Sequence record: NC_023557.1 | DNA length: 64,000 nucleotides | Strand: one strand, 5' to 3' | In this document: positions 1-64,000 of the stretch, piece by piece | Layout of the letters: every line of letters begins with the position of its first letter | Position numbering within the stretch: position 1 is the stretch's first letter | Notes under the pieces: model-generated | What the model saw: only the letters and a program-made list of their open reading frames with translations | The model's database searches: none | What the model was told of the DNA's origin: nothing | Made by a program: the position numbers and the translations under genes

Positions 1-315
1 GATCCATTGATTGCTGTAGAGCCATTGGCTTACCTGACCGGCTGGCTAATGGAGAAATGGATCTATGCGGTCTGGGAGAAGTTTAAAATCACGATTGCAA
101 CAACACCCACCGGCGAGATCTCATACAACGTGTTGTTTGACATGCTGTATCGGTTTAATGACCGCCGGCTGGCAGATCGTCTGTGTGAGCTCACCATGAC
201 ACAGATTCAGAGTGCTTTAGTTAGGGAGTCGATTAACAGTCTGAATAACGTGGCAGTGGTAAACGATATCGGCTGGTCCTCGACAACGTATCTGGATGGA
301 GTTAACAAGAAATGA
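1..315 (+). CDS. Hypothetical protein, probably 5'-truncated by the window edge
   Basis: Frame is open from base 1; its stop overlaps the next ATG (ATGA); C-terminus resembles that of 312..938. Confidence 0.6.
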   Translation, partial: DPLIAVEPLAYLTGWLMEKWIYAVWEKFKITIATTPTGEISYNVLFDMLYRFNDRRLADRLCELTMTQIQSALVRESINSLNNVAVVNDIGWSSTTYLDGVNKK

Positions 316-938
316 AGATGCCGGTCAGTCAGTATGTAGATAAGTTTCTATTAAGGCTGTTCCCTTATCCGCGGCAGTTTATCTTTGTCACCAGTGTTGC
401 GGATTTTGATGCGGTGGTTACCGAACTGGCACGTCGGCAGACTGCGGCTGGGATTAGCAATAAATGGCTGAGTCACAGAGGGCATTTCAAAGGGAATGGG
501 ATTTGTGCTTCGGGGAATCAGATCTGTGTATTAGGTGCGCTTTATGATACCGGCACACAGCTCAACCCAGCTAACATCGCCGGGACGATCGGTACCATGC
601 AACATGAAATCCAACACATGTTACTACATACCTGTGCGCAGATTGGTTATAACCCGATGCGCGAACACGAACCGTTTACGTATTTAACGAAGTGGGTGTT
701 TGAGTTGTTCCTGGCGTTTATGCGTAATTACCACGGCGTGATGATCACCGATGTGCAGCGGCAAGATACTGGTATGCTGAGTCGGTTGCAGAAGGGAGGG
801 GCTTTTGAGTTACTGCACGCCCTGCCCGTTGAAAATGTTCGAGATTCATTAGCAAGAGAATCTCGTGCATTATTAAACAACGCGGTGGTCGTCAGTCCTA
901 TTGGCGCATCCCGTTCCACAACCTATTTCGAATTATAA
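312..938 (+). CDS. Hypothetical protein with zincin-like HExxH motif
   Basis: QHEIQH followed by HEPFTYL, a pattern typical of small phage metallopeptidase-like proteins. Confidence 0.65.
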   Translation: MKMPVSQYVDKFLLRLFPYPRQFIFVTSVADFDAVVTELARRQTAAGISNKWLSHRGHFKGNGICASGNQICVLGALYDTGTQLNPANIAGTIGTMQHEIQHMLLHTCAQIGYNPMREHEPFTYLTKWVFELFLAFMRNYHGVMITDVQRQDTGMLSRLQKGGAFELLHALPVENVRDSLARESRALLNNAVVVSPIGASRSTTYFEL

Positions 939-987
939 TTAACCCGGCCAGGGAAACCTGGCCTGTATGTCAAAAAAGGAAAGTAAC

Positions 988-1689
988 ATGGGTATGTATA
1001 CCGGCGTCTCATTTCGTTTGAAGGTCAGAAAAAATGCACCCTTGCCGGTGTTAGAGTTCATGGATAAGTTCTTCATGGAAGGTGAAACACTGCAAGCAGT
1101 GAAAGACCTACAGAAAGAAACGGGTATCCAGTTCCAGTCCACAGCCATTGCATTACCGGGTGATCAGTTTCATTACAGTGAAATTGCCGATATGGTCATG
1201 ATGGTTCGCGGGCACTCTTCCAGTTTTGAAAGCTGGTACTGGCGTGTTAAAGAAGATAAGGGCGATTACTGGTTGTATGAAACCCGCGCCAATACCAAAC
1301 GCCCTCACCATGACCTGGCCGCCAACCTTATCCAGGCATTATTACCATGTCTGGTTATCGAAGAAGGTGAGGTGGTGTTGCGCTCCATTTATGAAGACAG
1401 CGCCCAAGAACGCGTTCTGGCATTGGTAAATGGCAAGATTATTGAGGAACGTGGTTATGAGTACGAGGATGAATACAATAGCCCGTGGAATGAAAAGGCG
1501 CCGATAGATTATGTCAAGGGTGATTTTGGTGCAATTGCACATATCCGCATCACGGAAGAAGAAGAGTTCACACCACCTTGGACTTTACAGGAACTGCGGG
1601 CCGGTGAAGAAAAAGCACGGTTAGAGAAAGAAGCTGAGCACGAACGGATACGGGCAGAAGGCGGTGGTTTCGGTTTCGGTGGTTGGTAG
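988..1689 (+). CDS. Phage hypothetical protein
   Basis: Long ORF; AAGGA SD before ATG 988 (MGMYTG...); ends GGGFGFGGW. Confidence 0.75.
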   Translation: MGMYTGVSFRLKVRKNAPLPVLEFMDKFFMEGETLQAVKDLQKETGIQFQSTAIALPGDQFHYSEIADMVMMVRGHSSSFESWYWRVKEDKGDYWLYETRANTKRPHHDLAANLIQALLPCLVIEEGEVVLRSIYEDSAQERVLALVNGKIIEERGYEYEDEYNSPWNEKAPIDYVKGDFGAIAHIRITEEEEFTPPWTLQELRAGEEKARLEKEAEHERIRAEGGGFGFGGW

Positions 1690-1754
1690 TTTTAATTAAT
1701 TTAACCTGACGTACAACACAGCAAACAATAACACAGATTAATTGAGGGTAGTTT

Positions 1755-2456
1755 ATGAACGGTATGAAGATGATGATTGGTTCCCTGCCACTGAGCAGCA
1801 TGATGGGTGGTAGTCGTTCAGACGCGGGTACTTTCAATCCTGCACCGCACGCTGTCCCTTTCCGCGCAGTTGGTGAGTACATCGCGGATGCGGCATTTGA
1901 GGATCGTGGGGTGTTGGTTTCTGCAGACGGGATCGTTGCTACTGTGCGCGCCAAAAAGATGACCTTCCAGGAAGCCGCAGATGCCCGCGGTGCAGCCACC
2001 GGACTGTATGCCATTATGTTCCCAGTCGCTAACGGGGCGAAAGACGATACTGTCGTGATCACCACTACCAGTCAGGCTGTGTTGTTTAACTTACTGGCAG
2101 TTGAAGATCTCCCTGATGAACTGTTTGTGCAGTTTGGTCTGGCAACGACTGCCGCGACGGTAAAAGCCATAACCAATGACAACAACGACCATATCCGGGT
2201 ACTGGCCAATGCCGGCGGTATCGCCCTAAGCAATACTTCCCCGTCCCATTTGATTGTGGACAAGCAGCGCAATCTGATCATCGGTCATATTGTAAAAGAA
2301 GGCGATGATCAAGCAGACTTCAGTATCTTCGCCGGCTCACGTAAATCCAAATCATCACAGGACTACATTATCAACGTGAGTACCGATGATAGTGATATCA
2401 TCAAGCATATCGTCCAAGCTACAGTGGAAGAGATTGCACTGGGAGACGCGGTCTAG
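1755..2456 (+). CDS. Hypothetical protein
   Basis: 233-aa ORF with GAGGG SD. Confidence 0.75.
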   Translation: MNGMKMMIGSLPLSSMMGGSRSDAGTFNPAPHAVPFRAVGEYIADAAFEDRGVLVSADGIVATVRAKKMTFQEAADARGAATGLYAIMFPVANGAKDDTVVITTTSQAVLFNLLAVEDLPDELFVQFGLATTAATVKAITNDNNDHIRVLANAGGIALSNTSPSHLIVDKQRNLIIGHIVKEGDDQADFSIFAGSRKSKSSQDYIINVSTDDSDIIKHIVQATVEEIALGDAV

Positions 2457-2524
2457 TCTGTAATTGCAGACAAAACCGGCGGATGATATAGCACCAGAAA
2501 TTAACCGGAAGTAGGAGTAAAAGA

Positions 2525-3172
2525 ATGTCAGTCATGACAGGTGGTTTTGGCGCAATCAATGCGCTAATGTCCAACGGCCGCCCGACTCAGGGCGCCATGG
2601 AGTATTTTAACAATCAGTATCAGGGCATGCTGCAAGCAGCGCAGCAAGTGGGTAGTGTAGCGATGCAGCAGATCTATCAGATCGCAACACACACCTATGA
2701 GAACCTGATGCAGACCCGTCCGTGGGAACTGGCAGAAGCAGCGTTGCGTCAAACAGTGCACATGTTTGACCCGAACACGGTTCGTCAGCTTCTCAACCTG
2801 GCTGATATGCAAACCGCCAAACCGATCATGCAGCGGTGGGTGATGGCGCAACCGGATATCCGTCAGATGTATCATCAGCAGCGTATCGATGGTTACAGCG
2901 AAACGTATGAAGATGCCCAGCCAGGGATGGTAGGTGTAGACCATTATGATTATCGTCGTGCAGCAAACGGCATGTTGCAGTTTGCACACACTGAAGAGGT
3001 GCCGATGGCGTCTTGGCAGGCGACGACCTATTATGAGCGTCTGGTAGAAGGTGATAACGAACTGTCGTTCCATGAGAAGCGTGACATCCATGTAACCTGG
3101 GATGCGTGTCTGAATCTGATGAACACACAGGCGTATGATCCGACCTCCATCTTCAACATGAAGCTGGCGTAA
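2525..3172 (+). CDS. Hypothetical protein (likely conserved in phiKZ-like phages)
   Basis: 215-aa ORF with AGGAG SD, followed by a hairpin. Confidence 0.75.
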   Translation: MSVMTGGFGAINALMSNGRPTQGAMEYFNNQYQGMLQAAQQVGSVAMQQIYQIATHTYENLMQTRPWELAEAALRQTVHMFDPNTVRQLLNLADMQTAKPIMQRWVMAQPDIRQMYHQQRIDGYSETYEDAQPGMVGVDHYDYRRAANGMLQFAHTEEVPMASWQATTYYERLVEGDNELSFHEKRDIHVTWDACLNLMNTQAYDPTSIFNMKLA

Positions 3173-3180
3173 GTTAATCG

Positions 3181-3208
3181 GAGGAGGGGTAGCCCTCCTC
3201 TTATGCCG
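3181..3208 (+). terminator. Hairpin followed by TTATGCCG
   Basis: GAGGAGGG-gtag-CCCTCCTC then TTATGCCG. Confidence 0.65.
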
Positions 3209-3220
3209 TTTGAGGGTAGC

Positions 3221-3445
3221 ATGGCAAAAAAGGAACTCACGATGAAGCGACTTCAGATAGACATCTCTGAACAGGGCTTTAGCAAACTCAATGCACTCAA
3301 GGTGAAAATGGAAACCACTGCCATGGGTAGCGTTGTCAGCCGCGCCTTATCGATTACCGATCGTTTGTTCACCGCCAAGGAGAAAGGCAGTAAGATCCTG
3401 ATTGTGGATAAAGACGGCAACGTCACCGAAATCGAATTACTGTAG
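3221..3445 (+). CDS. Ribbon-helix-helix (CopG-like) DNA-binding protein
   Basis: KRLQIDISEQGFSKLNALK...SVVSRAL fits an RHH beta-alpha-alpha pattern; GAGGG SD before ATG 3221. Confidence 0.55.
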   Translation: MAKKELTMKRLQIDISEQGFSKLNALKVKMETTAMGSVVSRALSITDRLFTAKEKGSKILIVDKDGNVTEIELL

Positions 3446-3453
3446 AGGTTAAC

Positions 3454-3681
3454 ATGGCTTGGTCCAAACGCCGTGCAAAGAAACGCATCATTCACTTACG
3501 TGGTTTTCATTATCGTGTTCAATCACGTAGTATCGCAATCTGGGAACAGTATCGCGAATATCATCAAAATCGACCATTTGGATCTGGCGTTGGTTTATTG
3601 ATGTTACTTGACCCTGAAACTGGTTGCCCAATAGGAGCTCATCGTGGCCTTAAGCAAAACAAAAATAAAGCGTCGTACTAA
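3454..3681 (+). CDS. Small basic hypothetical protein
   Basis: GAGG SD; K/R-rich N-terminus. Confidence 0.6.
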   Translation: MAWSKRRAKKRIIHLRGFHYRVQSRSIAIWEQYREYHQNRPFGSGVGLLMLLDPETGCPIGAHRGLKQNKNKASY

Positions 3682-3928
3682 TGCGCTGTATAACTACAAA
3701 ACGCTGGTTGAACGCATTAGCTATAAATGCATGATAGCCCACATCGATGCTCAGGGCATCAAGCTTGAATTGAACCGCACGGGTTCGTCAATTAAAAGTG
3801 AAGACATTCCTGCTGCAAAAGAAGCCCGTCTTGCATTGAAACGCGAAATCGTCCGTCTGCGGAATATCCAGGGGCGTCGTCGTATCGTGAATGCCGGTAA
3901 GATCAAAGCGGCAATCAGCCAGTATTAA
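3644..3928 (+). CDS. Small basic hypothetical protein
   Basis: AGGAG SD 6 nt before GTG 3644; followed by a terminator. Confidence 0.6.
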   Translation: MALSKTKIKRRTNALYNYKTLVERISYKCMIAHIDAQGIKLELNRTGSSIKSEDIPAAKEARLALKREIVRLRNIQGRRRIVNAGKIKAAISQY

Positions 3929-3931
3929 TAG

Positions 3932-3959
3932 AAGGGACTTCGGTCCCTTTATTTTTTTT
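3932..3959 (+). terminator. Intrinsic terminator
   Basis: AAGGGAC-ttcg-GTCCCTT plus T-rich tract. Confidence 0.85.
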
Positions 3960-3984
3960 GTCTTGAATAATGAAATTTTTACGC

Positions 3985-4023
3985 TGTAGAAAATCTTAGA
4001 CCTATATAACGGCACTGATAGAG
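3985..4023 (+). promoter_or_regulatory. Putative early (virion RNAP) promoter
   Basis: TGTAGAAAATCTTAGACCTATATAAC-N5-TGATAG, near-identical at 4591 and 27235; core resembles the phiKZ early TATATTAC motif. Confidence 0.65.
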
Positions 4024-4050
4024 TAATCTAAATTAACTTACGAGGTTATC

Positions 4051-4581
4051 ATGAAAAACACTACTTTTCTAATTGAGACCCTGAAACGTACCTTGGAAGA
4101 GCTGGACCAGGCAACGTTATCAACTGAAGAAAAAATTGAATTAACCACCATGGTTGAGAAAGAACATTTTGCTAAGCTGTTCGGTGTCCGCGCAGAAGAA
4201 ACCACTCAGTTAAGTGAGCGCGATTTCTCTAAACTGACCGGTTATCAGTACAACAGTGTTTACGCGGGGTTAGATTTGGTTGGTAATTTTGACTGGGTAA
4301 TCACGGCGGATGGCGCAGTCGTAACAAGAGAAATGCCTCATCACGGCAGTAACCATTGGTTGCCACCGCGCAGGCAATTTATATTCAGACTGATCGATGA
4401 AGGTCGTGAAATACTTAATGAAGGCACTAGACTGCTTGTTATCAGAATTGAGAACACCATCACCAAAGAGGTCTTTTCAATTAACTTTGAAGTTGCTGAT
4501 ATTCAAATCGGCAGTGCGGTTGTTAAAATGGTTGAGCGTTATCTGTTCGATTATTACAGGGTCAGCGTCAAGAAACTGTAA
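4051..4581 (+). CDS. Hypothetical early protein
   Basis: 176-aa ORF with GAGG SD, downstream of the repeated promoter motif. Confidence 0.75.
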   Translation: MKNTTFLIETLKRTLEELDQATLSTEEKIELTTMVEKEHFAKLFGVRAEETTQLSERDFSKLTGYQYNSVYAGLDLVGNFDWVITADGAVVTREMPHHGSNHWLPPRRQFIFRLIDEGREILNEGTRLLVIRIENTITKEVFSINFEVADIQIGSAVVKMVERYLFDYYRVSVKKL

Positions 4582-4590
4582 AATATGAGT

Positions 4591-4629
4591 TGTAGAAAAT
4601 CTCAGACCTATATGACTGTGGTGATAAAG
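4591..4629 (+). promoter_or_regulatory. Putative early promoter
   Basis: TGTAGAAAATCTCAGACCTATATGAC-N5-TGATAA. Confidence 0.65.
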
Positions 4630-4672
4630 AGTAGTAAATACTCTTGCCCTCACTCTACTTAGGAGTTTACTC

Positions 4673-4969
4673 ATGAGCACTGTCTTCGAATACCGCAACA
4701 TTATTAAAGATGCTCGTGCTAAAATTGCTGAGCTTGAAGAAAAGATCGTGAAACTTCGTAAGAAGCAAACACGAGTAGATAACAAATACGGCAGTTGTAA
4801 TAGCTTTGCTGAACTCTCTGCAAACCTGCGAGAGTCTACCCGGTTTGACAGAGCGATTGCTGAAATAAAAACTGAAATCGGTGAACTCGATAAATTAATT
4901 TATCGTACTGGTGAACTACTCATCGCTGCGTATAACAAATCAACCAACATGCAACCTATTGGTTGGTAA
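4673..4969 (+). CDS. Hypothetical coiled-coil early protein
   Basis: AGGAG SD; heptad-like helices. Confidence 0.75.
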   Translation: MSTVFEYRNIIKDARAKIAELEEKIVKLRKKQTRVDNKYGSCNSFAELSANLRESTRFDRAIAEIKTEIGELDKLIYRTGELLIAAYNKSTNMQPIGW

Positions 4970-5010
4970 CTAACATCAATTTAATTTAACCTATTGTAAG
5001 GATCACCATC

Positions 5011-5301
5011 ATGACTGTAACTTTCTCTCAGCAAATGCAGGTTGTCGAATCTATCGCTGTGATGCAGGAAAAAGCAATGGAACTGCAAGTTGCTACCAAA
5101 GCGTGTTACGACGAAGTCACCCGTCTGGCCAACCGACTGGCTGACATCAACGATCCACTCGGCTTTCAGAAAGCCTATGAAGAATATCGTACCAAGCTGG
5201 CAGAAGCGGATGTATTAGCCGATGCTACTCGCCTGGCTTACAATATGTCAGACGCTGCACTGAAAACCATCCTGGGTGAAGCTAACCCAACCTTTCATTA
5301 A
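5011..5301 (+). CDS. Hypothetical helical early protein
   Basis: AAGGA SD; 96 aa. Confidence 0.75.
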   Translation: MTVTFSQQMQVVESIAVMQEKAMELQVATKACYDEVTRLANRLADINDPLGFQKAYEEYRTKLAEADVLADATRLAYNMSDAALKTILGEANPTFH

Positions 5302-5340
5302 TAGTTAATTACTCATCGTCATTACGCCCCGGAGAAACTC

Positions 5341-5550
5341 ATGAGCGATTTTATTAGCAACCTGTTCGAAATCGCTATTGCAGTTTTTTCTGTAGTGGCG
5401 ATGGTTAAATTGATTAAATCTGATAATGCCTATATTGCAGAAACAGTTCGTATCATCGATGCCTGCGCTTCTTTACAGGAAGGGCAAGTGATCCAGGGCG
5501 AAGTGGTTAACACCAACACCCAGACAACCAACTTATACATCACCCATTAA
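5341..5550 (+). CDS. Small membrane-anchored hypothetical protein
   Basis: GGAG SD; hydrophobic LFEIAIAVFSVVAMV segment. Confidence 0.65.
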   Translation: MSDFISNLFEIAIAVFSVVAMVKLIKSDNAYIAETVRIIDACASLQEGQVIQGEVVNTNTQTTNLYITH

Positions 5551-5572
5551 TCTACTTGTAAGGAATACACCT

Positions 5573-6034
5573 ATGTCAAACTCTATGTTCATCTGCCTGT
5601 CACTGTTAGCGGTTATCTCTGTCTCTGGTGGTATCGCCTTTGCCAAGAGCCTGTCACCGACCCATGCCATGATGACCGCCTTTGCTTACTTACGTGAGCA
5701 ACTCGGTGATGACGCAACACAGTACGAATACGATAAACGCTCACACCTTCTTTGCATGACAAACCTGGTGGAAACTAACTATGCCCTGGTCTGCGGTAAG
5801 CACTTTGAACGCGCAGAACAAAAACGTGCATGGTTAGTTAAGGAAGCAGAAGAGATCCAGCTCACCCCGCGTCAACAACTGATGCTGCTGGACTCCTTAC
5901 TGAACCTGAACACCCGTCCTGAACAAGCAAAGAAAATTGTTAAAGTACGTTCAACCAAAGAGATCGTTGACTTGGCTGCGCAGTATGCGAGCGACAACCG
6001 TCGTATCGAAGCTCCGCTGGCCTTGTTCCGCTAA
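5573..6034 (+). CDS. Hypothetical protein with N-terminal signal or TM segment
   Basis: MFICLSLLAVISVSGGIAFA; AAGGA SD. Confidence 0.7.
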   Translation: MSNSMFICLSLLAVISVSGGIAFAKSLSPTHAMMTAFAYLREQLGDDATQYEYDKRSHLLCMTNLVETNYALVCGKHFERAEQKRAWLVKEAEEIQLTPRQQLMLLDSLLNLNTRPEQAKKIVKVRSTKEIVDLAAQYASDNRRIEAPLALFR

Positions 6035-6068
6035 TGTAAGCTGTAGTGTATTGGTCACCTCATGACCG

Positions 6069-6102
6069 GAGCTCACCCTAACCGGTGGGCTCTTTTTTTT
6101 TT
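6069..6102 (+). terminator. Intrinsic terminator
   Basis: GAGCTCACC...GGTGGGCTC hairpin plus T10. Confidence 0.85.
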
Positions 6103-6125
6103 GTCTTCTTTTTTTTTGTTCGGGG

Positions 6126-6134
6126 ATTATATGT
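6126..6134 (+). promoter_or_regulatory. Candidate late promoter (TATG core)
   Basis: ATTATATGT, identical at 61457; phiKZ late promoters carry TATG at the start site. Confidence 0.35.
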
Positions 6135-6159
6135 AGTCCATATTAGCTAAGAGGACATT

Positions 6160-6564
6160 ATGGCAGAGCGTGTAGTTCCAACCATGTCCGTAACCGGGTA
6201 CGTAACCGGCGTGACTGAAACCATTGACCGGATGTTTGCCTACTGGCTGACCGCACAATACTCTCAAACGTATCTTGCTCGCGGTAACATTCACTCCCTT
6301 CAATATTTGATCCAGCAGTATGACGGTAACCCAGAACGTCTGTGTGATGCGGTGGTGAAAGACCTCAAGAACTATTTTACGGGTCCGTTTGATGCCGCCA
6401 CGGTTACCTGTAATCCACGTTATGCGACCAGTGAGCGTGATGAGAAGTTCTATATGCTGGAGATCGATATCAAAGTCTCTAATGGCGATATCGGTTATGA
6501 TGTTGGTCGCCGTCTGCTAGAGATTGAAGACGGTATCTTTAAACGCATTGTAGGTACTCTGTAA
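6160..6564 (+). CDS. Putative virion structural protein (possibly gp25-like baseplate/sheath initiator fold)
   Basis: 134 aa, helix followed by alternating beta strands; GAGGA SD; fold call is inference only. Confidence 0.45.
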   Translation: MAERVVPTMSVTGYVTGVTETIDRMFAYWLTAQYSQTYLARGNIHSLQYLIQQYDGNPERLCDAVVKDLKNYFTGPFDAATVTCNPRYATSERDEKFYMLEIDIKVSNGDIGYDVGRRLLEIEDGIFKRIVGTL

Positions 6565-7166
6565 TGGCACAAACCGAACACGATAAAATGATGCACCAGC
6601 GGGCAGGGTCGATTGAGCGTCGACTGGCACAGGCCGCCCAGCATGAACGTAATCCCCAAATCCAGGAAGCGGAGTTCACACGGGTATTCCTGCCGATGTT
6701 TGTTGGCGGGGGCGAATACATTAATCAGGATGCTTGGGTAGCGGTTGCCGGTTCTGTTAATAATGAAGTCGATGTCTTCCGCGGGCAAGAGTATCTTTAT
6801 ACCCTGCCAGCCTTAGCCATCCCGATTCGCTCTGAGATCTCCAGTCGTAGCCAGAATGGTCGCATGGGTGATAACTGGATGGGCACAGGCTTAAACGCCG
6901 CAGACGATCCAGGCTCAATTGAGAGCGTGATGTCGATCGATGCCAAGGGCAAACAGGTTGCGTTAGCCAGTACTGCTGAGGAGCACATGGCACGCTGGGA
7001 TGAGGTGTTCAAACGTTACGGGCTGGACTACCGCGTAATCCGTGCTGACCTCCATGAACGTAAAACAGGTCAGAAAGTTAATCCCAACATTATCGATCAA
7101 TCAGATAAGGCATTAGCGACTAAACAGGTTGAGCTCGATGACAACGGTGATTACGAAGACTACTAA
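6564..7166 (+). CDS. Hypothetical protein
   Basis: TAATG coupling to the upstream gene; 200 aa with acidic C-terminus. Confidence 0.75.
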   Translation: MAQTEHDKMMHQRAGSIERRLAQAAQHERNPQIQEAEFTRVFLPMFVGGGEYINQDAWVAVAGSVNNEVDVFRGQEYLYTLPALAIPIRSEISSRSQNGRMGDNWMGTGLNAADDPGSIESVMSIDAKGKQVALASTAEEHMARWDEVFKRYGLDYRVIRADLHERKTGQKVNPNIIDQSDKALATKQVELDDNGDYEDY

Positions 7167-7176
7167 AAAACCTGGC

Positions 7177-8283
7177 ATGGTACGGATTATTCAGACAGGC
7201 GATATTCACCTCTGTCATAAGCGCACCCCAACGGCGAACATTATCCGTACACTGAACTATATCTTTTATGAAAACGAATCCTTGGCTGAAACTGACCTTA
7301 TCATCCTTGCCGGGGATGTCTGGGATACTTTGGTAACCATGCCTAATGACGATGCATTATTAGCTCGTCAATGGATTCGTAAGTTTGTCGAAGATTGCGC
7401 ATACCACAATGTGATCTTAGATGTGTTAGAAGGCACTCCTGATCATGATTGGGAGCAGTCTTCTGAATTCACCCTCTTTGAAACCAATTGTGAAGTGCGC
7501 TACATCAAAACCCTGCAGATTGTCCGTCATGAGCACTTGGATTTAAATATCCTTTATGTGCCCGATGAATGGCGCCCAACCATCGAAGCGATCTGGGAAG
7601 ATGTGTGTGTGGCGATGACTGGAGCTGGACTGGATAAGGTGGATGTCGCAGTGGTGCACGGGGGATTTGATTTTAACTTCCCGCCGGAGTACAACATCAA
7701 AGGCCACAGCGCTGAGCGCTTTAGTAGCATTGTCAAACATGCGGTGTTTGCTAACCACATCCACAAAGCCCAAAGCTTTATGAAAGTGCACGGTCCAGGT
7801 TCACCGGATCGATTAGCACAGGGTGAGGAAGGGGACAAAGGTTACCATCGGGTGGTGATTGATCAGAAGACCGATCAGATGCGCATCCAGTGGATTAAGA
7901 ACCCACATGCCTGGACCCATATCGCACTCAACGTTGCGGGTATGTCAGTTGAGGAGATCGTCGCCAAAGCCAAAGCGATCGCAGCACCACTAAGAGCCGG
8001 CAGTTATCTGCGTTTTGATAACGGTGATCCCTTAGTGGTGAAAGCGGTACTGTGGGCATTGAAAGCAGAAATCCCGCATGTGATCTTGGAATACAAAAAC
8101 AAGAAGCAAGCAGGGATCACGCAAACGCACCAAACTTATGCCAAGAAGTTTTCTGGCACCCACATTAACCGCAACAATGCCAAAGAGTCGATCGTCGGCT
8201 GGTTGCAGGGTAAGGGGTTAACGGACGACTCACAGGGTCAGTATTTAAGTGATATCTTACAGCGCGCCATGGCGCTGAAGTAG
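7177..8283 (+). CDS. sbcD: SbcD/Mre11-family metallophosphoesterase nuclease
   Basis: GDIH, GDVWD, GTPDHD, VHGG, NHIH and PGS motifs in the canonical order; start could be 7138. Confidence 0.85.
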   Translation: MVRIIQTGDIHLCHKRTPTANIIRTLNYIFYENESLAETDLIILAGDVWDTLVTMPNDDALLARQWIRKFVEDCAYHNVILDVLEGTPDHDWEQSSEFTLFETNCEVRYIKTLQIVRHEHLDLNILYVPDEWRPTIEAIWEDVCVAMTGAGLDKVDVAVVHGGFDFNFPPEYNIKGHSAERFSSIVKHAVFANHIHKAQSFMKVHGPGSPDRLAQGEEGDKGYHRVVIDQKTDQMRIQWIKNPHAWTHIALNVAGMSVEEIVAKAKAIAAPLRAGSYLRFDNGDPLVVKAVLWALKAEIPHVILEYKNKKQAGITQTHQTYAKKFSGTHINRNNAKESIVGWLQGKGLTDDSQGQYLSDILQRAMALK

Positions 8284-8293
8284 TGAGGGTGTT

Positions 8294-9094
8294 ATGGCTG
8301 ACAGGACCATGGGGATCTTGCCGATGTCAGTCGGCACCTCCCTTTCATTTGAAGCATTAATGGCAAAACCCATTGAACCGATTGAAACCTTGGTGTTGAA
8401 CATCGGGACCATCTTTCGTAATGTCTATCAGGCGTATGATACCGATGACCGCGATCGCTTAGGGATTGATAAGTTGCATGACGATATGATTGCAGACATG
8501 TCAGCGATTTATGACATCTTAAAAGACATCGGGAAAGCGGGCGTGCCAGATTACAAACTGTATCACGGGCGTTATGAACGGTTAGCTTCCGCCTTTCCAC
8601 TGGCGAAGATCTGGGAGCCTTCTTCGGATATTCAGAAGACGTACGCACGGCTTGAACGCAACGTCCTGGAGAAGGTGATCAAGACAATGCGGGGGTTAGT
8701 GCAAGAGGTGGATCACACCTTACCGATTTCCGTAAAGAATACCTATGTGATGACCCATCACATCGTAGACCTGGTTGTGCCGGCTGGTTACGGTGAAATT
8801 ACGTTGGTGGAATCCCATACAGGTGCCTTGAAGAAGAAACCGTTATGGCACACCAAACTCACCAACGGGCGTTCGCTTGAGCGTATTCCGTTTAACCGAC
8901 TGACCTTGCAGGTGTTCGGTGATAACTCTGTAAACTTCAAAGCCAACAGCTTTAAATACAAAGCGGCACTGATGAAGCTTGCAGAGGAGAACAAGTGGAC
9001 ACCCATGGCAACCCGTGATCGTATCAAGCTTGGCATTGAAACGTTAAAGGACGCGCAGCTGAAAGCGGACTTGTCAAAAATGCTCAGTGTATAA
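8294..9094 (+). CDS. Hypothetical protein (core-block position; possible 5'-nuclease-like fold)
   Basis: 266 aa with GAGGG SD, between the nuclease and the ChmC-like gene; fold is a guess. Confidence 0.6.
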   Translation: MADRTMGILPMSVGTSLSFEALMAKPIEPIETLVLNIGTIFRNVYQAYDTDDRDRLGIDKLHDDMIADMSAIYDILKDIGKAGVPDYKLYHGRYERLASAFPLAKIWEPSSDIQKTYARLERNVLEKVIKTMRGLVQEVDHTLPISVKNTYVMTHHIVDLVVPAGYGEITLVESHTGALKKKPLWHTKLTNGRSLERIPFNRLTLQVFGDNSVNFKANSFKYKAALMKLAEENKWTPMATRDRIKLGIETLKDAQLKADLSKMLSV

Positions 9095-9157
9095 ATCAAC
9101 ATAACTGCTCTAACTTTATAGAGCAGTATAACTAATTAGTCCTAAAAGGAGCAACAC

Positions 9158-9928
9158 ATGGCTGGTCCACAGCGTCAATTTAAAGCTCGTGAAAAATCTT
9201 ACTTGAGCGAGTACTCGATGAACCTTCAGGGCCCGGTGCAAGCTGGCGCTCAGTTCCCTGCTGAATTCCGCATGGCCTTTGCAGCCAACAAGGTGGCCAT
9301 TCAGGTTGAAACCAAAAACCGCGATAACAAAAATAACGGTCGCTTTGAAATCGTTGTTCCTTATCTGGGCGCTATCGGTGTGCTGAATACGATCGACAAG
9401 CTTATTCAGGACAAAGCACGCAGTAAGCTGCAATACAAAGTGAAAGACTTCGTTTACTTCGGTAAAGGTAACAAGTCTGACTCGCCAATGATCAAAGGCA
9501 CCCTGACTGTAGGGCGTGATAACGAAGGCTGTCTCTATATCGGCATGTCCGGTAAAGACATCACCCCAATCAAATTCATCTTCGCCCTGCCGGCGCATGA
9601 TGAACTGTGCGATGACTCAGGTCAGCGTCTGGGTGATGCTGAGCACTCTGAGTTTGCTGCGAAGAACTTCGTGGTCGGTTACCTGGGCCTGCTGCCAGTG
9701 GTGATGGGTATTCACTATACCCCACCTGAGCCGAAGAACCCAGATGGCGGTAATGGCGGTGGCGGTGGTCAAGGCGGTGGCGGCTGGGGCGGTAATGGCG
9801 GCGGGAACCGTGGCGGTGGTAATGGCGGGGGAAACCAGTACAGCCAAGGCGGCAATCAGGGCGGCGGGAACGCCTCTGGTTCTGGTAGCAGCGGCGGCGG
9901 TGACTTCGCAGATGACCTGCCTTTCTAA
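9158..9928 (+). CDS. ChmC-like nucleic-acid-binding protein (phiKZ gp67 position) with Gly-rich tail and SSB-like C-terminal tip
   Basis: Beta-rich ~190-aa domain, G/N/Q-rich tail ending DFADDLPF; lies just upstream of the gp68-gp69-gp70-nvRNAP block. Confidence 0.6.
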   Translation: MAGPQRQFKAREKSYLSEYSMNLQGPVQAGAQFPAEFRMAFAANKVAIQVETKNRDNKNNGRFEIVVPYLGAIGVLNTIDKLIQDKARSKLQYKVKDFVYFGKGNKSDSPMIKGTLTVGRDNEGCLYIGMSGKDITPIKFIFALPAHDELCDDSGQRLGDAEHSEFAAKNFVVGYLGLLPVVMGIHYTPPEPKNPDGGNGGGGGQGGGGWGGNGGGNRGGGNGGGNQYSQGGNQGGGNASGSGSSGGGDFADDLPF

Positions 9929-9980
9929 ATAGACAGGACGATGAATTCAGCATAAGTCATTGTCTGGGTTCATCCACAAC

Positions 9981-10011
9981 AGAGGAGGGTGAAAACCCTC
10001 CTCTTGTGCCG
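9981..10011 (+). terminator. Hairpin followed by TTGTGCCG variant
   Basis: AGAGGAGGGT-gaaa-ACCCTCCTCT then TGTGCCG. Confidence 0.65.
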
Positions 10012-10329
10012 TCCACGGACTGGGCTATAGCTCACGCTTACTCCCCAGGGTATGGGCGATTCAAACGCCGACATTTCAGGAAGAATACGCGCAAGCGACC
10101 CCCACGGCCATGTAAGAATAAAAGTAAGTTGATGAAGGTGGCTCAGAGTAAGTTGGGTTATGCGATCATGACAGGCAGGGTAATCAGGCAGGCAGTATGT
10201 GATGAGTGTGAGGCGGATGAACGTATCGAGCCTTTGCAAGTCAATTATGCTAAGCCGTATATCGTGCTGTGGCTTTGTCCACGTTGTCATGCTGACTGGT
10301 ACCTGACAAATGAGCCGGCGTACAGCTGA
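10006..10329 (+). CDS. HNH-like zinc-finger protein, catalytic His apparently lost
   Basis: CDEC...NYAKPYIVLWLCPRCH matches the CxxC...HHxDYxKPxxVxWLCxxCH family pattern, but HH is replaced by LQ; start uncertain. Confidence 0.6.
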   Translation: MPSTDWAIAHAYSPGYGRFKRRHFRKNTRKRPPRPCKNKSKLMKVAQSKLGYAIMTGRVIRQAVCDECEADERIEPLQVNYAKPYIVLWLCPRCHADWYLTNEPAYS

Positions 10330-10350
10330 GGGTTTCGGCCCTCCTTTATG
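10328..10350 (+). terminator. Short hairpin followed by TTTATG
   Basis: GAGGG-tttcgg-CCCTC then CTTTATG. Confidence 0.45.
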
Positions 10351-10366
10351 ATACCAAGAGGTGACA

Positions 10367-10759
10367 ATGTTTGAAGAACCGACACATGTTCGTTATGCAT
10401 TGGTAACCCGCCCTCAACACGATGAGAAGGTAACACTGACACCCTGTGATAATCTGATCGAAGCGGTACACAAACAAGACCGTTACGATTCGATTGCTTC
10501 TGTGGTGATCTGTGATGACTTCAAAGCGCAGGCGGTGGATGTCCGGTTACACTTTATCACGGGTCCGGATGACTCGGCGTACCGTGCAAAGGAAATGTTA
10601 CTGGCTTCTTTTATACGCCAGAACAATGGTTGGATTCCCCGTCATGTTACGGGCTGTATGATAGACGCTTTTGATGACGAGACCCTTACCTTCATCCAAA
10701 GCCTACTATCTTTCTTTGATTCACACAGAACCAATTTTGCTCGTTCGCTTGCTTCGTAA
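10367..10759 (+). CDS. Hypothetical protein
   Basis: ~130-aa ORF with GAGGTG SD. Confidence 0.65.
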   Translation: MFEEPTHVRYALVTRPQHDEKVTLTPCDNLIEAVHKQDRYDSIASVVICDDFKAQAVDVRLHFITGPDDSAYRAKEMLLASFIRQNNGWIPRHVTGCMIDAFDDETLTFIQSLLSFFDSHRTNFARSLAS

Positions 10760-10767
10760 TTTTTATT

Positions 10768-10803
10768 GCTGGATGCGGTAAACCCGCTCCAGCCCTTATG
10801 CCG
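10768..10803 (+). terminator. Hairpin followed by TTATGCCG
   Basis: GCTGGA-t-GCGG-taaac-CCGC-TCCAGC then CCTTATGCCG. Confidence 0.6.
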
Positions 10804-10864
10804 CCTGTAATATCGTACATTATTCTACTATCTATTAGAGGAACAAATAATCTTAAATATTTAC

Positions 10865-10877
10865 AAGCCTACATTAT
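10865..10877 (+). promoter_or_regulatory. Putative early promoter core
   Basis: AAGCCTACATTAT, matched at 16006 and 34906. Confidence 0.55.
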
Positions 10878-10936
10878 CAACATGTCATAGCAGTATGTGA
10901 TTTAACCTACCGTGTGATCACCGGGAGCAGCCACCA

Positions 10937-12481
10937 ATGATGTTTAAGTACACCACCAAATCGACCTCTGAGAAGGTATGGTTAAACACAATCATAGTTG
11001 TCAGTCGTCATGGCGAAGAGATTGTGTTTAACGAAAACAACTTCTTCAAGTCGGAAGAGAAGGACCACAAAGGAACCTTCGACGAACTGAATCTCTATCT
11101 CTTGCGTTGCCTGAGTAACGAGCAACGTGACCGGATGTTTGAGTTCTATAAGCAAATCAGCTATATCCTGAAAACGGAACTGTCGGTCACGAAGGTCCTT
11201 CTGCCAAAGTTGCAGCCTTTGGTTAAAGGGATCTACGACCTGGTTAGCTTAAGCGACCTGAACGTCTTCATGTATGAAAACAAACTGACGCACATCCCGA
11301 ACAGCGTACTGGATACCATCCCGTCCTCGAAAGAGTACCCGACGATGACCACGTATGTGAAAGCGGATTACGTCAAGCTGGTTAACCTGTCGGTATTGTT
11401 GCATCTGATGGCGCCGATCATTGCGGACTATGTCAGCAAGGTCAGTGAGTCAACCGGCAAGCAGTTTAAAGAACACGCCGCCTTACCGTTACTGGAATAC
11501 ACCAACATCATGTATTCTGATGAGATGGTCAAGCTGCGTAACTTCGTGACCGCCAACTGCAGTAAAAAGCCAGTGCCGTTATCAGCCACCTTAGAAGGGA
11601 TGTCAGAAGAGTCGTTCCCGGATTGGATGCTGGCTTCGGTCATTGCACGTAAGCTGTGTATCAACCATGTACGGCGTGGGGATGAAAACGGACACCTGGT
11701 TGCTGCGGTGTTTGCGTACATCAACTACAACATCAAACTGGATGGTAAGTTTGGTGGTGGGGTCATGCCAAAGAAAGAGCGTCGGGGTCTGGGAGAAGAT
11801 GAGCGCGAGAAAGCGGTCATTGATAACTGGAAGATGAAAGAGGATGTGGACAAGATCGATATCTTAGCCTGTGCTGTTGGCTTTGATGATCCGGTTGCCG
11901 CGGCCAAGTTCATTGAGCCTGACATCGATCCAAACATGGTGATCCGTTGCCTGAATGCGATTCCACAAGCCTGGAACTTCAGCATGACTCGTCATCAGAG
12001 CATTCTGTTGCAGTGGGTAGTGGGTGAGCTTCTGCCGCATATCGGTGATACGTATGTGCCGCCGTTGACCGTTGAGTATTACGATTACGATGTCTGCGTG
12101 AAGTTGGTCGGGATTGCACAAGCGGTACTGTGGCATCGGGGTTATCCGAAGCTTGCAGTGTTTGCTGCGACTTATCCGTCTGAAGTGGATGCCGGCGGGA
12201 TGCCGAATGCCGTGATGCCATTAGAACTGAAAGTGATGGCAGAGCTGGAAGCGTATTACGGTAATGTGCGTCTGGGTAAACGTCAGGACAGCAGCGATGG
12301 CTTGGTGCATAAAACCATCAACACCATGGTTACCTCATTGTTAGAAGATGATTATCAGGTCGTAGGCCCTGATGAATTGTTAGCGTTATCTGGGGTGGTA
12401 GATTTCGAACGTCGAATCGTCATTCCTGAAAGCCTATATTACGATATTGCTGGCTACATTCGTTTCTTAGCCACTCGTTAA
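10937..12481 (+). CDS. Non-virion RNA polymerase specificity subunit (phiKZ gp68-like)
   Basis: 514 aa; position directly before the gp69/gp70-like genes and nvRNAP beta/beta'; synteny-based call. Confidence 0.65.
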   Translation: MMFKYTTKSTSEKVWLNTIIVVSRHGEEIVFNENNFFKSEEKDHKGTFDELNLYLLRCLSNEQRDRMFEFYKQISYILKTELSVTKVLLPKLQPLVKGIYDLVSLSDLNVFMYENKLTHIPNSVLDTIPSSKEYPTMTTYVKADYVKLVNLSVLLHLMAPIIADYVSKVSESTGKQFKEHAALPLLEYTNIMYSDEMVKLRNFVTANCSKKPVPLSATLEGMSEESFPDWMLASVIARKLCINHVRRGDENGHLVAAVFAYINYNIKLDGKFGGGVMPKKERRGLGEDEREKAVIDNWKMKEDVDKIDILACAVGFDDPVAAAKFIEPDIDPNMVIRCLNAIPQAWNFSMTRHQSILLQWVVGELLPHIGDTYVPPLTVEYYDYDVCVKLVGIAQAVLWHRGYPKLAVFAATYPSEVDAGGMPNAVMPLELKVMAELEAYYGNVRLGKRQDSSDGLVHKTINTMVTSLLEDDYQVVGPDELLALSGVVDFERRIVIPESLYYDIAGYIRFLATR

Positions 12482-12516
12482 CTTAATTTAATCTACACCG
12501 TTAGGAGTCACCCAAG

Positions 12517-14034
12517 ATGTTACCTACCCAAAACATTCAGTTCGAAGGCTATGTTGAGAAAGCTGCTATCTGCCGTACACCAGCTTATCAGGACATGTAC
12601 CGTCGACCGTACAGCATGAATATCAGTCAGGACACCGCATCCGTTATTGGTAACATGAGTGCCGGTGTGGATTATTCTCGTGAGCGTTTAGCGCCGATTG
12701 CCGCATCGGTCATTGCGCCACAGACTTACGTTGAATCGGTTTGTAACGTACCAGAGGGCTGGGGTTCTGAGCGTTGTCTCTTCATTCTGAAGATCGTTCA
12801 CGGTCGTCCGGGTGACCAGGGTCTGAACAAACGTGTGCAGTATCTGACCGGCTACACCAGTCACATGGGCATGATGCCAAGTCAGATGCGTGCGAATGAT
12901 GTTGTTGTTGATGACAACATGCGTCTGTTCTTTAACACCAGTATGCTGTTTAACGAAACCAGCCATATCGATGGTTATGGTCGTAAGCTCGTCACCGCCA
13001 TGCCGTTGATGGCAAGTCAGTTGGTAATGGGTCAGCACGGTGGGGTGCATGGTCATAACGATCGTACGTTGCGTCCTGAAGATGTTTACTCAGCAATCAA
13101 TGTTGGACAGCTGATTCAGCAGAACAACCAGTATGATCAAAGCCGTGGTACCAATGGTCCGATTGGTCAGCTGTATGATGGTCGTACTGCTTTCCAACCT
13201 GGTCAGCCGTATAAGCTTTCTCAGCTGAATAACCTGGTGCCTTCAAACTACCTCAGTAAAGTGCTGACCGGTGCAGCCACCGAACAGCTGACCTTAGGTG
13301 GTCAACGTGCAAACCCAGCGGATACCAGCAATCAGATCGCAACTGGCCTGAACGAAGGTTATCTGTCTAACGACCTGACCCTGCAGCACATCCTGGATCG
13401 CACCGGTCTGCGTGAAAACTGCTCAATCACATTTGGTGAATTGCGTCGTATTCTGCCGAACATTGATGCACCGGGTATTTTGACCAAAGCGGGTATGGAA
13501 GGTGTCGGTACTGGTCAGGTTGCCGGTGCAGTAGGTGGTGCTGGTTCTGAACATCATCAGGGTTCGAACTATGAAACCGTGATTGCCAACATGCTGAACA
13601 ATGTGACCACTGCACTGATGATGGATCTGATGATCGGTGAGATTCATTGTAATGGCGGTAACATGACCGTAGCCGATGTGGCGACTGGTACAATGAGCGG
13701 TCAGTTCCTGTTGAACACGCCGTACGCAACTTCCTTCGTGGATGGTCGTGATGCGGTGGCGTTGTGTGAATCGTTTAAGCTGCGTCTGGTGCGTGAGTTC
13801 CTGTCAAGCTTTACCGGCCACAACCACGTGCCAATCGGTTTTGCAATCCATGCAAGTCTGATGGCCGAAACGGTTATTGATGTCTCTTACAATAACCAAC
13901 CGAAGATTCGCTTCGTGTTCCCGGTCTTTGCGAACGCGTCGTATACCCCGATTATCACTGGCGATCAGAACACTCTGAACTCCATTGCCGTACACACACG
14001 TGAACTGGTCCAGCAGCTGACCAACGTCTTTTAA
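12517..14034 (+). CDS. PicA/Imp1-like phage-nucleus import factor (phiKZ gp69 position)
   Basis: 505 aa, immediately after the gp68-like gene as in phiKZ/PhiPA3; synteny-based call. Confidence 0.55.
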   Translation: MLPTQNIQFEGYVEKAAICRTPAYQDMYRRPYSMNISQDTASVIGNMSAGVDYSRERLAPIAASVIAPQTYVESVCNVPEGWGSERCLFILKIVHGRPGDQGLNKRVQYLTGYTSHMGMMPSQMRANDVVVDDNMRLFFNTSMLFNETSHIDGYGRKLVTAMPLMASQLVMGQHGGVHGHNDRTLRPEDVYSAINVGQLIQQNNQYDQSRGTNGPIGQLYDGRTAFQPGQPYKLSQLNNLVPSNYLSKVLTGAATEQLTLGGQRANPADTSNQIATGLNEGYLSNDLTLQHILDRTGLRENCSITFGELRRILPNIDAPGILTKAGMEGVGTGQVAGAVGGAGSEHHQGSNYETVIANMLNNVTTALMMDLMIGEIHCNGGNMTVADVATGTMSGQFLLNTPYATSFVDGRDAVALCESFKLRLVREFLSSFTGHNHVPIGFAIHASLMAETVIDVSYNNQPKIRFVFPVFANASYTPIITGDQNTLNSIAVHTRELVQQLTNVF

Positions 14035-14048
14035 GGAAAAGATAAACC

Positions 14049-15593
14049 ATGACAACTCCACTTATTAACTATTACACGGGCTTCCTGGAATCGACGGGCG
14101 CTGTGATTGATCAGTCCACCGGTGTGGTGAGCTATGAACGTTCCACCGGTTTAAAGCCGGTGTTAATCGATGGCAAAGAGCTGATCCTGCCCATCCGTGC
14201 GTTTCAGGATAAGCCGGACTGGACGCGTTATGTGCCATTCCATCCGCTGTCTGAATCGATTGCTCGTGGTGAATCGGAAGTGCTGCAGAAAGCCAAAGAG
14301 CTTATCAGTCTGAAGCTGTTCCTGAAATATGCGGAACTGTCTGAAGCGCTGCTGATGCTGGCAGTGAACTCTGAATCGCAGGCGAAGCTCACCCCTACCC
14401 AGATGAAGTTCCTGGAAGGGCTGGGTGATGCGGATGAGAAAACGGTTGAGAACTTCTCAAAGATCCTGGCGAAATCCAAAGCGACCTTTGAAGGTGGTGA
14501 GAACCGTTGTCTGGTGTCGTTGTTCCTGAAACGTGGCGGTACACTCAACGGGCAGAAGTTTGCCCGTCTGTGTGTTGTAGCGTTCCCGTACTACGAAGCG
14601 CTGTGTAAGATCGAAAACGAACCTGCGGATAAGCGCGTGGTGTTTGGTGTGCCATTGCGTGCCAAAGACATCAAAGTGCTGAAGCGTCTGCATGAAGTGA
14701 TCGTACCGAACAGCGATGACGGGATCTACTCGATCGGGACTAACGTACAGACTGCGCCGTACTGGGGTGCATTGATGATGACTTACGTCAACATCCTGAA
14801 CCAGTTCAACAGCGTAATCAAACCGTTCTCGAAAGTGATCAAATCGCTGAAGGCGGTTGATACCTCGTGGGATGTGGGTGATGAGTTGCAACAGTTCCGT
14901 GCTGAGATTCCACCGATGCCGTATAATGAAGGTGCAGATTCCAGCAAACCAGCTGAAACAACCCAGCCTCTGCAGACCCAACAGCAGCCTGTTGCGACGC
15001 AGCCACAAACCATCCCACAGCCAACCGGTAATCTGGTACAGCAGCCAGCAACCATCCAGCAGGCGCCGAGCTTTAACGGTAATCAGAACCAGTCCAGCAC
15101 AGTCACCCATCCGCCAGCTCACAACGTTAAACCATCTAACGGTGGCGGTGTGAACTTCGCTGATGCGATGAACAAGTCGGGCATGGGTATGATGCCACAA
15201 ATGCAGATGCCGGGTATGATGCCGCAGATGTATCCTCAGCAGGGTTACCCACAGCAGCAGATGCCAATGTATCCGCAACAGCAAATGTATCCTCAGATGC
15301 AGGTGCAAATGCCGATGCAGCAGCTTCCAATGCCACCGGTCTCTCAGCCGCAGGGTCAGCAGCAATTCCCGCAGCAGATGTATTATCAAAATGGTCAGTT
15401 GCCAATGCCGCCGGTTAGCCAGCAGCAACAGCAAGGTTACCCACAGCAGGGCATGTATCCTCAGCAGCAGATGATGCAACCTCAAATGTACCCGCAGATG
15501 CAAATGCCTGGCATGATGCCACAAATGCAGATGCCGGGTATGATGCAACAGGGTTACCCGCAACAGCCACAGATGTTCCAGTTCGGGCGTTAA
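14049..15593 (+). CDS. gp70-like core protein with Q/M/P/Y-rich low-complexity C-terminus
   Basis: Folded ~295-aa N-terminal domain followed by QMQMPGMMPQ and GYPQQ repeats; synteny with phiKZ gp70. Confidence 0.6.
   Translation: MTTPLINYYTGFLESTGAVIDQSTGVVSYERSTGLKPVLIDGKELILPIRAFQDKPDWTRYVPFHPLSESIARGESEVLQKAKELISLKLFLKYAELSEALLMLAVNSESQAKLTPTQMKFLEGLGDADEKTVENFSKILAKSKATFEGGENRCLVSLFLKRGGTLNGQKFARLCVVAFPYYEALCKIENEPADKRVVFGVPLRAKDIKVLKRLHEVIVPNSDDGIYSIGTNVQTAPYWGALMMTYVNILNQFNSVIKPFSKVIKSLKAVDTSWDVGDELQQFRAEIPPMPYNEGADSSKPAETTQPLQTQQQPVATQPQTIPQPTGNLVQQPATIQQAPSFNGNQNQSSTVTHPPAHNVKPSNGGGVNFADAMNKSGMGMMPQMQMPGMMPQMYPQQGYPQQQMPMYPQQQMYPQMQVQMPMQQLPMPPVSQPQGQQQFPQQMYYQNGQLPMPPVSQQQQQGYPQQGMYPQQQMMQPQMYPQMQMPGMMPQMQMPGMMQQGYPQQPQMFQFGR
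15189..15546 (+). repeat. 34-bp exact direct repeat within the low-complexity tail (15189-15222 and 15513-15546)
   Basis: ATGATGCCACAAATGCAGATGCCGGGTATGATGC occurs twice. Confidence 0.85.
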
Positions 15594-15607
15594 TCTATAA
15601 ATCTGAT

Positions 15608-15640
15608 CGGCATAAGGAGAGGCTACGGCCTCTCCTCTTT
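15608..15640. terminator. Bidirectional hairpin between convergent genes; TTATGCCG on the minus strand
   Basis: CGGCATA-AGGAGAGGC-tacg-GCCTCTCCT-CTTT. Confidence 0.75.
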
Positions 15641-15645
15641 CAGAG

Positions 15646-15981
15646 TCATTTTTTATTTGAGTTGTAGAGATCTCTAATAGATGACAGAAGTGAACTGTTT
15701 TCATCTATTAGAAGAATGTCCGTTGTAATGACATCCCATTTAAAGGGATTCATGATGTTGTTGATTCGCATAGTTAACCAATGCATGTGATAAGGAACGC
15801 CGTATTCCAGTAGTAGCATGCGAAAGTCACCACGTTCTTCGTACTGTTCAAGAGGGGTAGGGGGAGTAAACTTAGTTGCATTCGCCCGAAGCAAATCGAG
15901 ATGATGCACCAGGACCTGACGAAAGCCGTGATCTTGAAACAGCTTATCGGTCGGGTGTTTGATTTCGTTGCTGACTCGCAT
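15646..15981 (-). CDS. Small putative virion protein (LysM/T4 gp53-like baseplate motif)
   Basis: EYGVPYHMHWLTMRINNIMNPFKW resembles the YG...W..L..N...DP..W pattern of T4 gp53-type proteins. Confidence 0.5.
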   Translation of the reverse strand: MRVSNEIKHPTDKLFQDHGFRQVLVHHLDLLRANATKFTPPTPLEQYEERGDFRMLLLEYGVPYHMHWLTMRINNIMNPFKWDVITTDILLIDENSSLLSSIRDLYNSNKK

Positions 15982-16005
15982 ATGCGTAAATACCTATACT
16001 TGTTT

Positions 16006-16018
16006 AAGCCTATATTAT
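16006..16018 (+). promoter_or_regulatory. Putative early promoter core upstream of nvRNAP beta
   Basis: AAGCCTATATTAT. Confidence 0.55.
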
Positions 16019-16051
16019 CTCTTGGCAGTTAGGTTGATAAAAGGAATCATA

Positions 16052-18163
16052 ATGAGTCATATTACCGAGGCAAGTGAACTCTCTGCAGAGTTGTTAGGCA
16101 GTGTGTTGTGTTTGAACCCAACCGTACATGGCGATAGCAGCCCACGTTCTGCTATGTTCGGAGGTCATGCAGGACAGGCCGTGACAATCGAGGGTAGCAC
16201 GCCACGTATGTTAAAAACCGGGATCGAGTATGAGTACGGTCAACGGACCTTCAAGATTGAAGCGCCGTGTCAGATGCTCGTGATCGGTGTGATTAACCGT
16301 TTCGTCACCAACCACGTTGGTACTGGGGGTGTGAAAGAGAACCCTGAGAAATATGTGATCTATCAGAACTTAAGTGTAAATACGCCTACACCGACGTTCG
16401 GCATTCTGTGTATTCCGACCTATCACACACGTAACCACGCATTAGGGTTTAAGTATGTGATGGACAAGAAAGCAATTAACCGTTTGTACAGTGTTGATGG
16501 TAAGGCGTATATCGAAAAGGGTGTGATCTTTGCCCGTTCCCCTAACTTGACCGAAGGTGGCGATTATAAGTACGGTCGTGAAACCAACGTAGCATTTATG
16601 TCATTACCGGAAGTCGAACAGGACGGAATGGTGGTAACAGAAAGCTTCGCACAAGCCATGGCCTGCACCAAGATCGAAAGCCGTATCGCACAGTGGGGCG
16701 ATGATCAGGTGTTGTTGAACCTGTATGGCGACGATGAGAACTACAAAGCGTTTCCGGATATCGGCGATAAGATTCGTGAAGATGGGATGTTGTTTGCGGT
16801 ACGTAAGATCATGCCAGGTACTGGCATTGTCAATCTGACCCCAAAAGCCCTTCGTACTTACGATCCGAACTTCGACTATCCGCAGTATGCTGAAGCCGGT
16901 GCCACGGTGGTGAACGTCCAGGTGAACTCGGACCGCATGCGTACAGGACGTACCGATGTGCAGTTCTATGATAAACAAGCTGAACGGTATGAACGTGCAG
17001 CGCGTGAGTTCTCCAAGTCTCTGCGTAAGATCTACGACGACCTCTATCGTACGTATGGTCATGGCATGATTCTGGAACCTGAACTCAACCGGATGGTGAC
17101 GGATGCCATCTCGGATACCGGCGGTATGGATCGCAAGATGAATAATCAAGGACAGATTATCAGCGTGGACAAAGGCACACAGGTCTATAACAAAGTCCCG
17201 ATTGGTGACTGGCGTGTGAAGATCACCTTTGTTAAACGGATTGAAGCCGGCGTGCGCTTTAAGATCACCGATACCCATGGCGGTAAAGGTGTTATCGTAA
17301 ACGTGATTCCTGACGCCGATGCGCCGACCGATGATTACGGTAACCGGGCGGATGTGATCATGGATGATGTGTCGATTACCAAACGTATGAACCTGGGCAA
17401 GCCAACCGAGCAGTATATCAACGGTGCATCAGTATATGCAGCGAAGATTGCGCGCCAGATGGCAGCCAGCGGGGATCTGGATGGTGCCTGGAATCACCTC
17501 ATGAGTTATTACCATGCAGCTGCGTATGAGCAATGGGAAATGATGCAATCACCAACGTACCTGGATAACAAACCGAATCGCGATCATCATGTGCGTTGGG
17601 TGTGTGATCATGGTATTGAGTTGTTTGCACCAACTGACCGTCGCTACTTCGGGGCCGAGCAGGTACGGCGTATCATGAAGGAGCATGACTTCCCGGTTAC
17701 ACCCGTGACGTATCGTGCACCCGATGGGCGTATGGTCCGTACGCGTGATCCGGTGGTGATCGCGCCGATCTATATCATCCTGCTGGAAAAGATGGGCGAA
17801 TACTGGGCGTCGTGTGCGATTCCAAAACTCACACACTTCGGTACACTCTCATCCTTAACACAGGCGGATAAGTTTGCGTTGCCGTGGCGTAACACTCCAA
17901 CCCGTTTCGGTGAGTCTGAGTTGCGTCTGTTCTTAGCAGCGTGTCGTGGCTATTATGCGAACCGCTTGCAAAGCATGGCTAACACTCCGGCAATGCAGAA
18001 GGAAGCTGCATTGATGTTCTTGCGTCACGATACACCAATGAACATCCCGAACGTGATTGATGAAACGAAGACACCACTGGGGCGTGCACGTCCACTGCAG
18101 ATGTATAAGCACAACCAGGGCTGTCGTGGTATTGAATTTGAAACAACCGTGTTAAATAAATAA
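16052..18163 (+). CDS. rpoB: Non-virion RNA polymerase beta subunit, C-terminal part (phiKZ gp71-73-like)
   Basis: MFGGHAGQAV, KITDTHGGKGVI and DVIMDDVSITKRMNLGK correspond to the beta motifs NMQRQA, GDK..GRHGNKG and NP.GVPSRMNIGQ; AAGGA SD before ATG 16052. Confidence 0.88.
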   Translation: MSHITEASELSAELLGSVLCLNPTVHGDSSPRSAMFGGHAGQAVTIEGSTPRMLKTGIEYEYGQRTFKIEAPCQMLVIGVINRFVTNHVGTGGVKENPEKYVIYQNLSVNTPTPTFGILCIPTYHTRNHALGFKYVMDKKAINRLYSVDGKAYIEKGVIFARSPNLTEGGDYKYGRETNVAFMSLPEVEQDGMVVTESFAQAMACTKIESRIAQWGDDQVLLNLYGDDENYKAFPDIGDKIREDGMLFAVRKIMPGTGIVNLTPKALRTYDPNFDYPQYAEAGATVVNVQVNSDRMRTGRTDVQFYDKQAERYERAAREFSKSLRKIYDDLYRTYGHGMILEPELNRMVTDAISDTGGMDRKMNNQGQIISVDKGTQVYNKVPIGDWRVKITFVKRIEAGVRFKITDTHGGKGVIVNVIPDADAPTDDYGNRADVIMDDVSITKRMNLGKPTEQYINGASVYAAKIARQMAASGDLDGAWNHLMSYYHAAAYEQWEMMQSPTYLDNKPNRDHHVRWVCDHGIELFAPTDRRYFGAEQVRRIMKEHDFPVTPVTYRAPDGRMVRTRDPVVIAPIYIILLEKMGEYWASCAIPKLTHFGTLSSLTQADKFALPWRNTPTRFGESELRLFLAACRGYYANRLQSMANTPAMQKEAALMFLRHDTPMNIPNVIDETKTPLGRARPLQMYKHNQGCRGIEFETTVLNK

Positions 18164-18173
18164 GGGGTGTGTG

Positions 18174-20141
18174 ATGCAAAGCTATCATTGGCGTGATCTG
18201 TTGTCGATGTCTGAGGAGCAGATTTGGCAACTTGATCCTGCAATCAACAACCCAATCATTGAAGTGGTGGCAGAGGATGCCACCTTCAAGATTCCTGCCC
18301 GGCAGGTTATCGGTAGCTGGTATTGCTGGCCGTTTCAAAAGCTCTATCGCAACATGGTGTTGTGTAAGCGTCATTTCATCACAGCGTTTCGTCTGTCGAA
18401 CAAAACCATCCTGGGGATCATGACCAACGGTTATCGTGATTATGATGCGATGATGAACGGCACTATCTTAGATGTCGTGGCATTAAACAGCTTGATTGCG
18501 AAAACGGCGAACCGCATTAACAATGCGTTTGTTACCAAGATCCCGGAGTATGTCACGACCTCGGGCATGAAGCAGTATATTGAAATCGTGGATGACCCTG
18601 AGTTTAAAGCGATTCGTGATGCAATGGAACCTAACCAGAACTCGATTCGTGATGGTTATGATGCGTCACTCAAACTGCTGATGGACCCGAAGAAGTATGT
18701 CGGCAATCAGGTGGCGGAATATGTGAAGCAGGGCTCGGCATCAGCAGGTCAGGCATTACAATGTCTGGTGGTGCGTGGTTATCTGACTGACCATAACTCG
18801 CGTATCTTTGTTAAGCCGGTCATGGGTAACTATGTCGAAGGGCTGGGTAAGTTCTACGACTCGTTCGTGGAATCACGCTCAGCAACCAAAGCGGCGTTGT
18901 TTACCAAGAAACCCCTGGAAGACTCCGAATGGTTTAACCGTAAAATGCAGTTGGTTGCACAAGCGGTGCAGAAGATCCATCTGGGGGAAGATTGTGGGTC
19001 GACGATAACAGTGCCTATTGTTATGCGTCGTGGCTGGGCAAGTGCGATGGCCGGTACGTATTATCTGGATGATGATGGATCGTACAAAATGATCACGGAA
19101 GAGGACAAGCATCTGGAGAACCGGTTACTCAATATCCGCTCTCCGATGTATTGTAACCATCCTGACCGTACCGGTATCTGTGAGCGGTGTTATGGGAAGT
19201 TAGCGGTATCCATTCCGTACTTCAATGTCGAAGGGAAAGTTGGGGATAACCAGGTGATCGTGGGGCACGTCAGTGCAACAGAAATCGGTGAGGATCTCTC
19301 ACAGAAGATGCTGTCAACCAAACACCTGGATACATCCTCGACGGTAGATCCGTTTGCTATTCGTCGTGCCGATGCGTTGTATGTGAAACCAGGCTTGCGT
19401 GAAAACGCCATTCGCCTGAATCCACGTCTGCGTAATGAAAAGGTCACGATGAAGGTATCTTTCGACAAAACTACCGCATTATCTGATATCGCAGTTGCCG
19501 AAAACTTAGATGAAGTAGCAACGCGTGTTTCCGGTTTCAATGAGATCGTGCTGGAGTTTGAGCGTGAAGATGGGGGTAAAGAGTCTATCCCAATCAACAC
19601 CACCCAGGGTTCTCGTCAGGGTCAGTTCACTGTCGACTTCCTGCGTTACTTGCAGCGCGTAAGCTGGACGAGTGCGGACAAAGATTATATCTCTATCCGT
19701 CTGGATCAATTTGAATATGATTGCGATGTGGTTGAATTGCCGTTAGTGCATGAAGACATGATGGCGTATCAGAAGCAGATTGAATCCTACATCCGTTTCA
19801 GTAAGGAATCAGCGAACTGGAAAAACAAGTTTGTCACGCCGGATGAAGTGGGTGTGGTGCTGGATGAGTTCTTCTCGTTACTGCGTCAGCGTTTGGGTGT
19901 GAACATTGTTCATGCACAGATCATGCTGTATTCAGTGATGACGATGGACCCAGCCAAAGGCGACTATCGTCTTCCGCGGGCGTATGAACCACGGCAGTTC
20001 TCTTCCTATCACGAATGTATCGAGTACCGATCTCTCTCGGTCCAGCTCGTGTATCAGGAACAGGCAGCGGTGATGCTGAAGCCGTCCACTTTCCTTAATG
20101 ACAAACGACAACCGCACCCGATGGATGAAATCTTCAAATAA
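18174..20141 (+). CDS. rpoC: Non-virion RNA polymerase beta' subunit, C-terminal part (phiKZ gp74-like)
   Basis: Bridge-helix-like SEWFNRKMQLVAQ, EDCGS, Zn site RSPMYC...CERCYG, trigger-loop-like GEDLSQKMLSTKH. Confidence 0.88.
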   Translation: MQSYHWRDLLSMSEEQIWQLDPAINNPIIEVVAEDATFKIPARQVIGSWYCWPFQKLYRNMVLCKRHFITAFRLSNKTILGIMTNGYRDYDAMMNGTILDVVALNSLIAKTANRINNAFVTKIPEYVTTSGMKQYIEIVDDPEFKAIRDAMEPNQNSIRDGYDASLKLLMDPKKYVGNQVAEYVKQGSASAGQALQCLVVRGYLTDHNSRIFVKPVMGNYVEGLGKFYDSFVESRSATKAALFTKKPLEDSEWFNRKMQLVAQAVQKIHLGEDCGSTITVPIVMRRGWASAMAGTYYLDDDGSYKMITEEDKHLENRLLNIRSPMYCNHPDRTGICERCYGKLAVSIPYFNVEGKVGDNQVIVGHVSATEIGEDLSQKMLSTKHLDTSSTVDPFAIRRADALYVKPGLRENAIRLNPRLRNEKVTMKVSFDKTTALSDIAVAENLDEVATRVSGFNEIVLEFEREDGGKESIPINTTQGSRQGQFTVDFLRYLQRVSWTSADKDYISIRLDQFEYDCDVVELPLVHEDMMAYQKQIESYIRFSKESANWKNKFVTPDEVGVVLDEFFSLLRQRLGVNIVHAQIMLYSVMTMDPAKGDYRLPRAYEPRQFSSYHECIEYRSLSVQLVYQEQAAVMLKPSTFLNDKRQPHPMDEIFK

Positions 20142-20155
20142 GTAAGAGGTTGGCG

Positions 20156-21703
20156 ATGCGCAATACTGCGACAATCACTATCAATAGTCACGGCTTTACG
20201 GTCTCTGACTATAATAGTGAGTTCTACGAGAAGTTGAAGTTGTATTGCGCTCGTTTTGTCAAAACAAAAATGGTCTCTAAGGTCGTCCATGGACGGAGGA
20301 TCTTGGCTAAAGAAAATGACCGTGTTTTTGCGAGCGCTCTAAGCAACCGTCGAGAGATCCGCTTTCACATCAACTGCTATGAAGAGTTCAAACGTCATAT
20401 GCAGCAGTGGGGATATAATGTCTCCCGCTTTAAGGAAGTGCGAACACCAATTCCAGAAGGCAAAGATGCTAACTTCGAATTCAAGTTCGAAGGTGTGCAG
20501 CCCCGTGAGCATCAAGTGGAATGGTTGGAGTACCAGTTAAATAAAGACCAGGGTGAAGTTACCACGAAGATCAATACCTTGCAAACCGGTAAGGGAAAGA
20601 GCTTCTGTGGTATTTACAACATGGTCAAGCTGGGAAAAGTAACGGTCATTGTCATCATGCCAAAATACATCAATACGTGGATTGTGGCGCTGAATGACTT
20701 TGTCAAGTTAGGTGAGAAAGATATCATGGTGGTGCAAGGCTCGGGTGAACTCAACGGCTGCATGAAATTGGCTGAAGAAGGTAAACTTGAATCCCGCATC
20801 ATTATCATCAGTCTCCCCACCTTCCAATATTACATGTCGGAGTATGAAGATAACAACGGCGTGATGACGCATTACAACTACACACCTGATCAATTCTGGG
20901 CGATGATCCAACCCGGGTTCCTCATTGTCGATGAAGGCCATGAGTCAATCCACGCGCTGTTCAAGTTCGACCTTTACACCCATGTCAAAAATAAACTGGT
21001 ACTCTCGGCCACCCTTGAGGCGGATGACCAGTTCATTAACGACATGTACTTTGTCATCTACCCGAATAAAATCAGGTTCCGTGGTGGCGAGTATGATAAG
21101 TACATCGAAGCGATCGCCTTGATGTATGGACTGGTGAGTAATAAGAAGGTCAAGACCAAAGGCTTTGGCGGGACGTATAATCACGTCAAGTTTGAGCAGA
21201 GCATCATGAAAGACAAGCAGCTGTTGAAGACGTACCTTACGCTCATCAACAAGGTGTTCTCCTTCTTCTTTATTAAAGTGAAGGAACCCGAACAACGCTG
21301 CCTCATTTATTGTGCCACGGTCGAGATGTGTTTGTACGTGACGGATTATCTGAGTAGTATTCATGATACCCTGATCGTGCGTAAGTATACCCAGGAAGAC
21401 CCGAAAGAATCGTTGTATGAATCTGACGTGAGTGTTTCGACACTGAAGTCAGCCGGTACCGGTGTGGATATCCCAGGACTCCGCACTTGCATCATGACGA
21501 TCGCGATTGGGTCACGGCAAGCCAGTGATCAGGCATTGGGACGACTGCGGCGGTTGAAAGACTACCCGGACACCATCCCGACGTTTGTTTACTTCGCCTG
21601 CACGGGTATCGAAGCACACATGAAATACCACAGCAAGAAACTCGAACTCTTCCCAGTGAAGACGTTGAGTCTGCGTGAGGTGAACAGCGGCTTCTCGTTA
21701 TAA
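20156..21703 (+). CDS. Superfamily 2 (DExH) helicase (phiKZ gp75-like)
   Basis: LQTGKGKS (I), DEGH (II), SAT (III), SAGTGVDIPGL (V), QALGRLRR (VI). Confidence 0.9.
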   Translation: MRNTATITINSHGFTVSDYNSEFYEKLKLYCARFVKTKMVSKVVHGRRILAKENDRVFASALSNRREIRFHINCYEEFKRHMQQWGYNVSRFKEVRTPIPEGKDANFEFKFEGVQPREHQVEWLEYQLNKDQGEVTTKINTLQTGKGKSFCGIYNMVKLGKVTVIVIMPKYINTWIVALNDFVKLGEKDIMVVQGSGELNGCMKLAEEGKLESRIIIISLPTFQYYMSEYEDNNGVMTHYNYTPDQFWAMIQPGFLIVDEGHESIHALFKFDLYTHVKNKLVLSATLEADDQFINDMYFVIYPNKIRFRGGEYDKYIEAIALMYGLVSNKKVKTKGFGGTYNHVKFEQSIMKDKQLLKTYLTLINKVFSFFFIKVKEPEQRCLIYCATVEMCLYVTDYLSSIHDTLIVRKYTQEDPKESLYESDVSVSTLKSAGTGVDIPGLRTCIMTIAIGSRQASDQALGRLRRLKDYPDTIPTFVYFACTGIEAHMKYHSKKLELFPVKTLSLREVNSGFSL

Positions 21704-21718
21704 ACTGACTGTGTAAAA

Positions 21719-21750
21719 GACCAGGGGGCTTACTCCTTGGTCTTTTATGC
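21719..21750 (+). terminator. Hairpin followed by TTTTATGC
   Basis: GACCAGGGG...TCCTTGGTC then TTTTATGC. Confidence 0.6.
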
Positions 21751-21787
21751 TTTCTTTCCTTTTCTTTTTGTTAAGGATACACAGCTT

Positions 21788-22114
21788 ATGAATGGTAACC
21801 GGCCAGTAATGGTGATTGGCGGCATGGGGTTGAGTCCTGCATTGATTGAGCGCTTACGACAGTTAGACGACCTGGAGATCAAATTGGTGGCCGATGTGGC
21901 AATCAGCGATATCCTGGAGTTTGAACCGGGTTATGCTCGCGGCTTGGTTCAGGCGATTCAGCATCAGCAACAACGTGAGTGGAATCCCTTCCGGGAAAGC
22001 TACTGGGATAACTTCATTACCCTGCGTCGTAAAGAGGTCAATGGACATACCAGCATTCCGCCTAAGAAAGCCGCCTGCAGCTCCCGTCGTAAGGGACGGA
22101 GGTTCAAGGGATGA
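21788..22114 (+). CDS. Hypothetical protein with basic C-terminus
   Basis: AAGGA SD before ATG 21788; stop overlaps the next ATG. Confidence 0.7.
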   Translation: MNGNRPVMVIGGMGLSPALIERLRQLDDLEIKLVADVAISDILEFEPGYARGLVQAIQHQQQREWNPFRESYWDNFITLRRKEVNGHTSIPPKKAACSSRRKGRRFKG

Positions 22115-22434
22115 GCGAGATCGATTATCGTGCATTGAAGTATTGTGTCACCAAGGTTAGTCGACGTATCCGCGACGGGGATTCCCGTAACGCGTCACGT
22201 TGCCTCTTCCAGTATGTTGAGACGCACGCCGCATTACAAGACATGGCCGCCATTGATCGTCTTTTAGCACAGTGCCGAGAAAATAAGGTACCCCTAAAAG
22301 AGATCAACAAAGTCTCGTTACTGCGTGCATGCTCATGTTTACGCCCCCACCTTACAGAGTATCAGTCGTGTATGGACCTGTGGCGCCAGGACATTAAAGC
22401 GGCGGGTATGGAAAACTTATTAATAGGATTGTGA
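22111..22434 (+). CDS. Hypothetical helical protein
   Basis: ATGA-coupled; 107 aa. Confidence 0.7.
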   Translation: MSEIDYRALKYCVTKVSRRIRDGDSRNASRCLFQYVETHAALQDMAAIDRLLAQCRENKVPLKEINKVSLLRACSCLRPHLTEYQSCMDLWRQDIKAAGMENLLIGL

Positions 22435-22435
22435 T

Positions 22436-22798
22436 ATGTCTGATTATTGTGCGGATATCTTTAAAGCGATCAGTTGCAAAACCCCCACCAAAGGCAGTGA
22501 ACTCTACATCGATGATTTCGGTGATCTGTGGATGTTGATTCCCAAGCTTAACCGCTTCGGTGAACAGTCAGTGTTTCGTCAGTATGCCGGTAACCTTGCG
22601 TTGATGGCTGACCGCGGGCAGATGTATCAGGGTCAGTTATATGTGTGTGAGTTGATCCCGGGATATCACTTGGTGTTAACCAACCAAGCCGTGATGGTCA
22701 ACCAATACAGCCTGGTGCAGTATGTGAAGACCCGTGCTGCGAAAGTGGAAGCGCGCTACCGTAAGAAACCCAAGCCGATGAGCCGAGCTTACGCGTAA
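22436..22798 (+). CDS. Hypothetical protein
   Basis: Starts 1 nt after the previous stop; AGGA SD. Confidence 0.7.
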   Translation: MSDYCADIFKAISCKTPTKGSELYIDDFGDLWMLIPKLNRFGEQSVFRQYAGNLALMADRGQMYQGQLYVCELIPGYHLVLTNQAVMVNQYSLVQYVKTRAAKVEARYRKKPKPMSRAYA

Positions 22799-22828
22799 GC
22801 AACCTGACTGACAAGAAAGGATAGACCT

Positions 22829-23338
22829 ATGTTCGAATGGTTCTCTGTGTTATTGATGAAGTGGTTGACCCGAAAGGAAAAGAAACACAACAGGACAGTG
22901 CGGGTAGAACCGGTGGTGTTTGAACCGCAACTCAAACCCACCCCACAACCACTGAGCAACGCGTTAAAAGAAGAAGCGCAGCAGATTCGGGACACCCTGC
23001 TGTTTGAGTCGCCGTTGAATAAATCCCGACCGATCCCGACCAAACCCACCTTACGGGTAGTAAGACCCAGTACAAGCTCCTCACGCCCACACGGTAAGGC
23101 GAACGATGACAGCATGCTAACACATGCCTTATTGATGCAGCAGGTGTTAGCAGACGATACAGCGGCGTCTGATCGTCATCATCGTACCCATGCCCCTCAG
23201 GATAACCACCGCCATGAAGACCGACCCTCGTACCATTCCACGCCCACTCATCATAGCAGCCCTGGTAGTAGTCGCGATGATGATAACGGGAGTAATGATT
23301 ACAGTAGCGGACCTAGTGACAGCGGTTCGTCTGATTAA
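22829..23338 (+). CDS. Hypothetical protein with His/Ser/Asp-rich disordered tail
   Basis: AAGGA SD; ends HHSSPGSS...SSGPSDSGSSD. Confidence 0.7.
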   Translation: MFEWFSVLLMKWLTRKEKKHNRTVRVEPVVFEPQLKPTPQPLSNALKEEAQQIRDTLLFESPLNKSRPIPTKPTLRVVRPSTSSSRPHGKANDDSMLTHALLMQQVLADDTAASDRHHRTHAPQDNHRHEDRPSYHSTPTHHSSPGSSRDDDNGSNDYSSGPSDSGSSD

Positions 23339-23377
23339 CACCCTCGATTAACCTTACGTAATAAGGAACGCCTCACC

Positions 23378-24286
23378 ATGACAGATCCCCACCCCATTCT
23401 CGCCGCAGCCATCGGAGAGCCCCAGGATGACGATTGCTGGGATTTTCCGGGCGAGACTGTTGTTGGTCACGGTGACTTGATGTACACCAACGTCCATAAG
23501 CCTCAGGCGTTATGGAACGGTGTTATCCGGTCACTGCGAAAACGTTTCCTTACTGAACCGCCAATTAACCAAAAGGATACTTGTATGACCGAGCAATACA
23601 AGCCATTGCCTGACACCGGGTACCAAAGCCCTTTCTGTGAGCCCGATGTTCTCAACACAAACGACCGGATTTATCCCCGCAAGAGTCTGGTAGCCTTACT
23701 GGAGAAATTCCCCTCCGATAATTTTCGTGGAACACCCGCAGTTCGCTATCCTTTTATGCGCCGTCTGGCGGTGTTGTTTAAGATAGCGTTCTTACAGACC
23801 AGCCTTGACCAGAAGGCTTTATCCTTGAATACACGCCAGACCGGTAAGCCACGGATCACGCATCATTCATTAACTGGTATCTGTAATTTAATGCACCAGC
23901 TGCATTATGAGCTCAGAGAGCTTCAGTATCAGAACCCCAATCCGATTGACCTGACCCGTTACCTGAAACTCTTAACCGGTAAGGATGTCTGGGAGAAGCC
24001 GGGTGTGGGTGCCTGGGGTAGTGAATTTACCATGCTCTATTTTCATCGTCATCAGGCAGGTGTCGGTAAATCAATGTTCTACAACATGCTACCAAAAATC
24101 AAACTGCACCTGGCGGGTATTCATGCGACGTTCGGTGGTCGGCCGTGGATCTATAAGAGTAATTGCAGGGGTCCTGCTGGCTTCTGGCCTGCCACGATTG
24201 AATACGGTATGGCGCATAATGGGCCGGCCATCACTGCTCAGTTAAATCGCGAGCGTCTGGTGAAACCTAAGAAAGGAAAAGCATAA
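23378..24286 (+). CDS. Hypothetical mosaic protein
   Basis: 302 aa; second in-frame SD+ATG at 23585; motif-like fragments NTNDRIYP, TRQTGKP and QAGVGKS. Confidence 0.65.
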   Translation: MTDPHPILAAAIGEPQDDDCWDFPGETVVGHGDLMYTNVHKPQALWNGVIRSLRKRFLTEPPINQKDTCMTEQYKPLPDTGYQSPFCEPDVLNTNDRIYPRKSLVALLEKFPSDNFRGTPAVRYPFMRRLAVLFKIAFLQTSLDQKALSLNTRQTGKPRITHHSLTGICNLMHQLHYELRELQYQNPNPIDLTRYLKLLTGKDVWEKPGVGAWGSEFTMLYFHRHQAGVGKSMFYNMLPKIKLHLAGIHATFGGRPWIYKSNCRGPAGFWPATIEYGMAHNGPAITAQLNRERLVKPKKGKA

Positions 24287-25425
24287 TGGCACTGGATCAA
24301 GAGTATTATGAAAAGGCATTGGGCATCCTACTGACCAAAGGTTTCTCTAACCAAGAAGCTGACCAGATCGCCACCACGCTTTCGGTATATCTCCCGATGC
24401 GTTTCATCAAAGCTGGTGTATGGGCACTCATGCCTTACGACCAGCATCCGGCTGACCCCCTGGCATTTAAACACATGCGGCTACTCGACCGTATCCCTGA
24501 GTTAAAGAAACCAGTGATCCTTCAAATGCCGACTGACTTTACTTACACCACGTATGGTCAGGAGTATTGCCCTGGTGCTGACGCACCGACATACACCACA
24601 GGACCCGATGGTTATACACATCATCCGGTTGGTTGGGAGAGTGGCATTACTGGCATGCCAGGCGCAATGGGTCCGGCTGGGGATGACAATATTGAAGTCA
24701 GTGATTTGACCTGTGATCACCCCCAAGGCGATTTTAGACTATCGTTACCTGCCGAATCAATGGTTAGTCAGTTTACCGTCGTCATGCGGGTTGGTGGTAA
24801 ACCTATTAAAATGACGCTGGAAGAACTCATCCAGGAAATTGGAGGTTATGACAAACTTCCTGCTTCTGCACGTGCTGCGATTGATCGTGTCATGGAAGAG
24901 CATCGCAATGCCCCTGTAACTACTGTATCTGTGCGCACACCCTTACCAGGCGGAGTATCTCAGGAGCAGGCTGACTATCTGAAACTGGGCGACCTCAGCG
25001 ACATCGAAGGGATCAAACGGGCTTACCCGCTCATCGACGAGAAAACAGCTGAACGGATGTCTAAGTTGCATTGTCAGCTTAATCAGCATATCGCGCGGGT
25101 TCATCGTGAGCCGAGAGACGTTGAGGTATTTGATCTGCTTGCGGGCGATCACTCTCAGCGGATGTTCCAATCTCGTCATGCTAAACGTCAGTACCCAAAC
25201 AGTTTGTTTGAGAAGTTCCTGCCGGATCAAGCAGACATCGATGAACCCGAGGGCATGACTGTTAAAATCAAAACCCACAGCGTACGTCACTTCGGACACG
25301 GTCTTGAAATTAGCACGCCTTTGTTTGGCCAATCCCACAAAAACCCTACTGGACCACAAACCATGCCGGGGCTTGAGAAAGGCCGTGATGGTAAACGTAA
25401 ACGTAATAAGAAGGGCAGACGATGA
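24286..25425 (+). CDS. Hypothetical protein with short collagen-like stretch and basic tail
   Basis: TAATG-coupled; GITGMPGAMGPAG; ends KRKRNKKGRR. Confidence 0.7.
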   Translation: MALDQEYYEKALGILLTKGFSNQEADQIATTLSVYLPMRFIKAGVWALMPYDQHPADPLAFKHMRLLDRIPELKKPVILQMPTDFTYTTYGQEYCPGADAPTYTTGPDGYTHHPVGWESGITGMPGAMGPAGDDNIEVSDLTCDHPQGDFRLSLPAESMVSQFTVVMRVGGKPIKMTLEELIQEIGGYDKLPASARAAIDRVMEEHRNAPVTTVSVRTPLPGGVSQEQADYLKLGDLSDIEGIKRAYPLIDEKTAERMSKLHCQLNQHIARVHREPRDVEVFDLLAGDHSQRMFQSRHAKRQYPNSLFEKFLPDQADIDEPEGMTVKIKTHSVRHFGHGLEISTPLFGQSHKNPTGPQTMPGLEKGRDGKRKRNKKGRR

Positions 25426-26195
25426 TCGATCGCAGTTTTGAAGGTGGCTGGGAGTCTATACTGCAATGGCATGGGTTTGCTGATCGTGCTAAACAGGGGC
25501 TGTCTGAGCACTTTGTTATCGTGGATTACGGAACCCAGGCAGAGGCCGCCGCTTTTGAGCAATTGACAGCGCTGGCGGAGAAAGTGAAGTATGTCTCAGT
25601 CGAGCGAGTTAAAGCCGTTGACTTTACCCCGACGCTTGTACGTACGCTACATGAACGTGAACATGGCTGGCATTACTGTCATGTCATGGGGCGATGTGGT
25701 TACGGCGGCCACGGGATAATGATCGGTGATAATGGCGGCTGGACAGGCGCGCACGGCGGTGCAGGTGATGCAGGTCAGCCCTCAACACCTGATGATGGCT
25801 CGATACTATACCAGACAGATTACAGTAGTCTCGGTATCCAGGACCGAGGATTTACTACGCTGCAAGACATGATGGAAAATGCCAGCCCTTACGATTACCC
25901 TCGGGAGATTCGTATAGTAGGGGATCGGCATGACCCGGATGTCAAAGCGTTAACGCAGGCGGTGATAAAGCTTGTTGGGCGTCGAGCTATCAAAGTAGTT
26001 AGCATACCGCATGCCGACATGATGTATAGACCCGGCCCGCACCGAACGTATAACCTCGCGCCGGAGAAATACCGGGAGCGATTTGACATTGCTTATAAAC
26101 AAGCATTAGAAAATGTCAACAAGGCGGCCATCCTACCGTATGCCCGTGGGCCATTGCAGTCTGTTCTGGCGACTCAACGCAAGAAACACTTTTAA
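25422..26195 (+). CDS. Hypothetical protein with central Gly-rich segment
   Basis: ATGA-coupled; GYGGHG...GAHGGAGDAG. Confidence 0.7.
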   Translation: MIDRSFEGGWESILQWHGFADRAKQGLSEHFVIVDYGTQAEAAAFEQLTALAEKVKYVSVERVKAVDFTPTLVRTLHEREHGWHYCHVMGRCGYGGHGIMIGDNGGWTGAHGGAGDAGQPSTPDDGSILYQTDYSSLGIQDRGFTTLQDMMENASPYDYPREIRIVGDRHDPDVKALTQAVIKLVGRRAIKVVSIPHADMMYRPGPHRTYNLAPEKYRERFDIAYKQALENVNKAAILPYARGPLQSVLATQRKKHF

Positions 26196-26222
26196 TCAGT
26201 TCCCCTCAACAGGAGAGTAACC

Positions 26223-26528
26223 ATGTGTAACATGCGATCGGATTGGTTTGTAGAAGACGAACCGTCCATGAAGGAAAGTGATCCGCATTTCGACAACAAA
26301 GCAATGGATGGCTTGATGGCAAAGATCCGTGACTTTGTTAAAGAGAGTGATGCGGCGACCTATGTCCCGCAAGCCCTGTTTGGCGAAGCCGGTAAAGTTA
26401 ACCTGTCCAAAGTGGCAGCAGTAACCCGTCCGGTCGATCACCTCATTACCCTGAACCCAGTGGCCAATGACGGTGATGTGTACCTGGACTTCGCGCGAGG
26501 GAAGCGACGTGGATATAAACCCCACTGA
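26223..26528 (+). CDS. Hypothetical protein
   Basis: AGGAG SD; 101 aa. Confidence 0.65.
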   Translation: MCNMRSDWFVEDEPSMKESDPHFDNKAMDGLMAKIRDFVKESDAATYVPQALFGEAGKVNLSKVAAVTRPVDHLITLNPVANDGDVYLDFARGKRRGYKPH

Positions 26529-26739
26529 AGTTAACATCGAGCAGGCCAATCGTTATGAGGGGTCTACCGATGATTTGGTCCAGCAAGCTAATGATCGTGG
26601 TTTTCTCCAGGGGATTCGTATCACTTCTGGCGAGGACATCGATCCAAGCATTTGGACGCCTGAGAAGATCGAAAAGTTGAAAGCTGCACTTCGACATATT
26701 CGTGACTCAGAACAACGCATCAAAGGTAGCCAGGGGTAA
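26509..26739 (+). CDS. Hypothetical protein
   Basis: GAGGG SD before GTG 26509; stop lies inside the downstream hairpin. Confidence 0.55.
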   Translation: MDINPTEVNIEQANRYEGSTDDLVQQANDRGFLQGIRITSGEDIDPSIWTPEKIEKLKAALRHIRDSEQRIKGSQG

Positions 26740-26757
26740 CACCCTGGCTTTATGCCG
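26728..26757 (+). terminator. Hairpin followed by TTATGCCG
   Basis: AGCCAGGG-gtaaca-CCCTGGCT then TTATGCCG. Confidence 0.65.
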
Positions 26758-26777
26758 GTTTAACGAGGACGTGTAAC

Positions 26778-27233
26778 ATGGAATCGAGCGGTTTGATTAC
26801 GCTGGCAATGCTCTTTTTAACCTTCGTCATCGGGTTGTGTTGTTGGCTGACGCGTTTCATACGCTATCACACCAACCGCTACACCGTTGACACCAAGAAG
26901 GCATTAAAGCAATTTGCCTGTAAGCTTGAAAGAGTACTGGATGTCCCGCAGCCGTATTCGCTGGCACAAAGCGAAATGACAAGGCTGGATAATGAACTGA
27001 ACGCTTCTCTCTTCCTCTTTGAAGAGATCACAGGGAAGATCCACGATGAAACCAGTCGACTGTACCTGGAGTCAAGTTTCATGGTGGTGCGCGGCACTCA
27101 ACACGATACCCCGATTCGTATCTGTGTGGCGAACACAATCTTCAGCCTGTCAACGACTAACCACAATCACCACAGCGTCATGAAGGTCATCAACGACTTT
27201 AATAACCGCTTGGCTAAAATTGTAGAAAGTTAA
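26778..27233 (+). CDS. N-terminally membrane-anchored hypothetical protein
   Basis: GAGGA SD; LITLAMLFLTFVIGLCCWL TM segment. Confidence 0.7.
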   Translation: MESSGLITLAMLFLTFVIGLCCWLTRFIRYHTNRYTVDTKKALKQFACKLERVLDVPQPYSLAQSEMTRLDNELNASLFLFEEITGKIHDETSRLYLESSFMVVRGTQHDTPIRICVANTIFSLSTTNHNHHSVMKVINDFNNRLAKIVES

Positions 27234-27234
27234 G

Positions 27235-27272
27235 CACAGAAAAACTCAGACCTATATCACGCCCGTGATAGA
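27235..27272 (+). promoter_or_regulatory. Putative early promoter
   Basis: CACAGAAAAACTCAGACCTATATCAC-N5-TGATAG. Confidence 0.65.
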
Positions 27273-27308
27273 CCCCTCAACCCCCATTAATCTTAAGTGA
27301 GTTCAATC

Positions 27309-27749
27309 ATGAAATACGTTTACGCTATTATCGCTGTTCTTGGTTTCTCTTTTGTGTCTGTTGCATTTGCTGCAGATCAAACCAAAGTGGTGAAAGGCTG
27401 GTACGCCGAATACAACACGGCTTCGGTCCTGTATTCTGCTGGGCCAAAGAAAGGACAAGAATTGACCATGGAATGTGTATTAGGTGGTTGGACGTTTGCG
27501 TATGCAGACAAGATGGGCGAGGAGATAAACTCGGTCGATGATGACATGACAATCCTGGTCGACGGTGCAGCCTTTGCTGTGCCGAAGACGCAGGGTCAAC
27601 GTGAGAAGTTATACGCCGCCATTCAGCACGCTAAGAGTGGTATTCAATACAAGACCCACGCCTATGGTGCGTCGGTAGTATTCCCAGTGGATGGCTTGGC
27701 CGAGATGTTTCGTGACCTGCCGTTTGAAGTCAGCCCGTGCATGAGCTAA
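27309..27749 (+). CDS. Secreted/periplasmic hypothetical protein
   Basis: Sec-type signal MKYVYAIIAVLGFSFVSVAFA with an A-x-A cleavage site. Confidence 0.7.
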   Translation: MKYVYAIIAVLGFSFVSVAFAADQTKVVKGWYAEYNTASVLYSAGPKKGQELTMECVLGGWTFAYADKMGEEINSVDDDMTILVDGAAFAVPKTQGQREKLYAAIQHAKSGIQYKTHAYGASVVFPVDGLAEMFRDLPFEVSPCMS

Positions 27750-27762
27750 AAGGAAAACAATT

Positions 27763-28464
27763 GTGATGATCCCTACCAAACAAATTAAACGTAGCTACCG
27801 TCTGATCAAAGTGACTGCCGATGTAACACGGGATAACTGGATCGGGAAAGACATCGATTTCATTGTTCAGCCCAATAAAGACATGATCGACGACACCACA
27901 CGTGGTGGACCTAATCGCCTGCTCGCGACATACATCGTGCTGGGTAACCGTATTCCTGTAACCGTTAACAGCCATGCGACCATTACCCGGGAAGAAGGCT
28001 TGCAGGATCTGCAGGTCAGTATTGTCGATGGTCAGTCAAAATACATTGACATCAGTAATGTGCGTTACGTTGTGTCGTGTGAGTTAGAAGAGCACTTCAC
28101 CTACACTCCACCAAAAGAACCTTCGCTACTTGATCAGCTGGTTGGCGGACCAATGGGTGACCCAGCCCATATGTTCATTATCGATGAAAACTATAACGTC
28201 TTTGTCGGCACAGCGAACGATTCACAAGAAGATTATACCTTGGCTGGTCGTCTGATCAGTAACCTCGGTTCTCATGATGCTGAAGCTAATGATTTGGAGA
28301 TTATCGGCAGTTATCCTGATGACCAAGGTGACCACTACTACGTCTCCATTGACTGGAACAAGTCATTCATTTCCGGGATTTCCAACAACGAGAAATGCGC
28401 ATGGTTTAACCAACTCGATGCACTGGTAGCAATGTTACTGGAAAAGATTAAAGTTACAGTGTAA
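27763..28464 (+). CDS. Hypothetical protein
   Basis: 233 aa; AAGGA SD; followed by a terminator. Confidence 0.7.
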   Translation: MMIPTKQIKRSYRLIKVTADVTRDNWIGKDIDFIVQPNKDMIDDTTRGGPNRLLATYIVLGNRIPVTVNSHATITREEGLQDLQVSIVDGQSKYIDISNVRYVVSCELEEHFTYTPPKEPSLLDQLVGGPMGDPAHMFIIDENYNVFVGTANDSQEDYTLAGRLISNLGSHDAEANDLEIIGSYPDDQGDHYYVSIDWNKSFISGISNNEKCAWFNQLDALVAMLLEKIKVTV

Positions 28465-28472
28465 GTAATATC

Positions 28473-28505
28473 AGGCAGGGGGACTACTCTCTGCCTTTAT
28501 TTTTT
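28473..28505 (+). terminator. Intrinsic terminator
   Basis: AGGCAGGGG...CTCTCTGCCT plus TTATTTTTT. Confidence 0.75.
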
Positions 28506-28576
28506 GTGGTATTCTGCCACAGAAAACTACTGGCCATACTGCCAGTGGTATTCACTCAATAGACTGCGAGGAATAA

Positions 28577-29137
28577 ATGATGTTTGATAAAATTGAAGGA
28601 TTGGCTGATGTGATTGAGCTGAAGTACGGCTTGCTTGATATCACCTATCACCGTGGTAACGACAAAGACCTCTATGTCGATGTCTTTTATAAAGACACGC
28701 GCTTGTCAAGCCGGCGTGATCTAACCGATGCCCTGGACTACGCTTATATCGGTGTGCGGTTGTGTAACCCTCAGTTCGGTGCCTGGTGTTACGGTGCTGA
28801 GCGTGAGTTGGTCATGTCGCATTTAATGGACGCATTGAGAATGGTGGGTAAGCCTGCACCCAGGGCGGTTGAAGACTCCCGGTTAAAGACAGGGATTCAT
28901 CGTACCATTCAGCTGCTTGCCGAGAACGGTAACCTGCATCCGAAAGAGGATGATATCCGGATCACTATCCATCGTGCAGCACGAGTGGACTACGGTTCAA
29001 CAGATACCATCGAAACAACCATTAGCATGACCAACCATGATATTACTATTAGTAAGCGACGGATTGAGTGTGTTAGTGGTGAGATGCGGGATTTGCAAGC
29101 ATGGGCGCGTAAGTTATATGCGAGACACTTTGAATAA
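28577..29137 (+). CDS. Hypothetical protein
   Basis: GAGGA SD; 186 aa. Confidence 0.7.
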   Translation: MMFDKIEGLADVIELKYGLLDITYHRGNDKDLYVDVFYKDTRLSSRRDLTDALDYAYIGVRLCNPQFGAWCYGAERELVMSHLMDALRMVGKPAPRAVEDSRLKTGIHRTIQLLAENGNLHPKEDDIRITIHRAARVDYGSTDTIETTISMTNHDITISKRRIECVSGEMRDLQAWARKLYARHFE

Positions 29138-29147
29138 CGAGGTAGCT

Positions 29148-29549
29148 ATGGGTAGTGCGTACTGTAAGGTTGTGGCAATCCACAGCATCTATGTGCACAG
29201 TGCAGCGATGGAAGCGGTATCCGCTAAATACAGGAGCTGTTTTCGTTTGGCGTATAACTTCGTGAATGCTACGCAGTTAGCCCAACAGCTACGGCTTGCC
29301 GTGAAGAACAGCGAAATCCTGATTGTTGATACCAGCGACTTTACTCGCCGGGCACTTAACAATCTTAATGAGCAGTTCTACTGCATCTATCCAGGTGAGG
29401 AACAACATTCCGATATGTCAATCAAGCATCAGCGTAACTGTCGCATGACGCCTGACTGTATTCATATCGAAATTCAAAACCTCAGCGACTTTGAGCGCTT
29501 AAACTGGGAAATTCGACCCGATGCAGGGTTAAGGATATCACGCCGTTAG
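29148..29549 (+). CDS. Hypothetical protein
   Basis: GAGG SD before ATG 29148. Confidence 0.65.
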   Translation: MGSAYCKVVAIHSIYVHSAAMEAVSAKYRSCFRLAYNFVNATQLAQQLRLAVKNSEILIVDTSDFTRRALNNLNEQFYCIYPGEEQHSDMSIKHQRNCRMTPDCIHIEIQNLSDFERLNWEIRPDAGLRISRR

Positions 29550-29551
29550 AA

Positions 29552-29600
29552 CGGCATATAGGCCCTCCGTTACGGAGGGCCTTTTATGACATCTTTTTTT
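29552..29600. terminator. Bidirectional hairpin between convergent genes
   Basis: CGGCATAT-AGGCCCTCCG-tta-CGGAGGGCCT-TTTATGAC. Confidence 0.75.
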
Positions 29601-29614
29601 TTTGGTTTACAGCG

Positions 29615-29992
29615 TTATACCAGGCGCTGAGTTAACTGCGAACTATATTGAATAGCGTGATAGGTCGCAGGTTTCTCAAGCTGCTCGGTGCAGCGGTAGA
29701 CCGGGGTCTTCATAAAAGGACAACCGGCATTCATTAATGCCTCACGGTTGCTGGGCGACTCATCAACGCGAATCACCACATCCGTGGACTGGAAGCCAAA
29801 GACTTCCCGCTTCGTTGCAGTATATTCTGCATCCAGCACCACGATCTTACGGTTGATCACCAGCTTCACGGCCACCGGGTATTTGATTACCAGGTCTGAC
29901 CCTAAGCCCGCCAAGACAAACTTAATGACAAACTTCTTAAGTCCATTTAGCAACTGACTCTCACTGGCCCAACTTTTAACAATCTGCAGCAT
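29615..29992 (-). CDS. Hypothetical protein
   Basis: Open frame; start at 29992, 30010 or 30061; TATATG motif at 30008-30013. Confidence 0.5.
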   Translation of the reverse strand: MLQIVKSWASESQLLNGLKKFVIKFVLAGLGSDLVIKYPVAVKLVINRKIVVLDAEYTATKREVFGFQSTDVVIRVDESPSNREALMNAGCPFMKTPVYRCTEQLEKPATYHAIQYSSQLTQRLV

Positions 29993-30067
29993 GTGTGTAT
30001 TTCCACTCATATAAGGGGAAGTTAAGAAAAGCAACCTGAGGGTCCGTCCGTGATCCCTCATAATGTA

Positions 30068-30539
30068 TTACTTCATACCGTCCAACTGCTTTTGAAGTTC
30101 CTTTAACTGACGGCTTGCATCCGGCGTCTCGGCGTCATGATCTCTGATCGCTTCAATAAACGACTTTCGTTTGCAATAAGGATACTTCATCCATTTATCA
30201 AATGACAAACCAAATTTGCCCAAGATATCCGCACGCAGATATTCGAGCTCATACTTTCGATACCCAACTAACGCCAGCGAGTCTTCCTGCTCGACCTGTA
30301 AGATTAACGAGAGCGGCGAGGTTTCCACGTTATGGTCAATAATCCCAAACGTGTCATCGTAAAGCTCTGTTAATCGAATTAGTGGATACTCCCAGTTCTC
30401 GGTAAGAAACGTGGGGTTTTCTAACGCGACATCCCAGGCATCGGACCGATCACTTTCGGACAGACCGAAATCCCAATGGATTAGATGTCGGCTTGATCGA
30501 ACGTCTGATTCAGTGTATTCGTCATTAGGGTAAAAAAAA
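30068..30539 (-). CDS. Probable -1 frameshift extension (GT-like 'T' domain) of the upstream tail-assembly-chaperone-like gene
   Basis: No SD-preceded start; overlaps the upstream ORF in the -1 frame across GGG-T8; GLSFDKWMKYPYCKRKSFIEAI resembles chaperone T/T4 gp51-type helices. Confidence 0.55.
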
Positions 30540-32100
30540 CCCGTGCTACGTTCAGCGGGGTGTACGCAGGGAAGGTGTTGCTCACCAGCGGTTGACGCGC
30601 CTGGCAGTTCGGGCATTTCCAACGCGGTACCGCAACCACACCGACCGTTACCCGGTTGATGAACTTGTTCAGCTCTTCAAAGAACGGTTTACGCATATCC
30701 GGGGTTGCACTGAATTGCTTCAGCAGCAATGCCACGTCATCGGCCGACTCAACATAGTTGCCGTCGTTGAACTCGATCTTGGTCACCCAGTGGGCGTAAC
30801 CGCGCATGGAGGACAGCGCTGCCTGTTTGTTGATGTGCTGCTCACGCTGCTCACGCGTCATGCTGTCGTTGAAGCTGTCGGTGATCGCTTGTTGAATGCC
30901 GTTGATCCAGGCATAACCCGCTGCATTCTTATCTTCGAGTGATGGCACCCGCAGATAGAACTTCACATCTTTCACAGTGATGACATTGTCTTTCATCACT
31001 TCAAAGCCGGTCTGATAGGCAATGACCTGCTCGACGGTACGGCCGCTGAAGTGAGACATGTGCGCACGCTGGGTTGGTGACAGACGATTGTTGTCAATGA
31101 TCGACAGACGAGAGACGTTAACTTTCGCTGCTTCAACATGCACACACTTCTTCGGATCGGCGGCACAGGCAGTAACCATGTGGTAGCCAGACTTAAAGCG
31201 TGCGCCCAGGTAGGCGTTAGCGATCAGATCGAGATCCTGCTCTTTGATTAACGGCAGCAGGGTTTTCTTATCGGAGACACCGATGCTGCTGTCAGTAACC
31301 ATACCCAGCAGGAAGTCGGTCATGTGCTTACGCACCACGACATCCAGGTTGTTAAACACCAGACCGTTGGTACGACGACCGAGGATCGCTTTCTCAGCCA
31401 TGATGGCGGTTTGCATATCTACAAACTCATCATCACCGGCAATCAGCAACGTAACCCAGATACCAGAATGTGGCAGCGGCAGATGGACATAGTCGCCCAT
31501 GTTCATCACACCACGAGCACGCATCACTGCCTGTGGACCGGTCAGCAGTTTAGTGCCTTCGGTACTGCGCTTCACTGGCGGGCGAGAAACACCCTGCACT
31601 TTGTTATTGTCGAGCAGAATACCCTGCAGCCACTGCGCGCCATCTTGACGAATGGTCAGGTTCAGACCAGAACGGTACGACAGGTTGGTGATGGCGTTAC
31701 TGGCCAGGGATAGCCAGATCATCGCTTTATCAGCACCGTACAGACTGACGATCTCTTTTAAGATCTTCTTGTCTTCGGTGTTGGTGTCGATCTCATTGAT
31801 CAGCGCCGTCGCTGCATCGTAATCCTGATGCATAATAGACAGCACACCTTCCGTGCCGACATCCTCCATGGAATTCAGCTTTTCAATGATCGGGTTCTGA
31901 TAGAGCGGATCGAACGCCTGCTCAACGGCTTCAACTTCAGGTGCTTCAGCTTCACCCTGCTGGCCGGTTTCTGCTGGCTCGGGATCGGTGCCGATAGTAC
32001 CAGTAGTCGCCGGACGACCTGGATCAACTTCAGGGATACCAGAGTGGTTTTCTTCAACAGGCTCTTGCTGTGACAGAATGGATGGGTTATCACCGGACAT
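30481..32100 (-). CDS. Putative tail/baseplate-hub assembly chaperone (G or T4 gp26-like) with C-terminal CxxC
   Basis: 539 aa; acidic N-terminal linker; WKCPNCQ; AAGGA SD; family call is inference. Confidence 0.55.
   Translation of the reverse strand: MSGDNPSILSQQEPVEENHSGIPEVDPGRPATTGTIGTDPEPAETGQQGEAEAPEVEAVEQAFDPLYQNPIIEKLNSMEDVGTEGVLSIMHQDYDAATALINEIDTNTEDKKILKEIVSLYGADKAMIWLSLASNAITNLSYRSGLNLTIRQDGAQWLQGILLDNNKVQGVSRPPVKRSTEGTKLLTGPQAVMRARGVMNMGDYVHLPLPHSGIWVTLLIAGDDEFVDMQTAIMAEKAILGRRTNGLVFNNLDVVVRKHMTDFLLGMVTDSSIGVSDKKTLLPLIKEQDLDLIANAYLGARFKSGYHMVTACAADPKKCVHVEAAKVNVSRLSIIDNNRLSPTQRAHMSHFSGRTVEQVIAYQTGFEVMKDNVITVKDVKFYLRVPSLEDKNAAGYAWINGIQQAITDSFNDSMTREQREQHINKQAALSSMRGYAHWVTKIEFNDGNYVESADDVALLLKQFSATPDMRKPFFEELNKFINRVTVGVVAVPRWKCPNCQARQPLVSNTFPAYTPLNVARVFFTLMTNTLNQTFDQADI
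30532..30542 (-). other. Slippery site GGG TTTTTTTT (U UUU UUU in the zero frame)
   Basis: Zero frame CGG GTT TTT TTT ACC; -1 frame GGT TTT TTT TAC is open for 154 further codons. Confidence 0.65.
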
Positions 32101-32117
32101 TATGCTTATCCTTACCT

Positions 32118-32585
32118 TTACTTTTTAGTGGGGTCGACCTGAACCGGGTCATTGAGTTTGCTTACTGCGCCAGCGGCAACCGCGTTAGCATGGGCGCTGT
32201 CTGACATGGTCAGAATGGCAGCACCGTGACGCTGCATCGCATCCAGCAATTTACTTTGCAGGACGATGTATTGTTCGTGCACACTGAGGAAGTCAGCGAT
32301 GGTGCTGTCATGCAAGGCATAACCGGTTTTGCCTTGATGCTGCTGCTTGATCATCGGCAGTGTTTCATCGATCTCTTTGACTACAGCCAGCGCCGCTTCG
32401 ATGTGCGAGCTTAACGCAGAGGGGTTTGGCTGAAAGCGAATGATGTTGGTGTTGACGGCCATGAGGCAAGTATTGCTCAGCTCATTGCGCAAATTAATCG
32501 TATAAGTTGCCGCAGAATCCAGGTACTCCCAGAACTGATCGGGCTGATGGACCTCTGGTGCGAGAGGCGGTTCATTGGTTGACAT
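32118..32585 (-). CDS. Hypothetical helical protein
   Basis: 155 aa; AAGGA SD; same strand as the chaperone-like gene. Confidence 0.75.
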   Translation of the reverse strand: MSTNEPPLAPEVHQPDQFWEYLDSAATYTINLRNELSNTCLMAVNTNIIRFQPNPSALSSHIEAALAVVKEIDETLPMIKQQHQGKTGYALHDSTIADFLSVHEQYIVLQSKLLDAMQRHGAAILTMSDSAHANAVAAGAVSKLNDPVQVDPTKK

Positions 32586-32677
32586 AACGGGTCCTTGAGG
32601 TGATTTATCTTGTGGCTTACATATATTGACACTACTAATGTCAACAATTACAACGTTTATACGGAAAAGGCACGGTC

Positions 32678-33589
32678 ATGAGTGATTTTACTGACTTAAC
32701 GAAATTGAAGACCGAATTACCACAAAACATCCAAAAGATTGATGAGCAGGATGATGTGGGTGACTTCAGCGATCTTAACGACTACCTCATGACCATCATT
32801 CCGGATGAACGGCGTGAGCGCTTGATCGCGATCTGTCAAAACTTGAGTACCCTGCAGTATCATCAAGTCCAGCCCGATGTGGATCGGTTACTAATGATGG
32901 CTAACGACGGTGAAGCGCCGTCGGTGCTCGATGACTTGACCCGGTTGTTATTTGAACACGCTTATGACTTAACGAAAAACATGGGTTTTAACTGGGCCGA
33001 TGAGATTGAGTTTGATCAGCTGTTCCTGCTCGGTGATGTAATCGAAGGTGCCATGTTGATTGATGGCATGGAAGACTACGGCGACCTCTCAGCGATCCTG
33101 GATGGGGATGACTCAGTTGAAGAGAAGGTGGTGGATATCTGGGGCCAGGTGCTCGACAAAGACATGCACCATCTCTTTGAACAGATCCAGTCCATCGAAC
33201 CGGCGGTGATCAGCGGGATCAAACAAGTCACGACCCGACCGTATGCCGAAGACGATTATGCAGATGTGCAGCGTCCACTTGAGTTTGTGGTTGAGCGGTT
33301 GGTGAAAGTCCGTGAAATGATGAAGACCGATGGCGTTGCTTACCAGCATGTGGCCAAGGGCGGGGCATTAGGCGTTGAGCTCGATTCACTGATCACGCTA
33401 TACACCCCTGAGTTGAATGCCGTGACCGATCCGATCGAACTGACCGACCTGCTGGTTGCCTTTACCCTGATCAGCAACACCCCAGATGGTTTGGTGAAAT
33501 CCACCGCATCCCGGCTGGCAGAAAAATGGATTGATGATATCGAAGTCATCAATGTGGTAGGTAAACATATCGACAGGTATCCCGTGTGA
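32678..33589 (+). CDS. Acidic hypothetical protein (likely core/virion; phiKZ gp79 position)
   Basis: 303 aa; GTGA-coupled to the vRNAP gene. Confidence 0.7.
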   Translation: MSDFTDLTKLKTELPQNIQKIDEQDDVGDFSDLNDYLMTIIPDERRERLIAICQNLSTLQYHQVQPDVDRLLMMANDGEAPSVLDDLTRLLFEHAYDLTKNMGFNWADEIEFDQLFLLGDVIEGAMLIDGMEDYGDLSAILDGDDSVEEKVVDIWGQVLDKDMHHLFEQIQSIEPAVISGIKQVTTRPYAEDDYADVQRPLEFVVERLVKVREMMKTDGVAYQHVAKGGALGVELDSLITLYTPELNAVTDPIELTDLLVAFTLISNTPDGLVKSTASRLAEKWIDDIEVINVVGKHIDRYPV

Positions 33590-34896
33590 ATATTCGCGAC
33601 TATTTAATCATGGCCTTTCGGGCAGGGGCTTACAAGCAACGCCAGTGGGTGTTGAGTGTCATGAGTATCACCCAGACCCCGGATGGTAAATCCGTAGCAG
33701 ACAGTATGATCCCGTATCAGGCACACCGCATCAACATCGGTGCGACACTCGACTGGGCTTACTGGGATGACTTCAACAAAACCTTTGTGCCGATTGAGGG
33801 AGTGGATGTTAACTTCCCGTTGTTTCGACCCGAGGATCAATACACACTACAACCTGGGGATTTCGCCAATGTCACTGAAGAAGTTACTACTACTTTCGGC
33901 CGTATTCTGGCTAACCATTATTATTTTATCGATGTGGTCGGTGAACGTGTCCCCTTTCAGAACGTAGAATTCAACCGCGGGATGCTGGAGAAGATCTACA
34001 AGGCCCGGGTATTAGAAGACGCCCAGGACTTGCGGCGTTCTGATCCGTTCTACCTGACCGTCGATGAATTCAAACGCTCCGTGGATAATGGCTTTGCCTT
34101 GGGTGGGTTGTCGAAACTTTGTGTACCGACTGCCTGTCCGGAAACCATGTATCCGCCGAAGTTCATCATCGAGATGCGTGACCGTCTGTTTGAAGAGCAC
34201 AAGGATGAGCTCAACAACCCGGTGGTCATGGGGCGTATTCAGGATGAGCTGTTAAAGCACTACCGTGAGTTCCTAATGTCCACCCCGTCAGCCAAGTTCT
34301 TTGTGATCAAGAAGACCATCGACCAGGCCTTCAACAACATGTTCTTGACCGGCGGTATTGCCGGGGCTTTTGGTGGTAACACTGTTATTACCAACTCGCT
34401 GTACGAAGGCTGGAACCTGAAGAACTTCCCGGCGTTAGTGAATGGCTCTATCGAAGCTTCCTTTGACCGTGGTGCGGCTACAGCCGACGGTGGTGAGAAA
34501 GTGAAGATGTTGATCCGTGCCACGCAGAACATCCGTATCACCGATGATGATTGCGGCACCCAGCTCGGGGTACCGTGGGTGATTGAAGATGCCGGCAAGG
34601 CACGCTTCATTAACTCTTACATACTGGATAAGGGTGTGACGATTCTGTTAACTCCGGAGAACATTGATAAGTTCGTCGGTAAGCCGGTCATGACCCGTTC
34701 ACCCAGCTTCTGTAAGAAATCCCATGGCGACTCCTGTAAGTTCTGCGTCGGTGCGCATAACGCCACCAACCCACGCGGGATGTCTTCCGGTACCTCGAAG
34801 ATCGGTTCTACCCTGATGTTGTTATCGATGAAAGCGATGCATAAAGGCAGTAAGATCGATCTGATCGAGTATAACCTTGATGAGGTCTTTAACTGA
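33586..34896 (+). CDS. rpoC: Virion RNA polymerase beta' fragment (phiKZ gp80-like)
   Basis: DDDCGT, Zn site RSPSFC...CKFCVG, trigger-loop-like GSTLMLLSMKAMH; a second, divergent beta' C-terminal copy distinct from the nvRNAP one. Confidence 0.8.
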   Translation: MNIRDYLIMAFRAGAYKQRQWVLSVMSITQTPDGKSVADSMIPYQAHRINIGATLDWAYWDDFNKTFVPIEGVDVNFPLFRPEDQYTLQPGDFANVTEEVTTTFGRILANHYYFIDVVGERVPFQNVEFNRGMLEKIYKARVLEDAQDLRRSDPFYLTVDEFKRSVDNGFALGGLSKLCVPTACPETMYPPKFIIEMRDRLFEEHKDELNNPVVMGRIQDELLKHYREFLMSTPSAKFFVIKKTIDQAFNNMFLTGGIAGAFGGNTVITNSLYEGWNLKNFPALVNGSIEASFDRGAATADGGEKVKMLIRATQNIRITDDDCGTQLGVPWVIEDAGKARFINSYILDKGVTILLTPENIDKFVGKPVMTRSPSFCKKSHGDSCKFCVGAHNATNPRGMSSGTSKIGSTLMLLSMKAMHKGSKIDLIEYNLDEVFN

Positions 34897-34905
34897 GGAT
34901 ATCTG

Positions 34906-34918
34906 AAACCTACATTAT
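34906..34918 (+). promoter_or_regulatory. Putative early promoter core
   Basis: AAACCTACATTAT. Confidence 0.5.
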
Positions 34919-34950
34919 AAGAGGGAGATAACTTTTATAAGGAACGTACC

Positions 34951-35667
34951 ATGTATGGTTTATTAATCCTCGCCTTGCCTCAGTCACCGTACGTCCACAT
35001 GAGTGCGATGACTGCGGACAGGTTTACTGAACTGCTCCCACAACTCCAGAAAGAGCTCGATGCAGATATCTTTCCTAATGTGTGTTTCCAGGGTGCATTC
35101 AATGTCAGTAATACCCGTACGGTCACTCAGCTGTTTATTCCGTGTAGCGGATTGGTGGCGGCACGGGAGTTGGGGTATGAACAGATCCGCAATATTCTCG
35201 CCAACCCAGAGAAGGAAGTCCAGCATGTCACCAACATCGGTGATTGGCTGGGTATTCCTGGTAAGGTGATGTTTGATAATGCGGATGGATCTGTGGATGA
35301 GGTCGTTGTGACTGACATGTACAAATATCTGGTACATGAAAGAAGAGAGCGCTCTGTCTTTCGGTTCAGTCCTATTGATCTTAGTATAACCGATACCGAA
35401 CCATTACCAACTCACCTCTACCCACGTGATCATTTCTACGACCAGGTCTACCTCGACAAAGACGGCGAGCGTGCTTTCCTGTCTTACGGGTCGTGCGGTG
35501 AGGAAGGCTGTGTCATAGAACCCAGAGAAGAGAAACCCGTGCAAGTGTACGGCGTTACCTACTCGTCACTGGATGAAGTGGCCCGATGTTATAACCTGCC
35601 TGAGCAGTACGTGAAAGAACGCGTTGAGTCTGACAGCCTTGAATGGCTGGAGTGGTCATATTTGTAA
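34951..35667 (+). CDS. Degenerate GIY-YIG-like protein with C-terminal NUMOD1-like HTH; paralog of 39216..39998
   Basis: N-terminal YGLLIL...PYVHMS...RF...N..FQGAFN; shared TNIGDWL and VTD..KYL; C-terminal VYGVTYSSLDEVAR...WSYL. Confidence 0.5.
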   Translation: MYGLLILALPQSPYVHMSAMTADRFTELLPQLQKELDADIFPNVCFQGAFNVSNTRTVTQLFIPCSGLVAARELGYEQIRNILANPEKEVQHVTNIGDWLGIPGKVMFDNADGSVDEVVVTDMYKYLVHERRERSVFRFSPIDLSITDTEPLPTHLYPRDHFYDQVYLDKDGERAFLSYGSCGEEGCVIEPREEKPVQVYGVTYSSLDEVARCYNLPEQYVKERVESDSLEWLEWSYL

Positions 35668-35795
35668 AAGTATTTGGGGATGAGACGCAGAGCTGATTCC
35701 CATCTACGGTAAGTTGTTCAAGGAAGCAGCAAACCGGTTATAAAAAATGAAAGGGTTTTCGTAAGATAGTCAGTGCTCCGTACCCGAGACAATAC

Positions 35796-35993
35796 ATGAC
35801 CACAAACCCGCAGTTTATTTTCGTGGCTCAGAATTCTGATGCTACACACAGCGTAGAGAAACTGGAAGTAGGACGCGATACCGATGCCCAGAAGAACCTC
35901 ACGGAACTTCGTAAAGGTTTGCCGTTCGACTTCTCGTTTATCATGTCTGAAGAGGCGATCTATCAACTTCGACAGGCAGGGCACATCAACTAA
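35796..35993 (+). CDS. Small hypothetical protein
   Basis: 65 aa; fills the gap before the Tad2-like gene. Confidence 0.55.
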   Translation: MTTNPQFIFVAQNSDATHSVEKLEVGRDTDAQKNLTELRKGLPFDFSFIMSEEAIYQLRQAGHIN

Positions 35994-36008
35994 ACTGCTG
36001 AGGTAGTC

Positions 36009-36461
36009 ATGACGAACAAATCGGAGATCTCACACGGTGGTGGCGATCAGCCTATGGAAAAAGAGCAAAGCAACTTATCCGTACTGGTGAACTACTCCAC
36101 AGGTGTGATGGAAGGTGACCGTTTTAATTACTCGGTTGCATTGGCGCTGTTGAAAGACGGCATCAAAGTGAAACGCGAAGACTGGAAGAACGCTTTCCTG
36201 GTGTTCGTCCCGGGTAGTCAGAATGTTGAACTGCCAAAAGGGTCGCCGTATGAAGTCGCACTCCACGGTAAGAAGTCCGTTGCCAATATTCGTCCGCACA
36301 TCGATCTGTACACGGAGTACGGTGAATTCGAAGTCGGTTGGACAGCCAACCAGGAAGACACTAACGCCGATGACTGGATGATTGTCTTAGACAAGAACAC
36401 CAATCAAGACGACAGTGCCGACGAAGAGAAAGAGTCCTCAAACGACGACTCGAAGTCATAA
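36009..36461 (+). CDS. tad2: DUF2829 / Tad2-like cyclic-nucleotide sponge (anti-Thoeris/CBASS candidate)
   Basis: FNYSVALALLKDGIKVKREDW...PHIDLYT...GWTANQEDTNADDWMIV matches the DUF2829 consensus (F..AL..LK.G.KV.R.GW...PYI...T...W.ASQ.D..A.DW..V). Confidence 0.75.
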   Translation: MTNKSEISHGGGDQPMEKEQSNLSVLVNYSTGVMEGDRFNYSVALALLKDGIKVKREDWKNAFLVFVPGSQNVELPKGSPYEVALHGKKSVANIRPHIDLYTEYGEFEVGWTANQEDTNADDWMIVLDKNTNQDDSADEEKESSNDDSKS

Positions 36462-36466
36462 ACTCC

Positions 36467-36495
36467 AGGAGAGCTTCGGCTCTCCTTTTATGCCC
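36467..36495 (+). terminator. Hairpin followed by TTATGCCC
   Basis: AGGAGAGC-ttcg-GCTCTCCT then TTTATGCCC. Confidence 0.7.
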
Positions 36496-36510
36496 ATTAA
36501 GGAACATGTA

Positions 36511-36870
36511 ATGAGTGAAAAGAAAGCGTTTGAAGTGGTATTGGATAGCCGTCATGAACCGTACGAGGCTTACCAGTTATTAGTGGCTCGCATCAATACC
36601 TTATTGCGCACCGGTCAAGGCTACCATGAAGTGAAACTCACGAAGTGGCAGCTTTACGATAACGGTCTTCTTATCAAGGGAGATGATGATGTGCATATCT
36701 CCTTGTTGCGTCATTTCTATTACGATAAGCAACGCAATACGTTTGGTGGTGGCTTCATGGCCTTTGAGATCCTGGAAGATTTGGGTCGTTACTACAAAGT
36801 GCACGATATCACAGAAGGGATGAGCGAGAATGTTGGCCTCGTCTTCACGATCACGGTAACCACACCATAA
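36511..36870 (+). CDS. Hypothetical protein, tandem paralog 1 of 4
   Basis: AAGGA SD; LTKWQLYDN...GDD...YD...GG...FTITV pattern shared with the next gene. Confidence 0.75.
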   Translation: MSEKKAFEVVLDSRHEPYEAYQLLVARINTLLRTGQGYHEVKLTKWQLYDNGLLIKGDDDVHISLLRHFYYDKQRNTFGGGFMAFEILEDLGRYYKVHDITEGMSENVGLVFTITVTTP

Positions 36871-36879
36871 GAGGTTTAG

Positions 36880-37245
36880 ATGAAACCACTCTTCGCCATG
36901 AAGTTCGATACCCGTGATGCGTCATTTACCAGTCAGCTGGATTTACTGCAATCCCGTATCAAGAGCTTCTCTAAACGTGGCACAACGATTAAGGATGTGG
37001 TAGTCACTAGTTGGCAGCTGTTTTCAAACAACATGGTGGTGGCTGGCGACGACCCCGCCTACGTCACCATCATCCACAACTACCAGTATGACATTGAACA
37101 GCAGTGTGTAGTTGGTGGCGCCAGCGCGGTAGATACTCTCAGAGAGATCTGGTCGGCATATGGTCCTGACTCGACACTCCCACGTTACGGGTCTGTGCCG
37201 GGTGCTATCGATATTCAATACACGATTACTGTGTTCACTATTTAA
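36880..37245 (+). CDS. Hypothetical protein, tandem paralog 2 of 4
   Basis: VTSWQLFSN...GDD...YD...GG...YTITV. Confidence 0.75.
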   Translation: MKPLFAMKFDTRDASFTSQLDLLQSRIKSFSKRGTTIKDVVVTSWQLFSNNMVVAGDDPAYVTIIHNYQYDIEQQCVVGGASAVDTLREIWSAYGPDSTLPRYGSVPGAIDIQYTITVFTI

Positions 37246-37258
37246 AGGAGATACCCGC

Positions 37259-37651
37259 ATGGGAGTTTCTACTGCTGCTGCTCGTCGTTCTAAAGAAGGG
37301 GTGTTTACCCGGAGTATTGAAGTGCGTCATGATCACTGGAAACGGGATATCACTGATTTAGGACTGGATGTCCATAACCTGGTGCTGTGTAAGCAGGAGA
37401 TCGTGTCAGTGACCCTCACTGCCTGGCGGGCGTATGACGAGTGCGGTGTATTGCGCGGCAGTGCCAAAGAGTTGAAGTTAGACATTACGGAATGGTTCCT
37501 CGGTGACAAAGGCCCGGTCATTAATGATGCGATCAAACCTCTCACGTTTGCCTTCATCATTAATCAACAACGCAGCCAACGCACGCCCTGGGTAAAAGAT
37601 GTCCGCTTAGGGCTTAACCTGTCCATTGTCTACAAGAGGATTCAGCAATAA
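37259..37651 (+). CDS. Hypothetical protein, tandem paralog 3 of 4 (divergent)
   Basis: AGGAG SD; EVRHD and VTLTAWRAYD motifs. Confidence 0.7.
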   Translation: MGVSTAAARRSKEGVFTRSIEVRHDHWKRDITDLGLDVHNLVLCKQEIVSVTLTAWRAYDECGVLRGSAKELKLDITEWFLGDKGPVINDAIKPLTFAFIINQQRSQRTPWVKDVRLGLNLSIVYKRIQQ

Positions 37652-37995
37652 TGGAAATTGTCCACCAACTCGATCTTAGCCACGGCTGGGAACCCTTCAA
37701 CCGCCTGAAAGCCGCCTTTGCCAAGAAACCCCCGGAGGCGATCCACATCACTGCCTGGGTCGCTCATGGCTATAAAGGAAACCTCATCGGTGATGAGCAA
37801 GTGGTGAAAGGGTCGTGCCAGGAGTGCCGGATTGATGTGACCCACATCTTCTTTCCCAGTCGACCTGAGATCTTGATTGGTTTGTCGAGCTTCATTAACA
37901 CTATTAACCGTGACGGGCCGGTGAAGATCCCAGCCTGGACCGGATCGATTACTCTTTGTCTTGAATTAGCGATAAGTTATACGGATAGAATTTAA
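37651..37995 (+). CDS. Hypothetical protein, tandem paralog 4 of 4 (divergent)
   Basis: TAATG-coupled; LDLSH and IHITAW...LIGD motifs. Confidence 0.65.
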   Translation: MEIVHQLDLSHGWEPFNRLKAAFAKKPPEAIHITAWVAHGYKGNLIGDEQVVKGSCQECRIDVTHIFFPSRPEILIGLSSFINTINRDGPVKIPAWTGSITLCLELAISYTDRI

Positions 37996-38102
37996 TCGGC
38001 ATATATTCTGTCTCGTTAGCGTAAGCTCGCTAAAAACCCTTTTAAAGTTTTGTATAACAAACTATCAACTTTGTAGAAAGAAACAAATAGGAAATTAATC
38101 TC

Positions 38103-38813
38103 ATGTTGCATGAAAACTTTGAAGCCTTAGTGGCGAACATCGCCAACCAAATCAATCAGCTGGAACCAGAGGATCTACCGTCACTGATCCTGACCAAGAG
38201 CGGAGTCTACATCAACGACAAGCGACACGATCGCACGCGTCTACTGCTGAACCTGTTTACCCCACAACCCGGGCACACCCATGACGTGACCTTCGATCAA
38301 GAGCTGCAGGATGCTTTCGCTCACAACAACCTGGAGTTTATCAAAGTCGGTGAAGGGATCGCCTACGGACTACTGCGTACCAGTATCGTTAACAACGAAC
38401 CCGCGGTGTTCTGGATTCACGCTGATGTCTCCGATGATGCATCATTACTGAAGCAAGCCTGGGATATCATCACCGACCTGAAGAAGAATGCGGGTTACCC
38501 CCAGGCGTTTAACATTGACGTGCTCGACGTAAGCTGGCATGCGTTAAGCTGGGCACAACTGCTGGGGACTTTGCTTGACCGCACTGACCCGACACGCCGG
38601 TTTCGTTTGGCAACTAACCCCGACTACGATTTTGTGTTATCCCAGAAAGCCATCACGTACTACCAGGAGACGTTGAGTAAACGTCCGATGGCACCGGTTG
38701 CTTACCTCGATGACACTAACCTGTTTAATGGTGGCGACTTTAACGACAGTGATCGCAACTGGGCAATCGCCCCGAACGACAGCACCCGCCCTATCGTGAA
38801 GGTGTATGTTTAA
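38103..38813 (+). CDS. Hypothetical protein
   Basis: 236 aa; AGGA SD. Confidence 0.75.
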   Translation: MLHENFEALVANIANQINQLEPEDLPSLILTKSGVYINDKRHDRTRLLLNLFTPQPGHTHDVTFDQELQDAFAHNNLEFIKVGEGIAYGLLRTSIVNNEPAVFWIHADVSDDASLLKQAWDIITDLKKNAGYPQAFNIDVLDVSWHALSWAQLLGTLLDRTDPTRRFRLATNPDYDFVLSQKAITYYQETLSKRPMAPVAYLDDTNLFNGGDFNDSDRNWAIAPNDSTRPIVKVYV

Positions 38814-38871
38814 ATAAACACAAGCTCCAGATGGTATACTTGGAAACATTTATTGATCTGGAGCCCCAGCC

Positions 38872-39171
38872 ATGCAAAACAATGACGATGTGGTGCCGAT
38901 GCACTATAACCACAACGTGGACATGAATAACCCGCTCGACGTGGATGAAGAGGCGTTAAAGGTTCGCTTCGCTGCGCGCCTGTGCAGCTTCCTTGATCTT
39001 GCCGAGCAACTGAATAAGGATGACTTAACCCAAAACGATATCAGTCAGTTCACCGTCGGTATCGTAAACTTAGTGTGTGACTCAATGGGCAGTAGTCCCA
39101 AACGAGACCTTTACAGGAGACAGATGGTTGACAAACTTGAACCTGTTCTGTCGAGGCATCTGATTAAATAG
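38872..39171 (+). CDS. Hypothetical protein
   Basis: 99 aa; GGAG SD. Confidence 0.65.
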   Translation: MQNNDDVVPMHYNHNVDMNNPLDVDEEALKVRFAARLCSFLDLAEQLNKDDLTQNDISQFTVGIVNLVCDSMGSSPKRDLYRRQMVDKLEPVLSRHLIK

Positions 39172-39215
39172 TCGGAGGCGTGACGGAACGCGACTACATT
39201 GCAGTATAAAAGGAT

Positions 39216-39998
39216 ATGGCTATGACGTTCGAAAAAGAAGGGGACACGTTGCACATTGTGCGACTGAGAACCAAAGGCTGGTACCACATGACGGTAACCA
39301 GCGATCCTGATGCGAGTATGGATATCGTTAACACGAACTTACGTCAGGGCACTTTTACTGATCCACTTTTACAACACCAGTACGACATCTGTAAAAAAGA
39401 GATGGGACAAGATCCCAATCCAAATGACATCGTTTTCCACCAGTTCGTGACCACGCCAGACCAGACCGGGTATCAGTCTGGCCACTGGATGATTCGTGAT
39501 CACATTCGCCACGGCTATTCACTGAAGTGCCTGACTAACATCGGTGACTGGCTTTCAACCGCAGCCTATCTTTATATCCCAGACCCTGATGATAAAGAGG
39601 GTGGTGAGAGAAAATACAAAGTAACTGACTTAGGTAAGTATCTCGACAAGGAAGAGTTGTTGGGTCACTCCGACCACCTGCCGATGTATTTCTTGCCTGA
39701 TGAGGAACCGGGTGACAGCTATGATGAGTTGATTGAAACCCATCGTCTTCCGCAACCTGACAAAGGTTACTCTTGTGTGGCCATCAAGAACGGTATGTCG
39801 TTTAGTTTGCTGACGTACAACAACTCCAAGCGGGTGCTTTCAGAAGAGGAAGAACTGCAAACCACAACCGTCCCAGTCAGGGCAGATGGTTTGCTGTACA
39901 GCTCCGTCTTAGAGTTGGCTATGGCTAAGAACGCCCCAGTCTGGTTTGTCTTGGAGATGTTAACTTCCGAAACCGACCCGAACTGGCATTTCGTCTAA
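39216..39998 (+). CDS. Degenerate GIY-YIG-like protein with C-terminal HTH; paralog of 34951..35667
   Basis: LHIVRL...WYHMT...LRQGTF.DPLLQ; TNIGDWL; VTDLGKYL; C-terminal DGLLYSSVLELA...WHFV. Confidence 0.5.
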   Translation: MAMTFEKEGDTLHIVRLRTKGWYHMTVTSDPDASMDIVNTNLRQGTFTDPLLQHQYDICKKEMGQDPNPNDIVFHQFVTTPDQTGYQSGHWMIRDHIRHGYSLKCLTNIGDWLSTAAYLYIPDPDDKEGGERKYKVTDLGKYLDKEELLGHSDHLPMYFLPDEEPGDSYDELIETHRLPQPDKGYSCVAIKNGMSFSLLTYNNSKRVLSEEEELQTTTVPVRADGLLYSSVLELAMAKNAPVWFVLEMLTSETDPNWHFV

Positions 39999-40086
39999 CC
40001 GAGATTGGCTGTGGGGAATCCTATGCAATTGCAAAGTGTAGAGAGAACCACGGCCAATCGTAAGCTGTATCATAAGGAGAGAGATT

Positions 40087-41667
40087 GTGAGTGAAGCTAA
40101 CCAGAACATCGTAGAAAGCTACGACGACCTGCCAAAGAACGCGCAGAAAGGTGATCGCTATACCGTGCGTGAAGACGCGATCGTTTACGAACTCCAGGAA
40201 GATGGTTCTTGGAAAGACGTAGACATCAACGAACAGGTTGATCAGGAAAACGAAGAGCAGGCGCAGACCGAAGATGGTCAGCAGTCTGACACCGGCGCAA
40301 CTGATCAACCTGCCTCTGATGAAGAGGGCGATGCTGATTCGTCTAAAACTGCAGCTACCGATGAAGAAGACCAGGTAGATGACAACGGCGATGACAAGCA
40401 GACTCCGGCTGAAGAGAAGCAGGAAGAAGCAGCGCAGGCGGTTGATGAAACCCAACCACGTGATGACCCTTACGTACGAGGAGCAAACAGCGATGCCAAT
40501 CCGGCACAACCTGAAGATGCGAATCAAACGCAAGATCAGACTGACGAAGCAGGACAAACTCCTGATTCTTCTGACGATACCAACACGCAGCAGGAAAGCA
40601 CTGATGGCGTTGCGACGCAGGATGCGAAAGAGCAGGCTAACATCCCGGAAGGGGTAGATCCTGAAGAAGCGCAACCTGATAACCAACCACTGGCAGTAGC
40701 ACCGGTTGAACAACCCCCTGTCCAGCACGAAGCGGTCGCGGTTGATCCTAACGCTGACCAGCCATCACCTGAAGCGCGTCCAGACAGCAAGATCGAAGAA
40801 GCAGCTGAACTGAACGCACAGAAAGAAGATGCGGCTCGTGATGAGATCGCTGAAGCCGGTGCCGATGCACAAGCTGCGACCTCTGCTGAGCAGACTGACG
40901 CTGGCAAAGCCAAAGAAGACGCACTGGCTGAAGGCCAGTTGCCGAACGATGGTGCTGCTGATGATGTCGCCGCTGGTAAACCACGTAATGACCAGACCTA
41001 CACCGAAGATCAGAAAGCAGCGAACACGCCAGCGCCTGAAATCGTGCAGGCTCAGGAAAACCATACGTCAGAGCCCGATCCGGTAGTCAGCCAGGAAGAG
41101 ACCCATGTGCAGAACGCCACGGACCCTGACCAGCCGACCATTATCCCGCAGGAAGCGAAGTCTGAATCACTGGCGCATCAAGCGGCTGATCCAACGCAGG
41201 AAACTGTGTTTGTTAAGCAGGATGAAAACCTGGACCCGGAAGTGCGCGTGCTGCAACAGCGCATTGAAGAGTACATCGGCAATATGGGTGTGAACGGTAA
41301 GCACGATCGCCGTGACGGTCCGAAGTATCAGGCTCGCCTGTACAAAGACCTGCACTCCATCATGGCGCTGGAGCCAGTGAAGTTCAAGCAAGTGATGGAC
41401 TACCTGCTGAACCGTGTGTATGAAGAACGTGCCGGTGCTTTCTCCGACACCTATACGCGCCGTTACTTCGATCAGCTGTCACCGATGCACATGCAGACCG
41501 ATCGCGTGCGTGAGTTTGACAACATCCTCTCGCTGGTAACTACTGTGGGTCATTCCAAAAACCGCAGTCGTGCCCTGCAGCAGGTTGATCTGCAACGCGC
41601 CCTGAAGAATATTCAGGATGCCGGTAAGCAGCAGCGTATGGCAGCGTACTTTGATGCTCTGCGTTAA
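40087..41667 (+). CDS. Tripartite protein: small N-terminal beta module, long acidic disordered linker, helical C-terminal domain
   Basis: GTG start with AAGGAG SD; DLPKNAQKGDRYTV...Y.L..DGSW; D/E/Q/A/P-rich middle. Confidence 0.8.
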   Translation: MSEANQNIVESYDDLPKNAQKGDRYTVREDAIVYELQEDGSWKDVDINEQVDQENEEQAQTEDGQQSDTGATDQPASDEEGDADSSKTAATDEEDQVDDNGDDKQTPAEEKQEEAAQAVDETQPRDDPYVRGANSDANPAQPEDANQTQDQTDEAGQTPDSSDDTNTQQESTDGVATQDAKEQANIPEGVDPEEAQPDNQPLAVAPVEQPPVQHEAVAVDPNADQPSPEARPDSKIEEAAELNAQKEDAARDEIAEAGADAQAATSAEQTDAGKAKEDALAEGQLPNDGAADDVAAGKPRNDQTYTEDQKAANTPAPEIVQAQENHTSEPDPVVSQEETHVQNATDPDQPTIIPQEAKSESLAHQAADPTQETVFVKQDENLDPEVRVLQQRIEEYIGNMGVNGKHDRRDGPKYQARLYKDLHSIMALEPVKFKQVMDYLLNRVYEERAGAFSDTYTRRYFDQLSPMHMQTDRVREFDNILSLVTTVGHSKNRSRALQQVDLQRALKNIQDAGKQQRMAAYFDALR

Positions 41668-41680
41668 TTGATCATTTGAT

Positions 41681-41732
41681 CAGCATAAGGAGAGGCCTCG
41701 CGCCTCTCCTGTTTATGCCGTCTTTTTTTTTT
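41681..41732. terminator. Bidirectional hairpin flanked by GCATAA and TTATGCCG
   Basis: CAGCATA-AGGAGAGGC-ctcgc-GCCTCTCCT-GTTTATGCCG then a T-run; lies between convergent genes. Confidence 0.8.
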
Positions 41733-42235
41733 TACACTAAAATGCCGTTAAAGGCCACCGGGTCATTAGCCAGGAATGGGTTGTACCGAACCACGGACTC
41801 TAACGTGTAATCGTAATAGATGAAATCCAAGCATTGCGCACCCTGGTAGGTAGTCCATGACTTTGATAGATAACCATTGCGGTCTAACGCAACGTAAGCT
41901 GGGCGGCTTGACAACGGAGTAAACTTCATCAACACTTGTGGCTGGTTGTTGAGGTTGTTTGTAAATACAGGCAGGGAAGGATGAGCATGCCTTGCAATGG
42001 AGCACAACCAAGAGTCGTAGGTAAACCACTCTTTATACGGTGTGCCGTACATGTTGTTGGATGTGTTCAATGTAGTATTAACATATTTACCGGCATTGGC
42101 GGACATGCTGGTACTCGCGTTCGCTACCTTTGTATATTTGGCTGTATTGGCCGCAAGCCACGCCTCGAATTGCGCATAGGTCATCTTAGTACCTATCTGT
42201 GGCTGTGACTTACTGCCCATTAACATCTCTAACAT
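41732..42235 (-). CDS. Putative small virion/fibre-tip protein, paralog of 42248..42757
   Basis: MLEMLM start; shared GTPY, IARHA, RNGY, LDFIYYD and FNG motifs. Confidence 0.7.
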   Translation of the reverse strand: MLEMLMGSKSQPQIGTKMTYAQFEAWLAANTAKYTKVANASTSMSANAGKYVNTTLNTSNNMYGTPYKEWFTYDSWLCSIARHAHPSLPVFTNNLNNQPQVLMKFTPLSSRPAYVALDRNGYLSKSWTTYQGAQCLDFIYYDYTLESVVRYNPFLANDPVAFNGILV

Positions 42236-42247
42236 GGTAACTCCTGA

Positions 42248-42757
42248 TTAGATCAACACCCCGTTAAACGGTACCGGTGTGCCGCCATTTAACGGAGTCC
42301 ACCGCATCACAACACCCTGGGTATTGTCGTAGTAAATAAAGTCAAGCACAGTACGACCGTTAAATGATCCGTAAGACAAGCTGGTGTAACCGTTACGATT
42401 GAGGCCTGAATAGGCACTTTTGGTAACATAAGGTCCAAGCTTCATTAAACAAAACTGTTTATTCGCCAACATGTAATCAAACATCGTTTGTGCCGGACAC
42501 GCATGTCGTGCGATCCTTGCCCAAGTTGAATCGTGAGTACAGGAGTTTAAATAGGGCGTGCCCCACATGTTACCGCCATCACCCGTCATGGAGATCCTGG
42601 CATAGCCGTTCGTAAACGTGGTGGACGAAGGGGTGCCTGTATTCGACGCTGCACTGACCGCACTGTACTTAGTGGTATTGGTATTTAACCAAGTAACAAA
42701 ATCCGCATAGCTCATCTTTACAGTTTTCTTGCCAGCGTACATTAATAACTCGAGCAT
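42248..42757 (-). CDS. Putative small virion/fibre-tip protein, paralog of 41732..42235
   Basis: MLELLM start; same shared motifs. Confidence 0.7.
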   Translation of the reverse strand: MLELLMYAGKKTVKMSYADFVTWLNTNTTKYSAVSAASNTGTPSSTTFTNGYARISMTGDGGNMWGTPYLNSCTHDSTWARIARHACPAQTMFDYMLANKQFCLMKLGPYVTKSAYSGLNRNGYTSLSYGSFNGRTVLDFIYYDNTQGVVMRWTPLNGGTPVPFNGVLI

Positions 42758-42828
42758 AACTCCACCTCAAAATAAAATCCCGTTAGCAAGGGTTCTGGTT
42801 CTCTAATACATGACTTATAGGATTTAGC

Positions 42829-42858
42829 CGGCATAACGGAGCAGGCAACGCCTACTCC
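42829..42858 (-). terminator. Hairpin followed by TTATGCCG (minus strand)
   Basis: Plus-strand CGGCATAA-C-GGAGCAGGC-aac-GCCTACTCC, downstream of the Gly-rich gene. Confidence 0.55.
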
Positions 42859-42898
42859 TGAATCCTGGTGTGAATAACGGTTGGTCGATTGGGGTATT

Positions 42899-43876
42899 TT
42901 AACCCGCTGTAGTTTGATCTGGGTAACCTCGACCTGTCCCCCAGACAATACGAACAATACCATCAGCACCACTACCTAACAAACTGGTGCCGTCACTCTT
43001 GTACTGACTTGCCCCGCCGCCTCCTGCGCCCCCGCCTGGAATCGCGGTAGGTATCCCCGCCCCTGATCCTGGCATATCCTTGATACGTCCTGTCGATTTA
43101 ATTCCCCCGCCACCTCGACCAGTATAGATCTTGGTAGTGCCTTGCGTCGTCAGGGTAACATTCCCACCATAACCCGCTCCCGTATCCGCAGGGTTAGTGG
43201 GGGTTGCACCATAAGCACATCCTGTGCCACCATCGCCCATGTAACCGCCTGCACCGCCACCGCCGACCGCACGTGTCGTTAATGACCCGGTGCCACCCTT
43301 TCCACCTGTACCACCCCCAACAATAGGTTTGGTAGCAGGGTTCTGGATAGGGTTGTTCGCGATCCCGGCTAACACACCGCCGACGACATTTAACAGCCCG
43401 CCGACCAAACCGCCTACTAATCCCCCTACTATATCCACCAATACCAGATCCAGGAGATTACCGGAAAGTCCATTCGACTGCGGCATGACGGTAACTGCCG
43501 TGTTACCGGATGCGTCCTCCCCGCCACCCACTGCTTTTAACAGATAGGTGCCATTACGCGCTATTCCGGAGAAAGACCCTTTATTCGCTGTGAAGGCGGT
43601 TTTAACGGGTGTTGGTGTACCAACCCCACCTTGCCCTACCACAACCGTCATCTTCTCACCAGGGGTCACAGGGATCGCATTACGGTAACGTAACGTTCCG
43701 CCATTCCCGCCGGTATGTACAAGGGTAGTGCTACTGGCTGATTGACCGCCACCTACTGCGACGGCACTCATACTTGTTGCCCCTTCTGGCACAATCAGTT
43801 CATACACCCCCGCCTTTGTGAAGAGCGTCTCCAAGGGTAACTTAATGTGTGTCTTGTTTAACAATAACCCAATCAT
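42899..43876 (-). CDS. Glycine-rich tail-fibre/adhesin-like protein
   Basis: G.Y...VP.G.T.M.AVAVGGG start, many GGxGG motifs, GADGIVRIVWG end: typical Gly-rich virion domain. Confidence 0.65.
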   Translation of the reverse strand: MIGLLLNKTHIKLPLETLFTKAGVYELIVPEGATSMSAVAVGGGQSASSTTLVHTGGNGGTLRYRNAIPVTPGEKMTVVVGQGGVGTPTPVKTAFTANKGSFSGIARNGTYLLKAVGGGEDASGNTAVTVMPQSNGLSGNLLDLVLVDIVGGLVGGLVGGLLNVVGGVLAGIANNPIQNPATKPIVGGGTGGKGGTGSLTTRAVGGGGAGGYMGDGGTGCAYGATPTNPADTGAGYGGNVTLTTQGTTKIYTGRGGGGIKSTGRIKDMPGSGAGIPTAIPGGGAGGGGASQYKSDGTSLLGSGADGIVRIVWGTGRGYPDQTTAG

Positions 43877-43933
43877 GCATCATCCTTCTAGAATGAGTAC
43901 CTTGACGACCTACTCGCGTCATAGCATTCCAAC

Positions 43934-43977
43934 CGGCATAAGGGAGTGGATACCCTGACCGTAGCCAAGGCATCCAC
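43934..43977 (-). terminator. Hairpin followed by TTATGCCG (minus strand)
   Basis: Plus-strand CGGCATAA...GTGGAT.CC...GG.ATCCAC, just after the DNA polymerase stop. Confidence 0.5.
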
Positions 43978-43985
43978 GTGGTGCG

Positions 43986-45707
43986 TCAAGCCGCAGCCAT
44001 GAAATCGATCTCGATATGTTTTTCTACCATGAAGTCTTTCAGTAACGTAATGGTCTCAGGTGCTTTGTACAACTTACGTGCAAGTTCACCGGCATTGTTC
44101 ATACCACCGGCTGCCAGGTTAACTGCTACCTGGCGATATTCCGTATCATCCAATCCTTCGATCTGGGTCATCTCAATCCAGGTGGTTTGTTTCCCCACAT
44201 TCATGATGACCGTACCGGTCGGATATGCCCCTTCTACGTCGATGTCGTTCGTACCTGTACGGACATAGGACTTGACGTTCGGCAGTTCTTTAAACATCGC
44301 TTTGCCGTTTAAGGCAACCAGCTCTGTTGGGAGCATAACGATCCAACCACCCAATCCCTGAATGTGATCATCCAGTTCGGTACGCATCTGATCCGATGTA
44401 GTACCCCAGATATACCCTTCTTTCATTACATCGTAATGCATCGCCTCAGCGATACGTGTCGGCTGCGATATAAAGTTACGGTAGTCTGACACCCCGCAGA
44501 ACGTTGGAACCGCTACAGAGAGATCTGAGGTCTTCTCGTCCATCATTTCAACCACGATGCAGTCGAAGATGTTATACATCACATATTCGTACTTGTAGTT
44601 ACTCTGCATGAACTCATGCCAGTCCGCCCCGTGGTACCCTTCGGCTTCACTGAACTTCATCTTGGTCACCCCGAGTACTTTCTCAGCGATGTTATCCAGT
44701 TTGTAGTTCAGCTCTTTACCGTTCATGGTGCGCAGGTAGTAATAGGCTGACATCGATTCAGCCCAACGGAACGACGCAGGGGCATTGACGTAAGGCCACT
44801 TCTCATAGTTAGCTAATGATGTCTTGGTGACTTCTTTGCCATCATTTTTTACTTTGTGGGTTTTGCCCTCGTAGTAATAAACGTTACGGTACTCTTGCGG
44901 TACCGAGGGATCGCAAATAACGTCAGCAGGGTTGATGCCGGCATTAGTTAATGTTTGGGTAAGGACCTTGTAGTCGAACTCGAGTACGTTCCAACCAGTG
45001 ATAAAATCAGGCATCCACTCATGGGCGCGTTCAAACAGTTTGACAAAGCCATCCGCCGCACTGTCAACCAACACGAACTCTGGGTTGGTGATGCTGCGTT
45101 TGGTTGCCCAGTCGCCCAGGTATTTATCCCAGGCCAGTTTCAGCTTCTGATGAATACGCTCATCCGCTTCCCCGCCAAAGTAGCGACGGATCACAAAGGT
45201 AAAGGTGCGTTCTTTAAAGGTTAAGGATGCCATGATCGGCTCACCCTTATACCGCTCGTCTACCATTTCGGTTTCGATATCGAACACACTGATTTTGTAC
45301 GGTGTAAAGGTATCAGGAAACTTCGCTTCATACATCGCTTTGACAATCGAAGAGGGTTCGATGTCAGCGCCATACACGTACGGACTGCGACACACCCGAC
45401 GCAACTGCTGATCAGTAGCGCCTTTTCCCAGCATCTTTGAGATGTGGTTAGGAAGATCCCACTGCGGGCAACTGAACTTCTGCAGCTTGGACAGCTCTTC
45501 GTAATCTTTCTTATCCTGGTGATTGCGGTACGCTGGTTTGGTGAGGTAGTAATCACGCTTCATGTCTTTAATGATGCGGGTGTGGGGTTTGCTGTTCCCG
45601 TTCTCGTCAATCACATTCTCTTTCACGAAGATGATGTCTGATTTGCCGCGCAGAGAAAGGGTATAGATCGCGTGCTTGCATTCGAAACGAAGGTTATTGC
45701 TGCTCAT
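43986..45707 (-). CDS. Split family-B DNA polymerase, 3'-5' exonuclease plus motif A subunit (phiKZ gp82-like)
   Basis: ExoI FDIETE, ExoII TGWNVLEFD, YKLDNIA, ExoIII YNIFDC, motif A DVEGAYP...IMNV; motifs B and C absent. Confidence 0.85.
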   Translation of the reverse strand: MSSNNLRFECKHAIYTLSLRGKSDIIFVKENVIDENGNSKPHTRIIKDMKRDYYLTKPAYRNHQDKKDYEELSKLQKFSCPQWDLPNHISKMLGKGATDQQLRRVCRSPYVYGADIEPSSIVKAMYEAKFPDTFTPYKISVFDIETEMVDERYKGEPIMASLTFKERTFTFVIRRYFGGEADERIHQKLKLAWDKYLGDWATKRSITNPEFVLVDSAADGFVKLFERAHEWMPDFITGWNVLEFDYKVLTQTLTNAGINPADVICDPSVPQEYRNVYYYEGKTHKVKNDGKEVTKTSLANYEKWPYVNAPASFRWAESMSAYYYLRTMNGKELNYKLDNIAEKVLGVTKMKFSEAEGYHGADWHEFMQSNYKYEYVMYNIFDCIVVEMMDEKTSDLSVAVPTFCGVSDYRNFISQPTRIAEAMHYDVMKEGYIWGTTSDQMRTELDDHIQGLGGWIVMLPTELVALNGKAMFKELPNVKSYVRTGTNDIDVEGAYPTGTVIMNVGKQTTWIEMTQIEGLDDTEYRQVAVNLAAGGMNNAGELARKLYKAPETITLLKDFMVEKHIEIDFMAAA

Positions 45708-45807
45708 GATGAATGATAATCCTATGTCAAAACACTACAAAGTGCACCAGTGTTTAATACGCGTTATAACATCAGGCGTGCAACTACATTTATACAAAGG
45801 AGATCAC

Positions 45808-47070
45808 ATGATCCTATCTAGCGGTCTGGAAGCGATTAGCTTTCAAAAGAATCCGCTCTTTTACAAACAGCTGGTTGTCGAATTCGGCCGTCTGATGGAA
45901 CTTGCTAAAGCCAACGGTAAGAAGCGCTTGACCGAAGAGATGATGGCGCAATCTAACCTGGCGAAGATCACCATGGCGAACACCGGTATCAAAGTCTCGC
46001 CTGGGGTGGATACCCGCATGCAGTGTAATGCGTACGTTATGATCCCAAGTATCAACTCCTATCACGTCTTCAATGATCGCATGCGTCAGATCTTCTCAGG
46101 GTATGCCGAATCGTTTGAGCAGTTTCGTAAAGCCAACGATGTGTTGATTGGGTTGGTTGATCTGCAGAACTCCAAAGTGGGCGGGGTCTTCTCGACTATT
46201 GATCACCGCATCTGTCTGTCGTACGACATGATGACCGACTACGACATGACTCCGGGTGAAGTCGCCGCCATCTACATGCATGAAGTCGGCCATGCTTTTA
46301 CCTTCCTGGAGATGCTGCATTATACCGCTACCACTAACCTGGTGCTGACGGCCGGCATTGAAGCGATCATCAAATCAGAAACTTCTCGTAAGCATGTCAT
46401 CTTAAGTGATATCGAAAACTCCTTAGGGATTAAGATCGATAATAAAGATGAACTGGTCGCTTACGACAAGTATGAAGATTATGCTGTCACGATCCTGTCG
46501 AAGTACAACCGCACCCTAGCGGCAGCCCTGGGTTCACCGGCACACGATGAATCGATGTCTGAGCAGATGGCGGATATGTTTGCCACCCGACATGGCGCGG
46601 GATTGGATCTGGCGCGTGGGTTGTCCCGTATTCACAAATATTACAATTCACCGAAGTTTAAGTTTGCCCGCTATCTGGAGATCTTTGTCGGCATCCTGCA
46701 GACCATGGGCTTGTCCCTGGTGTTCGATGTGCTGGGAGTAATCGTTGTCCTGACTGTCGGTAACTTCTTTGGTGGGACGTATGACCGGGCGAAAGACCGT
46801 TTCATCCGCATGCGTAACGAAATCGTGGTCGGCCTGAAAGATGAAGAGATCAGTGCAGCTGACCGCAAACTCTTGATCAGTCATATCGCCGAGCTGGACA
46901 AGATCATTGCCCAGGCCAAAAACGAAAGCTCCTTTGTCGAGCAGCTGTCCCTGGTGGTGCGCGCAAGCCAGCGCGAGCGGTATGCCAGCAAGTACCTGCA
47001 AAAGGATCTTGAAGCCCTTCTTAATAATCCGCTCTATGTCAGTGCGGCCAAACTGAAAACATTGCAATAA
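45808..47070 (+). CDS. Virion head protein with M48-like zinc-peptidase motifs
   Basis: N-terminal SGLEA site; HEVGH...EQMADMFA; hydrophobic C-terminal segment; AAGGAG SD before ATG 45808. Confidence 0.65.
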   Translation: MILSSGLEAISFQKNPLFYKQLVVEFGRLMELAKANGKKRLTEEMMAQSNLAKITMANTGIKVSPGVDTRMQCNAYVMIPSINSYHVFNDRMRQIFSGYAESFEQFRKANDVLIGLVDLQNSKVGGVFSTIDHRICLSYDMMTDYDMTPGEVAAIYMHEVGHAFTFLEMLHYTATTNLVLTAGIEAIIKSETSRKHVILSDIENSLGIKIDNKDELVAYDKYEDYAVTILSKYNRTLAAALGSPAHDESMSEQMADMFATRHGAGLDLARGLSRIHKYYNSPKFKFARYLEIFVGILQTMGLSLVFDVLGVIVVLTVGNFFGGTYDRAKDRFIRMRNEIVVGLKDEEISAADRKLLISHIAELDKIIAQAKNESSFVEQLSLVVRASQRERYASKYLQKDLEALLNNPLYVSAAKLKTLQ

Positions 47071-47083
47071 GGATTCATCAGAA

Positions 47084-47590
47084 ATGATTATTGACGTAGC
47101 AGAATTAAAGAAACAGATCGTGTCGGTGCGTTCTATTGCAGAGATCCCAACTACCCTGCGTACTAAACTGATTGAAACCGGTCTGGCCCGTGCGGTAGCT
47201 TATGGTGTTGATCTGCCAAAAGAGCTGGTCGGCAACCCGGTCTCCTATTTCGCCAGCAACGCCACTGATGCTAAGCAGGCACTGGCGGTGATCAACGAAA
47301 CCAACGTTATCAACATCTCCCGTATCCTGTCACTCGCCACCATCATCTGGCAGGCACGCTACAACATGGTTTATCTGCCAGCCACTCGCGAGTCCATGGA
47401 GTTGACTCATCAGGTACTGTCCGATCAGCGTGAATGGTTGTTCGATGCAGAGCAGCAGGATTTCCTGTCGGCGACCATTGGCGACGGCACGGTGCAAGAC
47501 AGCCTGAAGCTGGCTCTGTTAAACTTCACCTGCCCGGCTGTGATCAACCCTAAGCAGGTAGCACCAGTCACCACCGCTGACGAGGAGTAA
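47084..47590 (+). CDS. Putative virion protein
   Basis: 168 aa within the head-protein operon. Confidence 0.7.
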   Translation: MIIDVAELKKQIVSVRSIAEIPTTLRTKLIETGLARAVAYGVDLPKELVGNPVSYFASNATDAKQALAVINETNVINISRILSLATIIWQARYNMVYLPATRESMELTHQVLSDQREWLFDAEQQDFLSATIGDGTVQDSLKLALLNFTCPAVINPKQVAPVTTADEE

Positions 47591-47592
47591 TC

Positions 47593-49059
47593 ATGTCTAT
47601 TGATCTGATCGCTTCCTTTATCGACGATTCGGGCAATGTCCCGATGACGGCGCTGACCGTGGTAAAGAAAGAGAACGACGAAGCCAACGCGCAGCTGCCG
47701 AAACAGGTAGCGATGCTGAAAGCCTCTAACGAACGTATCGTTGAACTTCAGTCTGTGATTGAACGTGTGCGCCGTGAAGGTATGAGCCGTGAAGTCGCCG
47801 CGATTGTTGCCTCGATTGCACCCGAAGCGTTGCCGGTTGGCTACGGTGCTGAAGGTTTCACTGAGCAACCCTCAAAGCTTGGGATGGCTGCTGGTCTGGA
47901 ATCGATCACCGCCTATGTGATTGATGGTATCAAACGTCTGATTGCGTTCCTGATTGATAAGGCCAAGAAAGCCGCTGCCTTTATTGTGGATCAGTATCGT
48001 CGACTGACGGGCATTGCTCCCACTGCGTACAAGATCGATCGTCGTGCTGCTTATCTTACGGCGATGTCTGCCCGGTTTGCTCAGCACTTCGGTACGGATC
48101 TGGCGACTCTGTTAGAGCAGGATATCAATGCCGGCTTTACCAGTATCGAAAGTACTCGCATGGTATTAAGCGGTATGTTTGCTGATGCGGAAGTGCTGCA
48201 GGCGGATCTGTCTAAATATGGCAAGCACATCAATGTCATGTCCAAACAGATCGAAGCGTTACTGGCAGATGCGCCAGCACGTGTGGTGCGGGTCAATGCG
48301 ATTGTTAATGATGTCACGGTATCGCGCAATGGCAGCAACGATCGCAGTGCAGAGATCCTGCGTCTGATCGACACCCGTAACCTCGATGCCCTGGTCAGTA
48401 CGTTGCGCAGCGTCAGTAAGTTACTGGTCAGCAGCCCGATGTACAAATCCACTGGCACTGGTAAAGACGGCAAAATCAAACAGACTATCCTTGAGCAGTT
48501 AAACAGCGATGGTTTCCGTGAGATGATGTCCGGCCTTTCCATGGCTGCTAATGCTGGCATGACCCACACCATGGACATGACCGATGCCTCGGCGATCATT
48601 CGTTCACGTAATCTGGCTGAGGCTGTTAAAGAGCTCACCAATTACGAAGAAGTGAAGAAGCGTTCATTGGATGACCTCAAGTCTGCTACTGGTTCGATCA
48701 ACAGCAACAAATATGTGCAGGCCGCTGAACAGTCACCGGGTGATGACTCGACCATGGCGGCTGTGGTGCAGTTTAACCAATACTGGGATGATGTCACGAC
48801 CGCCGTAAAAGTGGCACAGGACATCACCACCGCCTACGCGGAGACGGTATTCAAACTGCAGCTGTTCTCGGTGCGTTGTCAGGACCTGGCGCTGGTGCAG
48901 TGGTCCGCTAACCCAGCCAATGCCGGTCTGGCAGAAGCCAATGCCGCGACTGAACGTCTGCAGGCAGTGGTCAAGCAGTATCTGGATAAGGTCGTGAAGA
49001 ACACCACGGGCTTGAAAGGTGCGCTGGATGACCTCGGCAAACTGGTCAATCAACTGTAA
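47593..49059 (+). CDS. Internal head protein (phiKZ_IP-like, protease-processed)
   Basis: Propeptide ending AAGLES followed by amphipathic ITAYVIDGIKRLIAFLIDKAKK. Confidence 0.7.
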   Translation: MSIDLIASFIDDSGNVPMTALTVVKKENDEANAQLPKQVAMLKASNERIVELQSVIERVRREGMSREVAAIVASIAPEALPVGYGAEGFTEQPSKLGMAAGLESITAYVIDGIKRLIAFLIDKAKKAAAFIVDQYRRLTGIAPTAYKIDRRAAYLTAMSARFAQHFGTDLATLLEQDINAGFTSIESTRMVLSGMFADAEVLQADLSKYGKHINVMSKQIEALLADAPARVVRVNAIVNDVTVSRNGSNDRSAEILRLIDTRNLDALVSTLRSVSKLLVSSPMYKSTGTGKDGKIKQTILEQLNSDGFREMMSGLSMAANAGMTHTMDMTDASAIIRSRNLAEAVKELTNYEEVKKRSLDDLKSATGSINSNKYVQAAEQSPGDDSTMAAVVQFNQYWDDVTTAVKVAQDITTAYAETVFKLQLFSVRCQDLALVQWSANPANAGLAEANAATERLQAVVKQYLDKVVKNTTGLKGALDDLGKLVNQL

Positions 49060-49068
49060 GGAAATCGC

Positions 49069-50325
49069 ATGGAATCCACATTACTTCAAACGATCAACGA
49101 AACCACGGAGTTGTGTGACTCTTTGATTTCGTTGTCACAACGTCTTGAGATGTTGGGTCCCATTGCTGCTGAGTCCGTTAACTTCGCAAAGATCCACGAA
49201 TCGATTAACCTGAAGGTGGCGAAGATTGCTGCCTCGATGGAGTCGATTGAGGCTAACGGCATCAACCAGGAGGCAGTGTTAGAAATCAATACTGCCATGC
49301 CTGGTATCATACCCAACACCATCCCTCTTAATGGATACACCAAAGCCCGCAGTCAGATGAATGTGGGGTTTGCCTTAGAGTCGTTGGAGTCAGGTAAAGC
49401 AGCAATGATCTCCGGTTCAGTAACAGGGATCGTGGCCGTGATCGTTAAACTGTTTCGTTGGGTTGTCATGACCATCAAGCAGTATGTCAAATCACGCCGT
49501 GATGCGAACCGTCTCGGTGTCTCTGTGACACAAGCGCTGCAACGTGCGGGGACGATCAACGAATACCTGTTAGAGCAGTTGGCGAAAACCCCTGAAGCCA
49601 AAGCCGCTCGTCCGGGCTTTGAATGGCTGGTATCGATCTGGCGTCCGCAGGCTGGGATCTTTAAGTTCAATGAAGATGCACTGGTGCAGTGGTGGCCAGA
49701 GCTCGTCAATGAACTGGAGTACGAATACAACCAGATCAGCAAGGCGTTTGAAACCCTGCGTAGCGGTGGGTCGTTTGTCCCGAACATTGCGAAAGCGCAT
49801 CAGTCACCCTCCATGAAGCGTTTCTTTGAAGCCTTACCGCAAGGGACGGATCGTCAAGGGAACATCGTTGAGGTAGAGCTGGCGAAGAAGCAGTTTCAGG
49901 AGAACCCACAGCGTGCGTTGTTCCAGCTGGCTGAACGTCTGCGCTACATGATCATGCGCGAGCCTAAATCAAAAGGTACTGACTTTGGGCAAGAGCTGAT
50001 CTCAGTAGGTCGCAGTATTGAAGCTTACACCAATGTGGATCGTCTGGTGTTTGATCAGCTGAATACCTACGACACCAACAACCGATTAGGGAAACTGGAA
50101 GAGGCGTTTGGTGCGTTGTATAAGCAAGTCCAAGCCACACGCTACACTGCAGACAAAGCCCTGGTTGATGAGTTCGTGGGTTACCTGAACCGTTATTCAG
50201 AAAAGCTTAACTGTTTCGTGCAACTGATCACTATTGTGAGTTACCTGGATAGCTGTAGTTTCCAGATCCTTGACAATGTATCCAAAGCCACCATGAAGTA
50301 CGTTGATATTGCTGCCAGTAATTAA
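49069..50325 (+). CDS. Internal head protein (protease-processed)
   Basis: ASMES and FALESLES sites, then VTGIVAVIVKLFRWVV helix. Confidence 0.7.
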   Translation: MESTLLQTINETTELCDSLISLSQRLEMLGPIAAESVNFAKIHESINLKVAKIAASMESIEANGINQEAVLEINTAMPGIIPNTIPLNGYTKARSQMNVGFALESLESGKAAMISGSVTGIVAVIVKLFRWVVMTIKQYVKSRRDANRLGVSVTQALQRAGTINEYLLEQLAKTPEAKAARPGFEWLVSIWRPQAGIFKFNEDALVQWWPELVNELEYEYNQISKAFETLRSGGSFVPNIAKAHQSPSMKRFFEALPQGTDRQGNIVEVELAKKQFQENPQRALFQLAERLRYMIMREPKSKGTDFGQELISVGRSIEAYTNVDRLVFDQLNTYDTNNRLGKLEEAFGALYKQVQATRYTADKALVDEFVGYLNRYSEKLNCFVQLITIVSYLDSCSFQILDNVSKATMKYVDIAASN

Positions 50326-50327
50326 AT

Positions 50328-50379
50328 CGGCATAAAGGCCTGGCCCTCCGCAAGGAAGGCCAGAGCCTTGCTTATGCCG
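50328..50379. terminator. Bidirectional hairpin flanked on both sides by CGGCATAA/TTATGCCG
   Basis: CGGCATAA-AGGC-CTGGCC...GGCCAG-A-GCCTT-GC-TTATGCCG between convergent genes. Confidence 0.8.
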
Positions 50380-53329
50380 TTAAGCTTGACTTCGCTGAGG
50401 TATGTTTCAGGAAGGTAATGGAAATGTCTTCTTTCACCGTTAAGGTTTCATCCGACGCCACGTCTACCCGTTTCTTGATAGCACACCGCATGGTATCATC
50501 TAGCGCGGTCATGACTTTGATGTCACCGTTCACCCCGAGTGCTTTAAACTCGATATCAACCACATCCGACGTTCGATACGGTTTCAGCGCATCAACCAGA
50601 TCTGTCAGACCAAATGTTGCCCGGGCAATCACTGCGGCAATCGCTGGGCTCACTTTCGCTGACAGGTTGTCACGCAATGAGGTGTTCTTGTAACCGTTGT
50701 CGGTCATGTAGAAGGTTACGTCAAAACCAATCGCGGCGGAGATCTGACGAGACTCTCGTGCATTGGCAATCACATCGATCAAGCCCAGGGTTTGTTTCGG
50801 TCGCAACGACACCGTGGTCTTCTCAAGCAACTGCCGCTTCACCGTGACCATGTCCTCTGTCACCCAATCAACCAGATCAGAGATCACATCGGTGATGTAT
50901 GTCTTGTCCAGCGGATTACCGGTAAAGTAGTAGACACCATCCAGACCCACCACATCGATCTCACGCACCACCACACGTTCATTAAGCGGGATAGGGTTCC
51001 CTTGCTCATCCGACTTAATGTCACCCACCCGATAACGATAGATGATGTTGTTATCAGCGTCATACATGATGTCGCCTTTGGCGTGCAGGATGATCGGTTG
51101 GTTGTTGCTGTCAAACACCAGTTGGTTAGTGACCGCATCACGCTGATACACCGTCTCTGCATAGCGCCATGGCACATCGACATCGTACTTCTGATACTCG
51201 ATGTCAGACACCACTGAACGCGAACGCTGATACAGATAGGTCAGGGCTTTGCCCATCACCACATCGTAGGACTGCTCCGTCACCACCACGAACTGCTGAT
51301 CCAGGTAGAAACTCCCCAGCTTCTTATCGCTGTCGCTGTACACCACATCGTTCGGTGATTTGGCCACGGCAATACAGTTTAGCAGGATGAAGTTCTTTTC
51401 CAGTACCGAGCGCAACTTAGACGGTGCATTACCAAACTGACCAAAGGAGGTCAGGATGATCTCGTCCTCGTTGGTGATGTCGAGATTACTGTCAATGTCA
51501 AACTGCCAGACACGTTCGCGGGTTGCTGTCCGACCGATCATCACGCCATTGAGGTAGCCGTAGTTGCTTTCCCCTTCTGGCATGAACAGTAACTGACACG
51601 CCACATCGCTGTCTGCCAGGTCTTTGTAGTAATCACCTGAACTTGTCACCACGGTTGCTCTAAAGCCATTGGTGGTTTTGGTAAAGGTAAAACTGTCCGC
51701 CACAAGTTCAACACCGATGGAGTTGTTCTCATAGCTGAATACCCGACCTGCTACAGAAGGACGATCCAGATCATAGACCCGAGTGGTAAACGCATCGTTA
51801 TTCGCATCCAGCACCATGTAGAAAGGTGAGAACATGAACACGTTGTTGTTGACCGTCAAGGCACGACTGTCTAATCCCGCGCCGTTGATCGTGGCCAGTT
51901 CCGCATCTGATACCATGTTGTAGATACCGTTGACCAGCCGGTATAAGGCGGTCGGGGTGATGGTGATGCGATTGCCGTTGTCACGCACTGCGGTATTACT
52001 GACCAACTGCAACATCGATGACTGCAGGGTAATGATCCCGGTACCGGCCGGCGTGTTGATACCAGACTTGTTGGTCTGCGGATTCAGTGACCGTGTCGCA
52101 TGGTAAATACGTTGCGTCACTGTGTCTTCTGATTTCAATGCCCCGTAGCCTAAATCGACCAGGGTTTGTGAGACCTGCGCTTCAGTAATCGGTAAGACCG
52201 TTTTATTGGCCGAATAGATCACCGCTTCCCGCAACGCTTCAACACTGAGACCGTTCACCCCACCGCTGACACCGCTGCTGATCGACATGGTCTTTTCATT
52301 AAAGACGGTCAATGGGGTAGAGTACTTATCCAACACCCGATCTTCGTAATTGAAGTCACGGTAGACCGCACTGATTGAAGAAGACTGCAGCGCCAGCGTT
52401 TCGATAACCAGGTTACCTTTACTGGTGTAGACATCCGCCCGCACCTGACGACCCACTGCCAGATTGTTGGAGATGTAGATTTCCGGTAGCACAACCTTCA
52501 CTGAGTCTTCTAACACCTGGGCGACGAAGGTCAGCTTGGTGTTGTCATAGACCAGGTCATCGTGGGTGACGTACGCCTCTTCCCACTCATCGGTGACATT
52601 CGCCCGTGTAAAGACACGCAGGTAATAGAACTGATCACCTTTTAATGGATAGGTATTGCGATACCCACTCATGCTGGTAATCTGACCGTAATAAGGCTGG
52701 GCTTTGAACTGACGTAAAGGTACCGTGATGTAGAGCAGTTCAACCCCGTTGAAGATCGCAGTGCGCCAGGTTAACTGGTTGGTTTCAACCGTCAGTAACG
52801 GGCTGGGTTGCGACACATCGTACACCACCACAAACCCGCCATGTTTCATCACCCGGATTTCAATCGGATACTCCAGACTGAAGGTGACATCCATCACCGT
52901 GATTTCCGTGTTGCGCGGAATCACCATCTTCGAGTAGATGCTGTCGATGTCATCGCTACCACTGCTGTCGAGTTGCACCGCTCGTGCCCGAATCTCATCG
53001 GCATTGAAAATGAAGTTGGTGGTGATACGTGACGGAGTACAGAAACGGTTCTTGTAATCCTCATCACTCATGTTGCGATACAGATCTTCATACGTCCGCG
53101 CCATCTTCGGGTAGTACGCGGTATAAAGGTCTTCATGGTTTTGCATCACTGCTGAACCGGTCAGGGCAACCAGCTCAAAAGCAAACATCGCAGGGTTGGT
53201 GGCATTCATGATATCAATCGTGCCGTCCATGTTTTGGTCTAACAGATCGAGTGTGTAGTCCATCATCAACGATGGATCATTACGCAGGTCGATCATTTTC
53301 TGTTTACGTACGTCGATGCTGTCGCTCAT
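50372..53329 (-). CDS. Large virion structural protein, probable baseplate wedge (phiKZ gp87 position)
   Basis: 985 aa, beta-rich; GG...LS.E.LR..VI segment like baseplate J/T4 gp6; synteny. Confidence 0.6.
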   Translation of the reverse strand: MSDSIDVRKQKMIDLRNDPSLMMDYTLDLLDQNMDGTIDIMNATNPAMFAFELVALTGSAVMQNHEDLYTAYYPKMARTYEDLYRNMSDEDYKNRFCTPSRITTNFIFNADEIRARAVQLDSSGSDDIDSIYSKMVIPRNTEITVMDVTFSLEYPIEIRVMKHGGFVVVYDVSQPSPLLTVETNQLTWRTAIFNGVELLYITVPLRQFKAQPYYGQITSMSGYRNTYPLKGDQFYYLRVFTRANVTDEWEEAYVTHDDLVYDNTKLTFVAQVLEDSVKVVLPEIYISNNLAVGRQVRADVYTSKGNLVIETLALQSSSISAVYRDFNYEDRVLDKYSTPLTVFNEKTMSISSGVSGGVNGLSVEALREAVIYSANKTVLPITEAQVSQTLVDLGYGALKSEDTVTQRIYHATRSLNPQTNKSGINTPAGTGIITLQSSMLQLVSNTAVRDNGNRITITPTALYRLVNGIYNMVSDAELATINGAGLDSRALTVNNNVFMFSPFYMVLDANNDAFTTRVYDLDRPSVAGRVFSYENNSIGVELVADSFTFTKTTNGFRATVVTSSGDYYKDLADSDVACQLLFMPEGESNYGYLNGVMIGRTATRERVWQFDIDSNLDITNEDEIILTSFGQFGNAPSKLRSVLEKNFILLNCIAVAKSPNDVVYSDSDKKLGSFYLDQQFVVVTEQSYDVVMGKALTYLYQRSRSVVSDIEYQKYDVDVPWRYAETVYQRDAVTNQLVFDSNNQPIILHAKGDIMYDADNNIIYRYRVGDIKSDEQGNPIPLNERVVVREIDVVGLDGVYYFTGNPLDKTYITDVISDLVDWVTEDMVTVKRQLLEKTTVSLRPKQTLGLIDVIANARESRQISAAIGFDVTFYMTDNGYKNTSLRDNLSAKVSPAIAAVIARATFGLTDLVDALKPYRTSDVVDIEFKALGVNGDIKVMTALDDTMRCAIKKRVDVASDETLTVKEDISITFLKHTSAKSSLTA

Positions 53330-53338
53330 CGTAGCCTC

Positions 53339-54364
53339 TTATTTTTGATCCTTCGGAACCCACCACTGGAATTCGTTCGTCATCACGTCGATATAAGGAT
53401 AACCAATAAAGTTGTAGCGCTGCATTTCACCCGGGGAGATTTTGCGGAAGAACGTGTTACGGTTCGCGGCTTTCATCTGCGGGTTAAATAACTCGACACA
53501 ACTGTTGAAATCCAGGATCAGGGATTGCGTGTTATAGCGCCAGCCCACACACTGCCAGTTACAACTGATTTGGTTATTGTTCTTGATCAGTGGGGTGTCT
53601 TTGGTGGTGCCAAAGTCAAACGCATTACCAATCGGGTTGGTGGTACAGATTGCTGCGTAGGGTGCACCGATCTTCGTCACATAGCGTGAAGTCTGATCCA
53701 GGATGATGCGATAGAAGCGCATGGTGTAATCAATATAGTTGTTAACAATGGCGTCCCAATAGGGAACCATGTCGCCAAGGTATACCGATGAGCTGTACGT
53801 TTGCAGCAGATCCAGAATCATGGTGATCGGGTCACCTGAGATGTTGGTGTGCGTTGATGTCACCTGATAGGCTTCATTAAACTCCGATTGCCCATCGACC
53901 ATCGACCAGGTTTCTTTACGTGAGCCTGGTGGTGCAGTAAAGGTATCGATCACGATATCGGGAAAACCGGTCATCGATTCCAGGGTGTTTGATAAAATGG
54001 ACACGAAGGCCTGTTGGTTATCAAACAGTCTGGAGTAGCTTTTTCGATCAATTGTGCCGGTCGCATCAAACATCGAACGGATCGCACCTGGGATCGTATC
54101 GGCGTTGTTTGAAGCAAGCGAAAGCAGCTTTTCTTGTCGATTCAGATTATCGTATGACAGGTTAAGGATTGGGCGTGTGAAAAAGGTATACCCCATGACG
54201 TCTTTGTTGATGGGTAGAAAGGCGCTACGGTTACTGAATTTGTTCAAACCCCAATAGTTATGCGCAAGCGATGAGGTTACACTACCATACCCGGACTCCC
54301 TTGCAGCCGAGTCAATACTCTCGGTCCACAACCCAGGATTGTAGTCGTCATTGTCATTGGCCAT
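53339..54364 (-). CDS. Virion structural protein, probable tube-like baseplate hub component (phiKZ gp88 position)
   Basis: 341 aa with a tube-protein-like beta pattern; synteny. Confidence 0.55.
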   Translation of the reverse strand: MANDNDDYNPGLWTESIDSAARESGYGSVTSSLAHNYWGLNKFSNRSAFLPINKDVMGYTFFTRPILNLSYDNLNRQEKLLSLASNNADTIPGAIRSMFDATGTIDRKSYSRLFDNQQAFVSILSNTLESMTGFPDIVIDTFTAPPGSRKETWSMVDGQSEFNEAYQVTSTHTNISGDPITMILDLLQTYSSSVYLGDMVPYWDAIVNNYIDYTMRFYRIILDQTSRYVTKIGAPYAAICTTNPIGNAFDFGTTKDTPLIKNNNQISCNWQCVGWRYNTQSLILDFNSCVELFNPQMKAANRNTFFRKISPGEMQRYNFIGYPYIDVMTNEFQWWVPKDQK

Positions 54365-54417
54365 TACTCATCACCTCTTTGAAATAGAATATCCGTTGAA
54401 TCCATAGGAGTACTTTT

Positions 54418-55584
54418 ATGTTACCATTAGTTACGGGGGCGATTACACTGGCCAGTTCGCTTGCGCTTGTCGCCGAACGTATTCTGGCAGCCAAGAAAGC
54501 TGCTGGTGAAGTCGCTGGTACTGTTGACAATACGTTGGCCACGTTAGGCCAGATGGGCACACGTGATTTGGTAACCTTTACCAAAGTGACCCGCATGGAG
54601 CCTCTGGTGTTGTTAGATGATCGTTTGAAGTTTGATCCTTCGACCCCGGAGATCCTGCAAGTACTGACCAGTTTGATTGCCGGCTACTATACCCAGGCGT
54701 TTGCCCTGCTGGGCCAGGTCGACGGTATTGACGTCATTGGCACCCTGGATAAGCTGAACCCGTCACGTACTGGTATTGGTCTGAACAACTTTGAAGGTGA
54801 TCTTGAGAAAGACGGCCTCCATAAATTTAGTAACCAGTCAAATACCCCTCTCTATAGTATCGGGCTGGAAGCACTGACTGAAGTGCAGAGCGCCGAGAAC
54901 AAGCCGGTTAAAATCCAGACCGATAAAAATGTCGTGGCTGATATTTCGGCACCGACTAACCTGGCGCTGGGTAAGATGATCAAGGTGACCTTGTCAGCTA
55001 ATGGCAACACCATTGAGATCCCAATCACCATCCGTGTGAAACCTGTCACTACCGGTAGCGATGCCGTTACGGCGATTCTGGCTATTGGTACCACGAAGAA
55101 CACCGTGGCTGAGCGCTGGAACCGTTTCAAAGCCGGTGAGCTGACCTTCACTAACCTGGCCACTGGTGATGACGTGATTCGTCAACACAAGAAGATCCTG
55201 GTGCAGGATACCTCTGGCTTCTATGCCGAGATCACCCGTCGTGCCCGTGGTAATGCGAAGAAAGGTGCCCTGTCCGGTAACCTGTCGCTGGCTACGGATT
55301 CTAACGTGGTAATGATCTCTTCAGCCACGGCGCTGGATGTGGGTCGCGAGCTCGGTGGTGAACTGTCCAACTTCCGTATCCGTGAAGCGATGTTCGCCAA
55401 GGTGTACTCTAACATGCTGATCATCGTGGATGACCTGCGTGGCATGGTCTCCTTCTACTACCGCGGTGAGTCATTACCAAACGTACTGTCGCTGCAGGAT
55501 ATCAAACTGTATAACAAAGGCAGCGGTCCAGACATCATGTCGATCTTCAGTGCGTTTGCTGAAAACAAAATCCCTTCCCTTTAA
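54418..55584 (+). CDS. Virion head/inner-body protein (phiKZ gp89 position)
   Basis: AGGAG SD; SIGLEA site; first gene of the head operon. Confidence 0.6.
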   Translation: MLPLVTGAITLASSLALVAERILAAKKAAGEVAGTVDNTLATLGQMGTRDLVTFTKVTRMEPLVLLDDRLKFDPSTPEILQVLTSLIAGYYTQAFALLGQVDGIDVIGTLDKLNPSRTGIGLNNFEGDLEKDGLHKFSNQSNTPLYSIGLEALTEVQSAENKPVKIQTDKNVVADISAPTNLALGKMIKVTLSANGNTIEIPITIRVKPVTTGSDAVTAILAIGTTKNTVAERWNRFKAGELTFTNLATGDDVIRQHKKILVQDTSGFYAEITRRARGNAKKGALSGNLSLATDSNVVMISSATALDVGRELGGELSNFRIREAMFAKVYSNMLIIVDDLRGMVSFYYRGESLPNVLSLQDIKLYNKGSGPDIMSIFSAFAENKIPSL

Positions 55585-55596
55585 GGATCTCGTTCG

Positions 55597-56490
55597 ATGA
55601 ACATTTTTAACTACGTCAAAGGCCTGATTGGTACGGTTGACAAACGCGATGTCCTAAGCGAGATCGATGCCCTGCGTGATGAGCTCACCCGGTTCACCAT
55701 TAACAACTATGCGAAAGCCATGGATGTTAATGTCAACACCGACGGCAGTAATTACTACGTAAAACAGATCAGTCGTGAATTCGCGAAAGTGAAACAGGTT
55801 GAAGGTTTACGTGGTCAGAACCTGATCGCTCAGACGTACATCTCCTTAAAGCAGCTGACCCTGACCCTGGAGTGGATGCGCAAACAGGTTGAGCGTGAGT
55901 ACGGCGGTCGTATTGCCCGTGAAGCCGTTGACTTTAAACAAGCCAACTTCCTGCGCTATATCGACTCGATCGACTTCTACCTGCGTTACGCTCGCTCCAT
56001 GCTGCTCGTGGTGACGTCCCTGAATGCTAACCCATCAGCGGATATCACTAAAGGCTTCACGGTGCATGAGATCCGTTTCCTGACCGATACTGCCGTGCAC
56101 TTCATCTACCTGACCTCGCTGTTCTCACAGCCGGTGAGTGTGACTGAGAAAGTGTTCGATGCGGTGCCATCGGTTGTGGTCTCCGATGCGGATCAGCAAG
56201 CGATCGAAGCAGTACTGGGTAACAAGACCGATGTGGCGAGGTCTAACTTCATCCCACTGGGTTACAACCCGTTCTTCCTGATTGGTCGTCTGCGTGCTGA
56301 ACGTCGTGTGAAACGCCTGCGGGCAGCTGAAGCGGCAGCCATTGCCACTGAGCTGACCTTGAGCAAGCTCATGGACAAACAAGCAGGCGGGTCAGAAGAC
56401 CCCACCATTCAGAAACAAATTGATCATTATCAGAATCAGTTGAACCGACTGAACTTTGAGATCGATCAGATCAAATCCGAAGTCGAGTAA
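55597..56490 (+). CDS. Virion head protein (phiKZ gp90 position)
   Basis: 297 aa; C-terminal coiled coil; synteny. Confidence 0.6.
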   Translation: MNIFNYVKGLIGTVDKRDVLSEIDALRDELTRFTINNYAKAMDVNVNTDGSNYYVKQISREFAKVKQVEGLRGQNLIAQTYISLKQLTLTLEWMRKQVEREYGGRIAREAVDFKQANFLRYIDSIDFYLRYARSMLLVVTSLNANPSADITKGFTVHEIRFLTDTAVHFIYLTSLFSQPVSVTEKVFDAVPSVVVSDADQQAIEAVLGNKTDVARSNFIPLGYNPFFLIGRLRAERRVKRLRAAEAAAIATELTLSKLMDKQAGGSEDPTIQKQIDHYQNQLNRLNFEIDQIKSEVE

Positions 56491-56500
56491 GGAGTCCGTC

Positions 56501-57040
56501 ATGGCAGATCGTGTTAGTACTGGTGCAGAGATTATCTACGGCACCGGCTTTACCTCCCATGGCGGTCCAGGACAGCAAGGCGTAAAGATCAACGTCGACA
56601 ACAACGTCATTGATCTTTACCAGCGTTTGGCAGGCAACATCACGCTCGCCGGTAACTTTAACTTCCGAAAAGAAGTGTGTGTTACTGCTGCACGACTGTT
56701 ACTGCCATTGCCAAACTGGCTCCTGGCCACCCGTAGTAATTACCTGCACTCCAAACACGCGCTGTTGTTCGCCCGTGACCTGGGGTTGATTGCGATGGGT
56801 AAGAGTCCGGACATGAGTGTGATGACGCGCATGCGTCTGTTTTCACCCAGTTCTGTGAAGTCCAACCCGGGTGAGCTGAATGCGTCGAATTACGATGCAC
56901 TCTCGTTGATCCCTAATAAGTTCATTGATGAGCTGCGTACCTATTCCAATGGTGCACAGCTGGCTAACCTGACCCGCGACGCACAGCATGTGAAAGACCT
57001 GGTCACGTCATTATATGTCATGTTTGGTTCTGTTGAATAA
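56501..57040 (+). CDS. Putative virion protein
   Basis: AAGGAG SD before ATG 56501. Confidence 0.7.
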   Translation: MADRVSTGAEIIYGTGFTSHGGPGQQGVKINVDNNVIDLYQRLAGNITLAGNFNFRKEVCVTAARLLLPLPNWLLATRSNYLHSKHALLFARDLGLIAMGKSPDMSVMTRMRLFSPSSVKSNPGELNASNYDALSLIPNKFIDELRTYSNGAQLANLTRDAQHVKDLVTSLYVMFGSVE

Positions 57041-57077
57041 CAGGCCTCAAAATCGGAATGTAGAGGATACGTAAAAA

Positions 57078-58667
57078 ATGAGTAAAGCATACCTCCATAC
57101 CCTGCTGACTGCAGGTAATGAAGCGTTTGATGCAGCCGGCGAACCAGTGGGTGTGACTGTGGTTGATGCCCCGATCGAAGTGCCTGTTGTTGCAGACCCA
57201 GCAGTTGAGCCAGAAGCCCCAGCGGTAACTGATGCGCCAGTGGTTACGCAGGACCCGGTTGAGCCTGATCCAGAACCAGCAGCGGTCGTCGTTGCCATCA
57301 ACGAAGATGAGAAAGAGCTGGTCATTGCGTCTACTGAAGCGGCTGCGGCCGAAGTGGTTGTGATCGAATCTGATTGCGCGCTGGAAGAAGTCGAAGACCT
57401 GCTGGACGACCAGATCCAGGTTGTGGCGGAAACTGAAAACATCGTCGCCTCTATGGAATCGTTCGTCGGTTCTGCGATGACCATGCAGGATGCGCAAGCC
57501 CTGCAGCAGTGGGTGCATAACGCCACCCGTGGTCAGTATGATCAAGCTAAAGTTGTCGGCTCTCTGGAAGCGTTCGGTAACGACGTCTCTACCGATGATG
57601 CGCTGAACGCTGGCCTGGAAGGGATCGGCGAGTTCCTGAAAGCTGCCCGTAATAAAGCAGCTGATCTGCGTAAAGTCATGGTTGCACGCTGGAACGCTTT
57701 CTTCAAAGATGTGTTCGTAGGCTTTGATAAAGTTGCACGTCGTGCTGATGCGCTGGGTAAACTGGCGAAAGGTACTTCAGGCGAATCCAACTCCTCTACT
57801 ATTCAGCTGCCGCTGGATACGGCCTGGCGTCTGGTGAAAGATGGTAAGGTTTCTCAGAACCTGCCGAAAGATCTGGGTGACCTGGGTAAATTTGCCAAGG
57901 CGGTCTTTAAAGACAACCCGGAAGCGCTGCTGGTGCATCGTAAGAAACTGGTTGACATCGCTGTTCGTCTGTCTACTGCTGACTATGACGACGCACTGAA
58001 GATCGGCAAAGAGCTGGTGAACTTCGAACTGCCAAGCGTTGGCGTGTGCAAAACCAAAGTGGTCAACAACTCCAACACGGTTGATGTGTATCGCTCTGAT
58101 GAGTTCCTGGGTGCGCTGTCTATTTTCTATTGCAAGCCTGTTGACAAAATCAATGCGCAGTTACCACTGCCGCGTCAGCTGTCTGACAAGTTCAACTCCA
58201 TCATCGCGATCGATGTGAGCGTGTCTGAAACCGGTAAGAAAACACCGAAGCTGGATGTCTCTATTGATACCCTGCAGCCGGCTGAAATCGCCAAAGTGGC
58301 TGATGATGTTAACGCTATCCTGGGTGACATCCGTCAGTACCGCACCAACTACGGTGAGTGGTATGCTGCGAACAGCGATCTGGATCGTGTGATCGGTATC
58401 CTGGCGAACGTACCGTGGTCTGGCGATGCTGGCACCACTACTGTCGACAGCACCACTGATGCCGAGGGTAACACCTCAACCATCGTGAACATCATCGGTC
58501 TGAACCGCGACCTGGCGGATGTGATTGAAGGCATGCATGACATGTATAGCTACCTGTCTGTGAGCCCGATCCGTGTCCTGTCTGCTGAACTGCTGCCAAT
58601 CCTGAACCGTGCACTGGAAGTGGGTGAACGTTCTCTGGCAACCTACAGCGACAACAACCTGGCGTAA
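57078..58667 (+). CDS. Internal head protein, phiKZ_IP (gp93-gp97)-like paralog
   Basis: TAGNEAF leader, acidic V/P/E propeptide, SME/SLE/AGLE sites. Confidence 0.75.
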   Translation: MSKAYLHTLLTAGNEAFDAAGEPVGVTVVDAPIEVPVVADPAVEPEAPAVTDAPVVTQDPVEPDPEPAAVVVAINEDEKELVIASTEAAAAEVVVIESDCALEEVEDLLDDQIQVVAETENIVASMESFVGSAMTMQDAQALQQWVHNATRGQYDQAKVVGSLEAFGNDVSTDDALNAGLEGIGEFLKAARNKAADLRKVMVARWNAFFKDVFVGFDKVARRADALGKLAKGTSGESNSSTIQLPLDTAWRLVKDGKVSQNLPKDLGDLGKFAKAVFKDNPEALLVHRKKLVDIAVRLSTADYDDALKIGKELVNFELPSVGVCKTKVVNNSNTVDVYRSDEFLGALSIFYCKPVDKINAQLPLPRQLSDKFNSIIAIDVSVSETGKKTPKLDVSIDTLQPAEIAKVADDVNAILGDIRQYRTNYGEWYAANSDLDRVIGILANVPWSGDAGTTTVDSTTDAEGNTSTIVNIIGLNRDLADVIEGMHDMYSYLSVSPIRVLSAELLPILNRALEVGERSLATYSDNNLA

Positions 58668-58685
58668 CCGTCATAAGGCAAAGAG

Positions 58686-60071
58686 ATGTCTTTACACCAA
58701 AAGCTCCTCTCTGCCGGGCTGGAGGCGTTTGATGCGCCTCCGGCTGCTCCGGTAGTAGCGGCAGTAGTACCTGCTCCATTTGATAACAACGCCCCGGTTA
58801 GCGAAGACCCGGAACTGCTTCGTGAAGAGACTGCTGCCCGTTTAGCGCTCGTGTCGATCATCGAAGCGGAACGTGACGAAGAAGACTCTCGGTCAGCGGT
58901 TTATGAACTGCGTCGTCTGTCTGATGGTTTGGAAGGGTTGATGGTTGAGATTCAAAACGTCAACAACCCAGAAGAACCGACTGAAGACGAAATGGCGATG
59001 TTGAAAGCCACCGCCCAGCAAGTACGTAAAGAGCTGCTGGAAGATGGTGAGCAAGAACTCGTCATCAATGTCGAAAACGGCATTCTGGTTGGTTCACAGG
59101 AAGGTCTGGCTGATGCCCTCAGTAATGTGGCGAAGAAGATCGGTTTTGCATTAGGTAATGCAGCGAAAGGTTTACTGAGCAAAGGCGAGCAGGCGAAAGC
59201 GCCGTTGTCTTATAACCGTAAACTGGCAGCTGAACTGAAAGCGAAAATCGATAAGCTCGGCACGACTGAATTTGACTTTACCATGCCAGCTGATCTGGTC
59301 CGTCAGATTCGTGTGAGTGATACCGGTCCGGTTGATGCACTCAAAGCAGTAGCAGACTTCCCGGCAGCACTTGAGGCTTGGTATCTGACCCCTGCTGATG
59401 CAGCAATGAACCTGTTTGAAAAACACGCCAACATCGTGCAGGCGATTGCCGGTAGCAAGACTCTCGAAGAGTTCAATACGAATTATGCGAAACTGAGCTC
59501 ACTGGCGCCACCGCTGCCTGCAGGCGCTAAACGCCTTGATCCGATTAACACGCGGGATTATATCTTCGACGTTAATGAACATCACCCAAGTATGGGTCGT
59601 GTGGCTCGCTACTATTATGTTGCGCGTCCGGATGTGGGTAAAACGCCTGAAGATAAAGCGCTGGATAATGTCATTGCTTTGGCGCAGTATTCGACCGGGA
59701 TCTATCCGTTCGATAAGATCTCTAAACGTAAAGCAACTGATGAGCAGGTGAAGTTCAGTGCGGCTGAAGTCAAAGGCTTGCTGGATGACATGCTGAAAGC
59801 GTGTGACGTGGTTGATAAATACCTTTCACGTTTCGCAGTCGCCAGCACAATGGATAAGCGCTACAACGCTCTGGTTGATTTACTCAATAGCGACTTGCGT
59901 AAACAAGAGTGGTGTTCCAAAGAAGTCAACAGCATGGCACGCGTTGCGTTGATCTCAATGGATGCGTATTATTCATACGGGTTTGCTTATACCAGTCGTG
60001 CTTACGAGCTGATGGACGTGATCGTCAAGTTGGTGAAGAAAGCCGTGTATAAATCTGACCTCAGTAAGTAA
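58686..60071 (+). CDS. Internal head protein paralog
   Basis: SAGLEAF leader; GLE and GSQE sites. Confidence 0.75.
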   Translation: MSLHQKLLSAGLEAFDAPPAAPVVAAVVPAPFDNNAPVSEDPELLREETAARLALVSIIEAERDEEDSRSAVYELRRLSDGLEGLMVEIQNVNNPEEPTEDEMAMLKATAQQVRKELLEDGEQELVINVENGILVGSQEGLADALSNVAKKIGFALGNAAKGLLSKGEQAKAPLSYNRKLAAELKAKIDKLGTTEFDFTMPADLVRQIRVSDTGPVDALKAVADFPAALEAWYLTPADAAMNLFEKHANIVQAIAGSKTLEEFNTNYAKLSSLAPPLPAGAKRLDPINTRDYIFDVNEHHPSMGRVARYYYVARPDVGKTPEDKALDNVIALAQYSTGIYPFDKISKRKATDEQVKFSAAEVKGLLDDMLKACDVVDKYLSRFAVASTMDKRYNALVDLLNSDLRKQEWCSKEVNSMARVALISMDAYYSYGFAYTSRAYELMDVIVKLVKKAVYKSDLSK

Positions 60072-60082
60072 ACGGAGAAAAC

Positions 60083-61453
60083 ATGTCCGCGATTAATGAC
60101 TTTCTATTTACTGCGGGCATGGAGGGGTTTAACGACCCCTCCTCTATACCGCCCGTTGGTATAGTTGTGCCCTTTTTTGGTGTTGAAGAGTTCGCCGAAG
60201 CGGATGCTGAACAATCTGTACGCATGACAGAGATGAACCAGCAAGCTGAAGCGATTCAACGCCTGCAACAAACGCTGGTCTACATCAACGCTCACCGTCC
60301 GACCTTTGACCGTGAGAACGCCGCTGTCGTGCAGCAAGCGCTGGGTGAAGTACAGGTACTGATGCCCGACATGGAAGACCCGGTCACCATCATGGGGTCG
60401 CTGGAGCATTATACCCCGGCTTACACCAACCACCTGCTTGCGCACGGTATTGAAGGCATTGGTGATAAGATCCTGAGCGTGGTCAAGAAGATCATCGAAC
60501 TCTTGAAGAAAGGTTATGCCTTCTTGAGTAAAGCCATCCAGGCAAAGGGTGTGGTCTTCGGTAAACAGAAGCGCGAACTCGATGACCTCAATGCGTGGTT
60601 TAAAGAGCAACGCAAAAGCAACGATAAGCCCGCTACCACCGCCGGCAATGAACCTAAGGTTGTTACGATCACTGCCCCGACCTATCTGTACACCGTCGAC
60701 AGTAACAAACCGTTAGCGGCAGATCGCTTAGCAAGCGAAGTGGCAAAGTACAACAAATTCCTGCAGGCCTTCTCGGTTGATTTCATCCGGGCGCATATTA
60801 CCCTGGGCGATCTCTATATTCGTGCACTGGGCGGTCTGGATATTGCCAGCACCAGTAACGAAGAGTTGTTCACCAAGATGTTTAAGGGTCAGTTTAAATA
60901 CCAGGCCTCGGGTGCATCGCTGTACACCAAACGCAACGGCGAGATGTGTGATATCGAAACAGTTGGGTTGATTGGCGGGATTGGCTTTAAAGCCTCCATC
61001 GCGAATATCCTGGTCGCACCGCTTGAGATGACTGCAGACGGTTCTAACCAGCGTAAGTTCTTCAAGCAGATGAACGGGTTATACAACTACAGTTTTGTCT
61101 CCAAAATAAAAATGGATGGCAGTACGGTAGGGAATACCCCAATCTATGCTTGCAGTCTCGCTGACGCTGAGCGGCTGGTGAATCAACTTGATATGTTGAC
61201 CAACTGGATGATTAACAGTCAACACGACGAAGAGATCCGTGACTTTAATAAGCGGGTGACTGAGTGTGTGGATAAGCTGGCTGATCGTGCCGGTCGTCTG
61301 GGTAATGACCGCAGTGATTTTATCACCACTGTGATCAACGCTTTGTCTGGTATCTCCAGTGGTCTGGAAAATGTGTCCCGTGGCATGAATCAGCAAACGA
61401 ACACATTGATCAACAACTTGCGTGAGTACGTTACCAAATCCACGAAAGCGTAA
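60083..61453 (+). CDS. Internal head protein paralog
   Basis: TAGMEGF leader; GSLE and HGIE sites then IGDKILSVVKKIIELLKK. Confidence 0.75.
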   Translation: MSAINDFLFTAGMEGFNDPSSIPPVGIVVPFFGVEEFAEADAEQSVRMTEMNQQAEAIQRLQQTLVYINAHRPTFDRENAAVVQQALGEVQVLMPDMEDPVTIMGSLEHYTPAYTNHLLAHGIEGIGDKILSVVKKIIELLKKGYAFLSKAIQAKGVVFGKQKRELDDLNAWFKEQRKSNDKPATTAGNEPKVVTITAPTYLYTVDSNKPLAADRLASEVAKYNKFLQAFSVDFIRAHITLGDLYIRALGGLDIASTSNEELFTKMFKGQFKYQASGASLYTKRNGEMCDIETVGLIGGIGFKASIANILVAPLEMTADGSNQRKFFKQMNGLYNYSFVSKIKMDGSTVGNTPIYACSLADAERLVNQLDMLTNWMINSQHDEEIRDFNKRVTECVDKLADRAGRLGNDRSDFITTVINALSGISSGLENVSRGMNQQTNTLINNLREYVTKSTKA

Positions 61454-61456
61454 ATT

Positions 61457-61465
61457 ATTATATGT
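61457..61465 (+). promoter_or_regulatory. Candidate late promoter (TATG core)
   Basis: ATTATATGT upstream of an internal head gene. Confidence 0.35.
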
Positions 61466-61546
61466 GTTAACGGCCCTGCAGGAAACGCGGGGTCTTATCA
61501 CAATACGATCGTATTTAATTTCATGAAATTAAGGTAGAGACTCACT

Positions 61547-62935
61547 ATGTCTATTCAAGCATTTTTAAACCTCGGCGCCGAGGCTTTCGAAGACGCACCG
61601 GTTGTTGAAGAAGCACCGGTTGTAGTTGTTGCACCAGTACCAGAAGAAGTGATCGAGTTGATCGCTGAGCGTGACGACGCGAACCTGGCTGTTGAGCTGG
61701 CACAAGACTCTGCTGAGATCTCCTCTGCCTCTCGTCAGGTTGAAGAATTCGCTGCAGCGATCGAGCGCGTTGAAAACGTGCAGGCGTCAATGGAACACTT
61801 CATCGAAGCGGGCCTGTCGCAGAAATCAGCAATGATGCTGCATCAGCAGATCAACACCGTCATGGCCTCTATCGGTAAAGACGGCGCTGCAATCGGTGGT
61901 GGTCTGGAAAACTTCGACAACGAAGAAGCCAGCATCGCGTTACTGACTGCCGGCCTGGAAGCTCTGAACAGCGAGAAAGCCTCGCTGGGTGAACGTATCC
62001 GTGCAGCCATGATCAATGGTGGCGATAGCGTTAGCAAATTCTTCAGCAAATTCCTGACTGCATCAGGTCGCATGAAAGCGCGCGCACAAGCAATCTCTAA
62101 GGCTGCAAAAGCCAACGGTTCTGCTTCTGCCGAAGTAACGCTGAAAAGCAAATACCTGACCGTGAAAGGTGGCGCTGCCAGCACCAACCTGAAAGCGGAC
62201 ATCGCAGCATTCCACAAATTTGCTGAAGACGGCGCAGCTCGTTTCTTCAAAGATGGCGGTGCGTTCCTGAGCGGCGATATCCTGTCTGCTATCAAAACCA
62301 TGGGCAACACCACTACCATGGAAGCAGCAGCGAAAGTCGTTAGCGGTCTGAAATACCCAGGTTACCCAGGCGCTACTATTGCGGTGCAGGATAAACCTGC
62401 CTTCACCATCAAGCGTACTGAAGTGGTCCTCGGTGGTTACGCCGTGTTTGATCTGCAGTACAAAACCACTGGCGGCGATACGCAGGCTGAACTGGTGCAT
62501 GAGCTGAAAGCGCTGGGTAAAAACCGCGTGCACGTGAAACAGGCGCCGGAAGAGAAAGGCAAATCAGAATTCAGCCAGACTGTGTCTGCTGCTGATGCCG
62601 CAGCGATTGCTGATGAAGTCGCCAAACTGGCTGACATCGCCGCTACCCTGCAGCGTAACATTGCCTGGATGGGTCCGTTCACCAAATCTCTGATCAACTC
62701 CAGCATTGCTGCGAGCGCTACTCAGGGTCGTGCGGCGAATGCTGAGAAGGGTGTTGCGGTTGTTCTGGATGCCCTGGCGCGTGTGCCAACTGGCGTGTTC
62801 CAGTCTGTACAGAGCCTGAGCTGGGAACTGTCTTCTGCCATCCTGAAAGTTGGCGATGCGGGTCTGAAGGTTGCGAACAAAGTAGCAAAAACTTCTGACA
62901 GCAGCGTCCCGGCTGGTAACGAAGCCACTGCATAA
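61547..62935 (+). CDS. Internal head protein paralog
   Basis: LGAEAF leader; ASME, GGLE and AGLE sites. Confidence 0.75.
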   Translation: MSIQAFLNLGAEAFEDAPVVEEAPVVVVAPVPEEVIELIAERDDANLAVELAQDSAEISSASRQVEEFAAAIERVENVQASMEHFIEAGLSQKSAMMLHQQINTVMASIGKDGAAIGGGLENFDNEEASIALLTAGLEALNSEKASLGERIRAAMINGGDSVSKFFSKFLTASGRMKARAQAISKAAKANGSASAEVTLKSKYLTVKGGAASTNLKADIAAFHKFAEDGAARFFKDGGAFLSGDILSAIKTMGNTTTMEAAAKVVSGLKYPGYPGATIAVQDKPAFTIKRTEVVLGGYAVFDLQYKTTGGDTQAELVHELKALGKNRVHVKQAPEEKGKSEFSQTVSAADAAAIADEVAKLADIAATLQRNIAWMGPFTKSLINSSIAASATQGRAANAEKGVAVVLDALARVPTGVFQSVQSLSWELSSAILKVGDAGLKVANKVAKTSDSSVPAGNEATA

Positions 62936-62955
62936 GTAGCACATCTGTAACCTTA

Positions 62956-62988
62956 GGGGGAGAGGGGTTTCCCTCTCCTCTTATACCG
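62956..62988 (+). terminator. Hairpin followed by TTATACCG variant
   Basis: GGGAGAGGG-gttt-CCCTCTCCT-C-TTATACCG. Confidence 0.6.
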
Positions 62989-63005
62989 ACCAAGAAGGTG
63001 AATGC

Positions 63006-64000
63006 ATGTCAACCATGACAGAACTGGGTCCGTCACAAGGCACACTCCTTGCGGATGAGAAAGCAGTACACGATGACGCGGCCACCGAAGCCACCGAAGT
63101 TGCACTCCACGTATTAAAGAAGATTGGTAAGAAGAAAGAGAAAGATGACGAGGATGAGGAGGTCGTGCTCTCATTTGGTAGCGAAGGCTATGCCATGCTC
63201 ACCAGTATGTCATTTGATCTGACTGAGAACTCCGATCTGGCCGTACAGGAACTCCTGGATAAGATCACCACCATCGTCATTGAAGCGAACGGCAATCTCA
63301 CGCAGAAAGATCTGGAGAAGATCAAGAGTGTGGGCAATGAGTCGTTGTTAGGCGATGGGAATGAAGACTATAAAGAAGTCGTCACCATGGTCATGAAACG
63401 GATCATGCAATTCATTCGCTGGGCGATCAACCAGGGTAAGGAAGGGATCAAACGGGTTGCTGACCGCTTGAGTCGTCTGAGCGTGAAGACGATGTATGTT
63501 GAGCGTAAGATCGATATCTCCACTGACAACTCATTACCGACTGACAAGTTTGTGTTACCGCGTAGCTATCCGATGCTGATGATGGCGAACAAACCGCCGG
63601 CCAATGCCATGGAAGTGATCAACGCCGTCAACCGCACCAAGTATCTCTTCACTACGCTACATAACGACTACCAAGGCTTCCAGACGTTGTTTAAGACGGC
63701 GGTGTCAACAGGTTCACGGGCTGACACCTTAGAGATGATCAACAACTATCTCAACGGTCTGATCAGTAAGCTCTCAGCACGCCCTAACCCGCTGTTCGAT
63801 AACCGCAATACCTTTAACCAGTTACCGGGTGGATATCGTCTGGTGTTCTCAGAAGGTCAGTCATTTGCGGACTGTGGAGCAACGATTCTGCGCACACCGG
63901 AGAAATACGAAGCCGCACCGGCTGTTCAGCGTCCAGATAAAGCGAGTCTGGTGCGGCTGGTCAGTGAGATCAAAACCTACCTGCGGGTGATTAACGAAGT
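63006..64000 (+). CDS. Internal head protein paralog, 3'-truncated by the window edge
   Basis: Not in the ORF track; open from ATG 63006 (AAGGTG SD) to the end: MSTMTELGP...GSEG...VGNES...DGNEDYKEVVTMVMKRIMQFIRW. Confidence 0.75.
   Translation, partial: MSTMTELGPSQGTLLADEKAVHDDAATEATEVALHVLKKIGKKKEKDDEDEEVVLSFGSEGYAMLTSMSFDLTENSDLAVQELLDKITTIVIEANGNLTQKDLEKIKSVGNESLLGDGNEDYKEVVTMVMKRIMQFIRWAINQGKEGIKRVADRLSRLSVKTMYVERKIDISTDNSLPTDKFVLPRSYPMLMMANKPPANAMEVINAVNRTKYLFTTLHNDYQGFQTLFKTAVSTGSRADTLEMINNYLNGLISKLSARPNPLFDNRNTFNQLPGGYRLVFSEGQSFADCGATILRTPEKYEAAPAVQRPDKASLVRLVSEIKTYLRVINE

Follow-up and report, generated by a model that had tools for sequence, protein, structure and literature searches.

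What is the function of the GC-rich hairpin and fixed octamer that recur at gene ends in this region? The window, meaning the whole 64,000-nucleotide stretch that was analysed, corresponds to bases 186001-250000 of record NC_023557.1, the genome of Erwinia phage Ea35-70 (Agricanvirus, phiKZ-like). An initial annotation, made without database searches, had singled out this hairpin + TTATGCCG element, and had proposed sequence-specific termination by the phage RNA polymerases, an RNase site, or a coupled terminator and late promoter. The elements in the window are as follows.

3180..3208, + strand: hairpin + TTATGCCG, 8 nt past the stop codon of Ea357_226; the AH06 ortholog has a changed but maintained stem and the tail TTATGCTG
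9981..10011, + strand: hairpin + variant TTGTGCCG, after gene 238; AH06 keeps the same variant
10768..10803, + strand: hairpin + TTATGCCG, after gene 240, with a candidate early-promoter word downstream; in AH06 the octamer is retained and the stem altered
15608..15637, - strand: hairpin + TTATGCCG, following an unannotated 111-aa minus-strand ORF (15646-15981; its AH06 equivalent is annotated) and facing the end of plus-strand gene 243
21714..21752, + strand: hairpin + TTATGCTT, then T-rich sequence, after helicase gene 247; AH06 does not keep the tail
26728..26757, + strand: hairpin + TTATGCCG, 11 nt past gene 255
29552..29582, - strand: putative bidirectional terminator half, ATATGCCG, convergent junction of genes 260/261; the stem has a compensatory change in AH06
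29560..29591, + strand: other half on the same stem, TTATGACA then a T-run, junction 260/261
36467..36495, + strand: hairpin + TTATGCCC, between genes 269 and 270
41681..41710, - strand: putative bidirectional terminator half, TTATGCTG, convergent junction of genes 277/278
41688..41720, + strand: other half, TTATGCCG then a T-run, junction 277/278
42829..42858, - strand: hairpin + TTATGCCG, after minus-strand gene 280
43934..43977, - strand: hairpin + TTATGCCG, after minus-strand DNA polymerase gene 281
50328..50369, - strand: putative bidirectional terminator half, TTATGCCG, convergent junction of genes 285/286
50335..50379, + strand: other half on the same stem, TTATGCCG, junction 285/286
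62954..62988, + strand: hairpin + TTATACCG, after gene 294

The recurrence of the element was found to be real. Exact TTATGCCG occurs 9 times on the two strands of the window, compared with 1.9 +/- 1.3 in shuffled sequences (0 of 100 shuffles reach 9), and each of the 9 copies lies directly 3' of a GC-rich stem-loop. The variants TTGTGCCG, TTATGCTT, TTATGCCC and TTATACCG are all present where they had been reported, at 10004, 21745, 36488 and 62981 respectively. Octamers flanking a single stem on both sides, likewise described earlier, are seen at 29552/29584, 41681/41713 and 50328/50372; the minus-strand copy at 29552 reads ATATGCCG (plus-strand CGGCATAT), and not CGGCATAA as originally given.

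We extended the counts to the whole Ea35-70 genome, rejoined from six annotated pieces and matching the window exactly over 186001-250000. The genome-wide enrichment beside stems that had been suggested as a check was borne out, with 41 exact copies of TTATGCCG compared with a mean of 8.6 for permuted octamers. A hairpin finder tolerating G-U pairs and mismatches proved too permissive, and stricter tests were used. Under the strict test, a single hairpin had to have an energy of -12 kcal/mol or lower and to end -3 to +5 nt from the octamer; a looser cut-off of -9 kcal/mol let through 37% of control words and was tightened. By this measure a hairpin precedes 38 of the 41 exact copies, as opposed to 243 of 6000 random positions (4%), while a perfect stem of at least 6 bp precedes 25/41 copies and 125/20000 positions. 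The three copies that lack a hairpin are all located within genes, consistent with chance occurrence.

A family of 75 hairpin + tail elements was built on a crude ORF map of the genome. A few of its members are probably chance hits (the antisense 9097 and 58669), and this automatic list lacks at least one genuine site, the one at 36488, because the map took an over-long ORF start. The tail consensus is TTATGCCG, with 69, 75, 74, 75, 73, 68, 57 and 58 of the 75 members agreeing at successive positions; conservation does not extend to position 9. Hairpins of the family have a median energy of -18.4 kcal/mol and stems ending -3 to +4 nt away from the tail word, and 16/75 members have a T-run further downstream. 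The stems vary widely among copies and the tail alone is fixed. At orthologous sites in phage AH06 the stem is kept via compensatory changes, which suggest an RNA structure, and the octamer is mostly kept.

The placement of the family follows gene ends closely. A same-strand gene end lies just upstream of 67/75 members, with a median of about 10 nt from stop codon to element and a stop codon-to-stem distance of mostly 1-36 nt. The next start codon follows at no fixed spacing, 18 to 470 nt away. Among the annotated junctions of Ea35-70, 17 of 18 convergent ones carry the element, 13 of them in both orientations, and 0 of 18 divergent ones do. A mirrored CATAA precedes the stem in 23/33 convergent-context versus 4/34 tandem-context elements, and the octamer itself is equally well kept at both types of site. 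Likely early genes and structural genes both have the element behind them, the major head protein gene at 270235 being one example. Two near-identical bidirectional cassettes occur in Ea35-70, each found again at three junctions.

Sixty-one mapped terminators of phiKZ share a consensus of a hairpin followed by TTATKYYGT (Putzeys et al. 2024, microLife, PMC10914365), and in 17 rows of the published table the RNA 3' ends lie 2-10 nt past the stem (median ~7), inside the octamer (PMC10914365). Phage 201phi2-1 has a similar motif, motif A, with RNA 3' ends mapped there; terminators chosen by motif cut downstream reporter expression in uninfected cells, with the host polymerase (PMC11512511). As in Ea35-70, a GC hairpin in both phages is followed at once by TTAT-K-Y-Y-G, and the motif sits at gene ends, takes a bidirectional form where genes converge and has mirrored CATAA/TTATG flanks. 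All three belong to the same phage family, form a nucleus and have two multisubunit RNA polymerases; the Ea35-70 annotation lists a nuclear shell protein, a PhuZ tubulin and several RNA polymerase subunits, with a beta' subunit 28% identical to that of the phiKZ-like KTN4. The tail varies less in Ea35-70 (TTATGCCG; genome of 50% GC) than in phiKZ (TTATGYYGT; about 37% GC). The Ea35-70 element thus has both the phiKZ-type motif (stem + TTAT-K-YY-G) and, judged by gene context, the gene-end and bidirectional placement. Because RNA sequencing has already mapped the same stop signal in phiKZ and 201phi2-1, the element represents a known kind of signal. On this comparison of motif and placement, we estimate a probability of roughly 0.8 that it serves Ea35-70 as a transcription terminator of the phiKZ type. 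The proposed role as a termination signal therefore stands, as strand and gene context fit and the same motif bears mapped RNA 3' ends in phiKZ. The proposed specificity for phage RNA polymerases gains no support from this comparison: 201phi2-1 terminators of the same family also worked in a reporter read by the host enzyme.

In the mechanism we propose, a GC-rich RNA hairpin would form just past the stop codon of the gene, and the polymerase would let go of the transcript a few nucleotides later, within the fixed tail UUAUGCCG, which would occupy the place of the U-tract in bacterial terminators. Ea35-70 RNAs would then also end at the motif; a search for sequencing runs containing this phage returned two of DNA type and none of RNA. 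The signal would be directional, an incoming polymerase meeting first the hairpin and then the octamer; between convergent genes, the mirrored form CGGCATAA-stem-TTATGCCG would allow one stem to stop transcription in both directions. A GC-rich hairpin just after the gene and a U-rich first half of the tail are shared with bacterial intrinsic terminators, as is, in the phiKZ table rows, a 3' end about 7 nt past the stem, and some copies add a downstream T-run. In contrast to intrinsic terminators, positions 5-8 are GCCG and not U, and it is a fixed word, rather than a base composition, that is maintained; the tail falls short of a U-tract of about 5 or more U in the 8 nt past the stem. UUAU may act as a short U-rich release segment. 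As the UUAUGCC RNA-DNA hybrid is not weak, the classical release mechanism is not obviously applicable. It is conceivable, tentatively, that phage-encoded machinery reads the fixed G-C-C-G as a signal to pause or release.

Two other sequence-dependent signals offer a comparison. The T7 class II signal needs no hairpin and acts on a single-subunit polymerase. If the octamer is read sequence-specifically, the element would share with it a sequence-dependent termination, by a different word; given a hairpin at 38/41 copies and the multisubunit polymerases encoded by Ea35-70, this comparison is only an analogy. The TTNTTT motif of Bacillus NusG and sigma70-dependent pauses are signals in the non-template strand, and a fixed word of a few letters close to a hairpin could likewise be read there, slow the polymerase and aid termination; conservation of the candidate pocket residues (see below) does not track the motif in this case.

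Alternatively, transcripts could end elsewhere and obtain their 3' ends at the hairpin by cleavage or trimming, with the tail as a site for an RNase or an RNA-binding protein. A fixed single-stranded word is typical of protein recognition, and UUAU is A/U-rich, resembling many endonuclease sites. The 2-10 nt scatter of 3' ends in the phiKZ table rows is what trimming could give, and termination and trimming to a protective hairpin look alike in the phiKZ nanopore data. However, the stem-to-3'-end spacing in those rows is also that of intrinsic termination, and the 201phi2-1 terminators lowered reporter expression in the uninfected cell. Where genes converge, pairing between the octamer and its mirrored copy is possible, and an RNase site is mildly disfavoured because the word would then be buried in the stem. 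We consider such a processing role improbable.

A further possibility is that the hairpin stops the transcript and the non-virion polymerase then starts anew at the G of the octamer's TATG, which would act as a late promoter. TTATG matches the core of phiKZ late promoters, T(-3)ATG(+1); initiation requires this core, and a pocket of the beta-like subunit binds it. The Ea35-70 tail shares the four letters of the core, and often five (TTATG), and many of the listed phiKZ late promoters read TTATG or CTATG. We identified the gp123 homolog of Ea35-70 as Ea357_002 from gene order and BLASTP, and the core pocket residues are conserved in it; Ea357_152 and Ea357_153, in which this homolog was also sought, gave no match to any solved structure. 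Two phiKZ late starts in the published list, P049 and P075, lie 5-10 nt past a terminator, at a second TATG. However, none of the 119 phiKZ starts P008-P126 falls on a terminator's own TATG, and TATG alone is insufficient for initiation in phiKZ. The phiKZ core is located at 5' ends, whereas the Ea35-70 element is located at 3' ends, and a GC-rich palindrome precedes its octamer, which sets the element apart from the model late promoter p119L. All 18 divergent junctions, which call for promoters, lack the element, and 17/18 convergent junctions, at which a start would yield only antisense RNA, have it; the octamer is as conserved there as at tandem sites. A TATGT often lies 30-85 nt before the start codon of late genes, at a count not clearly above chance. 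The coupled late promoter put forward in the initial annotation is not supported by the junction counts or by the listed phiKZ starts, and we regard it as very improbable. That the element acts at the level of DNA, in protein binding, replication or recombination or as a dispersed mobile repeat, is hardly credible: mirrored forms do constitute long DNA palindromes and the two cassettes do recur at three junctions each, but element orientation tracks the direction of transcription and not that of replication, and a mobile repeat does not fit since the stems differ widely and only the tail is fixed.

Returning to the element as a phiKZ-type terminator, the octamer might itself be a sequence-specific stop that the phage's polymerases read, whereby the late-promoter pocket of the beta-lobe would catch the non-template TATG, holding or straining the elongating enzyme a few nucleotides past the hairpin and allowing release without a U-tract. 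If so, a promoter core would double as a terminator element, and retention of the tail in Erwinia, Xanthomonas, Klebsiella, Ralstonia and Pseudomonas phages of 37-58% GC would reflect a constraint of the phage machinery rather than of the host. Residues F151, H331 and Q466 of the TATG pocket are shared by 10/10 phages, and their pattern does not separate those phages among the ten with a TATGC tail from those without. As the residues are the same in both groups, a mechanistic link from pocket to tail gains no support, and we consider this role of the pocket doubtful. A tree of the gp123-homolog protein was largely unresolved.

Hairpins behind gene ends were examined for 5-mers in an unbiased test, which ranked TATGC, TTATG, ATGCC and TGCCG highest in Ea35-70, Xanthomonas RTH11, Klebsiella Eowyn and Ralstonia RP12, genomes spanning 45 to 58% GC. 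The TATGCCG tail dominates the terminator flanks of the Xanthomonas, Klebsiella and Ralstonia jumbo phages, and that Ea35-70 shares it with them is new here; flanks in SPN3US, PCH45, EL and pTD1 are T-rich instead. That one tail is common to phages differing so widely in host and base composition makes it a more pointed question how multisubunit phage polymerases can terminate where no U-tract is present, and whether the promoter word TATG takes part in termination. Purified phiKZ polymerase is in hand in several laboratories. The element further provides a reliable rule for marking transcription-unit ends in Agricanvirus and several other jumbo-phage groups, ends that standard terminator finders overlook. 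A hairpin-plus-T scan of window positions 1-20000 missed the elements at 3201, 10004, 10796 and 15608, and listed 3931 and 6068; the ordinary U-tract terminators noted earlier at 3932 and 6069 are real.

Erwinia phage Ea35-70 (Agricanvirus; NC_023557.1, 271,084 bp, the window covering record bases 186001-250000) is a phiKZ-like, nucleus-forming jumbo phage, as its annotation contains a nuclear shell protein, PhuZ tubulin and several split RNA polymerase subunits. The window contains 9 copies of the octamer TTATGCCG where chance predicts 1.9, with 9 attained in 0 of 100 shuffles, and a GC-rich stem-loop lies immediately 5' of all nine copies. This confirms the recurring hairpin plus octamer described in the initial annotation. 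The enrichment beside stems also holds genome-wide, using a sequence assembled from annotated pieces in which the window stretch is exactly identical: 41 exact copies were found, whereas permuted octamers average 8.6, and 38 of the 41 are preceded by a hairpin (-12 kcal/mol or stronger, ending within -3 to +5 nt of the octamer), a test passed by 4% of random positions. When one or two mismatches were tolerated in intergenic DNA, a family of approximately 75 elements with an invariant TTATGC core was obtained, a count based on a crude ORF map that includes two antisense matches resembling chance (9097 and 58669) and misses the real site at 36488. Every variant listed previously was recovered, although the minus strand of the bidirectional element at 29552, between convergent genes 260 and 261, had been misread and is ATATGCCG.

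A same-strand gene end is located just upstream of 67/75 elements, with the stop codon mostly 1-36 nt from the stem and the next start codon 18 to 470 nt from the element. Scored against the gene annotation of the record, convergent junctions carry the element in 17 of 18 cases, 13 of them in both orientations, and divergent junctions in 0 of 18. A mirrored CATAA 5' of the stem accompanies 23/33 elements facing an opposing gene, compared with 4/34 between tandem genes. An arriving polymerase thus meets the octamer after the hairpin, and the octamer flanks both sides only where polymerases arrive from both. This is how a directional stop signal behaves, unlike a promoter.

In phiKZ, 133 termination regions have been mapped by ONT-cappable-seq (Putzeys et al. 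2024, PMC10914365), with a consensus reported for 61 of these, BCCYCCCCHWWDGGGRRGGBYTTATKYYGT, in which TTAT-K-YY-GT comes after a hairpin (PMC10914365). The Ea35-70 tail TTATGCCG is an instance of this published tail. In 17 motif-bearing table rows of that study, offsets counted by eye in the -60 to +40 sequences place the 3' ends 2-10 nt past the stem (median ~7), and therefore inside the octamer. The presence of phiKZ 3' ends at the same motif, together with the junction census, supports the terminator reading, and the Ea35-70 terminator is a further member of an already known phiKZ-type signal. Phage 201phi2-1 has a closely similar motif, and eight of its terminators, selected partly by the sequence motifs they carry, showed activity in uninfected Pseudomonas chlororaphis cells carrying a fluorescent reporter (PMC11512511). 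The signal is hence not obviously specific for phage polymerases; of the earlier proposal of sequence-specific termination by the phage RNAPs, what is supported is the stop signal rather than the polymerase specificity.

The initial annotation also suggested a coupled terminator and late promoter, since the octamer contains the TATG of phiKZ late promoters, whose core reads T(-3)ATG(+1). Among phiKZ table entries P008-P126, late starts P049 and P075 use a second TATG 5-10 nt beyond the terminator, and several promoters follow a terminator by 20-40 nt. However, none of these 119 starts falls on the terminator's own TATG, and combined with the convergent bias of the element and its absence from divergent junctions, this leaves little room for coupling as the cause of octamer conservation.

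Extrapolating from RNA ends in its relatives, termination in Ea35-70 is most likely driven by the hairpin, with RNA released ~7 nt past the stem and UUAU acting as a short U-rich segment aiding release. Our best guess, a tentative one, is that phage machinery might recognise the fixed G-C-C-G as a signal for pausing or release. In phiKZ, the beta-like non-virion RNA polymerase subunit gp123 binds the TATG promoter core. Its Ea35-70 homolog is Ea357_002 (L003:1041-2729, record 1041-2729; annotated merely as 'polymerase'), with 26% identity (E=3e-52) and the same order of genes behind the one for the major head protein. One version of the pause-signal guess, in which the pocket that recognises the promoter would also recognise TATG in the terminator, was tested using 14 pocket residues in ten phages. 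F151, H331 and Q466 are invariant in 10/10 and several others nearly so, and the residue pattern does not set phages that have the TATGC tail apart from those lacking it. This suggests the pocket is probably conserved family-wide, and TATG as the late promoter core would fit Ea35-70 too; pocket conservation is neutral on a role in termination, neither for nor against.

We determined 5-mer enrichment in the 3' flank of every strong hairpin after a gene end, with no motif presupposed, for Ea35-70 and seven jumbo phages (RTH11, Eowyn, RP12, PCH45, SPN3US, EL and pTD1). TATGC, TTATG, ATGCC and TGCCG lead in Ea35-70, Xanthomonas RTH11, Klebsiella Eowyn and Ralstonia RP12, where TATGC flanks 35/63, 31/81, 33/86 and 37/72 hairpins, respectively. 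T-runs lead in PCH45 and SPN3US, and TTATT and TATTT in EL and pTD1; nearly all compared phages share the TTAT start. The branching of the gp123-homolog tree is poorly resolved and would fit an ancestral or a later-acquired tail alike. The full TTATGCCG tail is hence common to phages of five host genera (37-58% GC), and this spread among jumbo phages of several host genera is new here.

In the related phage AH06 (beta' subunit 93% identical), the hairpin is preserved at orthologous sites through compensatory changes, such as C-G to T-A at 29552, and the octamer is retained at most, with the tail lost at one (21745). Within Ea35-70, stems diverge widely while the tail stays fixed, which argues against the element being a mobile repeat. 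Two near-identical terminator cassettes do each occur at three distant sites:

Cassette one: L005:18691-18730, L006:3894-3933, L002:15687-15726
Cassette two: record 95478-95520, 170613-170655, 270200-270242

This recurrence may mean that entire terminators pass from one locus to another by copying or exchange. Of the six sites, only 270235, downstream of the major head protein gene, is not a convergent junction.

Candidate promoters were also observed, the first being a recurring intergenic plus-strand word, often with GTGA next and in several copies 20-40 nt past a terminator:

Window 3984-4010, 4590-4616, 10851-10877, 27234-27260, 34892-34918, plus strand: GCAGAAAATCTCAGA-CCTAYATNAC
Record 66500, 78907, 85454, 89157, 98581, 271049, plus strand: same word

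This word is similar to the early promoter of phiKZ (…AAGATCTATATTAC) and probably serves the Ea35-70 virion polymerase as its early promoter. TATGT is often found in AT-rich DNA without a hairpin, 30-85 nt before start codons of structural or late-looking genes, where its count is not clearly above chance:

Window 32585-32678, 45707-45808, 54364-54418: TATGT upstream regions, candidate late promoters
Record 267765-267908, 145792-145995: same

Three adjacent paralog-sized genes, Ea357_241-243 (window 10937-15593, ~510 aa each), positionally match KTN4_090-092; since the annotation of KTN4_090 names a non-virion RNA polymerase subunit, gene 241 may be the sigma-like subunit. At four sites the octamer's ATG opens spurious long ORF starts, for example 3203 versus the annotated 3242 (window 3203-3445), and gene callers may over-extend starts there. 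An unannotated minus-strand ORF of 111 aa (window 15646-15981) lies between genes 243 and 244, followed by the terminator at 15608; its equivalent is annotated in AH06, Eowyn, KTN4, PCH45, SPN3US, RP12 and pTD1.
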